Shown: one piece after another, positions 1 to 64,000 of the stretch | How the letters are laid out: the number at the start of each line of letters is the position of its first letter | How positions within the stretch are numbered: position 1 is the first letter of the stretch | Origin: Somniosus microcephalus | Taxonomy: Eukaryota | Direction: 5' to 3' | Length of the DNA: 64,000 bases | Assembly (NCBI GenBank): GCA_052327205.1 | Contig: CM126208.1 | Coordinates: forward strand, 207,452,001-207,516,000 | Notes under the pieces: model-generated | What the model was told of the DNA's origin: nothing | What the model saw: only the letters and a program-made list of their open reading frames with translations | The model's database searches: none | Translations under genes and position numbers: made by a program

Positions 1-928
1 GATACAGTGTGAGCGACCAGGGTACAGTGTGAGCGACCAGGGTACAGTGTGAGCGACCAGGGTACAGTGTGAGTGACCAGAGGACAGTGTGAGCGACCAG
101 GATACAATGTGAGCGAACAGGATACAGTGTGAGCGACCAGGGTACTGTGTGTTGGACCAGGATCCTTTGAGAGGGACCAGGGTACAGTGTGAGAGAGCAG
201 GGTACAGTGTGAGGGATCAGGGTACAGTGTGAGGGATCAGGGTACAGTGTGAGGGACCAGGGGACCGTGTGAGGGCCCAGGGGACAGTGTGAGGGACTAC
301 GGTACAGTGTGAGGGACCACGGTACAGCGTGAGGGACCAGGGTCCAGTGTGAGCGACCAGGATACAGTGTAAGCGACCAGGATAGAGTGAGGGGGACCAG
401 GGTCCAGTGTGCGGGACCAGGGTCCAGTGTGAGGGACCAGGGTCCAGTGTGAGTGACCAGAATACAGTGTGAGCGACCAGGATACAGTGTGAGCACCCAG
501 CACACAGTGTGAGTGACCAGGGGACAGTGTGAGCGGCCAGCATACAGTGTGAAGGAGCAGGGTACAGTGTGAGGGACCAGGGTACAGTGTGAGGGACCAG
601 GGTACAGGGTGAGGGACCAGGGTCCAGTGTGAGGGACCAGGATAGAGTGTGAGCGACCAGGATACTGTGTCAGCGAGCAGGATACAGTGTGAGCGACCAG
701 GATACAGTGTGAGCGACCAGGATAAAGTGTGAGCGACCAGGATACAGTGTGAGCGACCAGGGTACAGTGTGAGGGACCAGGGTCCAGTGTGAGCGACCAG
801 GATACAGTGTGAGCGACCAGGATACAGTGTGAGGGACCAGGATACAGTGTGAGCGACCAGGATACAGTGTGAGCGACCAGGATGCAATGTGAGGGATCAG
901 GGTCCAGTGTGAGGGACCAGGATCCAGT

Positions 929-1705
929 GCGGAATTCTGTAAAAGTATCCTCCGGACTCAAAGGAAAACAGTAAACAACGCATGCAGGGCGGAACTAGGC
1001 CAATACCCATTAATAATCACTATCCAAAAAAGAGCCACCAAATTTTGGAATCACCTACAAATGAGCAACCCCCAATGCTATCACTACGACGCCCTGAAAT
1101 GCCAAGAGCTGACCATAAAGAAGAATACCCTCAGTCAACTAGTCCTGGGACTCAATAAAGTAACTAATAACAATACTAACAATAACCAGCCCCAGGACAG
1201 TGACAGGGTAACACAAAGAATTCGACCCAACACAATCGTCGCTAAGCAAAAGGAAAAATATCTGTCATATTGGGCAGAAACAACAAAAACCCAAAGCAAA
1301 CTCAATTGCTACTTGGCCCTAAACAGACAATACAACATAGCTGATTACCTGACCATGGTAAAGGATAACAAACTGAGAAGAACCTTGACAAGGTACAGAC
1401 TTAGCGAACATAGCCTAGCGATCGAAAAAGGCAGACACAGGCAGACCAGGCTGCCAAGAGAAGACAGGATATGCTCTCACTGCAGTCAGGGAGTAGTCGA
1501 GACAGAGATGCACTTCCTCACAGCCTGTGGAAAATATCAGGGCATCAGAGAGAATTTCTATCAAAAATTCTCACAAATATGCCCTGAATTCAGAAATCTG
1601 ACTGACAACCAAAAACTCCCATTCCTACTGGGGGAGGAGAGAAGCTGTGTAACACTGGCGGCACACTATGTTACAGCTTGCCATGAACAGAGGGACAACC
1701 AGTAA
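929..1705 (+). pseudogene. C-terminal remnant of the RTE-X-like ORF2 (post-RT region and Cys/His domain)
   Basis: Frame is uninterrupted from the 5' junction to TAA at 1703-1705. The RT core is absent (5' truncation). Confidence 0.75.
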
Positions 1706-1892
1706 ACTAAGACAAGAGTATATATAAACAAGGCGAAAATATATTTATAAACTCAGGGATATACCTGTTTATACACTGTATGAATGGAACCGCGTTTATG
1801 TGTTCAACCATAAATGTATTTTGATGCTTTGGCAACATAAGATGTACCTTATCATGCCAATAAAGCGATTTGTATTGTATTGTATTGTATTG
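930..1892 (+). mobile_element. 5'-truncated non-LTR retrotransposon, RTE-X-like, with (TTGTA)n tail
   Basis: Open frame 929-1705 with NNACRAELGQYPL, RYRLSEHSLAIEKGR and C-terminal CxxC...ETEMHFL..C motifs. Followed by an AT-rich 3' UTR, AATAAA near 1859 and a TTGTA repeat tail. Confidence 0.8.
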
Positions 1893-4149
1893 TGAGGGAC
1901 CAGGATCCAGTGTGAGGGACCAGGGTCCAGTGTGAGGGACCAGGGTACAGTGTGAGGGACCAGGATACAGTGTGAGTGACCAGGATCCATTGTGAGGGAC
2001 CAGGATCCAGTTTGAGGGACCAGGGTACAGTGTGAGCGACCAGGGTACAGTGTGAGGGACCAGGATCCAGTTTGAGGGACCAGGGTCCAGTGTGAGGGAC
2101 CAGGGTCCAGCGTGAGGCACCAGGGTCCAGCGTGAGGCACCAGGATCCAGCATGAGGCACCAGGGTCCAGTGTGAGGCACTAGGGTCCAGTGTGAGGCAC
2201 CAGGGTCCAGAGTGAGGCACCAGGCTTCGGCGTGAGGCACCAGGCTCCAGCTTGAGGCACCAGGTTCCAGTGCGAGGACCAGTGTCCAGTGTGAGGCACC
2301 AGGGTCCAGTGTGAGGGACCAGGGTCCAGTGTGAGTGACCAGGATCCATTGTGAGCGACCAGCATACAGCGTGTGGGACCAGGGCATAGTAAGAGAGACC
2401 AGGGTACAATGTGATGGGCCAGGGTACAGTGAGAGAGCGCAGGGTACAGTGTGAGTGATCAGGATACAGTGTGAGGGATCAGCGTACAGTGTGCGGGGTC
2501 AGGGTATAGTGAGAGAGACCAGGGTAAAGTGTCAGGGACCCGGGTACAGCGTGAGAGACCAGGGTACAGCGTGAGTGACCAGGGTATAACGTGAGCGATC
2601 AGGGGACAGTTAGAGGGAACAGGAGACAGTGTGAGGGACCAAGGTACAGTGTGAGGGAGCAGGGTACAGTGTGAGCAGCCAGGATACAGTGTGAGCGAAC
2701 AGGATACAGTGTGAGCGAACAGGATACAGTGTGAGTGACCAGGATACAGTGTGATGCACCAGGATACTTTGAGAGGGACCAGGGGACAGGGTGAGGGATC
2801 AGGGTACAGTGCGAGGGATCAGGGTCCAGTGTGAGGGACCAGGGGACAGTGTGATAGACCAGGGGACAGTGTGAGGGACCAGTGTAAAGTGTGAGGGACC
2901 TGCATACAGTGTGAGGGACCATGGTACAGTGTGAGGGACCAGGGTCTAGTGTGAGGGACCAGGGTCCAGTGTGAGGTACCAGGATCCAGTGTGAGGGAAC
3001 AGGTTCCGGTGTGAGGGACCAGGGTCCAGTGTGAGCGACCAGGATACAGTGTGAGCGACCAGGGTACAGTGAGAGCGACCAGGGTACAGCGTGAGTGACC
3101 AGGGTACAACTTGAGTGACCAGGGTACAGCGTGAGCAACCAGGGTATAGTGTGAGGAACCAGGGTACAGTGTGAGGGACCAGGGTACAGTGTGAAGGAGC
3201 AGGGTACAGTGTGAGGGACCAGGGTACAGTGTGAGGGACATGGGGACAGGGTGAGAGAACAGGGGACAGTGTGAAGGAGCAGGGTCCAGTGTGAGGGACC
3301 AGGGTCCAGTGTGAGTGGCCAGGTTACAGTGTGAACGAAAAGGATACAGTGTGAGCGACCAGGATACAGTGTGAGGGATCAGGGGACAGTGTGAGGGACC
3401 AGGAGACAGTGTGAGGCACCAGGGTCCAGTGTGTGGGACCAGGTTCCAGTGTGAGGGACCAGGGTCCAGTGTGAGGGGCCAGGGTCCAGTGTGAGCGACC
3501 AGGATACAGTGTGAGTGAAAATGATACAGTGTGAGGGACCAGGGTCCTGTGTGAGCGACCAGGATACAGTGTGAGGTATTAGGGTACAGTGCGAGGGATC
3601 AGGGTACAGTACGAGGGATCAGGGTACAGTGTGAGTGACCAGTGTACCGTGCGAGGGACAGGGTACAGTGTGAACGAAAAGGATACAGTGTGAGTGACCA
3701 GTGTACCGTGCGAGGGACAGGGTACAGTGTGAGGGGTCAGGGTACAGTGTGAGGGATCAGGGTACAGTGTGAGCGACCAGGATACAGTGTGAGCGACCAG
3801 GATACAGTGTGGGCGACCAGGATACAGTGTGGGCGACCAGGATACAGAGTGAGCGACCAGGATACAGTGAGAGCGACCAGGGTACAGCGTGAGCGACCAG
3901 GGTACAGTGTGAGGGACCAGGGGACAGGGTGAGCGAACAGGGGACAGTGTGAGGGACCAGGTTACAGTGTGAAGGAGCAGGGTACAGTGTGAGGGACCAG
4001 GATACAGTCTGAGGGACCAGGGTACAGTGAGAGGGATCAGGGTACTGTGTGAGCGACCAGGGTACAGTGTGAGTGACCAGGGGACAGTGTGAGTGACCAG
4101 GGGACAGTGTGAGGGCCCAGGGGACAGTGTGAGGGACCACGGTCCAGTG

Positions 4150-7100
4150 TGAGGGACCAGGGTCCTGTGTGAGGGACCAGGATACAGTGTGAGCGAACAG
4201 GATACAGTGTGAGCGAACAGGATACAGTGTGAGGGACCAGGGTACAGTGTGTGAGGGACCAGGGAACAGTGTGAGGGACCAGCGTCCAGTGTGAGGGACC
4301 AGGGTCCAGTTTGAGCGACCAGGATACAGTGTGAGCGACCAGGATACAGTGTGAGGGACCAGGATACAGTGTGAGCAACCAGGATACAGTGTGAGCGACC
4401 AGAATACATTGTGAGCGACCAGGATACAGTGTGAGGGACCAGGGTACAGTGTGAGGGACCAGGGTCCAGTGTGAGGGACCAGGATACACTGTGGGTGACC
4501 AGGATACAGTGTGGGCGACCAGGATACAGTGTGAGAGACCAGGATACAGTGTGAGCGACCAGGATACAGTGTGAGCGACCAGGATACAGGCTCAGCGACC
4601 AGGATACAGGCTGAGCGACCAGGATACAATATCAGTGACCAGGATACAGTGTGAGCGACCAGGATACAGTGTGAGCGACCAGGATACAGTGTGGGTGACC
4701 AGGATACAGTGTGGGCGACCAGGATACAGTGTGGGCGACCAGTATACAGGCTGGGCGACCAGGATACAATGTGAGTGACCAGGATACGGTGTGACAGACT
4801 AGGATACATTGTGAGCGACCATGATACAGTGTGAGGGACCAGGATACAGCGTGAGGGACCAGGATACAGTGTGAGGGACCAGGGTCCAGTGTGAGGGGCC
4901 AGGTTTCCAATGTGTGGGACCAGGGTCCAGTGTGAGAGACCAGGGAACAGTGTGAGCGACCAGGGTCCAGTGTGAGCGACCAGGATCCAGTGTGAGGGAC
5001 CAGGGTCCAGTGTGTGGGACCATGGTCCAGTGTGTGGGACCAGGGTACAGTGTGAGAGCCCAGCGAACAGTGTGAGCAACCAGGGTCCAGTGTGTGCGGC
5101 CAGGGTACACTGTGAGCGACCAGGGTCCAATGTGTGGGACCAGGGTCCAGTGTGTGCGACCAGGGTCCAGTGTGAGAGACAAGGGAACAGTGTGAGCGAC
5201 CAGGGTCCAGTGTGAGCGACCAGGGTACAGTGTGAGCGACCAGGGTCCAGTGTGAGGGACCAGGGTCCAGTGTGTGGGAACAGGGTCCGGTGTGAGAGAC
5301 AAGGTTACAGTGTGAGCGACCAGGGTCCAGTGAGAGCGAACAGGGTACAGTGTGAGCGACCAGGTTCCAGTGTGAGCGACCAGTGTCCAGTGTGAGGGAC
5401 CAGGGACCAGTGTGAGGCACCAGGGTCCAGTGTGAGGCACCAGGGTCCATTTTGATGGACCAGGGTCCTGTTTGAGGGACCAGGGTGCAGTGTGAGCGAC
5501 CAGGATACAGTGTGAGCGACCAGGATACGATGTGAGGGACCAGAATACATTGTGAGGTGCCAGGGTCCAGTGTGAGGGACCAGGGTCCAGTTTGAGGCAC
5601 CAGGGTCCAGTTTGAGGCACCAGGGTCCAGTGTGAGGGACCAGGGTCCAGTGTGAGGGACCAGGGTCCAGTTTGGGGGACCAGGTTCCAGTGTGAGGGAC
5701 CAGGGTCCAGTGTGAGGGACCAGGGTCCAGTGTGAGCGACCAGGATACAGAGTGAGCGACCAGGATACAGCGCGTGGGACCAGCGCATAGTAAGAGAGAC
5801 CAGGGTACAATGTGATGGGCCAGGGTACAGTGTGAGAGAGCAGGGTACAGTGTGAGGGATCAGGGTCCAGTGTGAGGGACCAGGATACAGTGTGAGCGAA
5901 CAGGATACAGTGTGAGCGAACAGGATACAGTGTGAGGGACCAGGGTACAGTGTGTGAGGGACCAGGGAACAGTGTGAGGGACCAGCGTCCAGTGTGAGGG
6001 ACCAGGGTCCAGTTTGAGCGACCAGGATACAGTGTGAGCGACCAGGATACAGTGTGAGGGACCAGGATACAGTGTGAGCAACCAGGATACAGTGTGAGCG
6101 ACCAGAATACATTGTGAGCGACCAGGATACAGTGTGAGGGACCAGGGTACAGTGTGAGGGACCAGGGTCCAGTGTGAGGGACCAGGACACACTGTGGGTG
6201 ACCAGGATACAGTGTGAGCGACCAGGATACAGTGTGAGGGAGCAGCATACAGTGTGAGCAACCAGGATACAGTGTGAGCTACCAGAATACATTGTGAGCG
6301 ACCAGGATACAGTGTGAGGGACCAGGGTACAGTGTGAGGGACCAGGGTCCAGTGTGAGGGACCAGGATACACTGTGGGTGACCAGGATACAGTGTGGGCG
6401 ACCAGGATACAGTGTGAGAGACCAGGATACAGTGTGAGCGACCAGGATACAGTGTGAGCGACCAGGATACAGGCTCAGCGACCAGGATACAGGCTGAGCG
6501 ACCAGGATACAATATCAGTGACCAGGATACAGTGTGAGCGACCAGGATACAGTGTGAGCGACCAGGATACAGTGTGGGTGACCAGGATACAGTGTGGGCG
6601 ACCAGGATACAGTGTGGGCGACCAGTATACAGGCTGGGCGACCAGGATACAATGTGAGTGACCAGGATACGGTGTGACAGACTAGGATACATTGTGAGCG
6701 ACCATGATACAGTGTGAGGGACCAGGATACAGCGTGAGGGACCAGGATACAGTGTGAGGGACCAGGGTCCAGTGTGAGGGGCCAGGTTTCCAATGTGTGG
6801 GACCAGGGTCCAGTGTGAGAGACCAGGGAACAGTGTGAGCGACCAGGGTCCAGTGTGAGCGACCAGGATCCAGTGTGAGGGACCAGGGTCCAGTGTGTGG
6901 GACCATGGTCCAGTGTGTGGGACCAGGGTACAGTGTGAGAGCCCAGCGAACAGTGTGAGCAACCAGGGTCCAGTGTGTGCGGCCAGGGTACACTGTGAGC
7001 GACCAGGGTCCAATGTGTGGGACCAGGGTCCAGTGTGTGCGACCAGGGTCCAGTGTGAGAGACAAGGGAACAGTGTGAGCGACCAGGGTCCAGTGTGAGC

Positions 7101-9600
7101 GACCAGGGTACAGTGTGAGCGACCAGGGTCCAGTGTGAGGGACCAGGGTCCAGTGTGTGGGAACAGGGTCCGGTGTGAGAGACAAGGTTACAGTGTGAGC
7201 GACCAGGGTCCAGTGAGAGCGAACAGGTTCCAGTGTGAGCGACCAGTGTCCAGTGTGAGGGACCAGGGACCAGTGTGAGGCACCAGGGTCCAGTGTGAGG
7301 CACCAGGGTCCATTTTGATGGACCAGGGTCCTGTTTGAGGGACCAGGGTGCAGTGTGAGCGACCAGGATACAGTGTGAGCGACCAGGATACGATGTGAGG
7401 GACCAGAATACATTGTGAGGTGCCAGGGTCCAGTGTGAGGGACCAGGGTCCAGTTTGAGGCACCAGGGTCCAGTTTGAGGCACCAGGGTCCAGTGTGAGG
7501 GACCAGGGTCCAGTGTGAGGGACCAGGGTCCAGTTTGGGGGACCAGGTTCCAGTGTGAGGGACCAGGGTCCAGTGTGAGGGACCAGGGTCCAGTGTGAGC
7601 GACCAGGATACAGAGTGAGCGACCAGGATACAGCGCGTGGGACCAGCGCATAGTAAGAGAGACCAGGGTACAATGTGATGGGCCAGGGTACAGTGTGAGA
7701 GAGCAGGGTACAGTGTGAGGGATCAGGGTCCAGTGTGAGGGACCAGGATACAGTGTGAGCGAACAGGATACAGTGTGAGCGAACAGGATACAGTGTGAGG
7801 GACCAGGGTACAGTGTGTGAGGGACCAGGGAACAGTGTGAGGGACCAGCGTCCAGTGTGAGGGACCAGGGTCCAGTTTGAGCGACCAGGATACAGTGTGA
7901 GCGACCAGGATACAGTGTGAGGGACCAGGATACAGTGTGAGCAACCAGGATACAGTGTGAGCGACCAGAATACATTGTGAGCGACCAGGATACAGTGTGA
8001 GGGACCAGGGTACAGTGTGAGGGACCAGGGTCCAGTGTGAGGGACCAGGATACACTGTGGGTGACCAGGATACAGTGTGAGCGACCAGGATACAGTGTGA
8101 GGGAGCAGCATACAGTGTGAGCAACCAGGATACAGTGTGAGCTACCAGAATACATTGTGAGCGACCAGGATACAGTGTGAGGGACCAGGGTACAGTGTGA
8201 GGGACCAGGGTCCAGTGTGAGGGACCAGGATACACTGTGGGTGACCAGGATACAGTGTGGGCGACCAGGATACAGTGTGAGAGACCAGGATACAGTGTGA
8301 GCGACCAGGATACAATGTGAGCGACCAGGATACAGGCTCAGCGACCAGGATACAGGCTGAGCGACCAGGATACAATATCAGTGACCAGGATACAGTGTGA
8401 GCAACCAGGATACAGTGTGAGCGACCAGGATACAGTGTGGGTGACCAGGATACAGTGTGGGCGACCAGGATACAGTGTGGGCGACCAGTATACAGGCTGG
8501 GCGACCAGGATACAATGTGAGTGACCAGGATACGGTGTGACAGACTAGGATACATTGTGAGCGACCATGATACAGTGTGAGGGACCAGGATACAGCGTGA
8601 GGGACCAGGATACAGCGTGAGGGACCAGGGTCCAGTGTGAGGGGCCAGGGTCCAATGTGTGGGACCAGGGTCCAGTGTGAGAGACCAGGGAACAGTGTGA
8701 GCGACCAGGGTCCAGTGTGAGCGACCAGGGTCCAGTGTGAGGGACCAGGGTCCAGTGTGTGAGACCAGGGTCCAGTGTGTGGGACCAGGGTACAGTGTGA
8801 GAGCCCAGCGAACAGTGTGAGCAACCAGGGTCCAGTGTGTGCGGCCAGGGTACACTGTGAGCGACCAGGGTCCAATGTGTGGGACCAGGGTCCAGTGTGT
8901 GCGACCAGGGTCCAGTGTGAGAGACAAGGGAACAGTGTGAGCGACCAGGGTCCAGTGTGAGCGACCAGGGTACAGTGTGAGCGACCAGGGTCCAGTGTGA
9001 GGGACCAGGGTCCAGTGTGTGGGAACAGGGTCCGGTGTGAGAGACAAGGTTACAGTGTGAGCGACCAGGGTCCAGTGAGAGCGAACAGGGTACAGTGTGA
9101 GCGACCAGGTTCCAGTGTGAGCGACCAGTGTCCAGTGTGAGGGACCAGGGACCAGTGTGAGGCACCAGGGTCCAGTGTGAGGCACCAGGGTCCATTTTGA
9201 TGGACCAGGGTCCTGTTTGAGGGACCAGGGTGCAGTGTGAGCGACCAGGATACAGTGTGAGCGACCAGGATACGATGTGAGGGACCAGAATACATTGTGA
9301 GGTGCCAGGGTCCAGTGTGAGGGACCAGGGTCCAGTTTGAGGCACCAGGGTCCAGTTTGAGGCACCAGGGTCCAGTGTGAGGGACCAGGGTCCAGTTTGA
9401 GGGACCAGGTTCCAGTGTGAGGGACCAGGGTCCAGTGTGAGGGACCAGGGTCCAGTGTGAGCGACCAGGATACAGAGTGAGCGACCAGGATACAGCGTGT
9501 GGGACCAGCGCATAGTAAGAGAGACCAGGGTACAATGTGATGGGCCAGGGTACAGTGTGAGAGAGCAGGGTACAGTGTGAGGGATCAGGATACAGTGTGA
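4150..9600. repeat. Higher-order repeat of about 1.86-1.88 kb, roughly three tandem copies within the satellite
   Basis: Rare variant monomers recur at fixed spacing: CAATATCAGTG near 4627, 6510, 8373; CCCAGCGAACAG near 5060, 6943, 8806; CATTTTGATGG near 5448, 7311, 9194. Boundaries are approximate. Confidence 0.9.
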
Positions 9601-12600
9601 GGGATCAGTGTACAGTGTGCGGTGTCAGGGTATAGTGAGAGAGACCAGGGAATAGTGTGAGGGACCAGGATACAGCGTGAGTGAACAGGGTACAGCCTGG
9701 CCGACCAGGGTACAACGTGAGTGACCAGGGTATAGCATGAGCGACCAGGGGACAGTTAGAGGGAACAGGAGACAGTGTGAGGGACCAAGGTACAGTGTGA
9801 GGGACCAGGGTACAGTGTAAGCAGCCAGGATACAGTGGGAGCGGCCAGCATACAGTGGGAGTGGCCAGGATGCAGTGTGAGCGGCCAGGATTCAGTGTGA
9901 GTGGCAAGGATACAGTGTGAGCGGCCAGGATACAGTGTGAGCGGCCAGGATACAGTGTGAGCGGCCAGGATACAGTGTGAGCGGCCAGCGTACAGTGTGA
10001 GTGGCCAGCATACAGTGTGAGCGCCCAGGGTACAGTGTGAGCACCCAGGATACAGGGTGAGCGACCAGGGTACAGTGTGAGCGACCAGGGTACAGTGTGA
10101 GTGACCAGAGGACAGTGTGAGCGACCAGCATACAGTGTGAAGGAGCAGGGTACAGTGTGAGGGATCAGGGTACAGTGTGAGGGACCAGGGTACAGTGTGA
10201 GGGACCAGGGTCCAGTGTGAGCGACCAGGATACAGTGTGAGCGACCAGGATACTGTGTCAGCGAGCAGGATACAGTGTGAGCGACCAGGATACAGTGTGA
10301 GCGACCAGGATAAAGTGTGAGCGACCAGGATACAGTGTGAGCGACCAGGGTACAGTGTGAGGGACCAGGGACCAGTGTGAGCGACCATGATACAGTGTGA
10401 GCGACCAGGATACAGTGTGAGGGACCAGGATACAGTGTGAGCGACCAGGATACAGTGTGAGCGACCAGGGTGCAATGTGAGGGATCAGGGTCCAGTGTGA
10501 GGGACCAGGATCCAGTGTGAGGGACCAGGATACAGTGTGAGGGACCAGGGTCCAGTGTGAGGGACCAGGGTACAGTGTGAGGGACCAGGATACAGTGTGA
10601 GTGACCAGGATCCATTGTGAGGGACCAGGATCCAGTTTGAGGGACCAGGGTACAGTGTGAGTGACCAGGGTACAGTGTGAGGGACCAGGATCCAATTTGA
10701 GGGACCAGGGTCCAGTGTGAGGGACCAGGGTACAGTGTGAGGGACCAGGGTACAGCGTGAGGGACCAGGGTCCAGCGTGAGGCACCAGGGTCCAGCGTGA
10801 GGCACCAGGGTCCAGTGTGATGCACTAGGGTCCCGTGTGAGGCACCAGGGTCCAGAGTGAGGCACCAGGCTCCAGCGTAAGTCACCAGGCTCCAGCTTGA
10901 GGCACCAGGTTCCAGTGGGAGGACCAGTGTCCAGTGTGAGGCACCAGTGTCCAGTGTGAGGGACCAGGGTCCAGTGTGAGCGACCATGATACAGTGTGAG
11001 CGACCAGGATACAGTGTGAGGGACCAGGATACAGTGTGAGGGACCAGGATACAGTGTGAGCGACCAGGGTGCAATGTGAGGGATCAGGGTCCAGTGTGAG
11101 GGACCAGGATCCAGTGTGAGGGACCAGGATCCAGTGTGAGGGACCAGGGTCCAGTGTGAGGGACCAGGGTACAGTGTGAGGGACCAGGATACAGTGTGAG
11201 TGACCAGGATCCATTGTGAGGGACCAGGATCCAGTTTGAGGGACCAGGGTACAGTGTGAGTGACCAGGGTACAGTGTGAGGGACCAGGATCCAGTTTGAG
11301 GGACCAGGGTCCAGTGTGAGGGACCAGGGTACAGTGTGAGGGACCAGGGTACAGCGTGAGGGACCAGGTTCCAGCGTGAGGCACCAGGGTCCAGCGTGAG
11401 GCACCAGGGTCCAGTGTGAGGCACTAGGGTCCCGTGTGAGGCACCAGGGTCCAGAGTGAGGCACCAGGCTCCAGCGTAAGTCACCAGGCTCCAGCTTGAG
11501 GCACCAGGTTCCAGTGGGAGGACCAGTGGCCAGTGTGAGGCACCAGGGTCCAGTGTGAGGGACCAGGGTCCAGTGTGAGTGACCAGGATCCATTGTGAGC
11601 GACCAGGATACAGCATGTGGGACCAGGGCATAGTAAGAGAGACCAGGGTACAATGTGATGGGCCAGGGTACAGTGAGAGAGCGCAGGGTACAGTGTGAGT
11701 GATCAGGATACAGTGTGAGGGATCAGCGTACAGTGTGCGGGGTCAGGGTATAGTGAGAGAGACCAGGGTAAAGTGTCAGGGACCCGGGTACAGCGTGAGT
11801 GACCAGGGTATAGCGTGAGTGACCAGGGTATAACGTGAGCGATCAGGGGACAGTTAGAGGGAACAGGAGACAGTGTGAGGGACCAAGGTACATTGTGAGG
11901 GATCAGGGTACAGTGTGAGCAGCCAGGATACAGTGTGAGCGAACAGGATACATTGTGAGTGACCAGGATACAGTGTGATGCACCAGGATATTTTGAGAGG
12001 GACCAGGGGACAGGGTGAGGGATCAGGGTACAGTGCGAGGGATCAGGGTCCAGTGTGAGGGACCAGGGGACAGTGTGAGCGACCAGGGGACAGTGTGAGG
12101 GACCAGGGGACAGTGTGAGGGACCAGCATACAGTGTGAGGGACCACGGTACAGTGTGAGGGAACAGGTTCCGGTGTGAGGGACCAGGGTCCAGTGTGAGC
12201 GACCAGGATACAGTGTGAGCAACCAGGATACAGTGAGAGCGACCAGGGTACAGCGTGAGTGACCAGGGTTCAGCTGGAGTGACCAGGGTACAGCGTGAGC
12301 AACCAGGGTATAGTGTGAGGAACCAGGGTACAGTGTGAGGGACCAGGGTACAGTATGAAGGAGCAGGGTACAGTGTAAAGGAACAGGGTACAGTGTGAAG
12401 GAGCAGGGTACAGTGTGAGGGACCAGGGTACAGTGTGAGGGACATGGGGACAGGGTGAGAGAACAGGCGACAGTGTGAAGGAGCAGGGTCCAGTGTGAGG
12501 GACCAGGGTCCAGTGTGAGCGACCAGGTTACAGTGTGAACGAAAAGGATACAGTGTGAGCGACCAGGATACAGTGTGAGGGACCAGGGTCCTGTGTGAGC

Positions 12601-13396
12601 GACCAGGATACAGCGTGAGGTATTAGGGTACAGTGCGAGGGATCAGGGTACAGTACGAGGGATCAGGGTACAGTGTGAGTGACCAGTGTACCATGCGAGG
12701 GACAGGGTACAGTGTGAGGGGTCAGGGTACAGTGTGAGGGATCAGGGTACAGTGTGAGAGACCAGGATACAGTGTGAGCGACCAGGATACAGTGTGGGCG
12801 ACCAGGATACAGTGTGGGCGACCAGGATACAGAGTGAGCGACCAGGATACAGTGAGAGCGACCAGGGTACAGCGTGAGCGACCAGGGTACAGTGTGAGGG
12901 ACCAGGGGACAGGGTGAGGGAACAGGGGACAGTGTAAGGGACCAGGTTACAGTGTGAAGGAGCAGGGTACAGTGTGAGGGACCAGGATACAGTCTGAGGG
13001 ACCAGGGTACAGTGAGAGGGATCAGGGTACTGTGTGAGCGACCAGGATACAGTGTGAGTGACCAGGGGACAGTGTGAGGGCCCAGGGGACAGTGTGAGGG
13101 ACCACGGTCCAGTGTGAGGGACCAGGGTCCAGTGTGAGGGACCAGGGTCCAGTGTGCGGGACCAGGGTGCAGTGTGAGGGACCAGGGTCCAGTGTGAGCG
13201 ACCAGGATACAGTGTGAGCGACCAGGATACAGTGTCAGCGAGCAGGATACAGTGTGAGCGACCAGGATACAGTGTGAGCGACCAGGATACTGTGTGAGCG
13301 ACCAGGATACAGTGTGAGGGACCAGGGTCCAGTGTGAGCGACCAGGATACAGTGTGAGCGACCAGGATACAGTGAGGGACCAGGATACAGTGTGAG

Positions 13397-13661
13397 TGTG
13401 ATGAAATATTCCATTCATCACTGCCTGTGACTGTGGTCTGTTTCAGTGTCATTTCCCTTCCCCCAGTCCTCATTCTATTGTTTATTGGAATGTGCTGTGT
13501 GTAGGGCTCCGCCCATACCTGGCCCCTTTTGTAAGCTAGCTCAGTCTGGCCTCAGTCTCCAGAAGGAGGATGCCTCTCTCTCTTACGTGTTACTTTCTAA
13601 GTTAATAAAAGCCTTGTTTTGTTTCGCTAACATCGAGCCCCGGAATTATTGAGGCACATCA
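13397..13661 (+). repeat. 5' LTR of A1 (265 bp)
   Basis: TGTGATG...CACATCA. Differs from the 3' LTR by about 4 substitutions plus a 10-bp duplication (GGAATGTGCT) in the 3' copy. Confidence 0.95.
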
Positions 13662-13662
13662 A

Positions 13663-13675
13663 TTTTATTAACTTA
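13663..13675 (+). promoter_or_regulatory. PBS-position sequence complementary to the element's own LTR (candidate self-priming site)
   Basis: TTTTATTAACTTA begins 1 nt after the LTR and is the exact reverse complement of TAAGTTAATAAAA at 13598-13610. No TGG-type tRNA PBS is present. Confidence 0.7.
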
Positions 13676-13687
13676 TTTTTCAACACT

Positions 13688-16600
13688 ATGGATCAACTCC
13701 TGAAACCCGAACGTTTGGATTTGGATCAACATGCTCCGGACGCTTCAGCACGCTTCGGACACTGGTTTGAGTGTCTGGAATTCTTCCTGGACAATTCCGC
13801 AGCCGTCAAAGACGCTACGGACGCTGCGAGGATGAGACTCGGAATTCTGCGGAATTGGGTAAACCACCGGGTTTACCCCCTCATCCAAGACGCCGATACG
13901 TACCTGGCCGCCTGCGACATCTTAAAGGCGCATTACCAGCAGCCTACGAATGAGGTGTATGCTAGGCATCTGCTCGCAACTCGCGCACAGCGACCTGGGG
14001 AATCGGTGGAGGAGTTCCTAAGCACCCTGAAAATGCTTGGCAAAGACTGCAAGTGCCGAGATGTAAAAGCCGCAGTGTACACTGACGAGCTTGTTCGCGA
14101 TGCCTTTATCACAGGCCTCAGCTCCACTTACATCCGGCAAAGACTGCTGGAAAAAACGGGGTTGGACCTGAAACAGGCTGCGGACACCGCGCGATCCCTG
14201 GATGTGGCCCAGAGAAACTCGGACGCCTACTCTTCAGCCCGCGCCGTCCACGCCACCACGTGTGCACCGAGGGTGCCGCCATCTTGGAAGGCATCTTCCC
14301 CGCCCGGCAGCCCGACACCGGCGGGGCCCCGCTCTTCCCCCAGAAGCCCTACGACAGCCGCGGCGCGTCAGGGACCCAACCGCTACTTCTGCGGGTAGCC
14401 AAAACACACCAGAAACCTGTGCCCGGTGAAAGGCACCACCTGCTTTAAGTGCGGTAAGAAGGGGCACTTCGGGAAGGTGTGCAGAGGGAACCCCGCCAGA
14501 AAACCAACCGCCGGAAAACCCGCCACCGCCGCGTTTGCGCCGTGGGAGCGGCCATCTTGGACGCCATCTTGCCCGACCTCGTGGGGTCCGCCATCTTATG
14601 AGCAGACAGCGTGGATGCCATCTTCTATCGATCAGGGCCCTACAGTGGCATCGGTCACAGTGGACCAGACCAGGCCGCACCCGGTATCCAAATCAATGGT
14701 GGACATCGAGGTAAACGGGTGCCGGGTTAAATGCTTAATTGACAGTGGAAGCACGGAGAGTTTTATCCACCCTGAACTGGCACAACAACTCTCCCTAAAG
14801 GTGGTCCCTGCTCAGGGTACCATCTCTATGGCTGATAAAACCCAGACATCGACCATTCTGGGTTACTGCATGGTACAATTGGGCGTTAACGGAACTGTAT
14901 ACGATAATTTTAAAGTATTAATAATGAAGAACCTAGGTGCAAGCGTGATCTTGGGCCTGGATTTCCAGTGCAACCACCAAAGCATCACGCTCAAGTACGG
15001 TGGGTCCCAGCCGCCCCTCACAGTGTGCAGTCTGGCTACCCTGAAGGTAAAGCCGCCTTCGCTATTCGCGAACCTTACCCCTAACTGCCGGCCAATAGCG
15101 ACCAAAAGCAGGAGGTACAGCTGGGAGGACAGGCGGTTTATCGCGACCGAGGTAGACAGGCTCCTGAAAGAGCACATTATTGAACGCAGCAACAGCCCGT
15201 GGCGCGCCCAAGTGGTAGTGGTAAGGGGTAGCGAGAAGAAACGGATGGTGATCGACTATAGTCAAACGATCAACAGGTACACCCAACTAGACGCCTACCC
15301 GCTACCCCGCAGATCAGAAATGGTGAACCAAATCGCCCAATACCGGGTGTTCTCCACCATCGACCTCAAGTCAGCGTACCACCAGCTCCCTATCAGACCA
15401 GAGGACCGCCCGTACACCGCCTTCGAGGCGAACGGATGCCTCTACCAATTCCTCAGAGTCCCCTTTGGGGTGACGAATGGGGTCTCGGTCTTTCAGAGGG
15501 AGATGGACCGCATGGTCGATGACCACCACTTGCAGGCAACCTTCCCCTACCTCGACAACGTCACCATCTGCGGTCACAACCAGCAGGATCACGACTCGAA
15601 CCTCGAGAGGTTCCTGGAAACCGCACAAAAACTCAACCTCACCTACAACGAGGACAAGTGCGTTTTCAACACCACGCGCCTCTGCATACTAGGCAGCGTG
15701 GTGGAGAATGGGGAAATCGGACCAGACCCCGACCGATTGCGCCCCCTATGGGAGCTGCCCCTGCCCAACACTCCCAAAGCCCTGAAAAGGTGCCTGGGGT
15801 TATTTTCTTATTATTCCCAATGGGTCCCCAACTACTCCGACAAAGCCCGCCCCCTCTTGAAAGCATCCTCTTTTCCGCTCTCTGCTGAGGCCCACGCCGC
15901 CTTCAAAAGCATTAAGCAGGATATTGAGCGGGCCACGCTACAGGCAGTGGACAAGAACACTCCATTTCAAGTGGAAAGTGATGCGTCTGACTTCGCCTTG
16001 GCGGCCACCCTCAACCAGGCGGGGCGGCCCGTAGCTTTCTTCTCGAGGACCCTCCAAGGGCCCGAGATCAGACACTCCTCCGTGGAAAAGGAGGCCCAAG
16101 CCATCGTGGAGGCAGTGCGCCACTGGCGCCACTACCTAGCCGGCAAATGCTTCACCCTACTTACCGACCAGCGGTCGGTAGCGTTTATGTTCAATAATAA
16201 ACAGAGGGGGAAGATTAAAAATGATAAGATTCTTAGGTGGCGGATCGAGCTCTCCACCTTCGAGTATGACATCATTTACCGGCCAGGGGCCCTTACGAAT
16301 CCCCTGACGCCCTCTCATGAGGGATGTGTGCCAGCGCCACCGGGGATCGGCTACAGACCCTCCACAACGACCTCTGCCACCCAGGGGTCACGCGGCTGTT
16401 CCACTTCATAAAGTCCCATAACTTACCCTACTCGATTGAGGAAGTTCGGTCTCTGACCAGGAACTGCCGCACTTGCGCTGAGTGCAAGCCCCGGTTCTAC
16501 CGCCCAGATAGAGCCCACTTAATCAAAGCTACACGGCCCTTTGAGCGGCTCAGCTTAGATTTCAAGGGCCCCCTCCCGTCCGTCGACCGCAATGTTTACT

Positions 16601-17460
16601 TCCTGAACATTGTGGACGAATACTCCCGGTTCCCATTCGCCTTCCCCTGCCCAGACATGACCAGCGCCACTGTCATTAAATGCCTCAACAGCCTGTTCTG
16701 CCTGTTCGGTATGCCGAGCTACATCCATACGGATAGGGGGGCGTCCTTCATGAGTGAAGAGCTACGCCAGTACATGCTGTCCAAGGGGATCGCCATGAGC
16801 CATACCACCAGCTACAACCCCCGGGGTAACGGCCAAGTGGAGCGAGAGAACGGGACAGTATGGAAAGCAGTCACTCTAGCTCTAAGGACCAAGGGCCTCC
16901 CTATCTCCCGCTGGCAGGAAGTCCTCTCGGATGTGCTCCATTCGATACGGTCGCTATTGTGTACGGCCACTAATGCCACGCCTCATGAACGAATGTTTGT
17001 CTTTCCCCGGAAATCCACCTCAGGCGTATCCATGCCATCATGGCTCTCCACCCCAGGTCTGGTACTCGTGCGAAGGCATGTGAGGGGCCACAAGACGGAC
17101 CCTCTCGTGGAGCCAGTACACCTACTCCACGCCAACCCCCAATACGCATATGTCCGGCACGCCGATGGAAGGGAGAACACCGTGTCCATAAAAGACATCG
17201 CCCCAGCAGGCATCGACAACAACCACGGCAATAGCAGCAACAATGATCACAGCAACTCTTACCCACCCACTACTCTTTCATCACCCCCAGAAGAACATCG
17301 ACCAACGGCACCCCCACCAACTACCCCTTCAACAACCCTGGCGGCACCCCCGGCAGAGACCCAGGAGGCTACCGGGGACACCCAGCCGACACCCACGGCA
17401 CCACAACAGCCACGTCGGTCGCAGAGGACTATCAAACCCCCGAACAGACTAAATCTATAG
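13688..17460 (+). pseudogene. gag-pol of A1, single frame, disrupted
   Basis: Gag with CCHC knuckles, protease LIDSGS, RT IDLKSAYHQ...YLDN, RNase H ESDAS, integrase HHCC plus D(LDFKG)-D(TDRG)-E(QVER). Premature TAG at 14396-14398 (CAG in A2) and a 1-bp deletion near 16294. Confidence 0.93.
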
Positions 17461-17470
17461 AAGGGGTGAA
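17459..17470 (+). promoter_or_regulatory. Polypurine tract of A1
   Basis: AGAAGGGGTGAA immediately before the 3' LTR. Confidence 0.85.
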
Positions 17471-17745
17471 TGTGATGAAATATTCCATTCATCACTGCCT
17501 GTGACTGTGGTCGGTTTCAGTGTCATTTCCCTTCCCCCAGTCCTCATTGTATTGTTTATTGGAATGTGCTGGAATGTGCTGTGTGTAGGGCTCCGCCCAT
17601 ACCTGGCCCCTTTTGTAAGCTAGCTCAGTCTGGCCTCAGTCTCCAGAAGGAGGATGCCTCTCTCTCTTACGTGTTACTTTCTAAGTTAATAAAAGCCTTG
17701 TTTTGTTTCGCTAACATCGAGTCTCGGAATTATTGAGGCACATCA
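17471..17745 (+). repeat. 3' LTR of A1 (275 bp)
   Basis: Direct repeat of 13397-13661. Confidence 0.95.
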
Positions 17746-20700
17746 ATGAGCGACCAGGATACAGTGTGAGCGACTAGGGTGCAATGTGAGGGATCAGGGT
17801 CCAGTGTGAGTGACCAGGATCCAGTGTGAGGGACCAGGGTCCAGTGTGAGGGACCAGGGTCCAGTGTGAGGGACCAGAGTACAGTGTGAGGGACCAGGAT
17901 ACAGTGTGAGTGACCAGGATCCATTGTGTGGGACCAGGATCCAGTTTGAGGGACCAGGGTCCAGTGTGAGGGACCAGGGTACAGAGTGAGGGACCAGGGT
18001 ACAGCGTGAGGGACCAGGGTCCAGCGTGAGGCACCAGGGTCCAGCGTGAGGCACCAGGGTCCAGCGTGAGGCACCAGGGTCCAGCGTGAGGCACCAGGGT
18101 CCAGCGTGAGGCACCAGGGTCCAGAGTGAGGCACCAGGCTCCAGCGTGAGGCACCAGGGTCCAGCGTGAGGCACCAGGGTCCAGCGTGAGGCACCAGGGT
18201 CCAGAGTGAGGCACCAGGCTCCAGCGTGAGGCACCAGGCTCCAGCGTGAGGCACCAGGTTCCAGTGTGAGGACCAGTGTCCAGTGTGAGGCACCAGGGTC
18301 CAGTGTGAGGGACCAGGGTCCAGTGTGAGCGACCAGGATACAGTGTGTGGGACCAGGGCATAGTAAGAGAGACCAGGGTACAATGTGATGGGCCAGGGTA
18401 CAGTGAGAGAGTGCAGGGTACAGTGTGAGTGATCAGGATACAGTGTGAGGGATCAGCGTACAGTGTGCGGGGTCAGGGTATAGTGAGAGAGACCAGGGTA
18501 AAGTGTGAGGGACCAGGGTACAGCGTGAGTGACCAGGGTACAGCGTGAGTGACCAGGGTATAGCGTGAGCGATCAGGGGACAGTTAGAGGGAACAGGAGA
18601 CAGTGTGAGGGACCAAGGTACAGTGTGAGGGAGCAGGGTACAGTGTGAGCAGCCATGATACAGTGTGAGCGGCCAGGATACAGTGTGGGTGGCCAGGATA
18701 CAGTGTGAGCGGCCAGCGTACAGTGTGAGCGGCCAGCGTACTGTGTGAGCGACCAGGTTACAGTGTGAGCAACCAGGGTACAGTGTGAGCGGCCAGGGTA
18801 CAGTGTGAGCGACCAGGGTACAGTGTGAGCGACCAGGTTACAGTGTGAGCAACCAGGGTACAGTGTGAGCGACCAGGGTACAGTGTGAGCGACCAGGGGA
18901 CAGTGTGAATGACCAGGATACAGTGTGAGCGAACAGGATACAGTGTGAGCGAACAGGATACAATGTGAGCGAACAGGATACAGTGTGAGTGACCAGGATA
19001 CAGTGTGATGCACCAGGATACTTTGAGTGGGACCAGGGGACAGGCTGAGGGATCAGGGTACAGTGTGAGGGACCAGTGTAAAGTGTGAGGGACCAGCATA
19101 CAGTGTGAGGGACCACGGTACAGTGTGAGGGACCAGGGTCTAATGTGAGGGACCAGGGTCCAGTGTGAGGGACCAGGGTACAGTGTGAGCGACCAGGATA
19201 CAGTGAGAGCGACCAGGGTACAGCGTGAGCGACCAGGGTACAGCTTGAGTGACCAGGGTACAGCGTGAGCAACCAGGGTACAGTGTGAGGGACCAGGGTA
19301 CAGTGTGAAGGAGCAGAGTACAGTGTGAAGGAACAGGGTACAGTGTGAAGGAGCAGGGTACAGTGTGAGGGACCAGGGTACAGTGTGAGGGACATGGGGA
19401 CAGGGTGAGAGAACAGGGGACAGTGTGAAGGAGCAGGGTCCAGTGTGAGGGACCAGGGTCCAGTGTGAGCGGCCAGGTTACAGTGTGAATGAAAAGGATA
19501 CAGTGTGAGCGACCAGGATACAGTGTGAGCGACTAGGATACAGTGTGAGCGACCAGGGTCCAGTGTGAGCGACCAGGGTCCAGTGTGAGCGACCAGGGTC
19601 CAGTGTGAGCGACCAGGGTCCAGTGTGAGGGATCAGGGGACAGTGTGAGGGACCAGGAGACAGTGTGAGGCACCAGGGTCCAGTGTGAGGCACCAGTGTG
19701 CAGTGTGAGGCACCAGGGTCCAGTGTGGGGGACCACGGTCCAGTGTGAGTGAGCAGGGTCCAGATTGACAGACCAGGGTGCAGTGTGAGCGACCAGGATA
19801 CACTGTGAGCGAAAAAGATACAGTGTGAGCTACCAGGGTGCAGTGTGAGGGATCAGGGTCCAGTGTGAGGGACCCGGGTCCAGCGTGAGGGACCAGGGTC
19901 CAGCGTGAGGGAGCAGGGTCCAGTTTGAGGGACCCGGGTCCAGTGTGAGGGACCAGGGTCCAGTGTGAGGGACCAGGGTCCTGTTTCAGGTACTAGGGTC
20001 CAGTTTGAGGGACCAGGGCCCAGTGTGAGTGACCAGTGTCCAGTGTGAGGGACCCGGGTCCAGTGTGGTGGGTCAGGGTATAGTGAGAGAGACCAGGGTA
20101 AAGTGTGAGCGACCAGGATACAGCGTGTGGGACCAGGGCATAGTAAGAGAGAACAGGGTACAATGTGGTGGGCCAGGGTACAGTGTGAGAGAGCAGGGTA
20201 CAGTGTGAGTGACCAGGGTACAGTCTGAGTGACCAGGGTACAGCGTGAGCGACCAGGGGACAGTTAGAGGGAACAGGAGACAGTGTGAGGGACCAAGGTA
20301 CAGTGTGAGGGACCTGGGTACAATGTGAGCGGCCAGGATGCAGTGTGAGCGGCCAGGATACAGTGTGAGCGACAAGGATACAGTGTGAGCGACCAGGATA
20401 CAGTGTGAGCTACCAGGGTACAGTGTGAGCAACCAGAGTACATTGTGAGCGACCAGGGTACAGTGTGAGGGGCAAGGGTACAGTGTGAGGGACCAGGGTC
20501 CAGTGTGAGGGACCAGGATACAGTGTGGGTGACCAGGATACAGTGTGGGCGACCAGGATACAGTGTGAGCGACCAGGATACAGGCTGAGTGACCAGGATA
20601 CAGGCTGAGCGACCAGGATACAGTGTGAGCGACCAGGATACAGTGTGGGTGACCCGGATACAGTGTGGGTGACCAGGATACAGTGTGGGTGATGTGCCTC

Positions 20701-20997
20701 AATAAATCCGAGACTCAATGTTAGCGGAACAAAACAAGGCTTTTATTAACTTAGAAGGTAACACACAGTGGAGAGGTTTCTTCCATCCAGAGGTCTGCAG
20801 TACTGGATGTGAGCCACGCTGAGCCTGCTTACATAGGGGCCAGGTTTGGGCGGAGCCCTACACACAATACAATACAAGGTGAGGAAACGGAACTGAGGTA
20901 AGGGAAATGAAACTGAAACTAAACCACAGTCACAGGCACAATCACACAGAGAATACAGATGAGTGATGAATGGCATATTTCATCACATTCACCCCTT

Positions 20998-23900
20998 CTA
21001 TAGATTTAGTCTGTTCGGGGGTTTGATAGTCCTCTGTGACCGACGTGGCTGTTGTGGTGCCGCGGGTGTCGGCTGGGTGTCCCCGGTGGCCTCCTGGGTC
21101 TCTGCCGGGGGCGCCGCCAGGGTTGTTGAAGGGGTAGTTGGTGGGGGTACCATTGGTCGATGTTCTTCCGGGGGTGATGAAAGAGTAGTGGGTGGGTAAG
21201 AGTTGCTGTGATCGTTGTTGCTGCTGTTGTCGTGGTTGTTGTCGTTACCGGCTGGGGCGACGTCTTTTATGGACACGGTGTCCTCCCTTCTGTCGGCGTG
21301 CCGGACATACGCGTATTGGGGGTTGGCGTGGAGTAGGTGCACTGACTCCACGAGAGGGTCCGTCTTGTGGCCCCTCACATGCCTTCGCACGAATACCGGA
21401 CCTGGGGTGGAGAGCCATGACGGCATGGATACGCCTGAGGTGGATTTCCGGGGAAAGACAAACATTCGTTCATGAGGCGTGGCATTAGTGGCAGTACAAA
21501 ATAGCGACCGTATCGAATGGAGCACATCTGAGAGGACTTCCTGCCAGCGGGAGATAGGGAGGCCCTTGGTCCTTAGAGCTAGAGTGACTGCTTTCCATAC
21601 TGTCCCGTTCTCTCGCTCCACTTGACCGTTACCCCGGGGGTTGTAGCTGGTGGTATGGCTCGTAGCGATCCCCCTGGACAGCATGTACTGGCGTAGCTCT
21701 TCACTCATGAAGGACGCCCCCCTATCCATATGGATGTAGCTCGGCATACCGAACAGGCAGAACAGGCTGTTGAGGCATTTAATGACCGTGGCGCTGGTCA
21801 TGTCTGGGCAGGGGAAGGCGAATGGGAACTGGGAGTATTCGTCCACAATGTTCAGGAAGTAAACATTGCGGTCGACGGACGGGAGGGGGCCCTTGAAGTC
21901 TAAGCTGAGCCGCTCAAAGGGCCGTGTAGCTTTGATTAAGTGGGCTCTATCTGGGCGGTAGAACCGAGGCTTGCACTCAACGCAAGTGCGGCAGTTCCTG
22001 GTCAGAGACCGAGCTTCCTCAATCGAGTAGGGTAAGTTACGGGACTTTATGAAGTGGAACAGCCGCGTGACCCCTGGGTCGCAGAGGTCATTGTGGAGGG
22101 TCTGTAGCCGATCCCCGGTGGCGCTGGCACACATCCCTCGTGAGAGGGCATCGGGGGATTCGTTAAGGGCCCCTGGCCGGTAAATGATGTCATAATCGAA
22201 GGTGGAGGGCTCGATCCACCACCTAAGAATCTTATCGTTTTTAATCTTCCCCCTCTGTTTATTACTGAACATAAACGCTACCGACCGCTGGTCGGTAAGT
22301 AGGGTGAAGCGTTTGCCAGCTAGGTAGTGGCGCCAGTGGCGCACTGCCTCCATGATGGCTTGGGCCTCCTTTTCCACGGAGGAGTGTCTGATCTCGGGCT
22401 CTTGGAGGGTCCTCGAGAAGAAAGCTACGGGCCGCCCCGCCTGGTTGAGGGTGGACGCCAAGGCAAAGTCAGACGCATCACTTTCCACTTGAAAGGGAGT
22501 GTTCTCGTCCACTGCCTGTAGCGTGGCCTGCTCAATATCCCGCTTAATGCTTTTGAAGGCGGCGTGGGCCTCAGCAGAGAGCGGAAAAGAGGATGCTTTC
22601 AAGAGGAGGCGGGCTTTGTCGGAGTAGTTGGGGACCCATTGGGAATAATAAGAAAATAACCCCAGGCACCTTTTCAGGGCTTTGGGAGTGTTGGGCAGGG
22701 GCAGCTCCCGTAGGGGGCTCAATCAGTCGGGGTCTGGTCCGATTTCCCCATTCTCCACCACGCTGCCTAGTATGCCGAGGCGCGTGGTGTTGTAAACGCA
22801 CTTGTCCTCGTTGTAAGTGAGGTTGAGTTTTTGTGCGATTTTCAGGAACCTCTCGAGGTTCGAGTCGTGATCCTGCTGGTTGTGACCACAGATGGTGACG
22901 TTGTCGAGGTAGGGGAAGGTTGCCTGCAAGTGGTGGTCATCGACCATGCGGTCCATCTCCCTCTGGAAGACCGAGACCCCATTCGTCACCCCAAAGGGGA
23001 CTCTGAGGAATTGGTAGAGGCGTCCATTCGCCTCGAAGGCGGTGTACGGGCGGTCCTGTGGTCTGATAGGGAGCTGGTGGTACGCTGACTTGAGGTCGAT
23101 GGTGGAGAACACCCGGTATTGGGCGATTTGGTTCACCATTTCTGATATGCGGGGTAGCGGGTAGGCGTCTAGTTGGGTGTACCTGTTGATCGTTTGGCTA
23201 TAGTCGATCACCATCCGTTTCTTCTCGCTACCCCTTACCACCACCACTTGGGCGCGCCACGGGCTGTTGCTGCGTTCAATAATGCGCTCCTTCAGGAGCC
23301 TGTCTACCTCGGTCGCGATAAACCGCCTGTCCTCCCAGCTGTACCTCCTGCTTTTGGTCGCTATTGGCCGGCAGTTAGGGGTAAGGTTCGCGAATAGTGA
23401 AGGCGGCTTTATCTTCAGGATAGCCAGACCGCACACTGAGGGGCGGCTGGGACCCACCGTAATTGAGCGTGATGCTTTGGTGGTGGCACTGGAAATCCAG
23501 GCCCAAGATTACGCTTGCACATAGATTCTTCATGATTAGTACTTTAAAATTATCGTGTACAGTTCCGTTAACGGACAATTGTACCGTGCAGTAACCCATA
23601 ATGGTCGATGTCTGGGTTTTATCAGCCATAGAGATGGTACCCCGCGTAGGGACCACCTTTAGGGAGAGTTGTTGTGCTAGTTCAGGGTGGATAAAACTCT
23701 CCGTGCTTCCACTGTCAATTAAACATTTAACCCCGCACCCGTTTACCTCGATGTCCACCATTGATTTGGATAGCGGGTGCGGCCTGGTCTGGTCCACTGT
23801 GACCGATGCCACTGTAGGGCCCTGATCGAGACAAGATGGCGTCCACGCTGTCTGCTCACAAGATGGCGGACCCCACGAGGTCGGGCAAGATGGCGTCCAA

Positions 23901-24745
23901 GATGGCCGCTCCCACGGCGCACATGCGGCGGTGGCGGGTTTTCCGGTGGGGTTCCCTCTGCACACCTTCCCGAAGTGCCCCTTCTTACCGCACTTAAAGC
24001 AGGTGGTGCCTTTCGCTGGGCACAGGTTTCTGGTGTGCTTCGACTGCCCGCAGAAGTAGCAGTTGTGTCGCCGACGCATTGCGGCTGTCGTAGGGCTTCT
24101 GGGGGGAGAGCGGGGCCCCGATGGTGTCGGGCTGCCGGGCGGGGAAGATGCCTTCCAAGATGGTGGCGCCCTTGGTGCACACGTGGCGGCGTGGGCTGAA
24201 GAGTAAGCGTCCGAGTTTCTCTGGGCCACATCCAGGGATCGCGCTGTGTCCACAGCGTGTTTCAGGTCCAATCCCGTTTTTTCCAGCAGTCTCTGCCGGA
24301 TGTAAGTGGAGCTGAGGCCTGTGATGAAGGCATCGCGAACAAGCTTGTCAGTGTACACTGCGGCTTTTACATCTTGGCACTTGCAGTCTTTGCCAAGCGT
24401 TTTCAGGGTGACTAGGAACTCATCCAGCGATTCCCCAGGTCGCTGTGCGCGAGTAGCGAGCAGATGCCTAGCATACACCTCATTCGTAGGCTGCTGGTAA
24501 TGCGCCTTTAAGATGTCGCAGGCGGCCGGGTACGTGTTGGCATCTTGGATGAGGGGGGAAACCCTGTGGCTTACCCAATTCTGCAGGATTCCAAGTTTCA
24601 TACTTTCAGCGTCCGTAGCGCCTGTGACGGCTGCGGAATTGTCCAGGAAGAATTCCATACACATAAACCAGTGTCCGAAGCGTGCCGATGTGTCCGAAGC
24701 ATGCTGGTCCAAATCCAAATGTTCGGGTTTCAAGAGTTGATCCAT
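20998..24745 (-). pseudogene. gag-pol of A2, disrupted
   Basis: Same domains as A1, including YLDN. Frameshift near 23440 and in-frame TGA at 22723-22725 (CGA in A1). Confidence 0.93.
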
Positions 24746-24757
24746 TGTGTTGAAAAG

Positions 24758-24770
24758 TAAGTTAATAAAA
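24758..24770 (-). promoter_or_regulatory. PBS-position self-complementary sequence of A2
   Basis: Plus-strand TAAGTTAATAAAA at 24758-24770 is an inverted repeat of TTTTATTAACTTA at 24823-24835 inside the 5' LTR. Confidence 0.7.
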
Positions 24771-26693
24771 TTGATGTGCCTCAATAAATCCGAGACTCAA
24801 TGTTAGCGGAACAAAACAAGGCTTTTATTAACTTAGAAGGTAACACACAGTGGAGAGGTGTCTTCCATCCAGAGGTCTGCAGTGCTGGATGTGAGGCACG
24901 GAGAGCCTGCTTACATAGGGGCCAGGTATGGGCAGAGCCCTACACACAATACAATACAAGGTGAGGAAACGGAACTGAGGTCAGGGAAATGAAACTGAAA
25001 CTAAACCACAGTCACAGGCACAATCACACAGAGAATACAGATGAGTGATGAATGGCATATTTCATCACAGTGGGCGACCAGGATACAGTGTGGGCGACCA
25101 GTATACAGGCTGGGCGACCAGGATACAATGTGAGTGACCAGGATACAGTGTGCCAGACCAGGATACAGTGTGAGCGACCATGATACAGTGTGAGGGACCA
25201 GGATACAGCGTGAGAGACCAGGATCCAGTGTGAGGGACCAGGGTCCAATGTGTGGGACTAGGGTCCATTGTGAGAGACCAGGGAACAGTGTGAGCGACCA
25301 GGGTCCAGTGTGAGCAGCCAGGGTCCAGTGTGAGGGACCAGGGTCCAATGAGTGGGAGCAGGGTACAGTGTGAGAGACCAGGGAACAGTGTGAGGGACCA
25401 GGGTCCAGTGTGAGGGACCAGGGTCCAGTGTGAGGGACCAGGGTCCAATGTGTGGGACCAGGGTACAGGGTGAGAGCCCAGGGAACAGTGTGAGCGACCA
25501 GGGTCCAGTGTGAGGGACCAGGGTCCAGTGTGTGGGACCAGGATACAGTGTGAGCGACCAGGGTCCAGTGTGTGGGACCAGGGTCCAGTGTGTGGGACCA
25601 GGGTCCAGTGTGTGGGACCAGGGTACAGTGTGAGAGCCCAGGGAACAGTGTGAGCGACCAGGATCCAATGTGTGGGACCAGGGTCCAGTGTGTGCGACCA
25701 GGGTCCAGTGTGAGAGACAAGGGAACAGTGTGAGCGACCAGGGTCCAGTGTGAGCGACCAGGGTACAGTGTGAGCGACCAGGGTCCAGTGTGAGGGACCA
25801 GGGTCCAGTGTGTGGGAACAGGGTCCGGTGTGAGCGACCAGGTTACAGTGTGAGCGACCAGGATCCAGTGTGAGCGACCAGGGTACAGTGTGAGGGGCCA
25901 GGGACCAGTGTGAGGCACCAGGGTCCAGTGTGAGGCACCAGGGTCCATTTTGATGGACCAGGGCCCTGTTTGAGCGACCAGGGTGCAGTGTGAGCGACCA
26001 GGATACAGTGTGAGCGACCAGGATACGATGTGAGGGACCAGGATACATTGTGAGGTACCAGGGTCCAGTGTGAGGGACCCGGGTCCAGTGTGAGGGACCA
26101 GGGTCCAGTGTGAGGGACCAGGGTCCAGTTTGAGGGACCAGGTTCCAATGTGAGGGACCAGGGTCCAGTGTGAGGGACCAGGGTCCAGTGTGAGCGACCA
26201 GGATACAGTGTGAGCGACCAGGATACAGTGTGAGCGACCAGGATACAGTGTGAGCGACCAGGATACAGTGTGAGCGAACAGGATACAGTGTGAGCGACCA
26301 AGATACAGTGTGAGCGACCAAGATACAGTGTGAGGGACCAGGTTACAGTGTGAGGGATCAGGGTACAGTGTGAGGGATCAGGGTGCAGCGTGAGGGATCA
26401 GGGTACAGTGCGAGAGAGCAGGGTACAGTGTGAGCGACCAGGGTACCGTGAGAGGGAGCAGGGTACAGTGTGAGCAACTAGGCTCCAGTGTGAGTGACCA
26501 GGTTACAGTGTGAGCGACCAGGGTACAGTGTGAGGGATCAGGGTGCAGCGTGAGGGATCAGGGTACAGTGCGAGAGAGCAGGGTACAGTGTGAGTGAGCA
26601 GGGTACAGCGTGAGCGATCAGGGTACAGCGTGAGTGACCAAGGTACAGCGTGAGAGACCAAGGTACAGCGTGAGAGACCAGGGTACAGCGTGA

Positions 26694-27033
26694 AATCACA
26701 GAAACCCCACAATGCAGATAGAGGCCATTTCGGCCCATCGAGCCTGCACCGACACATATCCCACCCGATCCCCGTAACCCCTACACCAACACATATCCCA
26801 CCCTATCCCCATAACCCCATGTATTTAATCCCCCTAACACTAAGGGTCAATTTATCATAGCCAATCAACCTAACCCGCACATCTTTGGACTGTGGGAGGA
26901 AACCGGAGCACCCGGAGGAAACCCACGCAAACACGGGGAGAATGTGCAAACTCCACACAGACAGTCACCCGAGGCGGGATTCGAACCCGGGTCCCTGGCG
27001 CTGTGAGGCAACAGTGCTAACCACTATGCCACC
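26694..27033 (-). mobile_element. tRNA-derived V-SINE (shark HE1-like)
   Basis: Minus strand shows A box (TGGCATAGTGG), B box (GGTTCGAATCC), V-domain GTGGAGTTTGCACATTCTCCCCGTG...GGTTTCCTCCCACAGTCCAAAGA and a CR1-like tail GGGCCGAAATGGCCTC. Possible TSD CGTGA (26689-26693 / 27034-27038). Confidence 0.9.
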
Positions 27034-30000
27034 CGTGAGTGACCAGGGTACAGTGTGAGGGACCAGGGGACAGTGAGAGGGACCAGGATCCATTGCGAGG
27101 GACCAGGGTCCAGTGTGAGGGACCAGGGCCCAGTGTGAGGGACCAGGGCCCAGTTTGAGGGACCAGGGTGCAGTGTGAGCGACCAGGATACTGTGTGAGC
27201 GACAAGAATACAGTGTGAGTGAAAAGGATACAGTGTGAGCGACCAGGATACAGTGTGAGCGATCAGGATACAGTGTGAGGGACCAGGGTCCAGTGTGAGG
27301 GATCAGGGTCCAGTGTGAGGCACCAGGGTCCAGTTTGAGGGACCAGGGTCCAGTTTGAGTGAACAGCGTGCAGTTTGAGCGACCAGGATACAGTGTGAGC
27401 GACCAGGATACAGTGTGAGGGACCAGGGTCCAGTGTGAGGGACCAGTGTCCAGCGTGAGGGACCAGGGTCCAGCGTGAGGCACCAGTGTCCAGCGTGAGG
27501 CACCAGTGTCCAGCGTGAGGCACCAGGGTCCAGTGTGAGGGACCAGGGTCCAGTGTGAGGGACCAGGGTCCAGTGTGAGGGACTAGGTTCCAGTGGGAGG
27601 GACCCGGGTGCAGTGTGAGAGACCAGTGTCCAGTGTGAGGGACCAGGGTCCAGTGTGAGGGACCAGGGTACAGTGTGAGGGATCAGGGTCTAGTGTAAAT
27701 GACCAGGATACAGTGTACGCGACCAGGATACAGTGAGAGCGACCAGGATACAGTGTCAGCGGCCAGGATACAGTGTGAGCGGCCAGGATACAGTGTGAGC
27801 GACCAGGGGATAGTGTGAGCGACCAGGGGACAGTGTGAGCGACCAGGGGACAGTGTGAGCGACCAGGGGACAGTGCGAGCGACCAGGGGACAGTGTGAAT
27901 AACCAGAATACAGTGTGAGTGACGAGGATACAGTGTGAGCGACCAGGATACAGTGTGAGCGACCAGGATGCAGTGTGAGCGAGCAGGATACAGTGTGAGC
28001 GACCAAGGTACAGTGTGAGCGACCAGGGTACAGTGTGATGGACCAGGATACAGTGTGAGAGAGCAGAGTACAGTGTGAGGGATTAGGGTAGTGTGAGGGA
28101 TCAGGGTACAGTGTGAGGGATCAGGGTATATTGTGGGGGATGAGCGTAAAGTGTTAGAGATCAGGGTATGCAGTGAGGGACCAGGGGACAGTGTGAGGGA
28201 CCAGGGGACAGTGCGAGGGACCAGGGGACAGTGCGAGCGACCAGGTTCCAGTGTGAGGGACCAGGGTCCAGCGTGAGGGACCAGGGTCCAGCGTGAGGGT
28301 CCAGCGTGAAGGTCCAGGGTCCAGCGTGAGGGACCAGGGTCCAGCGTGAGGGACCAGGGTCCAGCGTGAGGGACCAGGGTCCAGCGTGAGGGACCAGGGT
28401 CCAGCGTGAGCGACCAGGATAATGCGTGAGCGACCAGAATACAGTGTGAGTGAAAAGGATACAGTGTGAGCGATCAGGATACAGTGTGAGGGACCAGGGT
28501 CCAGTGTGAGGGACCAGGGTCCAGCGTGAGGGACCAGGGTCCAGCGTGAGGGACCAGGGTCCAGCGTGAGGCACCAGTGTCCAGCGTGAGGCACCAGGTT
28601 CCAGCGTGAGGCACCAGGGTCCAGCGTGAGGCACCAGGGTCCAGCGTGAGGGACCAGGGTCCAGTGTGAGGGACCAGGGTCCAGTGTGAGGGACTAGGTT
28701 CCAGTGGGAGGGACCCGGGTGCAGTGTGAGAGACCAGTGTCCAGTGTGAGGGACCAGGGTCCAGTGTGAGGGACCAGGGTCCAGTGTGAGGGAGCAGGGT
28801 GCAGTGTGAGCGACCAGGATACAGTGTGAGCGACCACGACACAGTGTGAGCGACCAGGATACAATGTGAGTGACCAGGATAGAGCGTGTGGGACCAGGGC
28901 GCAGTAAGAGAGACCAGGTTACAATGTGATGGGCCAGGGTACAGTGACAGAGAGCAGGTTACAGTGTGAGCGACCAGGGTACAGTGTGAGCGCACAGGGT
29001 ACAGTGTGAACACCCAGGATACAGTGTGAGGACCAGGGGACAGTGTGAGCAACCAGGGGACAGTGTGAGTGACCAGCGGAGAGTGTGAAGGACCAGGTTA
29101 CAGTGTGAGCGGCCAGGATACAATGTGAGCGGCCAGCGTACAGTGTGAGCGGCCAGTGTACAGTGTGAAGGACCAGGATACTGTGTGAGCGACCAGGATA
29201 CAGTGTGAGCTACCAGGATAGAGTGTGAGTGACCCGGGTACAGTGTGAGCGACCAGGGTACAGTGTGAGCGACCAGGGTACAGTGTGAGCGACCAGGGTA
29301 CAGTGTGAGCGACCAGGATACAGTGTGAGCGACCAGGTTACAGCGTGAGCGACCAGGTTACAGCGTGAGGGATCAGGGTACAGTGTGAGGGGCCAAGGGA
29401 CAGTGTGAGGGACCAGGGGACAGTGTGAGGTACCAGGGGACAGTGTGAGGGACTAGGGGATTGTGTGAGGGACCAGCGTAAAGTGTGAGAGTCCAGCATA
29501 CAGTGTGAGGGTCCACGGTACAGTGTGAGGGGCCAGGGTCCAGTGTGAGGGACCAGGGTCCAGTTTGAGCGACCAGGGTGCAGTTTGAGCGACCAGGATA
29601 CAGTGTGAGCGACCAGGATACAATGTGAGCGACCAGGATACATTGTGAGCGATCAGGATACAGTGTGAGCGACCAGGATACAGTGTGAGCGACCAGGGTA
29701 CAGTGTGAGGGACCAGGTTCCAGTGTGAGGGACCAGGGTCCAGTGTTAGGGACCAGGGTCCAGTGTTAGGGACCAGGGTCCAGTGTGAGGGACCAGCTTC
29801 CAGTGTGAGGGACCAGGGTCCAGTGTTAGGGACCAGGATCCAGTGTGAGGGATCAGGATCCATTGTGAGGGACCAGGGTCCAGTGTGAGCGGCCAGGATA
29901 CAGCTTGAGCGGCCAGGAGACAGCGTGAGCGACCAGGGGACAGCGTGAGCGACCAGGGGACAGCGTGAGCGACCAGGGGACAGTGTGAGCGACCAGGGGA

Positions 30001-32589
30001 CAGTGTGATGGACCAGGATACAGTGTGATGGACCAGGATACTTTGAGAGGGACCAGGGTACAGTGTGAGAGAGCAGAATACAGTGTGAGGGATCAGGGTA
30101 GTGTGAGGGATCAGGGTACAGTGTGAGCGACCAGGGTACAGTGTGAGCGCCCAGGGTACAGTGTGAGCACCCAGGATACAGTGTGAGCACCCAGGATACA
30201 GTGTGAGGACCAGGGGACAGTGTGAGCAACCAGGGGACAGTGTGAGGGACCAGCGGACAGTGTGAGCGACCAGGATACAGTGTGAGCGACCAGGGGACAG
30301 CGTGAGCGACCAGGGGACAGCGTGAGCGACCAGGGGACAGCGTGAGCGACCAGGGGACAGCGTGAGGGACCAGGGTCCAGCGTGAGGGACCAGGGTCCAG
30401 CGTGAGGGACCAGGGTCCAGCGTGAGCGACCAGGATACTGTGTGAGCGACCAGAATACAGTGTGAGTGAAAAGGATACAGTGTGAGCGATCAGGATACAG
30501 TGTGAGGGACCCGGGTCCAGTGTGAGGCACCAGTGTCCAGCGTGAGGCACCAGGGTCCAGCGTGAGGCACCAGGGTCCAGCGTGAGGGACCAGGGTCCAT
30601 TGTGAGGGTCTAGGTTCCAGTGGGAGGGACCCGGGTCCAGTGTGACAGACCAGTGTCCAGTGTGAGGGACCAGGGTCCAGTGTGAGGGAGCAGGGTGCAG
30701 TGAGCGCGACCAGGATACTGTGTGAGCGACCACGACCCAGTGTGAGCGACCAGGATAGAGCGTGTGGGACCAGGGCGCAGTGAGAGAGACCAGGTTACAA
30801 TGTGATGGGCCAGGGTACAGTGTGAGAGAGCAGGTTACAGTGTGAGCGACCAGGGTACAGTGTGAGCAACCAGGGGACAGTGTGAGTGACCAGCGGACAG
30901 TGTGAAGGGCCAGGTTACAGTGTGAGCAGCCAGGATACAGTGTGAGCGGCCAGCGTACAGTGTGAGCGGCCAGCGTACAGTGTGAGCGACCAGAATACAG
31001 AGTGAGCGACCAGGATAAAGAGTGAGTGACCAGGATACAGTGTGAGCGCCCAGGGTACAGTGTGAGCACCCAGGATACAGTGTGAGCACCCAGGATACAG
31101 TGTGAGTGAGCAACCAGGGGACAGTGTGAGCAACCAGGGGACAGTGTGAGAGACCAGTGGACAGTGTGAGAGACCAGTGGACAGTGTGAGCGACCAGGAT
31201 ACAGTGTGAGCGACCAGTATAGAGTGTGAGCGACCAGGGTACAGTGTGAGCGACCAGGGTACTGTGTGAGCGACCAGGATACATTGTGAGCGAACAGGAT
31301 ACAGTGTGAGGGATCAGGGTACAGTGTGAGGGGCCAAGGGACAGTGTGAGGGACCAGGGGACAGTGTGAGGTACCAGGGGACAGTGTGAGGGACTAGGGG
31401 ATTGTGTGAGGGACCAGCGTAAAGTGTGAGAGTCCAGCATACAGTGTGAGGGTCCACGGTACAGTGAGAGGGACCAGGGTCCAGTGTGAGGGACCAGGGT
31501 CCAGTTTGAGCGACCAGGGTGCAGTTTGAGCGACCAGGATACAGTGTGAGCGACCAGAGTACAGTGTGAGCGACCAGAATACATTGTGAGCGACCAGGGT
31601 ACAGTGTGAGGGACCAGGTTCCAGTGTGAGGGACCAGGGTCCAGTGTGAGGGACCAGGGTCCAGTGTGAGCGGCCAGGATACAGTGTGAGCGGCCAGGAT
31701 ACAGTGTGAGCGACCAGGGGACAGTGTGAGCGACCAGGGGACAGTGTGAGCGACCAGGGGACAGTGTGAGCGACCAGGGGACAGTGTGAGTGACCAGGGG
31801 ACAGTGTGATGGACCAGGATACAGTGTGATGGACCAGGATACTTTGAGAGGGACCAGGGTACAGTGTGAGGGAGCAGAGTACAGTGTGAGGGATCAGGGT
31901 AGTGTGAGGGATCAGGGTATAGTGTGAGGGATCAGGGTATATTGTGGGGGACGAGCGTAAAGTGTTAGAGATCAGGGTATGCAGTGAGGGACCAGGGGAC
32001 AGTGTGAGGGACCAGGGGACAGTGCGAGGGCCCAGGGCCCAGTGTGAGTGACCAGGGGACAGTGTGAGCGACCAGGGGACAGTGTGAGCGACCAGGGGAC
32101 AGTGTGAGCGACCAGGGGACAAGTGTGAGGGACCGGGGTCCAGTGTGAGGCACCAGGATACAGTGTGAGGCACCAGGATACAGTGTGAGGGACCAGGGTC
32201 CAGTGTGAGGGACCAGGGTACAGTATGAGGGACCAGGGTACAGTATGAGGGACCAGGGTACAATATGAGGGATCAGGGTACAGTGTGAGGGATCCGGGAA
32301 TATTGTGAGGGATCGGGGTATTAAGTGAGGGATCGGGGTGTAATGTGAGGAATCAGGGTATAATGTGAGGGACGAGCGTAAAGTGTTAGTGTTGTGTATT
32401 TGAATGTGTTAGAAATGTCCCCACATGGGATACCGTAGTTGTGATTTGCAATGCACTGTGGGAAATGTAGTGCATTGAGTGAAGAAGCACATTATAATAA
32501 AATGGCCATTACCTAAACACTCCACCCTGGAGTCTTTCTTTAATTGTTATAAAGATCAGGGTATAAAACCCCGTGAGACATAATAAAAT

Positions 32590-32600
32590 TGGCGACAAGG
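32590..32600 (+). promoter_or_regulatory. Primer binding site of element B, tRNA-Ser(GCU)-like
   Basis: TGGCGACAAGG is one mismatch from TGGCGACGAGG, the complement of the tRNA-Ser(GCU) 3' end as I recall it. Confidence 0.7.
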
Positions 32601-32885
32601 ACGAAGGACTTGCGCATCACTTTGCGCTGGAATCGGCGATGTTTAAAGTAAGTCACTTTGCACAGGAATCGGCGATGTTTAAAGTAAGAAGTTCCTGTCT
32701 TTTCTGAATGCATCAGCCCTAAACTGTGGGCGTGCCAATCACCTCGTAAAGGTGGCGGTTCGTGTGTTACACAAATAAGGGGAGAGTAACGATACAGTGA
32801 AACAAAGTGGAGAAAAAGGACTGTGATAAGGACTGGTAACAAAAAAATATATAAAATAAAAAAAATAAAAAAATAATTTTAAAAA

Positions 32886-35800
32886 ATGGCGATGCTAACC
32901 GGAGCCTTTGGACCATTTGATTTAACGGCGGAGCAATGGAGTGCTTATACAGAGCGTTTCGGATTTTTCGTGACTGCAAATGGCATTAAAGATGACATGA
33001 AAGTGGCAACGTTCCTCAGTCTGATCGGCACAAAAACATTTGGCTTGTTACGGAGTTTGATGCACCCGGATAAGCCCGGTGCTAAGACATATGATCAGAT
33101 TGTGGAAGTTTTGGAAACACATTTCGCACCCAAGCCGCTGCTGATTGCCGAGAGGTTCAGGTTTCACACACAAAACCAAGGGGAGGGTGAGTCCATAGCC
33201 GAATATGTTGCAGTGCTAAAGAAGCTAACTGAGCATTGAGTTCGGTGAAACTCTAAATGACACTGTCCGTAATAGGTTTGTGTGTAGATTAAGATGTGAA
33301 GCAACACAGAAGCGCTTGCTCATGACTGACAAACTGACACTTAATTCAGCAGTGGAGCTCGCTGTCTATGGAGTTAGCAGCTAAAGATGCACAGCTGTTG
33401 GGGGCTGCTATGAGAGTGCACAGGATAGCAGCTACACCGGATAAACATGCAAGGGGCGCCAGAGAGTGCTACAGATGTGGGAGGTCAGGTCATCAGCCAT
33501 CTGACTGCTGGTGCAAAGACCTGACCTGTCGGAAATGTGAAAAGAAAGGACACATTGAACGTGTGTATAAAGGGCAAAGCAAACAATCCTACACAGAGAC
33601 ACACAAAAACAAACAAAGAACCACACCTAACTGGCATTCTAAAAAGAAAAACCTACACTTGGTGAAACAAGAACAGGAAGACAGTGACACAGACTGTGCT
33701 GTCTTTCTTTAGGAATTTATGTTAGTTTTCCAGTTAATTCAGGGGTTTGAGTAATTTGGGTCGATTCCCATTGTGTGCCGCCACCTAGTGGATATTTGGT
33801 ACCTAGCAACTGCAGCAAAAGCGCAGTAAAGTGCAGTAAAGCACAATAAGTGCAGTAAAGTAAACTACTGTATATCACAGACCTACAGCCACACATGGTC
33901 TGGGAAGTTATATTGTTGCCACGCTTGAGCCTTGGATACTATTTGTCTGTAAGTACTTGAGAATGTTATAGATGATTAGTGTACACTATATTTTGCAGAA
34001 AATGTTTAGTTTGTAACTTTTCTCTGTAAGCAAACTTACACAGCTGGCCGTGAAGTGCTCACTCTCTGTCTAGCTGGTTAACTTGTAGCTGTATTTTGAT
34101 GCACTATGTACAGGGCTAATTTAAAGAGAATGCCTTCCAGTTTGCTAAATGTATATTCACAGTAAGCTGTGTTTCCATGTGTTTGGTAAGTTACATGCCA
34201 AATGTACTGTGTTGCTCAGGTGTACCTAAATTTGTGTATGCATATCAGTTATGTGCTTGTATACTAATGTGTGCTTCCATTTCTGTGTTGTATTTCAGTT
34301 TCACAATAAGAATCTTTCAGTAAAGTTTTACAAGAAAAGTCAAGCCTTGTGATTTTTATGGGAAAATATCAAGTTGTTAGCTACCTGTCTAGCTCTGCAT
34401 AGGAACGCGCTGCAAGGGCAGAATACAGACTCTGATGGGGAGAGGAATCTCCATGTGTTAACAGTGAATGGAGGCTCATCAGGCTATAGAGTCACTCCAC
34501 TACTAGAGGGAATACCAGTCAAAATGGAGCTGGATACAGGGGCCGCTGTCTCCTTGATCTCAGAGAAGCTATTCAAAGAAAAACTGAACCACCTATCATT
34601 GACGCTGGCCAAGCTCATCTTATAGACCTACACTGGGGAAACAGTCCCCATGCTGGGTAAGACGTAAGTCAAGGTGGAGCTTCATGGACAAACCGTGATG
34701 CTGCCAGTTTACGTGGTCAAGGGTGACTATCCATCCCTGATGGGCAGGCCATGGCTGGAGAAAATCCATCTGGATTGGGAAAAAGTGAATGCGGTGTCAG
34801 TCGAAGAGGCGGGGCTAGCGGCAGTGTTGACAAAGCATACAGCTGTCTTCGACGGAGAATTGGGGAGCATGAAAGGGATTACGGTCAAACTCAAGGTGAA
34901 GCCTGAGAGCCAGCCACGATTCCTGAAGGTCAGGAACGTTCCCTACGCCCTCAGACCAAAGGTGGAGGCTGACCTGGAGCGCCTGGTCAAGATAGGGGTC
35001 CTGGTGCCGGTTTCGCACAGTGAGTGGGCCACGCCCATGGTACCAGTGATGAAGAGAGATGGCACGGTTCGCTTATGTGGCGATTTCAAAGTAACAGTGA
35101 ATCCGGTGCTCTCAGCTGAACAGTACCCCCTCCCCATCATTGAAGATCTTTTCGCAGGTCTAGCAGGTGGTCAGAAGTTTAGCAAGATTGATCTATGCCA
35201 AGCCTACTTGCAGATGCATGTAGAAGAGGACTCACAGAAGCACCTCACCATCACCACCCACAAGGGCCTCTATAGGTACTGCCGCCTACCCTTTGGTATA
35301 ACGTCAGCACCAGCTTTGTTTCAGCGGCATTCCAGGGGTACGTTATCTCGACGATATCCTTGTCACAGGAAAGGACGACAACGAGCATCTGCAGAACCTG
35401 GCGAAGACACTGGGAAGACTTGAAGAACATGGCTTACGCGTTCGCAAGGACAAATGCGAATTTTTCAAGCCATCAGTGGAGTACTTAGGCCATGTCATCG
35501 ACGCGGACGGCCTACACACAGCACCGTCGAAAGTGAAAGCCATTGCCGATGCTCCTGCACCTACAAATGTCGGCCAGCTGCGGTCATTCTTAAGTCTCCT
35601 GAACTATTACGGAAAGTTTATTCCACAGCTGGCATCACTGTTGAAGCCATTACATGAGTTGCTGTGTCAGGGCAAGGCCTGGGCATGGACGAAGGAGTGC
35701 GAAGCTGCATTCAAGAAAGCCAAAGCAGCTTTGACTGACCCCAGAGTGTTGACGCACTTTGACCCGTCGTTGCAGATTCAGCTGGCCTGTGACGCGTCGC

Positions 35801-37308
35801 CTTATGGCGTCGGTGCGGTCGTGTCCCACATCTTTCCCTCAGGCGAAGAGAAGCCAATTGCATTCGCGTCAAGGTCCCTGAGCAAGGCGGAGCTGAAATA
35901 CCCGGTCAAAAAAGAGGCTTTGGGCATCATCTTTGGAATCAAAAAGTTCCATCACTACTTGTTCAGAAGGAAATTCACCTTGCTGACGGATCATCGTCCT
36001 CTGACATTGATCTTTGGTCCACACACAGGAATACCCTCCCTGGCAGCGGGCAGGATGCAGCGCTGGGTGCTGATGTTAAGCGCTCACAATTACAACATCA
36101 AATACTGGAGGTCAGCAGCACATGGCAATGCGGACGGATTGTCAAGACTTCCGCTGCCTGTGCCCTCTGAAGGCTGTGAGCAGAAGATTTTCTACTTTGA
36201 CATGGTGAGCAATGCCCCTGTCACGGCCCGGCAGGTCAAGAAAGAGACCAGAGTGGACCCTACGCTATCCAAGGTGCTGGATCGGGTAATGCGAGGAGAC
36301 GGATCACGGGTATCAGATGCACCACCTGAGCTCCTACCTTACCTGTCGAGAGGGAAGGAGTTGTCTGTCACGTCAGGATGCCTCCTTTGGGGCATGCGAG
36401 TGATCATACCACCAAAGCTGCGGAAACATGTCCTCAACGAGCTACACTCAGGACATTGTGGTATTGTCCAGATGAAGGAGCTGGCACGAAGCTACTTCTG
36501 GTGGCCCGGTCTGGATCATGAAATTGAAGTTGAAGCGAAATCATGCCCATCATGTGAGACAACCAGGGATACGCCACTGCATCCATGGCCAGCGACACCG
36601 TGGCAACGGATCCATCTGGATTTCACGGGACCAGTGGAAGGAGCGATGTTCCCGGTCGCGGTGGACTCCCATTCCAAATGGCCAGAGGTTGCAGTGATGT
36701 CCACTACCACTGCGGAGAAAACCATCGAGACTCAGAGAGATGTTTGGGCGATTTGGTCTGCCGGAGCAGATCGTAACCGACAATGGAACACAGTTCACAT
36801 CCCAGGAGATGGAGGAGTTCCTCAAGAGCAATGGAATCCAGCACACGTTCTCCGCGCCTTATCATCCATCCACGAATGGATTGGCGGAGAGATTTGTCAG
36901 AACGCTGAAACGCGCGTTGAACGACACTTTGTGGTGGGGGGCAATGTCCTCGCGCGTAACTACACCACCCCGGAGCGGTGGGTCCCGGCTACGGTCATTC
37001 AAAAGACGGGCCCCATTTCATACCGAGTCCGCACCAGAGATGACCGAACATGGAGACGGCATGTAGACCAGTTACTGCCAAGACAGTCGCCACAGGTAAC
37101 CCAAGAAACAGAGGATCAAGGACCTGCTGGGGGCTCCAGCAGGGACCGGTCGTCCAACCCTGAGACGGTGGCACCATCCACTCTTGTGCCATCGAGGGAG
37201 GAAGCCACATCTGCAGGGTCACGGGAGAGCCAGCCAGAGCCTGCTCCTGAGACTAGGCGTTACCCCCAAAGAGAAAGGCAGCCTCCAGAGCGCCTTATTT
37301 ACAGTTAG
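32886..37308 (+). pseudogene. gag-pol of element B, with multiple stops, frameshifts and deletions
   Basis: Gag WSAYTERF and two CCHC-type knuckles, protease LDTGAA, RT IDLCQAYLQ and YLDD (near 35343), RNase H ACDASPYG, integrase H..GH...CxxC, HLDF, TDNG and NGLAER. Confidence 0.9.
33695..34425 (+). mobile_element. Solo LTR, probably BEL/Pao type, nested in element B
   Basis: TGTGCTGTC...GGCAGAATA termini with 5-bp TSD CAGAC (33690-33694 / 34426-34430). Removing it restores the host frame ...SDTD|SDGERNLH. The BEL call rests on the style of the termini only. Confidence 0.7.
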
Positions 37309-37774
37309 TGCTAACCTGTGTGCATGGGGCAGAATAATCCCCAGGGTTAGTGGAATGTAGAGGTAGTCTACCCTCTCTTCCAAAGTTATAGTCATTTTCA
37401 GTTATTCTGTTTTGTGGACATTCTATTTTAAGGGGGAGGAATATGTTGTGTATTTGAATGTTAGAAATGTCCCCACATGGGATACCGTAGTTGTGATTTG
37501 CAATGCACTATGGGAAATGTAGTGCATTGAGTGAAGAAGCACATTGTAATAAAATGGCCATTAAAGAAAGACTCCAGGGTGGTGTTCAGTTAATTGTTAT
37601 AAAGATCAGGGTATAAAACCCCGTGAGACATAACAGTTAGAGATCACAGTATACTGTGAGGGACCAGGGGACAGTGTGAGGGACCAGGTGACAGTGTGAG
37701 GGTCCACGGTACAGTGCGAGAGACCAGGGTACAATGTGAGAGAGCAGGGTACAGTGTGAGGGATCAGGGTATAA

Positions 37775-38214
37775 TGTAGCACAGCGGGGTAGTCTTTGTT
37801 TTTAAAGTATCTTCGGGACGGCCGGTAACTGCCATCTCTGGTGTGGAACGACCCTGTATTGTCTTTAATGTCCCTCTTCGAACTTGAATCTGTTCCCCTT
37901 TGTCTGGGTAAACATTTAGATGGCCTTTATCTACAGGCTGATCTGATCGGATCTGCATCCAATCTATATGTATGGGGCTCTGTCTGGTTTCGTTTTCTGT
38001 GAAACTGCCTTCCAGAACCTACAGTGGGCTGAATCCACAAAAGCTGTCTGGGGACTGCAGGAAGCATTTTAAAGTGTCCCAAAAGCTGGTCACGGGGTCT
38101 GGCGGCCATTTTGTGTGCCCCTTTTTCTGGGCTTCTTTTAAACAGTCTTTAAAATTAAGGCCTTTTCCGCCAATAGACCCTTATAGGACAATGTTCAATT
38201 TTGCAAATTCTACA
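37775..38214 (-). mobile_element. Putative solo LTR (440 bp) at the satellite boundary, no TSD
   Basis: TGTAG...CTACA termini. Minus strand has a YY1-like AAAATGGCCGCC (38101-38112) and ATTAAA (near 37864). Flanks do not match each other. Confidence 0.45.
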
Positions 38215-38224
38215 AAGGATCAGA

Positions 38225-38703
38225 AGACAAGGATGAGAATTTTAAAAATTGAGGTGTTGCCAAATCAGAAGCCTATGTAGGTCAGTGAGCACAGGGAAGA
38301 TGGCTGAACCAGACTTGGTGCGAGTTAGGATACGGGCAGCAGAGTTTTGGACAAGCTCAAATTTGTGGAGGATGCAAGGTGGGGGACCAGCCAGGAAAAC
38401 ATTGGCATAGTCGAGCCTAGAGGTAACAAAGGGTTTCAGCAGCAGGGGCAGAGACGGGCAATGTTACAGAGGTGGAAGTAGGCGGTCTTGATGATTGAGA
38501 GAATATGGAGGCAGAAGCTCAACTCAGGGTCAACTAGGAAGCCAAGTTTATGAACAGTCTGGTTCAGCATGAGACAGTGCCCAATGAAAGAAATGGAGTC
38601 AGTGGCTAGGGAACAGACTTTATGGCAGGGTCCTAAGACAATGGCTTTGGCCTCCCCAATATTTAATTGGAGGAAATTTCTGCTCATCCAATACTGGGTG
38701 TCA
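38225..38703 (-). mobile_element. L2-clade LINE fragment
   Basis: WMSRNFLQLN...LGFLVDPELSF...KTAYFHLCNIARL, typical of the L2 RT C-terminus. Confidence 0.8.
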
Positions 38704-38784
38704 GAAAAATGGTGGTAATTGTTACATACCTGAATATTGGACAAAATTTTCTATGAACTGGGATCATTAAAGAAAGCCATTATA

Positions 38785-39095
38785 GTTATGTAGCGCCTTT
38801 CGCGACCACCCGACACCCCAAAGCTATTTACAGCCAATGAAGTACTTTTTGGAGTGCAGTCACTGTTGTAATGTAGGAAACACGGCAGCCAATTTGCGCT
38901 CAGCAAGCTCCCACAAACAGCAATGTGATAATCAGCAGATAATTTTTTTTTTGTTATGTTGATTGAGGAATAAATATTGGCCAGGACACCGGGGATAACT
39001 GCCCTGCTCTTCTTTGAAATAGTGCCATGGGATCATTTACGTCTACTTGAGAGAGGCGACGGGACCTCGGTTTTATGTCTCATCCAAAAGATGAA
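38785..39095 (-). mobile_element. Deu-domain SINE (SacSINE1/AmnSINE-related)
   Basis: Minus strand reads CAAATTGGCTGCCGTGTTTCCTACATTACAACAGTGACTGCACTCCAAAAAGTACTTCATTGGCTGTAAA, matching the Deu domain as I recall it. Confidence 0.75.
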
Positions 39096-39247
39096 TTAAA
39101 AATTAAAATACACATGGCAGCTCAAGGTACACTAAAGGGAGAACAAACTGTTGCCAAGTTATTCTGCCCCAAGCAGACAATGCTAGGCAAGGGTACTAGA
39201 TTTGGACTAGTAACATTTAATCATGAGTGGTCAGCAGGACAAATTCA

Positions 39248-39337
39248 AAATACTGCCGATGCTGGAAATCTGAAATAACAGAGAATGATGGAAATACACT
39301 CCAGATCAGGTAGCATCTGTGCAGAGAAACAGTTAAC
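39248..39337 (-). mobile_element. Short Penelope-like 3' terminal fragment
   Basis: Similar to the terminal part of the PLE at 52025-52130. An oppositely oriented fragment lies at 41097-41175. Confidence 0.65.
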
Positions 39338-41099
39338 GGGCCGGAATTTGCGGTCAAGATGATGGCGAACTGGCAGTGTTCGCCATCATTCCACCTTTGA
39401 AACTGACCGCAATGTCAGGATTTAGCGCAGACGGAAGCAGAAATCCTGAAGTTGCAGTCTGTCAATGACAGCTCTGAAACAAGCTGTGCTGTGCACCACC
39501 AAACCTTAGAGCCTGCAATCTGTGTAATCACCGAAATCTGCCTAAGAGTCCCGCAAGTTCATATACGAGGAGACCCTGATCAGTGAGAGGATGGAGGCCT
39601 ACTTCTGCCGATGGCGACTTTGGCCAAACCCGTAAAATCCGCCACCTCGACAATCCACCTCAACACCCATCAAGCAAACTGAGCTCCAAGTCTCCTTTTG
39701 CAGCTAAACCATGCTAAAAAACCTCATCTATTTAGGAGTCATGCTTGATTGCACCCTGTCGTATAGGTAGCATCCCCAGAACCTTGTGAAGAAAATAAAG
39801 AGTAGTCAACTTAACCCAGAAACTCACCGGATCCACATGGGGAGCAGACGCTCAAACCCTCTGTACGGCAGCACTCGCCCTGGTGTAGTCTACAGTGGAG
39901 TACTGCTCTCTGGCATAGCTATCAAGTCCACATGTCAAATCCATTGATGTCCAGCTGAATTCTACTGAGAATGATCACCGGTACATTTTTATCGACACCA
40001 ACACCTTGGCTGCCCGTGCTTGCAAACATCGCACCACCACACCTACACCGCGAATATGCAGTCTCCAGAGAATACAACCGCTACACCAGCAAAGACATGC
40101 CGATCCAGGCCGCCTTGAACAACCTACCACCAACCCGTCTCAAATCCAGGAGGCAGTTTTGGACCGTCGCTGAAGCCCTTCAACGTTCTCCCCTGAGCCT
40201 TGATGACGAAATGCTTGGACGAACTGTGACATAGTGAATGAATTCCTTTTAAAGGACCCCACAGTACAACCTGAAGGATCAAACCTTCCTCCCAAACAAT
40301 GGACAACCATCAACCGCCTCAGAACTGGTCATGGTCGATGCTGCCACCTTCTTCATAGATGGAAGATTAAAGCATCCCCATCATGCGATTGTGGAACTTC
40401 TAATCAGACCCTGGAGCACATCATTGAGCACCGCACTCAGTGGAAGTTCACAGGCAGCCTACAAGATAGGAAGCTTTGGCCTGGATATCTGACTTCGATA
40501 CTGACTTTTGATTTGCTTTGCTACCACCATACGAAAGATCATCCAAATCAGGGAAACTGATTAAAACTTTGGCTCTCCCGCAGTGATGACGCTGTTAAAT
40601 TCCCCACTAAAAGTTAGACCCAAAGGGATTTGGTGTAACTGGGTTTTAACAGCGTTATTACTGCTAAACAAATGTTAAGGGCCTGGAAAACGAATTTTAA
40701 TTTTGTGCAGTGTGAAATTTGTCCATTTTAATAAAAATTTATATTTTGAAGAAACTTTAAAAATTTACTTTTTGAAGTTTGTCCACATTTATTTCAGGTT
40801 TGCCATTTCCCAGTGTGTGAGCCCCATCTTTGTTTTGCTCTCACATTTTTAAAAAGTTTGAGTTTTAACAGCTTACTCACTTCATTGTTCGCTGTCTGAG
40901 AACTCTGCGTTTTGAATGGCTGCTTAGACAGCATGTTGACGTCACAGCAGTTCACACTAGGGGATCCCACCAGTCCATTGAATTGAATGTCGGAAAACCC
41001 AAAGTTCTCGACACTGGGATTGCACGATCCTTGTGCGGCGTGTACTTCGGAGCCAGCAGGGAACGCCTTCACTTTGCTGCTGACCACAAATTCCGGACC
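39338..41099. mobile_element. Non-autonomous TIR element (possibly Harbinger-like) containing a nested LINE
   Basis: GGGCCGGAATTTGCGGTC at 39338-39355 and its 16/18 inverted match at 41082-41099. No transposase seen. Confidence 0.55.
39560..40538 (+). mobile_element. Vingi-like LINE 3' fragment
   Basis: KLTGSTWGADAQTL, STPTPWLPVLANIAPP and WTTINRLRTGHGRC...SPSCDCG motifs; 3' end CCATACGAAAGA. The 5' boundary is approximate. Confidence 0.7.
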
Positions 41100-42276
41100 T
41101 GAAACACGAACTCTGTTGCTCTCTCCACAGATGCTTCCTGACCTGCTGAGCATTTCCAGCATTTTCTCTTTTTATAAACATAATAGGACATATGTATGCT
41201 CAGCAGTAAAACAAATATATTTATCAATAACGTAAAAACACATGAAAGCATTGAAGTTAATTTATTAAATGAGATTTTCTGAACATTTGTACATATTTAT
41301 TCACCATGTTAGGAACTGTATTACATAAATGCATGTTTTGGTAGCCCAAATACTACTGGCAATAATCATCGGGTATCACAATATGTAGATCAGGATGTTA
41401 CCTTCAGAAGAATATACCTGGCTCAAATATGTTTTGTGCATTTGGGTACGCTTTGGATGTTAAGAAAATGAATAATGCACATTATGTAAGTACCTGAAAA
41501 CAGTCAAAGCCAAGATAACATTAAGCCTGAACTGAATTTAGAAATAGGTAACACAACAAAAAGTTGACTGCATTGGGGGGAGGGGGGAAAAGAGAAATTT
41601 TCTCAAGTAATGAATGCACTTTCATTGCACGGCTTGCCGTTACTATTTTCAAGTACAACTGATTTTGCACCAATACTGTTTAAAAAGACATATTTCTTGA
41701 CTTATTGTCGTCTTATCCATAATTATTACAAAGGCATGTGGTAAACAAATATCATTTAATTAAATCAAATGTGGTTTGATGCAAATGCTTTCATTTACAC
41801 ACTGATGGAAGAATGGCAGTGTAAATCCAGGATCAGCCCGATTCAAAGGCAAGTGATGGGTGATCAGCTGCAGGTGGTTGTTTCACACTGCTATGAGTTT
41901 GCACCAGGTGCAGTATAACTACAGTTTATGAATGGACTACAGAGACATTTTCCCTTGACCTTACCAGCAGTGTTCCGAGCTACAGAAAGTCTTAGAGGCA
42001 AGGTTAGCAGGCCTCGAAATGTTCAGCAGCACCACTGCAGAAATGTGTTTTCCTTCAACTGTAACTACTGGTTGGGTTGCACCTTACAGTCAGGTTAATG
42101 GAGATAGGGCTCATATACAAAATGTTCAGAGCCACTGCTGCTTACACTACCTTTTGGAAGTTATTAGATTTACAAGCATTGAATGGCAATGATGGATATG
42201 AACATTTAAAATACCTCTCAAAAAGGGGAATAACACCCTTACTTTTAAAGGCATGATCTATGGTATAATTGAGTTA

Positions 42277-42683
42277 CTGTTATGTGGACAGCCTAGAGAA
42301 ACTGGAATTGTTCTCCTTATAACAGAGGTGTTAAGGGGAGATTTAATAGAGGTATTTTGATAAGAGTAAATAGGGAGAAACCATTTCCACTGGCAGGAAG
42401 GTCAATAACCAGAGGGCACAGATTTAAGGTAACTGGCAAAAGAACCAGAGGAAATATGAATTTTTTTCACACAGCGATTTATGATGATCTGAAAGGGTAA
42501 GTAGAGGCAAGTTTAATAGTAACTTTCAAAAGGCAATTGGATAAATACTTGAAGGGGAAAAAATTGCAGGGCTATGGAAAAAGAGCAGGGGAGTGGGTCT
42601 ACAGTAATTGGATAGCTCTTTCAGGGAGCCTGCACAGGCACAATGGGCCAAATGGCCTCCTTCTGTGCTGCATCATTCTATGA
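42277..42683 (+). mobile_element. CR1 LINE 3' fragment
   Basis: RGDLIEVF-type coding remnant; tail GGGCCAAATGGCCTCCTTCTGTGCTGCATCATTCTATGA. Confidence 0.85.
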
Positions 42684-42722
42684 AACCAAATGAATTCAGA
42701 CCAGGGTATATGGTTCCAATAA

Positions 42723-42728
42723 TTTATT
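42723..42728 (-). promoter_or_regulatory. Candidate OXR1 poly(A) signal (alternatives at 41261-41266 and near 41297)
   Basis: AATAAA on the minus strand at the end of about 1.65 kb of unique AT-rich sequence after the stop codon. Confidence 0.4.
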
Positions 42729-44377
42729 CTACTATACATCACCATTACATTGCAGTATTGTGATAATTCTAGGATTATTTTAAATATTTTTTATAGGTAG
42801 CTGTAACTCCACAAAGACAATAATACTGCAGTGGAAGACTGAAAGGGAAGAAAAGCTGCTGTATTTATTTACAATTCACTTTCAAAATCTGTAAACATTC
42901 AGGCTACATCCTAACAAAGTTACAGAACATTAGGCAAAAACAGAGAACTGATGCTCTCTATTTCTCACATTCAGCATAAATAAACATAGTACAGAAAATT
43001 AATATGCCCTTTTGAACTGTATCAGCAAGTGCTCTCCCAACAGTCCAAAACTTTAAATTTGGAAATGTACTATACAAGAATTGCCTGCAACTAAAGCCAA
43101 TAAAATTAACTGGCCTGTGTTCATTTCCATCATAATTCAAAGTGCTATAAGCAATTCACCGTTCCACTTTGTTAAACTGAGGAACAGTACATTTTTTACT
43201 TTAATTTACAGGGTAATATACAATGCATCTGGAACAGCTGGATTTTCAGCACGAAGAAAGTCACTGTCACACCCAGAACAGGAATATTTTTGTAAAACAC
43301 AATCAGGTTTCAGACTTGACTAAATACAGAGAAAACCTTTGCATTCTGGAACGGTTTTGTTAATCTAAGACTGGCTTTATCCATTTTCTATGACGAGGAC
43401 AGGAATGACCGTTATATGTTGCCTGCCAAGGTTATTTGAGGTCACATGACAGTAATCTGCAAATTCCACAAGTCTACAGCATTATCCTACCATCTACAGT
43501 ACCTACACTATTCTGCTGGTGTTAGCTGCACTTACAATGTACATCCACTGACAGACAGCACAACTATGGGTACTCAGTAAGTGCTTGGGAGTTTGGTGTG
43601 CTATGAAGCTAAACAGTAGGATAAATATAGGACCAATAAATACTGTATATGCTTCATCACTTTTGCAGGAAGCTACATTGGCATAATAAAAAACCTGCAA
43701 CATTCGGTTAACAGACATCTACCCAGCAATACACACAGCAACACGAGGCTTCTTTCTCGACACATTTCTATTTCTTCCATTAGTTTTGCAACAAAACTGC
43801 ATTAAGTCCTTTAAAAAACTGAACATGTGGTGCAATCCTAGCTGCTTGTGTCAGCAAACCCAAAATGCTGACAGTATCTGTCCCAAACCTGCAGCAGCAA
43901 CATCAGAAACAGCATTACCCAGATATTTTCACCTAACAGATCAGAACGAAACTACATTTGATCCATTTCAGCAAGAACGCCAAATATCTATCAGCTTGGT
44001 TTCTGAGCCCATCATTTTAGTATAATTGCAACTGGTCAGGGTTCAGTTTGATGTCACTGGACTCGTTATGGATTAGTTTTATATGGACAACAGGCTGGTG
44101 GTGTAACTTCTAATACATATATATGTCATTTGTAGCAGCAACACTTATCTTCGGTCACATTCAATAAGATTCAACACAAGTATAGCAATTTTGCTCTAGT
44201 AATCTTTTAACAAAGTGGCTGGGTTGTTCTACTGAAGGCAGGAGCAAGCGAATACAAGGGAGAATTTGTCTTTTTCAATATGCCTAGATTCGACTTTGCT
44301 GCACTGATGCATGGTCAGGTTTGGGCCCTACATCCGAGAGACGTTGAATTTCTTCAGTGCTTATGTAAAGATTTTTT

Positions 44378-44513
44378 TCACTCAAAAGCCCATATTTCAA
44401 TGTCCTGTACATAGAAGTCTTCCTTTTTTGAAAGGATGCAATTGTCAAATGTTTTACACGAGTGGCTACGCCCATGGTACAGATCCCCATCCAACCACAA
44501 TCCAATTTCTCCT
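44378..44513 (-). CDS. OXR1: OXR1 last coding exon (TLDc C-terminus)
   Basis: CAG acceptor at 44514-44516. Encodes GEIGLWLDGDLYHGRSHSCKTFDNCILSKKEDFYVQDIEIWAFE* (TGA at 44378-44380). Phase fits the 74-bp upstream exon. Confidence 0.95.
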
Positions 44514-44599
44514 CTGTAAAGAACACAGCCAATTAGTTGGAGGGGAAAAATGAGCAGAAATATATTAATACTAGTTCAATCAATTTAAGACTTCTTTTG

Positions 44600-45090
44600 C
44601 ACTGGAGAAGTTGCAAAGATTATTTACAAGGATGATAGCAGAACTGAGAAGTTATAACTATCAGGAAAGACTAAACAGGCTGGGGCTCTTTTATCTAGAA
44701 AACAGAAGGCTGAGGTGACTTGACAGAGGTTTTTAAAATTATGAAGGGGTTTGATAGGGTAGACACAGAGAAGATATTTCCATTTGTGGGGCAGTCCAAA
44801 ACAAGGGGGTATAAATATAAGATAGTCACTAATAAATCCAATAAGGAATTCAGGAGAGTAGTGAGAATGTGGAATCTGCTTCCACAAGGAGTAGTTGAGG
44901 CAAACAGCATAGGTGCAATTAAGCGGAAGCTAGATAAGTACATGAGGGAGAAAGGATTAGAAGTCTATGCTGATAGGGTTAGATGAAGTAAGGAGGGAGG
45001 AGGCTCGTGTGGAGCATAAACATCGGCACAGACCTACCTGTTGGGCCGAATGGCCTGATTCTGTGCTGTAAAGGCTGTTATACTATGTAA
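44600..45090 (+). mobile_element. CR1 LINE 3' fragment
   Basis: EVFKIMKGFDRVD...TRGYKYK...WNLLPQGVVEA; tail GGGCCGAATGGCCTG. Confidence 0.85.
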
Positions 45091-45751
45091 TTGGGGTAGC
45101 AAATTATTAATTCACTACTTTCCACAGAACAAGATTATGGAAAAGAAACTATGAGCTGTAGAATTTAAACCTGTGTTGAAGTTAGTGGTAAACAGTAGTT
45201 TGCAGGAAATACCTTCATGAATAAAACAATTTATAATATGACTTATATATGGACATACAATACATTTTAATTATGCAGATTCAGTTTTAACAAGCTTACA
45301 ACACTTTGACAAAAAGATTATGTATTTGCAATTCTGATACAATTTGTAACTTTAACTGGTTTTAAAAATAAATGCTCTAAAAGCTAAAATTGTGTGGGAA
45401 GGTATGTAGCAAAGCTCGGTCCATGAACAGCCATAACATCAATGTGCAATGTTACCCAGAATACACTGCACGCCACAAATGGCAGCTCCATGGCCACAAA
45501 CGGATGTTGCTGCTGGATTTGTGCATAATGAGCAGCACAAGACTCAAAACAGGAGATAAAGGATGATGATTTTGAAGAAAATATTAACAGCTAAATTCTA
45601 AATGAGCCCACGTTCCCGTATAAAATTTCACAAGCAAGTTTTGTACCTTAACAATTCTAAAACTACTTCTGACAATTTAGTGCTACTCAATTAGTACCTG
45701 AACAAAGAAGGGAAGATAAATGAAGCTTAAGTGGAGAGCCCATTTCAGCCT

Positions 45752-46960
45752 CATAAGAACATTAAGAACAAGGAGCAGGAGTAGGTCATTCGGCCTCTCG
45801 AGCCTGCTCCGCCATTCAATAAGATCAGGGCTGATCTGATCTTGGCCTCAACTCCACTTCCCTGCCCGCTCCCCATAGCCCTCGACTCCCTTACCTTTCA
45901 AAAATCTGTATCTTCACCTTAAATATATTCAATGACCAGCCTCCACAGCTCTCTGGGGAAGAGAATTCCAAAGATTCACAACCTTCCGAGGACCTCATTT
46001 TCGATTTAAAAGGGTGCCCCCTTATTCTGAAACAATGCCACCTAGTTCTAGATTCCCCCATGAGGGGAAACATCCTCTCTGCATCTACCCTGTCAAGCCC
46101 CTTCAGAATCTTATATGTTTCAATAAGATCCCCTCATTCTTCTAAACTCCAATGAGTATAGGCCCAACCTGCTCAACCTTTCCTCATAAGACAATCCCTT
46201 CATCTCCGGAATCAACCTCATGAACCTTCTCTGAACTGCCTCCAATGTAAGTATGTCCTTCCTTAAATAAGGAGACCAAAACTGTACACCCTGTACAGTT
46301 GTAACAGAACTTCCATACTTTTATACTCCATTCCCTTTGCAATAAAGGCCAACATTCCATTTGCCTTCCTAATTACTTGCTGTACCTGCATGCTAACTTT
46401 GTGATTCATGTACAAGAACCCCCAGATCCCTCTGTAACTCAGCATTTTGTAATCTCTCCCCATTTAAATAATAATTTGCTTTTTTATTTTTCCTACCGAA
46501 GTGGATAACCTCGCATTTTCCCACATTAAACTCCATCTGCCAGATTTTTGCCCACTCACTTAGCCTATCTATATCCCTTTGGAGATTCTTCGCGTCCTCC
46601 ACAATTTGCTTTCCCACCTATCTTTGTATCAGCAGCAAATTTGGCTACATTACACTCAGTCCCTTCATCCAAGTCATTAATATAGATTGTAAATAGTTGA
46701 GGCCCCAGCACTGATCCCTACGGCACCCCACTAGTTACAGTTTGCCAACCTGAAAATGACCCATTTATCCCAACTCTCTGTTTTCTGTTAGTTAGCCAAT
46801 CCTCTATCCATGTTAGTATATTACCCCCAACCCCGTGAGCTCTTACCTTGTGTAGTAACCTTTAATGTGGCACCTTATCGAATGCCTTCTGGAAATCTAA
46901 ATACACGACATCTACTGGCTCCCCTTTACCCACCCTGCTTGTTACATCCTCAAAGAACTC
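45752..46960 (-). mobile_element. CR1 LINE 3' portion, internally deleted
   Basis: LQRDIDRLSEWAKIWQMEFNVGKCEVIHFG; KFAAD and DFQKAFDKV remnants; TTCTTATG tail. Confidence 0.9.
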
Positions 46961-47898
46961 AAAAGCTTACATTTAGATAGAAAACGCTGAATAGTTTTTA
47001 GTGCAATCTAAATTTCTGTCATAAAGATACCAGGGAATTTTGTATTTGCATAGATGTGAATGTGTAAACAGTAAAATAGCAAATGTTTTTGATTAGAAAA
47101 CTGAAATTTAGTAAGAAGAGTTGTTGGACATCACACGTGAATAGTAGAATTTGAAGAAATTACTGAACAGTTGTAACTATACTTATCAACATAGCTATTG
47201 AAAGGAATTGGAAACATTTGAGTAATTTGATTGGTTGCATCGACAGTAGCTGCTGGCTGTAGATTGTGTTTTAATGGAGCTTTTTTAATAAAGTGATTGG
47301 GAGATTTTATCAGAATGCTTCGTGCTCAATGGACACATCATAAATGTTCCCATGCCTTACGGAGAAGCAGCATACTTATTTTTTTAAACAGAGTTGTTTA
47401 GCCAGAAGTGATGACTAATGTTTTTGGGGAAGGAGGAGAATTAGTTTAGAAGCATTACTGCACTCAGCAGTGAGAAAAAATGAATATTAGAGAGTCATAT
47501 AAAGGTCAGTCTGCTTCAGTTAGCAGCACGCTATTCGAACAGTGAGAAGTTCATTCCCTCAAATCTAGATTAGGCCATCCACCGCATTGTCCTTTGTGGG
47601 ATCTTCCTGTGTGTAAAACAGCTGCTGTTTTGCCTATGTAACAATGACCCAGTTCAAAGTAAATTCAGTGTAGGAAGTGCTTTGAGATGTGGTAAGGGGC
47701 TAGTTAAATGTAGATATGCAACTGCTTCCAGCTGCTCCCCCAATGCCACTCATTTAAAATAAGTTACTTAAATTATTTTGGTTAAAGCTGCACCTAATCC
47801 TTTGTGATGGCTGTTGGCAAGATGTCCTCTTAATCTGAAAACACTATGCAGTTGTATAGCCAATTAATGTGCTAAGGCGATGAAAACAGATTATTTAC

Positions 47899-47972
47899 CC
47901 TCCGCCGCCGAAAGCCAAGGAATCCATGTCTCCTTTTATGAAGAACATATTATCACCTGTCCACTTGAAGAT
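47899..47972 (-). CDS. OXR1: OXR1 coding exon (74 bp)
   Basis: AG/GT boundaries; encodes IFKWTGDNMFFIKGDMDSLAFGGGG. Confidence 0.95.
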
Positions 47973-50900
47973 CTGAAAAAATTCAATAATCTTCAGTAAA
48001 AAGTGCATGTCTAACTTTGCAACACTTACACTATAATAACAATGAAGTGTAATTAATCCTTCATCAACTTCCATTCAATATTAATTGCTTCTTATTCAGC
48101 TATTTGGCTTCTCCAACATTCTTTCTCCCAGGGAAGTTGTTTAGCTTTTGGAAGAAATGCTAATCACATTTTACATTTCACGGGGTCCATTTTTAAGTTG
48201 ATACTTTTATTACAGAAAAATGCGCAGAACCGGTAAGCTTCATCAACCTTCACTGGAAAGTTAATTTAAAGAACTGAGATAACAGACAGTGTAGGTACTG
48301 CAGGGCTCCATGCTGTAAATTGTTCAGCTCTAGACATACTAAAAAGTTGTCAGAATAGCTGAAAATAAACTTACCTTTTCGAAGAGTATTTTTAATTTAT
48401 AAATGAGTTATCAAATTTAATTTTTCTATTTTTCAACACTCTTAAGCTGGTAAAGCAGGCCTTATGCCTGCTTTTACCAGGGATAAGAATTCTATGGCCT
48501 TTCAGCATGCAAAAAGTGCAACTCTCCACCCGTAAAGGCACTTTTCCCGGGCAGGCGGATGATCTGTCAAGATTGACAGATCGCAAGTGCCGGGTTTTAG
48601 CGCATGCGCTTCATATGCCTGAAACCGGCACTTGCGAGGCCCCTACAGGTGTGTACACACTCGTACGCACCCGTGGGGGTTGGAAAATCCAGACCAATAT
48701 TGAATCCTTGATCAATATAGAAAAAGCAATTTGCAAGCAAACAATTTGAAAAAAAAAGTCCAGTTGAATTTCTTTCTTTCAAAATGTCAACATTGTCACT
48801 AATAAAAACATGCTAACCATAAAAGTATTCTGGTCAACTCTTCTCAATTCCAAGTCACTCAATTTCAATTATCTGTTAATTTAAAATTTTAAGCAATAAA
48901 TTTCCACTTTTGCTGCATTATTTATGCTGTTTACTTCAAATTATTAGATCATTTATTTTTTAAATGCAAAACCTTAGAATTATGAGAAGATGACGGATAT
49001 CTATATAACATACATTAGCATACCATTTAGAACATGGGTTGTCAAACGTATGACCCGCGGAACAGTTTCATCCGGCCCATGGTGTGCTGTGCTTAAGGTT
49101 GCCAAATCTACCGAACTGGGAAACTATTCTCCCGGGTACTGAATCTCTCAGCCTGGGAGAACTGCGCCGTATAAATTTTGCATGGCAGTAGTTGCCTACC
49201 CACTCCGTGACACCAACTCGAAATCGGAGCAGCTGGTGTAGGGGAAAGAGACTGAATGAGGTGAGCTGTGGGGAAGTCAGCGAGAGGGGGCTGGTGGTTG
49301 GAGGGAGAGGGGGGACTGGAGAATGAGGTGGGACCAATAATTCCTGCAGACCCAGGAGCAGCTGTAACGTGGTGAGTAGGAGCAGCGAGTAACGGGGGGA
49401 GTGAAACCAGACGTTAATGTGGCTAAATAACAAAAGATTGAGGAACAATGGTACGGAGAGTGAAGATTCTCTGCGCGCCCTGATTTCACATCAGAAGTTC
49501 CAACCGCCGTTCGCGTTGGGCTGGGAGAGGAGGGGAGCAGCAGCCCCACTCCTTCGGCTTCTCCCTTAGCAACAAGCCCCACAAACTGACACCCCCGTCT
49601 CACCTATTGGCTCCTCGCTCGAGATCTCAGAGTTTGCAGCCAGGACCCGAGGCGCCACTGAAATTGGGCCTTGGGCCTCATTTGATCATAGAGGTGAGCT
49701 ACTAGTGCTTGTCGCACCTCCAGATGCAGCTCACCCGGTGTCAGGGATCAAATTTGAGCCTGCTGTATCGCCGGCAAGTCCTTGTTGAGGTGGGTGGAGG
49801 AAAAAGTAATGGCCTGCATTGCTGCTGTGGAATAGACAGTATGTATTTATAAGCCACTGGGTACAGTAGTAATAAATCAGTAAAAAGGGACCACAAAGCT
49901 GTCAAGATGGTCATAAAAACCAAACTGGTTTACTAATGTCCTTTAAAGAAGGAAACCTGCCGTCCTTACCCAGTCTGATGTGACTCCTGTCCCACATTAA
50001 CGTGTTTAAGTATTGCTTCATAGAATGATTACAGCACGGAAGGCTCTCCGCAAGAGAGCACTTCAGCTAGTCCCACTCCCCTGCCCTTTCCCCGTAGTCC
50101 TGCAAATGTTTTGCTTTCAGGTATTTATCCAATTCCCCTTTGAAAGCCATGATTGAATCTGCCTCCACCACCCTTTCAGGCAGTGCATTCCAGATCCTAA
50201 CCACTCACTATGTAAAATAGTTTTTTTCTTATGTCACCTTTGGTTCTTTTGCCAATCACCTTAAATCTGTCTCCTCTGGTTCTCGACCCTTCCACCAATG
50301 GGAACAGTTTCTCTCTATCTACACAGTCCAGACACCTCATGATTTTGAGCACCTCTATCAAATCTCCTCTCAAACTCTCTGCTCTAAGGAGAACAACCCC
50401 AGCTTCTCCAGTCTACCCACGTAACTGAAGTCCCTCATCCCTGGAACCATTCGCGTTCATCTTTTCTGCACCCTCTCCAAGGCCTTCACATGCTTCCTAA
50501 AGTGTGGTGCCCAGAAATGGGTACAATACTCCATTTGAGGCCGAACCAGTGTTTTATACAGGTTCATCATAATTTCCACGCTTTTGTACTCTATACCTCT
50601 ATTCATGAAGCCCAGGATCCCGTAAGCTTTTTTTAACTGCTTTCTCAATCTGCCCTGCCACCTTCAATGATTTGTGCACATATACCCCCAGATCTCTCTG
50701 TTCATGCACCCCCTTTAGGATTGTTCCCTTTAGTTTATATTTCCTCTCATTCTACCAAAATGTGTCACTTCACACTTTTCTGCATTAAATTTCATGTGCC
50801 ACGTGTCCGCCCATTCCACCAGCCTGTCTATGTCTTGAAGTCTATCACTATCCTCCTCACTGTTCACTAAACTTCCAAGCTGTGTCATCTGCAAATTTTG

Positions 50901-52024
50901 AAATTGTGCCCTGTACACTCACATCCAAGTCATTTATATCAAGAAAAGCAGTGGTCCTAGAACCGATCTCTGGGGTACACCACTGTATACCTTCCTTCAT
51001 TTCGAAAAACAACCGTTCACCACAACTCTCGGTTTCCTGTCACTTAGTCAATTTTATATCCATACTATCACTGTCCCTTTTATTCCATGGGTTTCAACTT
51101 TGCTGGCAAGCCTATTTTTAAAAAATTCATTTTTATGGGATGTGAGCGTTGCTGGCAAGGCCAGCATTTATTGCCCATCCCAAATTGCCCCCGAGAAGGT
51201 GGTGGTGAGCCGCCGCCTTGAACCGCTGCAGTCCGTGTGGTGAAGGTACTCCCACAGTGCTGTTAGGGAGGGAGTTCCAGGATTTTGACCCAGCGACGAT
51301 GAAGGATCGGCGATATACTTCTAAGTCAGGATGGTGTGTGACTTGGAGGGGAACTTGGAGGTGGTGGTGTTCCCATGCGTCTGCTGCCCTTGTCCTTCTA
51401 GGTGGAAGAGGTCACGGGTTTGGGAGGTGCTGCCGAAGAAGCCTTGGCGAGTTGCTGCAGTGCATCTTGTAGATGGTACACACTGCAGCCATGGTGGAGG
51501 GAGTGAATGTTTAAGGTGGTGGATGGGGTGCGAATCAAGCGGGCTGCTTTGTCCTGGATGGTGTCGCACTTCTTGTGTTGTTGGAGCTGCACTCATCCAG
51601 GCAAGTGGAGTGTATTCAATCACACTCCTTACTTGTGCCTTGTAGATGGTGGGAAGGCTTTGGGGAGTCAGGAGGGGTGACACACGCCACAGAATACCTA
51701 GCCTCTGATCTGCTCTTGTTGCAACAGTATTTATGTGGCTGGTCCAGTTAAGTTTCTGGTCAATGGTGACTCCCAGGATGTTGATGGTGGGGGATTCGGC
51801 AATGGTAATGCCATTGAATATCAAGGGGCGGTGTTTAGACTCTCGCTTGTTGGAGATAGTCATTGCCTGGCACTTCTGCGGCGCGAATATTATCTGCCAC
51901 TTATCAGCCCAAGCCTGAACGTCGTCCAAGTCTTGTTGCATGCGGGCATGGGCTGCTTCATTATCTGAGGAGTTGTGAATGGCACTGAACACTGTGCAGT
52001 CATCAGCGAACATCCCCATTTCTG

Positions 52025-54349
52025 CGATAGCAAAATACTGCGGATGTTGGAAATCCAAAATAACAACAGAAAATGCTGGAAAAACTCAGGTGGTCAGGCA
52101 ACAGCCGTGGAGAAAAATTTGAGTTGACGCTTCGGGTCGAACCCTTCTTCAAAACTGGAAAGAAAAGATAGGTCGGAGGCAGGGCTGCGATCGGACAAAA
52201 GAATAAAAGAAACAAAAGAAGTAAAAGAGACAATAAAAGGTATTAGAAGCTAGACGAGATGGTAATAGGCTGAGATTAGGTGTAAAGTGTACTGGCAGGG
52301 CAAGAGATAGCTGCCAGGTGTGAGAGAGAAACAAAAGGAAAGGGGGGGGGGGGGGGGGGGGGAAAGGAGTGGAAAAATTACAAGAAAAAATGAAATAGGG
52401 GCCGAGGTTATGATCTGAAATTGTTGAACTCGATATTGAGTCCGGAAGGCTGCAGAGTGCCTAATCGGAAGATGAGGTGCTGTTCCTCGAGTTTACGTTG
52501 AGCTTCCGTGGAACAATACAAGAGGCCAAGGACGGTGAGGTCCGAGTGGGACTGGAGCAGTGAATTAAAATGACAGGCGACCGGAAGCTCGGGGGTCACC
52601 CTTACGGACTGAACGGAGGTGTTCCGCAACAGTTTCTAGTTTCCTGGCCCCAACCGCTTCCTTTTCACCATGGACGTACAATCCCTCTACACCTCCATCC
52701 CCCACCCGGATGGCCTGAGGGCGCTCCGCTTCTTCCTTGAACAGAGGCCCGACCAGTCCCCATCCACCACCACCGTCCTCCGCCTGGCTGAACTTGTTCT
52801 CACATTGAACAACTTCTCCTTTAACTCCACTCATTTCCTCCAAATCAAAGGTGTTGCCATGGGTACCCGCATGGGTCCTAGCTATGCCTGCCGTTTCGTG
52901 GGCTATGTGGAACAATCTTTGTTCCAGTCCTACTCGGGTCCCCTCCCTCACCTCTTTTTCCGATACATTGATGACTGTATCGGTGCCGTTTCCTGCTCTC
53001 GTCCCGAACTTGACAATTTCATTCACTTTGCCTCCAATTTCCACCCTTCCCTCACCTTCACATGGTCCATCTCTGACTCTTCCCTTCCTCGACTTCTCCG
53101 TCTCCATCTCTGGGGATAGGTCATCAACCAATATTCACTACAAGCCCACTGACTCCCACAGCTACCTGGACTACACTTCCTCCCACCCCGCTTCCTGTAA
53201 GGACTCTATTCCATTCTCCCAGTTTCTCCATCTCCGCCATATCTGCTCCGACGATGCCACCTTCCACACCAGTGCTTCAGACATGTCTTCCTTTTTCCGC
53301 AACCGAGGATTCCCCTCGACCGTGTCAGTTCTATCTCCTGCACTTCTGCCCTCACCCCTGCCCCTCCCTCCCGGAACCACGATAGGGTTTCCCTTGTCCT
53401 CACCTTTCACCCCACCAGCCTCCGCATTCAACGGATCATCTTCCGGCATTTCCGCTACCTCCAAAGTGATCCCACCACCAAACGTATCTTCCCCTCCCCT
53501 CCCCTTTCAGCATTCCGCAGGGACCGCTCCCTCCGAGACACCCTAGTCCACTCCTCTATCACCCTAAACAGCCCTTCCCCTTCGCCTGGCACCTTCCCGT
53601 GCAAGCGGAGGAGATGTAACACCTGCCCCTATACCTCCCCCCTTCCCACTGTCCAGGGCCCCAAACACCCCTTCCAGGTGAAACAGTGATTTACTTGTAC
53701 TTCTCGCAATCTAGTATACTGTATTCGCTGCTCATGATGCGGTCTCCTCTACATTGGGGAGACCAAACACAGATTGGGTGACCGCTTTGCGGAACACCTC
53801 CGTTCAGTCCGTACGGGTGACCCCGAGCTTCCGGTCGCCTGTCATTTTAATTCACCGCTCCATTCCCACTCGGACCTCACTGTCCTTGGCCTCTTGTATT
53901 GTTCCACGGAAGCTCAACGTAAACTCGAGGAACAGCACCTCATCTTCCGATTAGGCACTCTGCAGCCTTCCGGACTCAATATCGAGTTCAACAATTTCAG
54001 ATCATAACCTCGGCCCCTATTTCATTTTTTCTTGTAATTTTTCCACTCCTTCTCTCCCCCCCCTTTCCTTTTGTTTCTCTCTCACACCTGGCAGCTATCT
54101 CTTGCCCTGCCAGTACACTTTACACCTAATCTCAGCCTATTACCATCTCGTCTAGCTTCTAATACCTTTTATTGTCTCTTTTACTTCTTTTGTTTCTTTT
54201 ATTCTTTTGTCCGATCGCAGCCCTGCCTCCGATCTATCTTCTTTTCTTTCCAGTTTTGAAGAAGGGTTCAACCCGAAACGTCAACTCAAATTTCTCTCCA
54301 CGGATGTTGCCTGACCTGCTGAGCTTTTCTAGCATTTTCTGTTGTTATT
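52025..54349 (+). mobile_element. 5'-truncated Penelope-like element (Neptune-like) with an inverted terminal repeat
   Basis: RT motifs MDVQSLYTSIP, GVAMG and RYIDD; Cys linker CKRRRCNTC; GIY-YIG VYCI...YIGET. 52057-52629 is an inverted copy of 53787-54349. TSD TCCCCATTTCTG (52013-52024 / 54350-54361). Confidence 0.92.
54251..54287 (+). ncRNA. Minimal hammerhead-ribozyme-like motif of the PLE terminal repeat (variant core); second copy at about 52121-52158 on the minus strand
   Basis: AGTT-TTGAAGA-AGGGTTCAACCC-GAAACGTC-AACT: helix I AGTT/AACT, helix II GGG/CCC, core UUGAAGA instead of CUGANGA. Confidence 0.55.
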
Positions 54350-54626
54350 TCCCCATTTCTGACCTTATGTTGGAGGGAAGGTCATTGATGAAGCAGCTGA
54401 AGATGGTTGGGGCCTAGGAACTCTTGCAGTGATGTCCTGAGGCTGTAATGATTGACCTTCAATCACCACAACCATCTTCCTTTGTGCTAGGTATGACTCC
54501 AGCCAGTGGAGAGTTTCCCCCGATTCCTATTGACTTCAGTTTTACTAGGGCTCCTTGATGCCACACTCGGTCAAATGCCGCCTTGATATCAAGGGCCGTC
54601 ACTCTCACTTCTCCTCTGGAGCTCAG

Positions 54627-57430
54627 ATCCTGGACCTGGGTGAGAGCAGCATCGAGCGCGGCAGAGCTTAAAACCGGCAGCGAACGAGGCCCGACCACAG
54701 AGCCTGGACCTGGGTGAGAGCAGCATCGAGCGCGGCAGAGCTTAAAACCGGCAGCAAGGAGCGAGGCCCGACCACAGAGCCTGGACCTGGGTGAGAGCAG
54801 CATCGAGCACGGCAGAGCTTAAAACCGGTAGCGAACGAGGCCCGTCCACAGAGCCTGGACCTGGGTGAGAGCAGCATCGAGCGCGGCAGAGCTTAAAACC
54901 GGCAGCGAACGAGGCCCGTCCACAGAGCCTGGACCTGGGTGAGAGCAGCATCGAGCGCGGCAGAGCTTAAAACCGGCAGCAAGGAGCGAGGCCCGACCAC
55001 AGAGCCTGGACCTGGGTGAGAGCAGCATCAAACGCGGCAGAGCTTAAAACCGGTAGCAAGGAGCGAGGCCCGACCAATTCAGCAGCGGGGGACAGAGGTA
55101 AAAAGTAATCGAAGTGTGACGTCAGCAGGAAGCAGGTAAGTGATTGGTAGGTGAGTATTTCTCTCTTTTTTAAACTTTAACTCTGGTTTATAGTTTCTAA
55201 GGTCTCTCTGGTGTAGCGGGGACTGTTGGTAAACTATTTAACTGTAGTGTAATTAGTGGGATTGATTGATTTAATTTAAACTCAATTAATTAAAGGGTAA
55301 GTCATGGCAGGACAGCCCGGCTCTGTGATCTACGATATAGGTAAAAAGCGGGATGAGGTCCTAAAAGCGGAATATAGGTTAAAAAACAGGACCTCAAAGG
55401 TAGTAATCTCAGGATTGCTACCAGTGCCACGTGCTAGTCAGAGTAGAAATAGAAGGATACTTCAGATGAATACGTGGCTAGAGGAATGGTGCCAGGGGGA
55501 GGGATTCAAGTTCCTGGGGCATTGGAACCGGTTCTGGGGGGAGGTGGGACCAGTTCAAACCGGACGGTCTGCACCTGGGCAGGGCTGGAACCGATGTCCT
55601 AGGGGGAGTGTTTAAACTAAAATGGAAGGGGGTTGGGAACCTGAGCAGGGAGACAGAGGAAAGGGAAACAAGGATAAAAGCAAAAGATAGGAAGGAGGAA
55701 AACAAAAGTGGCAGTCAGAGAAATCAACAGTTTAAATCAAACATGGCCACAGTAAATAATAATTCTAATAGGTCTAAGAGCGTTAAAAAAACAAGCCTGA
55801 AGGCTTTGTGTCTTAATGCGAGGAGCATTTGTAATAAGGTGGATGAATTGGCTGCGCAAATAGAGGTAAACGAATATGATTTGGCTGGGATTATGGAAAC
55901 GTGGCTCAAGGATGGCCAAGACTGGGAACTCAACATCCAGGGGTATTCGATATTCAGGAAAGATAGGCAAAGGTAGCATTACTGGTTAAAGAAGGGATTA
56001 ACACAATTGTAATGAAGGATATTAGCTCTGATGATGTGGAATCTGTATGGGTAGAACTGAGAAATACTAAGGGGAAAAAAACATTAGTGGGAATGGTATA
56101 TAGACCTCCAAACAGTAAGGCGGAGGTTGGGGATGGCATTAAAAGGGAAATTATATAAGCGTGCAATAAGGGCACAGCAGTCATCATGGGTGACTTTAAT
56201 CTACATGTAGATTGGGCTAACCAAATTACTAACAATACTGTGGAGGAGGAATTCCTGGAGTGTTTACAGGATGGTTTCCTGGACCAATATGTCGAGGAAC
56301 CAACCAGAGATCAGGCCATCTTAGACTGGGCATTATGTAATGAGAAAGGATTAATTAGCAATCTTGTTGTACGAGGCCCCTTGGGTCGGAGCGATCATAA
56401 TATGATCAAATTCTTCATTAAGATGGAGAATGAAGTAGTTGACTCAAAAACTAGGGTCCTCAATTTAAATAAAGGAAACTACAATGGTCTGAGGAGCGAG
56501 TTGGGTAGGATTGATTGGGGAATGGCACTCAAAGGGTTGACGGTGGATAGGCAATGGCAAACATTCAAAGACCGAATGGTTAGGTGATTGGGCAGAAACA
56601 TGGCAAATGCACTATAATGTGGATAAATGTGAGGTTATCCACTTTGGTGGCAAAAACAGGAAGGCAGATTATTATTTGAATGGCAATAGACTGGGAGAAG
56701 GGGAAGTGCAAAGAGACCTGGGTGTTCTTGTGCACCAGTCGCTGAAGGTAAGCATGCAGGTGCAGCAGGCGGTTAAGGCGGCAAATGGTATGTTGGCCTT
56801 CGTAGCAAGAGGGTTCGAGTACAGGAACAAGGATGTCTTGCTACAGTTGTACAGGGCCTTGGTGAGACCGCACCTTGAGTATTGTGTGCGGTTTTGGTCG
56901 CCTTATCTGAGGAAGGACGTTCTTGTCATGGAAGGAGTGCAGCGAAGATTCACCAGGCTGATACCTGGGATGGCAGGAATGACATATGAGGAGAGATTGT
57001 GTTGACTGGGCTTATACTCACTGGAGTTTAGAAGATTGAGAGGGGATCTCATCGAAACCTATAAAATTCTGTCAGGCCTGAACAGACTAGATGCTGGAAG
57101 GATGTTCCCGATGGTCGGGGAGTCCAGAACCAGGGGTCATAGTCTAAGGATAAGGGGTAGGACATTTAGGACTGAAATGAGGAGGAATTTCTTCACCCAG
57201 AGAGTGGTGAACCTGTGGAATTCTCTGCCACAGAGGGCGGTGGAGGCCAGTTCATTAAATATATTCAAGAAAGAGTTGGATATATTTCTTAAGGCTAAAG
57301 GGATCAAGGGATATGGGGAGAAGGCAGGGACAGGGTACTGAATTTGGATGATCAGCCATGATCTCATTGAATGGCGGAGCAGGCTCGAAGGGCCGAATGG
57401 CCTACTCCTGCTCCTATCTTCTATGTTTCT
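54627..57430 (+). mobile_element. CR1 LINE with retained 5' end, internally deleted
   Basis: 5' tandem monomers; ORF1 start MAGQ fused to an SGNH-esterase remnant (VVISGLLP); APE endonuclease (NARSI, ETWL, GDFN, SDHN); RT core deleted near 56580; 3' ORF2 and tail TTCTATGTTTCT. Confidence 0.9.
54629..55076 (+). repeat. Six tandem 74/77-bp CpG-rich monomers in the CR1 5' UTR
   Basis: Units start at 54629, 54703, 54780, 54854, 54928 and 55005, each CCTGGACCTGGGTGAGAGCAGCATC...CTTAAAACCGG. Confidence 0.93.
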
Positions 57431-59271
57431 GTGTTGTCCATGTTTGGACCAAGGCTGTAATGAGGTTGGCAGACGAGTGGTCTTGGCGGAACCTAAACTG
57501 AGCATCAATGAGTAGGTTATTGGTGAGTAAGTGCACTTACTCACCAATATTATGTGGCACTTTGTCGAACGCCTTTTGGAAATCCATGTACACCACGTCA
57601 ACTGCATTGCCCTCATCAACCCTCTCTGTTACCTCATCAAAAAACTCGATCAAGTTGGTTAAACATGATTTGCCTTTAACAAATCCGTGCTGGCGTTCCT
57701 TAATGAATCCACACTTGTTCAAGTGACTGTTAATTTTGTCCTTGATTATTGTTTCTAAAAGTTTCACCACTACCGAAGTTAAACTGACTGGCCTGTAGTT
57801 GCTGGGTTTATCTTTACACCCTTTTTGAACAAGGGTATAACATTTGCAATTCTCCAGTCCTCTGGCACCACCCCAATTTCGAAGGAGGATTGGAAGATTA
57901 TGGCCAGTACCTCTGCAATTTCTTCCTTCACTTCCCTCAGCATCCTAGGATGCATCCAGCTCTTTCTAGTACCTCATCTTTATCAATTCTTATTCCATCC
58001 AGTATCTTCTCTACCTCCTCCTTTACTATGTCTATGGCAGCATCTTCTTCCTTGGTGAAGACAAATGCAAAGTACTCATTTAGTACCTCAGCCATACCCT
58101 CTGCCTCCATGCGTAGGTCTCCTTTTTGGTCCCTAATCGGCCCCACCCCTCCTCTTACTACCCGTTTACTATTTGTGCCTATAGAAGACGTTTGTATTAC
58201 CTTTATGTTGGCTGCCATTCTATTCTCATACCCTCGCTTTGCCCCTCTTATTTTCTTTTTCACTTCTCCTCTGAACTTTCTATATTTAGCCTGATTCTCA
58301 GATGTATTCTCGACCTGACATCTGTCATACGCGCTCTTTTTCCGCTTCATCTTGCTTTCCATCGCTTTTGTCATCCAGGGAGCTCTGACTTTAGTTGCCC
58401 TACCTTTCCCCCTAGTGGGAATGTACCTCGACTATACCCAAAGTATTTCCTCTTTAAAGGCAGCCCATTGTTCCACTACAGTTTTGTCAAAAGTTATCCT
58501 GACAGTGCCTCATGAAGACATTTGGATCTTTTGCTTGGATCACAGGTTTGTCATTGCTCCCAGATATCTACAGTGGCCCATTAGATGCTTTCACCCACCC
58601 TATTTCCTTTTGTAGTAACCACAATTTCCAATGACTAAAAACATAGCAAGACCTGTACTATATGGTTCTGTGACTATCCTCAACAGCAATTGTCTCACAA
58701 AAGTTATCCTGACAGTGAGATGAGAATAACTAATTCTTCCTTCTAAAGTTTAGTTAAAATGCAGTCTGCTCCACTGAAATATGGTGTTTAACTCTTCAAG
58801 ACAAAATTCTCTCCATTTTTTGAAAGTCTTATCTGTATATTAGCTTAACCTTTGTCGATTGTAAGCTTTCAGTTTTAGAGAACTCTGAAGTTCTCAAGCA
58901 AGCCACTTGCTTGCATCAAACCAGAGGTTCAAAAAGGCCGAGCACCACCTTCCCGGTACAACTCGGGGTGGGCAATAAATGCTGGCTCTGCCAGTGACCC
59001 CCACAGCCCAGGAGTGAATTTAAAAAATCATAACACATGTTAGAGTCTGGAAGGCAGACACAGCCAGGAACGGACGAGTGGTGAAAGAGACTCTGGAAAT
59101 TATTCATGATATCCAGGTGTTAGAACAAATGCTCTTTTAATTTTAGATAGAAGTTTGTTTAGTTTTGGGCTCATTTAGTGGTATCATCACCTGAAGCTTG
59201 AAAAATAGGTTGCAGTTGCAAACTTAAATTACAAAAACACCAAGTGGTTTCCGATTGATTTATTTTCTTAC

Positions 59272-59367
59272 CTTAAATTCAGGATAAAACGTGAAAAGGA
59301 AAGTCTCCCCAGTGCCATAAAAACAATCGCTAACTTTAAATGGTTCGGATGCTAGTGCACCAAATAG
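59272..59367 (-). CDS. OXR1: OXR1 coding exon (96 bp)
   Basis: AG/GT boundaries; encodes LFGALASEPFKVSDCFYGTGETFLFTFYPEFK. Confidence 0.95.
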
Positions 59368-60009
59368 CTGCAGGTAAAGAACAGGTAATGGAAACGAGAT
59401 AATGAGAACATGATTAAGAGAGAACATTTCTTAAACTATCAAATGATCTGATTTATTGTAAATGGGTTTATTTCATAGAAATTAACAGTAGCATCCTCAT
59501 GACACCCCTACCCTACTCATGCTTACACCAATGGTCGCTTCATCACCATCTATGCGCTCACAGCTTGTGCTGTGCTCTCCACAGCTAATGCTGCCCAGCC
59601 CCAAAATTGAATGGGTGTTCGCCAGGTGCAGTAGGTGAAAGGAGTAGTGGAGCAATGGGGAACAGAGCTGACCGTCATGGTTGGGAGTACCATACAACTC
59701 TTCAGCAAGCAGCAGCAGGCAGGATTAGTGCCACAGCACCACCTAGCTGAGGTACAATTAAGATAAAAGGGAGAAGTCAAAGGTGTCAAAGATTAGCAAA
59801 ACAGAATAGTGTTACAGGAGAGAGGTGTCAGAGAAAGTGTGCATGTGCAAAATATGACAGCTTGATTGTATTTTGTGCAGAAATGTCAGTCTTTGGAATG
59901 TTAATACTTTGTTGACAGTTAACAGTACTGTATATAATAAAAACAATCTTTTTGTTTAATGGGTGAAATTAAAGTAACAGGTTCTGTCTTTTAAATGTTC
60001 ATGCTGTAC

Positions 60010-60162
60010 CTGGCCATCGCTGTCTTTAATAACTAGCAGCATTGGTGTATCGACACCCGTCATACTACGGTACAGTGTCTTTAGACTCATGCCATGCTTT
60101 GCAGTGCTGTAAATTAGAGTCCACGGGTAACCAACAGTTCGCGGAGGCAGATTTTTTGCAAG
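60010..60162 (-). CDS. OXR1: OXR1 coding exon (153 bp, start of the TLDc core); upstream exons not seen in the window
   Basis: AG/GT boundaries; encodes LAKNLPPRTVGYPWTLIYSTAKHGMSLKTLYRSMTGVDTPMLLVIKDSDGQ. Closer to OXR1 (LPPRT, KDSDGQ) than to NCOA7 (LPARV, KDMDNQ). Confidence 0.95.
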
Positions 60163-62209
60163 CTGAAATTCACACAAAAAAATGATCAACAGAGTGAATG
60201 CTTAAAAATCAAATAACACAACAGGATTCAAATACATTTTTAACACTGATATACTGTGCTATGCTGCTATTGCAGGAGTGTTTTATTTCCACTAACACCA
60301 TAAATGAGACAAAATCCACCTGCTTGCTGAGTGTAGAGAATGGAGGTACAGAGCACAAATGCCTCTTTATGTTGATCCTCCAACTGCGAATGGTGGCACT
60401 CAGGTGCAGTTTAAAAAAGTGTATTTGAGGTCAAGGGTCACTGCTTCAGCACCATTTGCTTCTGCCTCAAGCACCTACATTATGGATACCCAAGACAAGA
60501 CTTCTGCACCTGTGTAAACTGCTAGGGCAGTCAGATATCAAGCATTTTCTAAATTTACTTTTTTTTTTAAATAACTACAGGAAACTTTCGATTAACCGGC
60601 ACCTAAATAACCGGAAATGTCGGTTAACTGGCAAAATTCAGGAGTAGGTTCAGGTAACTTTTATTACTTGCCTTCCTCCATGTGTTGCTGTGCAAGGGTG
60701 TGGCTGCAGCTGTTGCTAAGCTACAGAGACGCTTGCAACTTGTGGCCATTGTTTTGAACCTGTTGCTAAGCAACAGGGTTTGTTGCTTTATACGGAGCTC
60801 TCAGCTCCGTATCTTTTACTATAGCTTTCAGTTATCCAGAATTTTTGATGAACTGGCACCACGTCGGTCCCGTCCGTGCCGGATAAAAAAACGTTTCCGG
60901 TATTTGCTTTGAACTAGCTTCTGAAAAGTGCACAGGAGGTTTGAACCATCATATTCTCTACCGGTCAAGTGGCGTGCTTTGCCAAACAAGCTTAATTTAT
61001 TTTTTAAATGGACAGCGACATATATAAATGAACAGGGTCTGTCCACAGAATAGTAGATTTAGCAATTCAAAGTATTAAAAGGCTAAAGCATATCATGGCT
61101 GAAAAAAGATACAATCTCTGTCTGACTAATGTTGTCACTCTGTCTATCAAGAAATTTTTGCTAAATCCACATTGCTTTAAGGAGTTTGCTTTCAAGAGGC
61201 AAATGCCAACAAGCTCAAGGTCTACAGCTCTCAAGTCATAATTTTTTTCCTCTGTAAGAGTGCCAAATTAAATTTTAATTTACTCTCACACACAAGCCTC
61301 AAACAGCTGCGTAATTCTATTGAAAGTCAGGGCTGTGCCTGAAACCTAAAGCGGGAAAGAAATATGATCCACCAGTTGATATTTTAGTAATGTAACACAG
61401 GCAGAAACTACTTTCTGCAAAATGATAAGTGATACATCCCATAATGATGGCCATTAAACTACAGTGCTGACAAGCCAATTCACTTCAACAGGACGACTAA
61501 ACCAAAGGTCTGCCAACTCAATCGCATTAGATTTGCTAAATAAAAGCGCACTTTATTCAATAAAAGCAACCTTTGACAGATACTGAAAACAATCAATGCT
61601 TTTAATCCTTATATTGGCACAGCCAGAGCATTACCACTATTTTCATACCAGTGTTAATTTTTTTAAAAGTTTACTGCTGCATTCAAAACAAACTCAACTT
61701 TTTGCTGCCTGGAACATTCCTCCCCTCATTCAAAGGTCACCCAAATTATGATTACGGAAACCAGGTTTGGAATTTTGCTAAAACCAGTTGTGCAAAGTCT
61801 ATACAGTTTTTTTTTAAGTCAAAATTTGTTTGCAATACACTACAGTGGACAACCGCACAACCAGTATTTCATGAAAGACAGTGATTATATTTGGAGATTA
61901 ATGCATTCAATAGATTTATACCATCCTGGTCCACATATGAACCCAGTCTTGTGTGGCAAATATTACAATCCTATTACAGTATACAGTTTCTGTTGCATCA
62001 GCACGAGATTTTCAAAGCTGAGGCAGAGAGGGTATATTGCCAGCACAGACATAGGTTTTCACTCAATGTTTGTGAAGAAAAGGGCTTGTTAACATCAAAA
62101 CATTATGGGCCAGTAATGGCACATCTCGTGACATTAATTGGACTTGTTAGCTAATCTTCAGATCACACTATATTTACGCTGCAAATTGCTGGAAATGCAA
62201 ACGGATAAT

Positions 62210-62957
62210 GGGCCAGAATTTGCGTTCAAAATAATGGTGCATTATTTTGTGCTTGCAGTTATTTACGCGCAAATGGCACAGCAACTCCAGTCGAGCAGCA
62301 GATGTGCATTTAAGCGCGGATATCCAAAGCTGCTGTCAGAGTTGCGCTACTCCACTGTCAGCTTCCCGAAAATGACAGCTCACTGTCTGCCCCACCATTG
62401 AACAGCGTGAAGTTTCTGTATTTGCATGGTAGATGCAAACTAAACGCACCTTACCATTTCAAGCACAAGTACCCATGGATAACTGTTAGTTATATGCCAA
62501 CCAACCTCGGACACTGAAAATTAACAATTACAAGTGCGGAGTCTCATTCCTTCAGGATGTGGAGATTCCTTGATGTGTGGAGATTTTAAAAATGTCAAAT
62601 TTAAAATGCAAAACTTTACTTTTCCTTTCTGTCTTGCTTTCTCAATCCAATCTCTTTCCCTCTCTCGTTCTCTTTCTGTAGCTGATTTGACATTGAATTC
62701 ATCCACTCTAATTTACACTTCATTCTCAGTCCTTGTGCAGTTTATTTCGCAAACCTTCAATCTGATTGGTTAAGGAGATACACAGTTGCTTGCCCCGTTA
62801 ACTCAAGTCCCAGATACCATGTTTCCCTCGCTGTGCCATTACAAGCCTGCACTTTCAGCAACTTGCCACACAAAGAATTTAAAAACCTAAACGTGCAAGG
62901 GCAAGTCTAACTAATGGCAGACACCGTTTGATGCCCTGCCACAGCAAATTAGGGCCC
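62210..62957. mobile_element. Non-autonomous TIR element related to 39338-41099
   Basis: GGGCCAGAATTTGC ... GCAAATTAGGGCCC (12/14 inverted match). Similar termini near 48693, 63440 and 63963. Confidence 0.5.
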
Positions 62958-64000
62958 AAGGGCACAGCAATGTCAATGTGGCATCTGGGCCCTCATGAGC
63001 GTCGTGCCCAATGGTCTCTCCTTAACCAATGAAAGGATAGAGAAAGAAACAGTGATGGAGAAGGGAACAGCAAGAAATTATTAATTTCTGCAAGAAATCT
63101 AACTAATTTGCATTTCTAAGTATCGATACAGTTTTGCATCCTGAAAATAAATCACTTAATTAACAGGGTCCTTACAACATGAATTACCACCCTTAAATGG
63201 CTGCGGCGAGATTAATTTGCATTAACGACGTAATACTAATTTCAATGTGGAGGCTCACGGCGAGGTTGTAATTTTTTCAGTTTTTCGTGGCCAACAGAAA
63301 AGCAGCGCAAATCATCCAGCAACTTGTGGAGAATCAGAACTCACGACATATCTCTTTGCTGCAAACGGTTGGATTTTTTACAAACTAATAATGATGTGTG
63401 CTGTTAAGTTGCCATTATCTTTCCAGCAATTTCTAGGCCTATATTTTGAGTGGTCCAGAAATGTGCCAATGCCAATGGTGGTGGTGGACTCTGCCTCATT
63501 TATACTGCAGGATTGATTCCATACGACTGGCTCAACAAGCTAGGTAGCTGTTTAAAAGGTGTAATTTGTAACTATTTTGTGGGAGGCACATCTTCTTGGA
63601 TGGTTTGGAGATGTTCTCTAGAGGCCAATGATTGGAAAACCATGCTGCTGGTTTGTAGAAGGAGGCTGAGCCTCTCAGCTTGCTCACAGTCAAAGAGGAT
63701 GGAGGCCGGAAATGAAAAAAACCCAGTAATCTACAGTCATCATCTGCTGTATGTGAGCTTTGTTCAAATAAAGGCAATGTTACCCACTATGGTGAAGGGT
63801 GGTGGTGGTGGGGGGATGCGGGGGAGTCTAAAGAAAACTGGAAGCCAGGAGTGAGGAAGTCTGACATAAACTTTACATTCAGTGTGAAGACGACGAGAGA
63901 AAGCCACTGAAGCGGACAGTACAAATGGGTTTAAGAGAAGTATCTCAAAAAACAGCAAATATGGCCTAGATTTTCAGTGTGCCGTGAGGCGGGCTTTTAG

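Follow-up and report, generated by a model that had tools for sequence, protein, structure and literature searches.

The window, that is, the whole stretch of 64,000 nucleotides analysed, opens with an array of a 20-bp satellite whose monomer reads T1 A2 Y3 A4 G5 T6 G7 T8 G9 A10 G11 S12 G13 A14 C15 C16 A17 G18 G19 R20; all phases given here follow this numbering. A further 20 kb or so of the array lies upstream of the window. Retroelements interrupt the array, as listed below.

1..37771, + strand: 20-bp satellite array, delimited by TRF and monomer tiling, broken by five insertions
930..1890, + strand: 5'-truncated LINE with a (TGTAT)n tail, which overlaps the target TGT at 1891-1893, monomer positions 6-8
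13397..17745, + strand: Gypsy-type LTR element A1, with LTRs at 13397-13661 and 17471-17745
13598..13610, + strand: segment of the A1 LTR that spans the poly(A) signal and can pair with the leader sequence directly downstream of the 5' LTR
13663..13675, + strand: A1 leader at the primer-binding position, with no tRNA-type site, pairing 13/13 with 13598-13610
20690..25069, - strand: Gypsy-type LTR element A2, TSD GTGGG at 20685-20689 and 25070-25074, monomer positions 7-11
26694..27033, - strand: SINE with a (TTCTGTGA)n-type tail, TSD CGTGA at 26689-26693 and 27034-27038, monomer positions 6-10
32390..37635, + strand: Gypsy-type LTR element B, TSD GTTAG at 32385-32389 and 37636-37640, monomer positions 7-11

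The three LTR elements belong to Ty3/Gypsy, as judged by their TG..CA LTRs, TSD, PPT and the order protease-RT-RNase H-integrase. A1 is flanked by GTGAG (13392-13396) and ATGAG (17746-17750), and its TSD shares monomer positions 7-11 with those of A2 and B, in agreement with the original prediction. The assignment of A and B to two separate lineages was also borne out, as their RT identity is about 28%; element B sits at the degenerate end of the array. The non-LTR junctions had been placed within or overlapping the same pentamer, and the overlap indeed exists for both the SINE and the LINE, although the SINE is one base off. No Pfam match was found for the LINE, so its RTE-X label is not confirmed, and a BEL element with TSD GTCTG, described earlier, was not located in 37.8-64 kb among the exact TG..CA pairs tested. 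Family A has no tRNA primer site, and its LTR-leader stem covaries. However, the statement that all insertions in the satellite hit one phase fails in this very array: a sixth insertion, in its upstream part, is the same SINE as at 26694-27033 and lies at 19-1. Nor is (1/20)^2 the proper chance expectation for three matching LTR TSDs; phase frequencies of held-out insertions give P of about 0.035-0.064.

In this large vertebrate genome, the phase census took in six array regions totalling ~394 kb. The automatic caller was relaxed to recover elements with short terminal repeats, and all phases were tried. From its 28 rows, six without LTR support or derived from LINE ends were removed from the 5-bp count, three with 4-bp TSDs were set apart (one among the six removed) and three duplicates were merged; inspection by eye contributed four further events, the position of one boundary was corrected and about ten complex gaps were left uncalled. 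A candidate insertion at phase 1, whose second LTR was absent, was dropped. Satellite arrays duplicate insertions, some events being present in 2-5 copies, and these were collapsed for the counts.

The 21 independent LTR insertions with 5-bp TSDs start at phase 7 (eight events), 19 (six), 16 (three) and 8, 12, 14 and 15 (one each). The TSD hotspots of the monomer are thus 7-11, 19-3 and 16-20; at each, independent insertions recur on the same base of the consensus monomer, and events sharing a phase differ in family or orientation. The phase bias is real and reaches beyond the window: positions 7-11 take up 5 of the 18 LTR insertions held out (P=0.0014 relative to uniform phase), and a coincidence test of held-out phases gives P=4e-5. 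What did not survive is a single phase, or one exposed site per monomer: 13 of the 18 lie elsewhere, six of these at 19-3, and family A, which has diverse TSDs outside the satellite, is found inside it at 7, 7 and 16, the 16-20 copy lying in another array. Both lineages occupy both peaks, 7 and 19 (Fisher p=0.33). Site 19 was used in 6/15 events of T3 arrays and 0/6 of C3 arrays (p=0.12). Five candidate insertions with 4-bp TSDs fall at five separate phases (4, 10, 13, 15 and 18).

Twenty-two LINE/SINE 3' junctions are distributed as 14 at 19-4, seven at 6-10 and one at 13-15, and every one of them, read by eye, falls on a tail-target overlap (microhomology). Such microhomology at the 3' junction is familiar from CR1/L2-type LINEs and from the SINEs that depend on them, and the 22/22 overlaps match it. 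LINEs and SINEs would join where the T-rich tail has 2-5 bases in common with the monomer, a condition that hardly any positions other than 19-4 and 6-10 would offer; tail annealing may be the cause of the overlaps. RNA-primer annealing is mentioned in the accessible part of a study whose main subject is 5' junctions (PMC4760211).

The array had been proposed to act as a landing pad, with one exposed site per monomer that attracts LTR elements as well as non-LTR ones. All five insertions in the window do fall within 6-11, and overall the LTR insertions use site 7 more than any other phase; nevertheless, this explanation is almost certainly wrong and is refuted as stated by the held-out phases (15 of 22 non-LTR events also lie elsewhere), by the sixth insertion and by the absence of enrichment. 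Family A has ~8,400 insertions dispersed genome-wide. In the ~394 kb of arrays it has 3 against 0.51 expected (P=0.015, discovery array included), and outside the discovery array it has 1 against 0.46 expected, that is, no held-out enrichment, on which ground satellite targeting by this family was rejected. Two patterns searched genome-wide for family-A junctions yielded 112 and 42 matches; among the 100 and 42 of these that were listed, one lay clearly in this satellite. It came from the pattern of the A end plus GACCAGG, in which this satellite was recognisable in 1 among the 100 matches listed, and 0/20 fetched candidates lay in it, these being in other repeats or unique DNA. Such counts are lower bounds, because variant monomers escape the patterns (A2 and the phase-16 copy were missed). 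Of 30 LTR loci fetched for family B, two lay in the array, and both are the window's own.

Outside the satellite, families A and B have a weak target motif reaching beyond the 5-bp TSD. GTGAG serves family A as TSD 24 times genome-wide against 6.9 expected (3.5x), ahead of the three other satellite pentamers counted (GTGTG 2.0x, GGGAC 1.8x, GGTAT 1.7x). The generic GTNNG-like preference considered earlier therefore holds in part, but the family-A TSD matrix alone falls short of 8/21 events at site 7 (P=0.006). YAY]ACT, the bottom-strand context of site 7, is enriched 2.9x in family A (17 vs 5.9); this is about four times the prediction of the independent-position matrix, which consequently under-scores the site. 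The forward context of site 19, YAY]AGT, is depleted in family A (0.67x), and 0/6 site-19 events belong to that family. A symmetrised matrix built from half-sites outside the satellite (100 in all, 68 of family A and 32 of family B) expects 0.2-3.0 events at phase 7, where eight were seen, and 0.4-1.5 at 19, where six were seen. With flanks, it ranks phase 16, 15 or 11 top; phases 11, 5 and 3, which it favours, have zero events among the 21 LTR insertions, and none of the symmetrised matrices of widths 0-6 and 15 yields the observed peaks. Outside the satellite, family A prefers the site-7 context (3.5x, 2.9x) but gives no clear preference for that of site 19 (1.7x, 0.67x), and the matrix under-predicts both peaks.

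Phases whose half-sites resemble outside sites more closely tend to be used more (Spearman correlations of 0.48, p=0.03, and 0.43, p=0.056), while the best-half-site variant of this correlation is not significant (p=0.22, 0.36). A central YR step gave no signal in outside TSDs (52/100 vs 46% background), and the RYXRY target rule would favour phase 2, at which there are zero LTR events. In a dispersed CR1-like LINE, family A used one identical base six times, in six contigs and with different LTR variants; one of the six was verified on both sides, the windows for solo-LTR far ends having been placed on the assumption of too long an LTR.

In our opinion, the favoured positions are probably sequence-intrinsic integrase hotspots in a repeat, comparable to those of HIV-1 in Alu; the satellite itself is no specialised target, and retroelements would enter it at about the ordinary rate. 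Every monomer would offer the same 20 candidate sites. Because identical sites recur thousands of times, a weak, context-dependent preference of Gypsy integrases would show up in each monomer as two or three hotspots, each one base wide. Ordinary local sequence preferences would largely produce these spots, and intrinsic sequence or shape may also account for the site-19 peak and for how large the peak at site 7 is. In the window, the coincidence of five junctions would then represent three draws of the most used LTR hotspot, together with two junctions set by tail homology. Against this explanation, both lineages use both peaks, as a shared chromatin cause would also give.

Such a cause could be the rotational phasing of nucleosomes on a monomer two helical turns long, which would leave two windows exposed in each unit (TSD starts near 7-8 and 17-18); within these, integrase preference would pick 7, 16 and 19. 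We consider this unlikely. Nucleosome-directed retroviral integration shows ~10-bp periodicity, and the satellite peaks lie about one helical turn apart. A 10-bp harmonic does better than uniform (p=0.0003; held-out 0.005) and improves on the matrices (p=0.0002-0.07), with a peak at 7.3-8.3, while the unused phases 11, 5 and 3, the peaks common to two lineages and a W bias of outside sites at flank +2 and again +11 (p=0.002, uncorrected) point the same way. However, harmonics of 4 and 6.7 bp fit equally well or better in most fits, and phasing is therefore not supported; the data show two narrow spikes, separated by 12 and 8 bp, and no smooth 10-bp wave, the 4-bp-TSD candidates are scattered, and the use of site 19 in T3 but not C3 arrays hints at a base effect. 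The broader proposal, that the monomer fixes nucleosome rotation and that a dozen independent Gypsy families of two distant lineages record two windows per monomer, appears improbable; if true, old satellites would be a fossil read-out of the germline nucleosome setting. There is only a slim chance that the excess over the matrix reflects small-sample noise, hidden non-independence, or phase loss during array turnover or calling. The sample is small (n=21), insertions are duplicated within arrays, the complex gaps were uncallable, and the matrix, resting on 100 half-sites, shifts with width; on the other hand, copies of one event were counted once, the events at a given phase are unlike in family or orientation, the caller tried every phase, and the held-out clustering departs from uniform.

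Hotspots intrinsic to integrase have a precedent in HIV-1, for which, in the accessible part of the report, single-base hotspots occur at exact Alu positions (10.1101/2022.10.26.513837). In both cases a weak preference would yield single-base hotspots through many sequence copies, with two main positions per repeat consensus; the satellite differs in its natural germline insertions, many Gypsy families, tandem 20-bp unit and hot sites that are not palindromic. Target site motifs of LTR elements have been described (PMC3276498), and averaged palindromic matrices misdescribe single retroviral target sites, according to the available part of a study that also touches on nucleosome-directed integration (10.1101/034991). 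The weak motif of A and B, and its under-prediction of particular contexts, agree with this; the averaged motif alone does not reproduce the satellite peaks. Centrophilic Tal1 likewise inserts in satellite arrays, namely CENH3-bearing CEN178, but it is confined to them through chromatin, whereas family A is dispersed; the accessible part of that report gives ordinary local base bias, not monomer phase (PMC11735389). Our literature search, which covered parts of papers, found no report of insertion phase within a satellite monomer.

Where insertions into a tandem repeat share a phase, the chance expectation should be drawn from real target preferences, not from 1/period. A short satellite that many families have entered tests, in nature, how integrases choose their sites when all face the same template. 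If the features of the pattern that lack an explanation (site 19, and the absence of events at 11 and 5) stem from nucleosome rotation, such arrays would also hold a sequence-only record of germline chromatin.

The window, G000:C7:207452001-207516000 in a genome of 6.45 Gb, opens with an array of a 20-bp satellite whose monomer reads T1 A2 Y3 A4 G5 T6 G7 T8 G9 A10 G11 S12 G13 A14 C15 C16 A17 G18 G19 R20. The array and its insertions, including elements A1 and A2 of LTR family A and element B of a separate family (only about 28% RT identity between A and B), are as follows.

1-37771: 20-bp satellite, delimited by tandem-repeat finding and monomer tiling
13397-17745: A1, Gypsy-type element, 5-bp TSD on monomer positions 7-11
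20690-25069, minus strand: A2, Gypsy-type element, 5-bp TSD on monomer positions 7-11
32390-37635: B, Gypsy-type element, 5-bp TSD on monomer positions 7-11
SINE: TSD on monomer positions 6-10
LINE: tail overlapping monomer positions 6-8

The shared phase of these five insertions, as originally noted, is present inside the window, albeit with a one-base spread among junctions. It does not extend to the whole array, which continues 20 kb further upstream and there carries a sixth insertion, the same SINE, joined at 19-1. The probability of 0.0025 assigned to three matching LTR TSDs rises to 0.035-0.064 when phase frequencies from other insertions are used. Both the SINE and the CR1-like repeats of the window appear to resemble those found in cartilaginous fish.

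At least several further arrays, on contigs 1, 3, 4 and 7, were present among the matches listed for two satellite patterns, giving a sample of seven regions and 19,704 monomers (about 394 kb), six regions with LTR insertions. Copies arising from array duplication were collapsed before LTR events were counted, and about ten nested gaps were left out. This sample held 21 independent LTR insertions with a 5-bp TSD, both sides being visible for 20, and the TSD started at position 7 in eight, 19 in six, 16 in three, and 8, 12, 14 and 15 in one each. When the window's own three events were set aside, site 7 accounted for 5/18 (P=0.0014 against uniform), and phases were clustered overall (P=4e-5). 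The other 13 held-out events lay elsewhere, one family-A copy having its TSD on 16-20. The observation in the window is valid, while the proposed landing pad with a single exposed site per monomer does not hold; the satellite shows a real phase bias with several peaks, most likely determined by target sequence. Five candidate insertions with 4-bp TSDs, LTRs being verified for three, occupied five different phases. At G000:C3:203.27-203.53 Mb, array segments were copied along with their insertions, single SINE, LINE and LTR events occurring in 2-5 copies. An LTR element with a 4-bp TSD bounds a 32-kb span (G000:C3:186574785-186607379) containing an inverted satellite block with its own LTR insertions.

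Non-LTR tail junctions, scored by eye with duplicates collapsed, amounted to 22 events: 14 at 19-4, seven at 6-10 and one at 13-15. At all of them the tail unit and the monomer have 2-5 bases in common, and since T occurs in the monomer only at positions 1, (3), 6 and 8, T-rich tails overlap it almost nowhere else. In keeping with LINE biology, annealing of the tail to the target would cause these overlaps. The overlap accounts for the LINE and SINE positions in the window without the exposed site that they had been thought to share with the LTR elements. The part of PMC4760211 consulted deals mainly with 5' junctions.

Ordinary integrase preference, the mundane alternative to an exposed site, explains the LTR peaks in part. 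Matrices were built from 100 half-sites outside the satellite, 32 of family B and 68 of family A (one set of family-A loci plus 40/51 distinct flanks among the matches listed). The motif outside is weak: the two ends of the TSD favour G/C and flank position +2 favours A/T. The family-A TSD matrix ranked phase 7 first, but expected 3.0 events against eight observed (P=0.006); wider matrices preferred 16, 15 or 11, with no more than 1.5 events expected at 19. Phase use correlated modestly with half-site resemblance to outside sites. Averaged palindromic matrices misdescribe individual sites, according to 10.1101/034991. Direct counts across the genome, tallied by eye against a local background of 232 kb in which element sequence is included, agreed better with use of site 7: family-A TSDs were enriched 3.5-fold for GTGAG, 2.0-fold for GTGTG, 1.8-fold for GGGAC and 1.7-fold for GGTAT, and the bottom-strand context of site 7, YAY]ACT, was enriched 2.9-fold, about four times the independent-position prediction. 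If site 7 is assumed to take 14-20% of events, 5/18 is unremarkable (P=0.10-0.28). The forward context of site 19, however, is depleted for family A (0.67-fold), and none of the six insertions there is a family-A copy; the peak at 19 is not accounted for by the preferences measured.

Nucleosome phasing on the array may also generate such peaks. A 10-bp harmonic improved the fit (p=0.0002-0.07, depending on baseline), but harmonics of 4 or 6.7 bp did equally well or better in most fits, and the LTR peaks are sharp and spaced 12/8 bp. Site 19 was used only where position 3 is T (6/15 versus 0/6 events, p=0.12).

The arrays do not appear to attract family A, contrary to the landing-pad idea. Its LTR end has 11,398 genome matches; from host junctions at 55 of 100 among the matches listed, we estimate about 8,400 insertions, or 1.3 per Mb. 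The sampled satellite held three against 0.51 expected with the window's array included, and one against 0.46 without it. Genome-wide junction patterns, which miss variant monomers, revealed no further clear family-A satellite junction. Family B is small (40 matches) and dispersed. Tandem repeats other than this satellite, with a range of periods (L009, L013, L024, L027, L179, L180, L186-L188, L198), also contain family A often and are possible controls for phase bias. Upstream of the window, at about G000:C7:207371500-207428000 (L033-L039), lies an array of 56 kb, built from another, ~10-bp-based satellite, in which no insertion was detectable, whereas the 20-bp arrays are heavily invaded; a similar repeat adjoins an inverted 20-bp array 400 kb away.

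In the sources consulted, the closest known case is HIV-1 integration at exact Alu positions, a hotspot described as intrinsic to integrase (10.1101/2022.10.26.513837), while centrophilic Tal1 differs from the insertions described here in being confined to arrays (PMC11735389). No report of LTR monomer-phase bias in a short satellite was found in a search that covered few subscription journals and no supplements. Six family-A junctions, each on a different contig (L199-L204), fall on exactly the same base of a CR1-like LINE, close to its 3' end, in a repeat that is dispersed; they represent three LTR variants, with the TSD confirmed from both sides for one, and about 0.02 such junctions are expected by a rough copy-number proxy (7 context copies in 974 kb). 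The satellite is therefore unnecessary for single-base hotspots. Two more repeat positions carry three family-A junctions each (L205-L210).

Elsewhere in the window, a pair of inverted repeats (575 bp, 95%) flanks an RT-like frame at 52058-54350, a unit that we take to resemble Penelope-type elements; similar ends are present in three satellite gaps. A tandem unit of 74-77 bp follows in six copies at 54624-55076.

A separate matter is the structure of the group-A Gypsy elements (about 4.3 kb, RT identity to A1 53-96%). A tRNA primer site was absent from all ten examined, namely A1, A2 and a further eight related elements in arrays elsewhere. Instead, the 14 bases following the 5' LTR pair at 11-14 positions with a stretch of the LTR that spans the poly(A) signal and lies 36-57 bases upstream of the LTR end. 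In A1 the partners are:

13598-13610 (LTR) and 13663-13675 (leader): paired segments

Compensatory changes between group-A families preserve the pairing, and 13 or more pairs arose in 9 of 2000 A1 shuffles. The Tf1 element is self-priming, and the pairing suggests, at the level of sequence, either priming of this kind or a means of hiding the 5' poly(A) signal. The literature searched yielded no clear description of a vertebrate Gypsy group with leader pairing and no tRNA site. This pairing may merit more attention than the phase bias in the satellite.

Follow-up and report, generated by a model that had tools for sequence, protein, structure and literature searches.

Two copies of one LTR element in a satellite array

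The window, by which we mean the whole 64,000-nt stretch of DNA analysed here, comes from a source genome of 6.4 Gb and contains a 20-bp satellite that hosts two copies of one LTR element, A1 (13397-17745, plus strand) and A2 (25069-20690, minus strand). Both copies lie in the same satellite (window 1891-32292), in opposite orientations and at similar positions of the repeat unit, with the target site duplications (TSDs) GTGAG and GTGGG. A further Gypsy element in the same window, B, served as the tRNA-type control. The features to which we refer are as follows.

13397..13661, plus strand: 5' LTR of A1, 265 bp, TG...CA, 94.9% identical to the A1 3' LTR
13527..13535, plus strand: TATA-like box of A1, degenerate, 70 nt upstream of the arm
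13598..13610, plus strand: candidate self-primer arm of A1, TAAGTTAATAAAA, containing AATAAA at 13604-13609
13611..13614, plus strand: RCC(T) just 3' of the A1 arm, candidate cut junction, conserved; 5' strand of a short second helix
13662, plus strand: one-nt A spacer of A1 between the LTR-terminal CA and the PBS, invariant in 25/25 aligned families
13663..13675, plus strand: PBS position of A1, TTTTATTAACTTA, no TGG, exact complement of the arm
13688..17460, plus strand: gag-PR-RT-RNase H-IN reading frame of A1, without a chromodomain
17459..17470, plus strand: polypurine tract of A1, adjoining the 3' LTR
17471..17745, plus strand: 3' LTR of A1, with a second arm copy at 17682-17694
24772..25069, minus strand: 5' LTR of A2, with its arm at 24823-24835
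24758..24770, minus strand: PBS position of A2, identical in sequence to that of A1
20690..20987, minus strand: 3' LTR of A2; the TSD GTGGG flanks both sides of A2
about 32385-37637: unrelated Gypsy element B, with a broken ORF and a TGG-type PBS, TGGCGACAAGG, at 32590

The reading frame of A1 is interrupted by a stop (14396-14398) and a frameshift near 16321-16411, and that of A2 is likewise broken by a stop and a frameshift. The PR-RT-RNase H-IN order, TG...CA LTRs, polypurine tract and short TSD (5 bp in A1, with one mismatch: GTGAG at 13392-96 and ATGAG at 17746-50) are those of Ty3/Gypsy elements. The initial annotation had described the element as lacking a chromodomain, and we agree: no chromo family was found in A1, A2 or five full-length homologues, and no chromo accession (PF00385) appears in the precomputed domains of 92 and 120 homologues among the matches listed. 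Among those matches the closest named protein homologues come from sharks and rays, and by its protein homologues the lineage is hosted by sharks and rays, nematodes, insects, crustaceans, tunicates and cnidarians; no relative was found in viral contigs. In an RT tree built from single best HSPs, with element B as the sole outgroup, the families are scattered on long branches, and those of the source genome form one supported group with ray proteins. The RT-RNase H part scores 164 bits against Ty3 and a shorter part of element B 133-146 bits, and these values, being scores and not phylogeny, show no special affinity. Motif C of RT (within 14399-16411) reads YLDN in A1 and A2, and YxDN stands instead of YxDD in 154 of 196 long lineage proteins. 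According to PMC2148107, the change from YxDD to YxDN abolishes Ty1 transposition and RNase H mutations partly suppress this effect, and YVDN occurs also in the Sinbad and Atlas papers.

Elsewhere in the window a six-copy tandem repeat of 74-75 bp (54624-55076) lies near an RT fragment (51321-52085). Beyond the window, copies about 4.1 kb apart were seen at G000 C2:1569322/1573390, C10:180705201-180713411 and C37:40714911/40719019. This is the spacing expected of tandem elements with one common LTR, and LTR recombination or Tf1-like integrase-independent insertion could be their source.

Pairing of the PBS position with its own LTR

The initial annotation proposed that 13663-13675, 1 nt past the 5' LTR, is the exact reverse complement of 13598-13610, and in A1 this is confirmed, with the LTR end set independently by the 3' LTR (17471-17745) and the 5-bp TSD; the LTR ends of other families are likewise fixed independently by their LTR pairs. 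The complementarity is not due to chance. A fixed pairing rule applied at 520 internal control positions gave a maximum of 7 bp, 12 bp was reached by 1 of 52,000 shuffles and 13 bp by none, and the PBS of element B pairs over only 4 bp with its own LTR. The polarity is also right for priming, the 3' end of the putative primer pointing into U5, and the suggested extension of the stem by GCCT (13611-14) with AGGC (13652-55) is paired in the MFE fold; folding of 13598-13690 gives a z of -3.4, with 3 of 200 shuffles equally good. The same pairing does recur in A2 (24823-24835 with 24758-24770) as was claimed, but as evidence this says little, given that A1 and A2 share 93.6% identity over the arm-to-PBS block (internal region 94.8%, U3 77%). 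Genome-wide, the exact A1 arm/PBS pair is present in 3,829 copies.

Gag searches of the genome turned up another four families, whose arms differ and are in each case complementary to the PBS of that family. Of 80 loci from a metagenome scan, the Gag start was usable in 33 and not in 47. By the fixed rule at least 11 perfect bp were found at 125 of 140 genome loci and at 23 of the 33 usable metagenome loci, as compared to 0/520 controls; most of the ten usable loci below this threshold carry a decayed or mismatched form of a visible duplex, and at the usable loci L094 and L125 no duplex was seen. From the source genome and metagenome contigs we hand-picked 26 family representatives, kin to one another, and aligned 25 of them, leaving out L077 for its bulged duplex (it is kept in the 26-family counts). 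In the alignment 92.5% of 400 cells are paired and two-sided changes occur at 14 of 16 pairs. Pairing over the 26 families is almost complete as far as position -13, drops to about 65% over -14 to -16, and approaches the chance level further out. Slid partners paired at 29-50%, and 0/500 shuffles scored as high, a count that is not a probability because the rows are related and the structure was taken from them. The covariation across family members that the initial annotation proposed to test is present: arms differ yet remain paired, both between families and within them. These data bear on the possibility that the primer is a tRNA fragment of the host or some other small RNA, with an incidental LTR match. 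Half-tRNA primers do exist in copia lineages (passages of PMC6317226), yet here 25 different PBSs each fit their own LTR while cross-family arm/PBS matches average 4.6 bp, no Rfam match was found over 13390-13800, and we consider such a primer scarcely credible; ARAGORN also found nothing.

Within the A1 family our counts cover 3 of the 13 duplex positions (-10, -9 and -8). At -10 a PBS change is present in 51 copies (20 compensated, 31 PBS-only) and an arm change in 39 (20 compensated, 19 arm-only); the 20 compensated transversion doubles, 19 of which belong to one subfamily, compare with about 0.01 expected from independent changes. Of the 37 arm variants at -9, compensation is seen in 24: two A1 backgrounds account for 22, including 10 that sit in local arrays, and another family for the remaining 2. 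Position -8 is represented by a subfamily of about a thousand copies, with 1,060 arm-variant matches and 98 compensated among the first 100 listed, and by 24 PBS-only changes, 14 of which, in scattered copies, are wobble-capable (U-G intermediate). All four of the amplified arm variants found in the family have a compensating PBS change, so the arm changes that got amplified are the compensated ones. Among 29 uncompensated, arm-only copies the 3' LTR was readable in 24, and the changes confined to the 5' LTR (23 of these 24) are post-insertion decay; compensated copies with a readable 3' LTR carry the change in both LTRs in 10 of 11 cases. One copy, L247, combines the arm change in both LTRs with an unaltered PBS and has a compensated copy as its nearest neighbour. 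Mismatched duplexes may transpose, since PBS-only variants occur as mutual nearest neighbours (L261/L268 and L263/L270). In the set L261-L271 the C-to-A change of the PBS at -10 (11 copies) is commoner than the mirror G-to-T change of the arm (4 copies, 2 events).

Such within-family compensation fits copying of the primer into the PBS and also fits plain selection on the stem, as compensated lineages are expected from selection on any RNA stem too. It has also to be weighed against an inverted repeat matched at the DNA level, through quasi-palindrome template switching, that has no role in priming. One copy speaks for this: in L221 (G000:C2:206733067) the 5' arm and PBS are changed compatibly and the 3' LTR arm is standard, a pattern that primer copying does not explain and that is possibly a DNA-level palindrome correction. 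It is a single case, however, set against 23 5'-arm-only and 55 PBS-only variants left uncorrected, and DNA-level matching accounts for neither the fixed position of the duplex nor the missing tRNA site; we hold it to be very improbable.

Register, poly(A) signal and transcript ends

The position of the duplex is constant. CA+A precedes the PBS in 25/25 aligned families, the duplex end always lying 1 nt from the CA of the LTR, and the sequence that follows begins T-pyrimidine-T in 25/25 and TGG in 0/25. A G is found at -10 (13601 in A1) in 24 of the 25, and the 3' end of the arm reads A-A/G-A and is followed by RCC-like letters. This invariant 1-nt register is needed for priming and not for poly(A) masking. 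The second helix is weak, at 4.1 bp against 3.0 bp in shuffles (18/25 families, p 0.003), and a third duplex as in the Tf1 pretzel was not above shuffles (6.3 vs 6.5 bp; 25 families).

In 15 of 26 families the arm terminates in AATAAA or ATTAAA, several of the others carry near-hexamers, and in the 11 where the hexamer is absent from the arm end the duplex is kept. Two of the families, L061 and L062, have a hexamer downstream, and L082 and L099 have none; the stem is present in all four, and its persistence in L082 and L099 is support for priming. That the same stem might mask the poly(A) signal, as proposed in the initial annotation, is therefore plausible in A1, with AATAAA inside its arm, but does not extend to the families as a whole; where hexamer and arm overlap, hiding of AATAAA in the 5' LTR only is likely a side benefit. 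One might go further and suppose, by the logic of the HIV-1 poly(A) hairpin, that the stem does nothing but mask the 5' LTR signal and that something else primes. The hexamers and near-hexamers in the arm, and a partner strand found only downstream of the 5' LTR, accord with this idea, which we nevertheless think quite unlikely: it leaves no primer site where T-pyrimidine-T and never TGG follows the LTR, it does not explain the register, and the stem is retained where the hexamer lies elsewhere or is missing.

A TATAAA lies 70-73 nt upstream of the arm in four source-genome families, as does the degenerate box of A1 at 70 nt, and none was found in the metagenome families. The spacing from TATA to transcript start is usually about 30 nt. 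With this spacing the start would fall about 40 nt before the arm, near 13555-13560 in A1, and the arm probably sits inside R, about 40 nt in, in the source-genome families. A start at 13598-13600, as predicted by the initial annotation, is made doubtful by the TATA spacing in five families and by the pyrimidine with which most arms begin, although the Inr-like YWAGT motif in the 5' part of the arm would still allow it. The initiator consensus TCAKTY resembles the arm's 5' part (passages of PMC3601003), and alternative transcript starts are described for Tf2 (passages of PMC5341516). Two raw-read RNA-seq runs of a related organism, searched with 13397-14200 at 90% likeness, gave reads from both strands and many subfamilies, with read-through beyond the LTR end; neither a transcript start nor a poly(A) site nor a splice joint showed up in that stretch. 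We also considered a primer made by splicing (GTAAG at 13531, AG at 13600-01) and rejected it: the pairing crosses the AG in contiguous DNA, four families are without the AG, and no joint was seen.

An upstream start combined with an end past AATAAA would place the arm at both RNA ends (13598 and 17682), and the primer could then be the other arm copy, drawn from the 3' R of genomic RNA or from a short transcript whose poly(A) tail was added in the 5' LTR, and trimmed or cut to the duplex. All covariation data fit this equally, and in 15 of 26 families the arm closely precedes the point where polyadenylation is expected. The 5' arm, however, is merely 21-68 nt from the PBS across families and folds onto it locally, and the conserved RCC, together with the second helix, suggests endonucleolytic cutting here more than a point where trimming halts, which leads us to regard a primer from the other copy as unlikely.

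Self-priming model and comparison with known systems

Considered jointly, the sequence evidence suggests that A1 is a young, high-copy Ty3/Gypsy element that would start minus-strand synthesis from its own LTR arm and not from a tRNA, by Tf1-like cutting and extension, a reading to which we give a probability of roughly 0.68. The arm-PBS pairing is real and conserved; the self-priming of the initial annotation gains from the lack of a tRNA-type PBS, the covariation and the polarity into U5, and from these we infer the priming itself, as what would be a variant of a known mechanism. In this model the 5' R copy of the arm would fold onto the PBS, and the element's RNase H would cut at AAA/RCC (13610/13611), aided by the short second helix, as in Tf1. 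RT would then extend the AAA-3' end through the spacer and U5 to give about 52 nt of strong-stop DNA, which would jump by way of the stretch between the poly(A) signal of the 3' LTR and the poly(A) site, and in plus-strand synthesis the primer would be copied to regenerate the PBS. In this way an arm change, once inherited, would be compensated within two cycles, with no second mutation. With the arm some 40 nt into R, as is probably the case in the source-genome families, the primer would be 5'-tailed, whereas in Tf1 it is 5'-terminal. In Tf1 the primer is the RNA 5' end, a geometry that the TATA spacing speaks against, and in the literature on self-priming elements we found no precedent for a cut that releases a 5'-tailed primer. 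The duplex length of ~13 bp is close to the polymerase-RNase H spacing of Ty3 RT (~13 bp; passages of PMC5371799), which is suggestive only. Copying of the primer into the PBS is described for retroviruses (passages of PMC7472051), and single-stranded PBS DNA for Tf1 cDNA (passages of PMC11042837).

At present we can only put forward tentatively, and with the balance of our judgement somewhat against it, the wider proposal that a large, chromodomain-less animal Gypsy lineage evolved self-priming independently of Tf1/sushi, with the primer excised from mid-R where the poly(A) signal ends, a single helix both silencing the 5' poly(A) site and priming, and primer copying rewriting the PBS. Proof of self-priming exists for a yeast element, and the same is assumed of the related chromoviruses and of a handful of lineages in plants. 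If the proposal is true, a second lineage, widespread in animals and represented by thousands of young copies, would make tRNA-free priming a common route, one that tRNA-fragment silencing directed at the PBS could not reach. From the fixed register (G at -10, AAA/RCC, CA+A) the primer ends can be predicted exactly, and the copy population renders primer-templated PBS inheritance testable from genomes alone. New here are the count of compensated copies within the family, the constant register, the distance from TATA box to arm, and YxDN in RT.

The poly(A) hairpin of HIV-1 holds AATAAA in a local stem at the RNA 5' end, and its primer is a tRNA. A1 resembles it in having AATAAA in a stem at the RNA 5' end and differs in that the partner strand is the PBS itself, present only at the 5' end. 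The Cigr-1/MolGy-type non-chromovirus invertebrate Gypsy clades, compared by description only, likewise consist of small single-ORF animal elements of about 4.2 kb, Cigr-1 presumably matching the ~4.2 kb of the A1 type. These clades are named in PMC6238403 and PMC8556966, of which the main texts do not contain the term 'PBS'; in the literature we found no description of self-priming in a non-chromovirus animal Gypsy clade, and Repbase, GyDB or supplements may record one. Tcn1 chromoviruses and the TAR (Houba/Osr-1) copia elements of plants belong to other lineages and hosts and are classed by the same pairing of at least 10 bp, 0-5 nt after the 5' LTR (passages of PMC6317226), self-priming being predicted there also.

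The closest likeness in mechanism is to Tf1/Tf2 (S. pombe), Tj1 (S. japonicus), Tosmo1-3/Tcry1 and the Tf1/sushi chromoviruses, in which the PBS is likewise complementary to the element's own LTR and not to a tRNA (for Tf1 self-priming and its three-duplex structure see passages of bioRxiv 10.1101/2022.12.06.519325 and PMC4600332). The A1-type families have the PBS of this group, with at least 10 bp to their own LTR at 0-5 nt from it, and are without the PBS starting TGG that defines tRNA-primed Gypsy elements and that element B possesses. Shared with the Tf1/sushi group are a PBS directly after the LTR-terminal CA and a helix adjoining the primer 3' end. In contrast to that group, the A1 lineage has no chromodomain and an RT motif that is mostly YxDN, and its arm, which seemingly overlaps the poly(A) signal within R instead of forming the RNA 5' end, leaves a loop of only 21-68 nt; compared with Tf1 itself, the central duplex is present, the second helix weak and the third pretzel duplex unsupported. 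We suggest that the A1 lineage would work like Tf1 yet should not be filed in the Tf1/sushi group, because it lacks the chromodomain.
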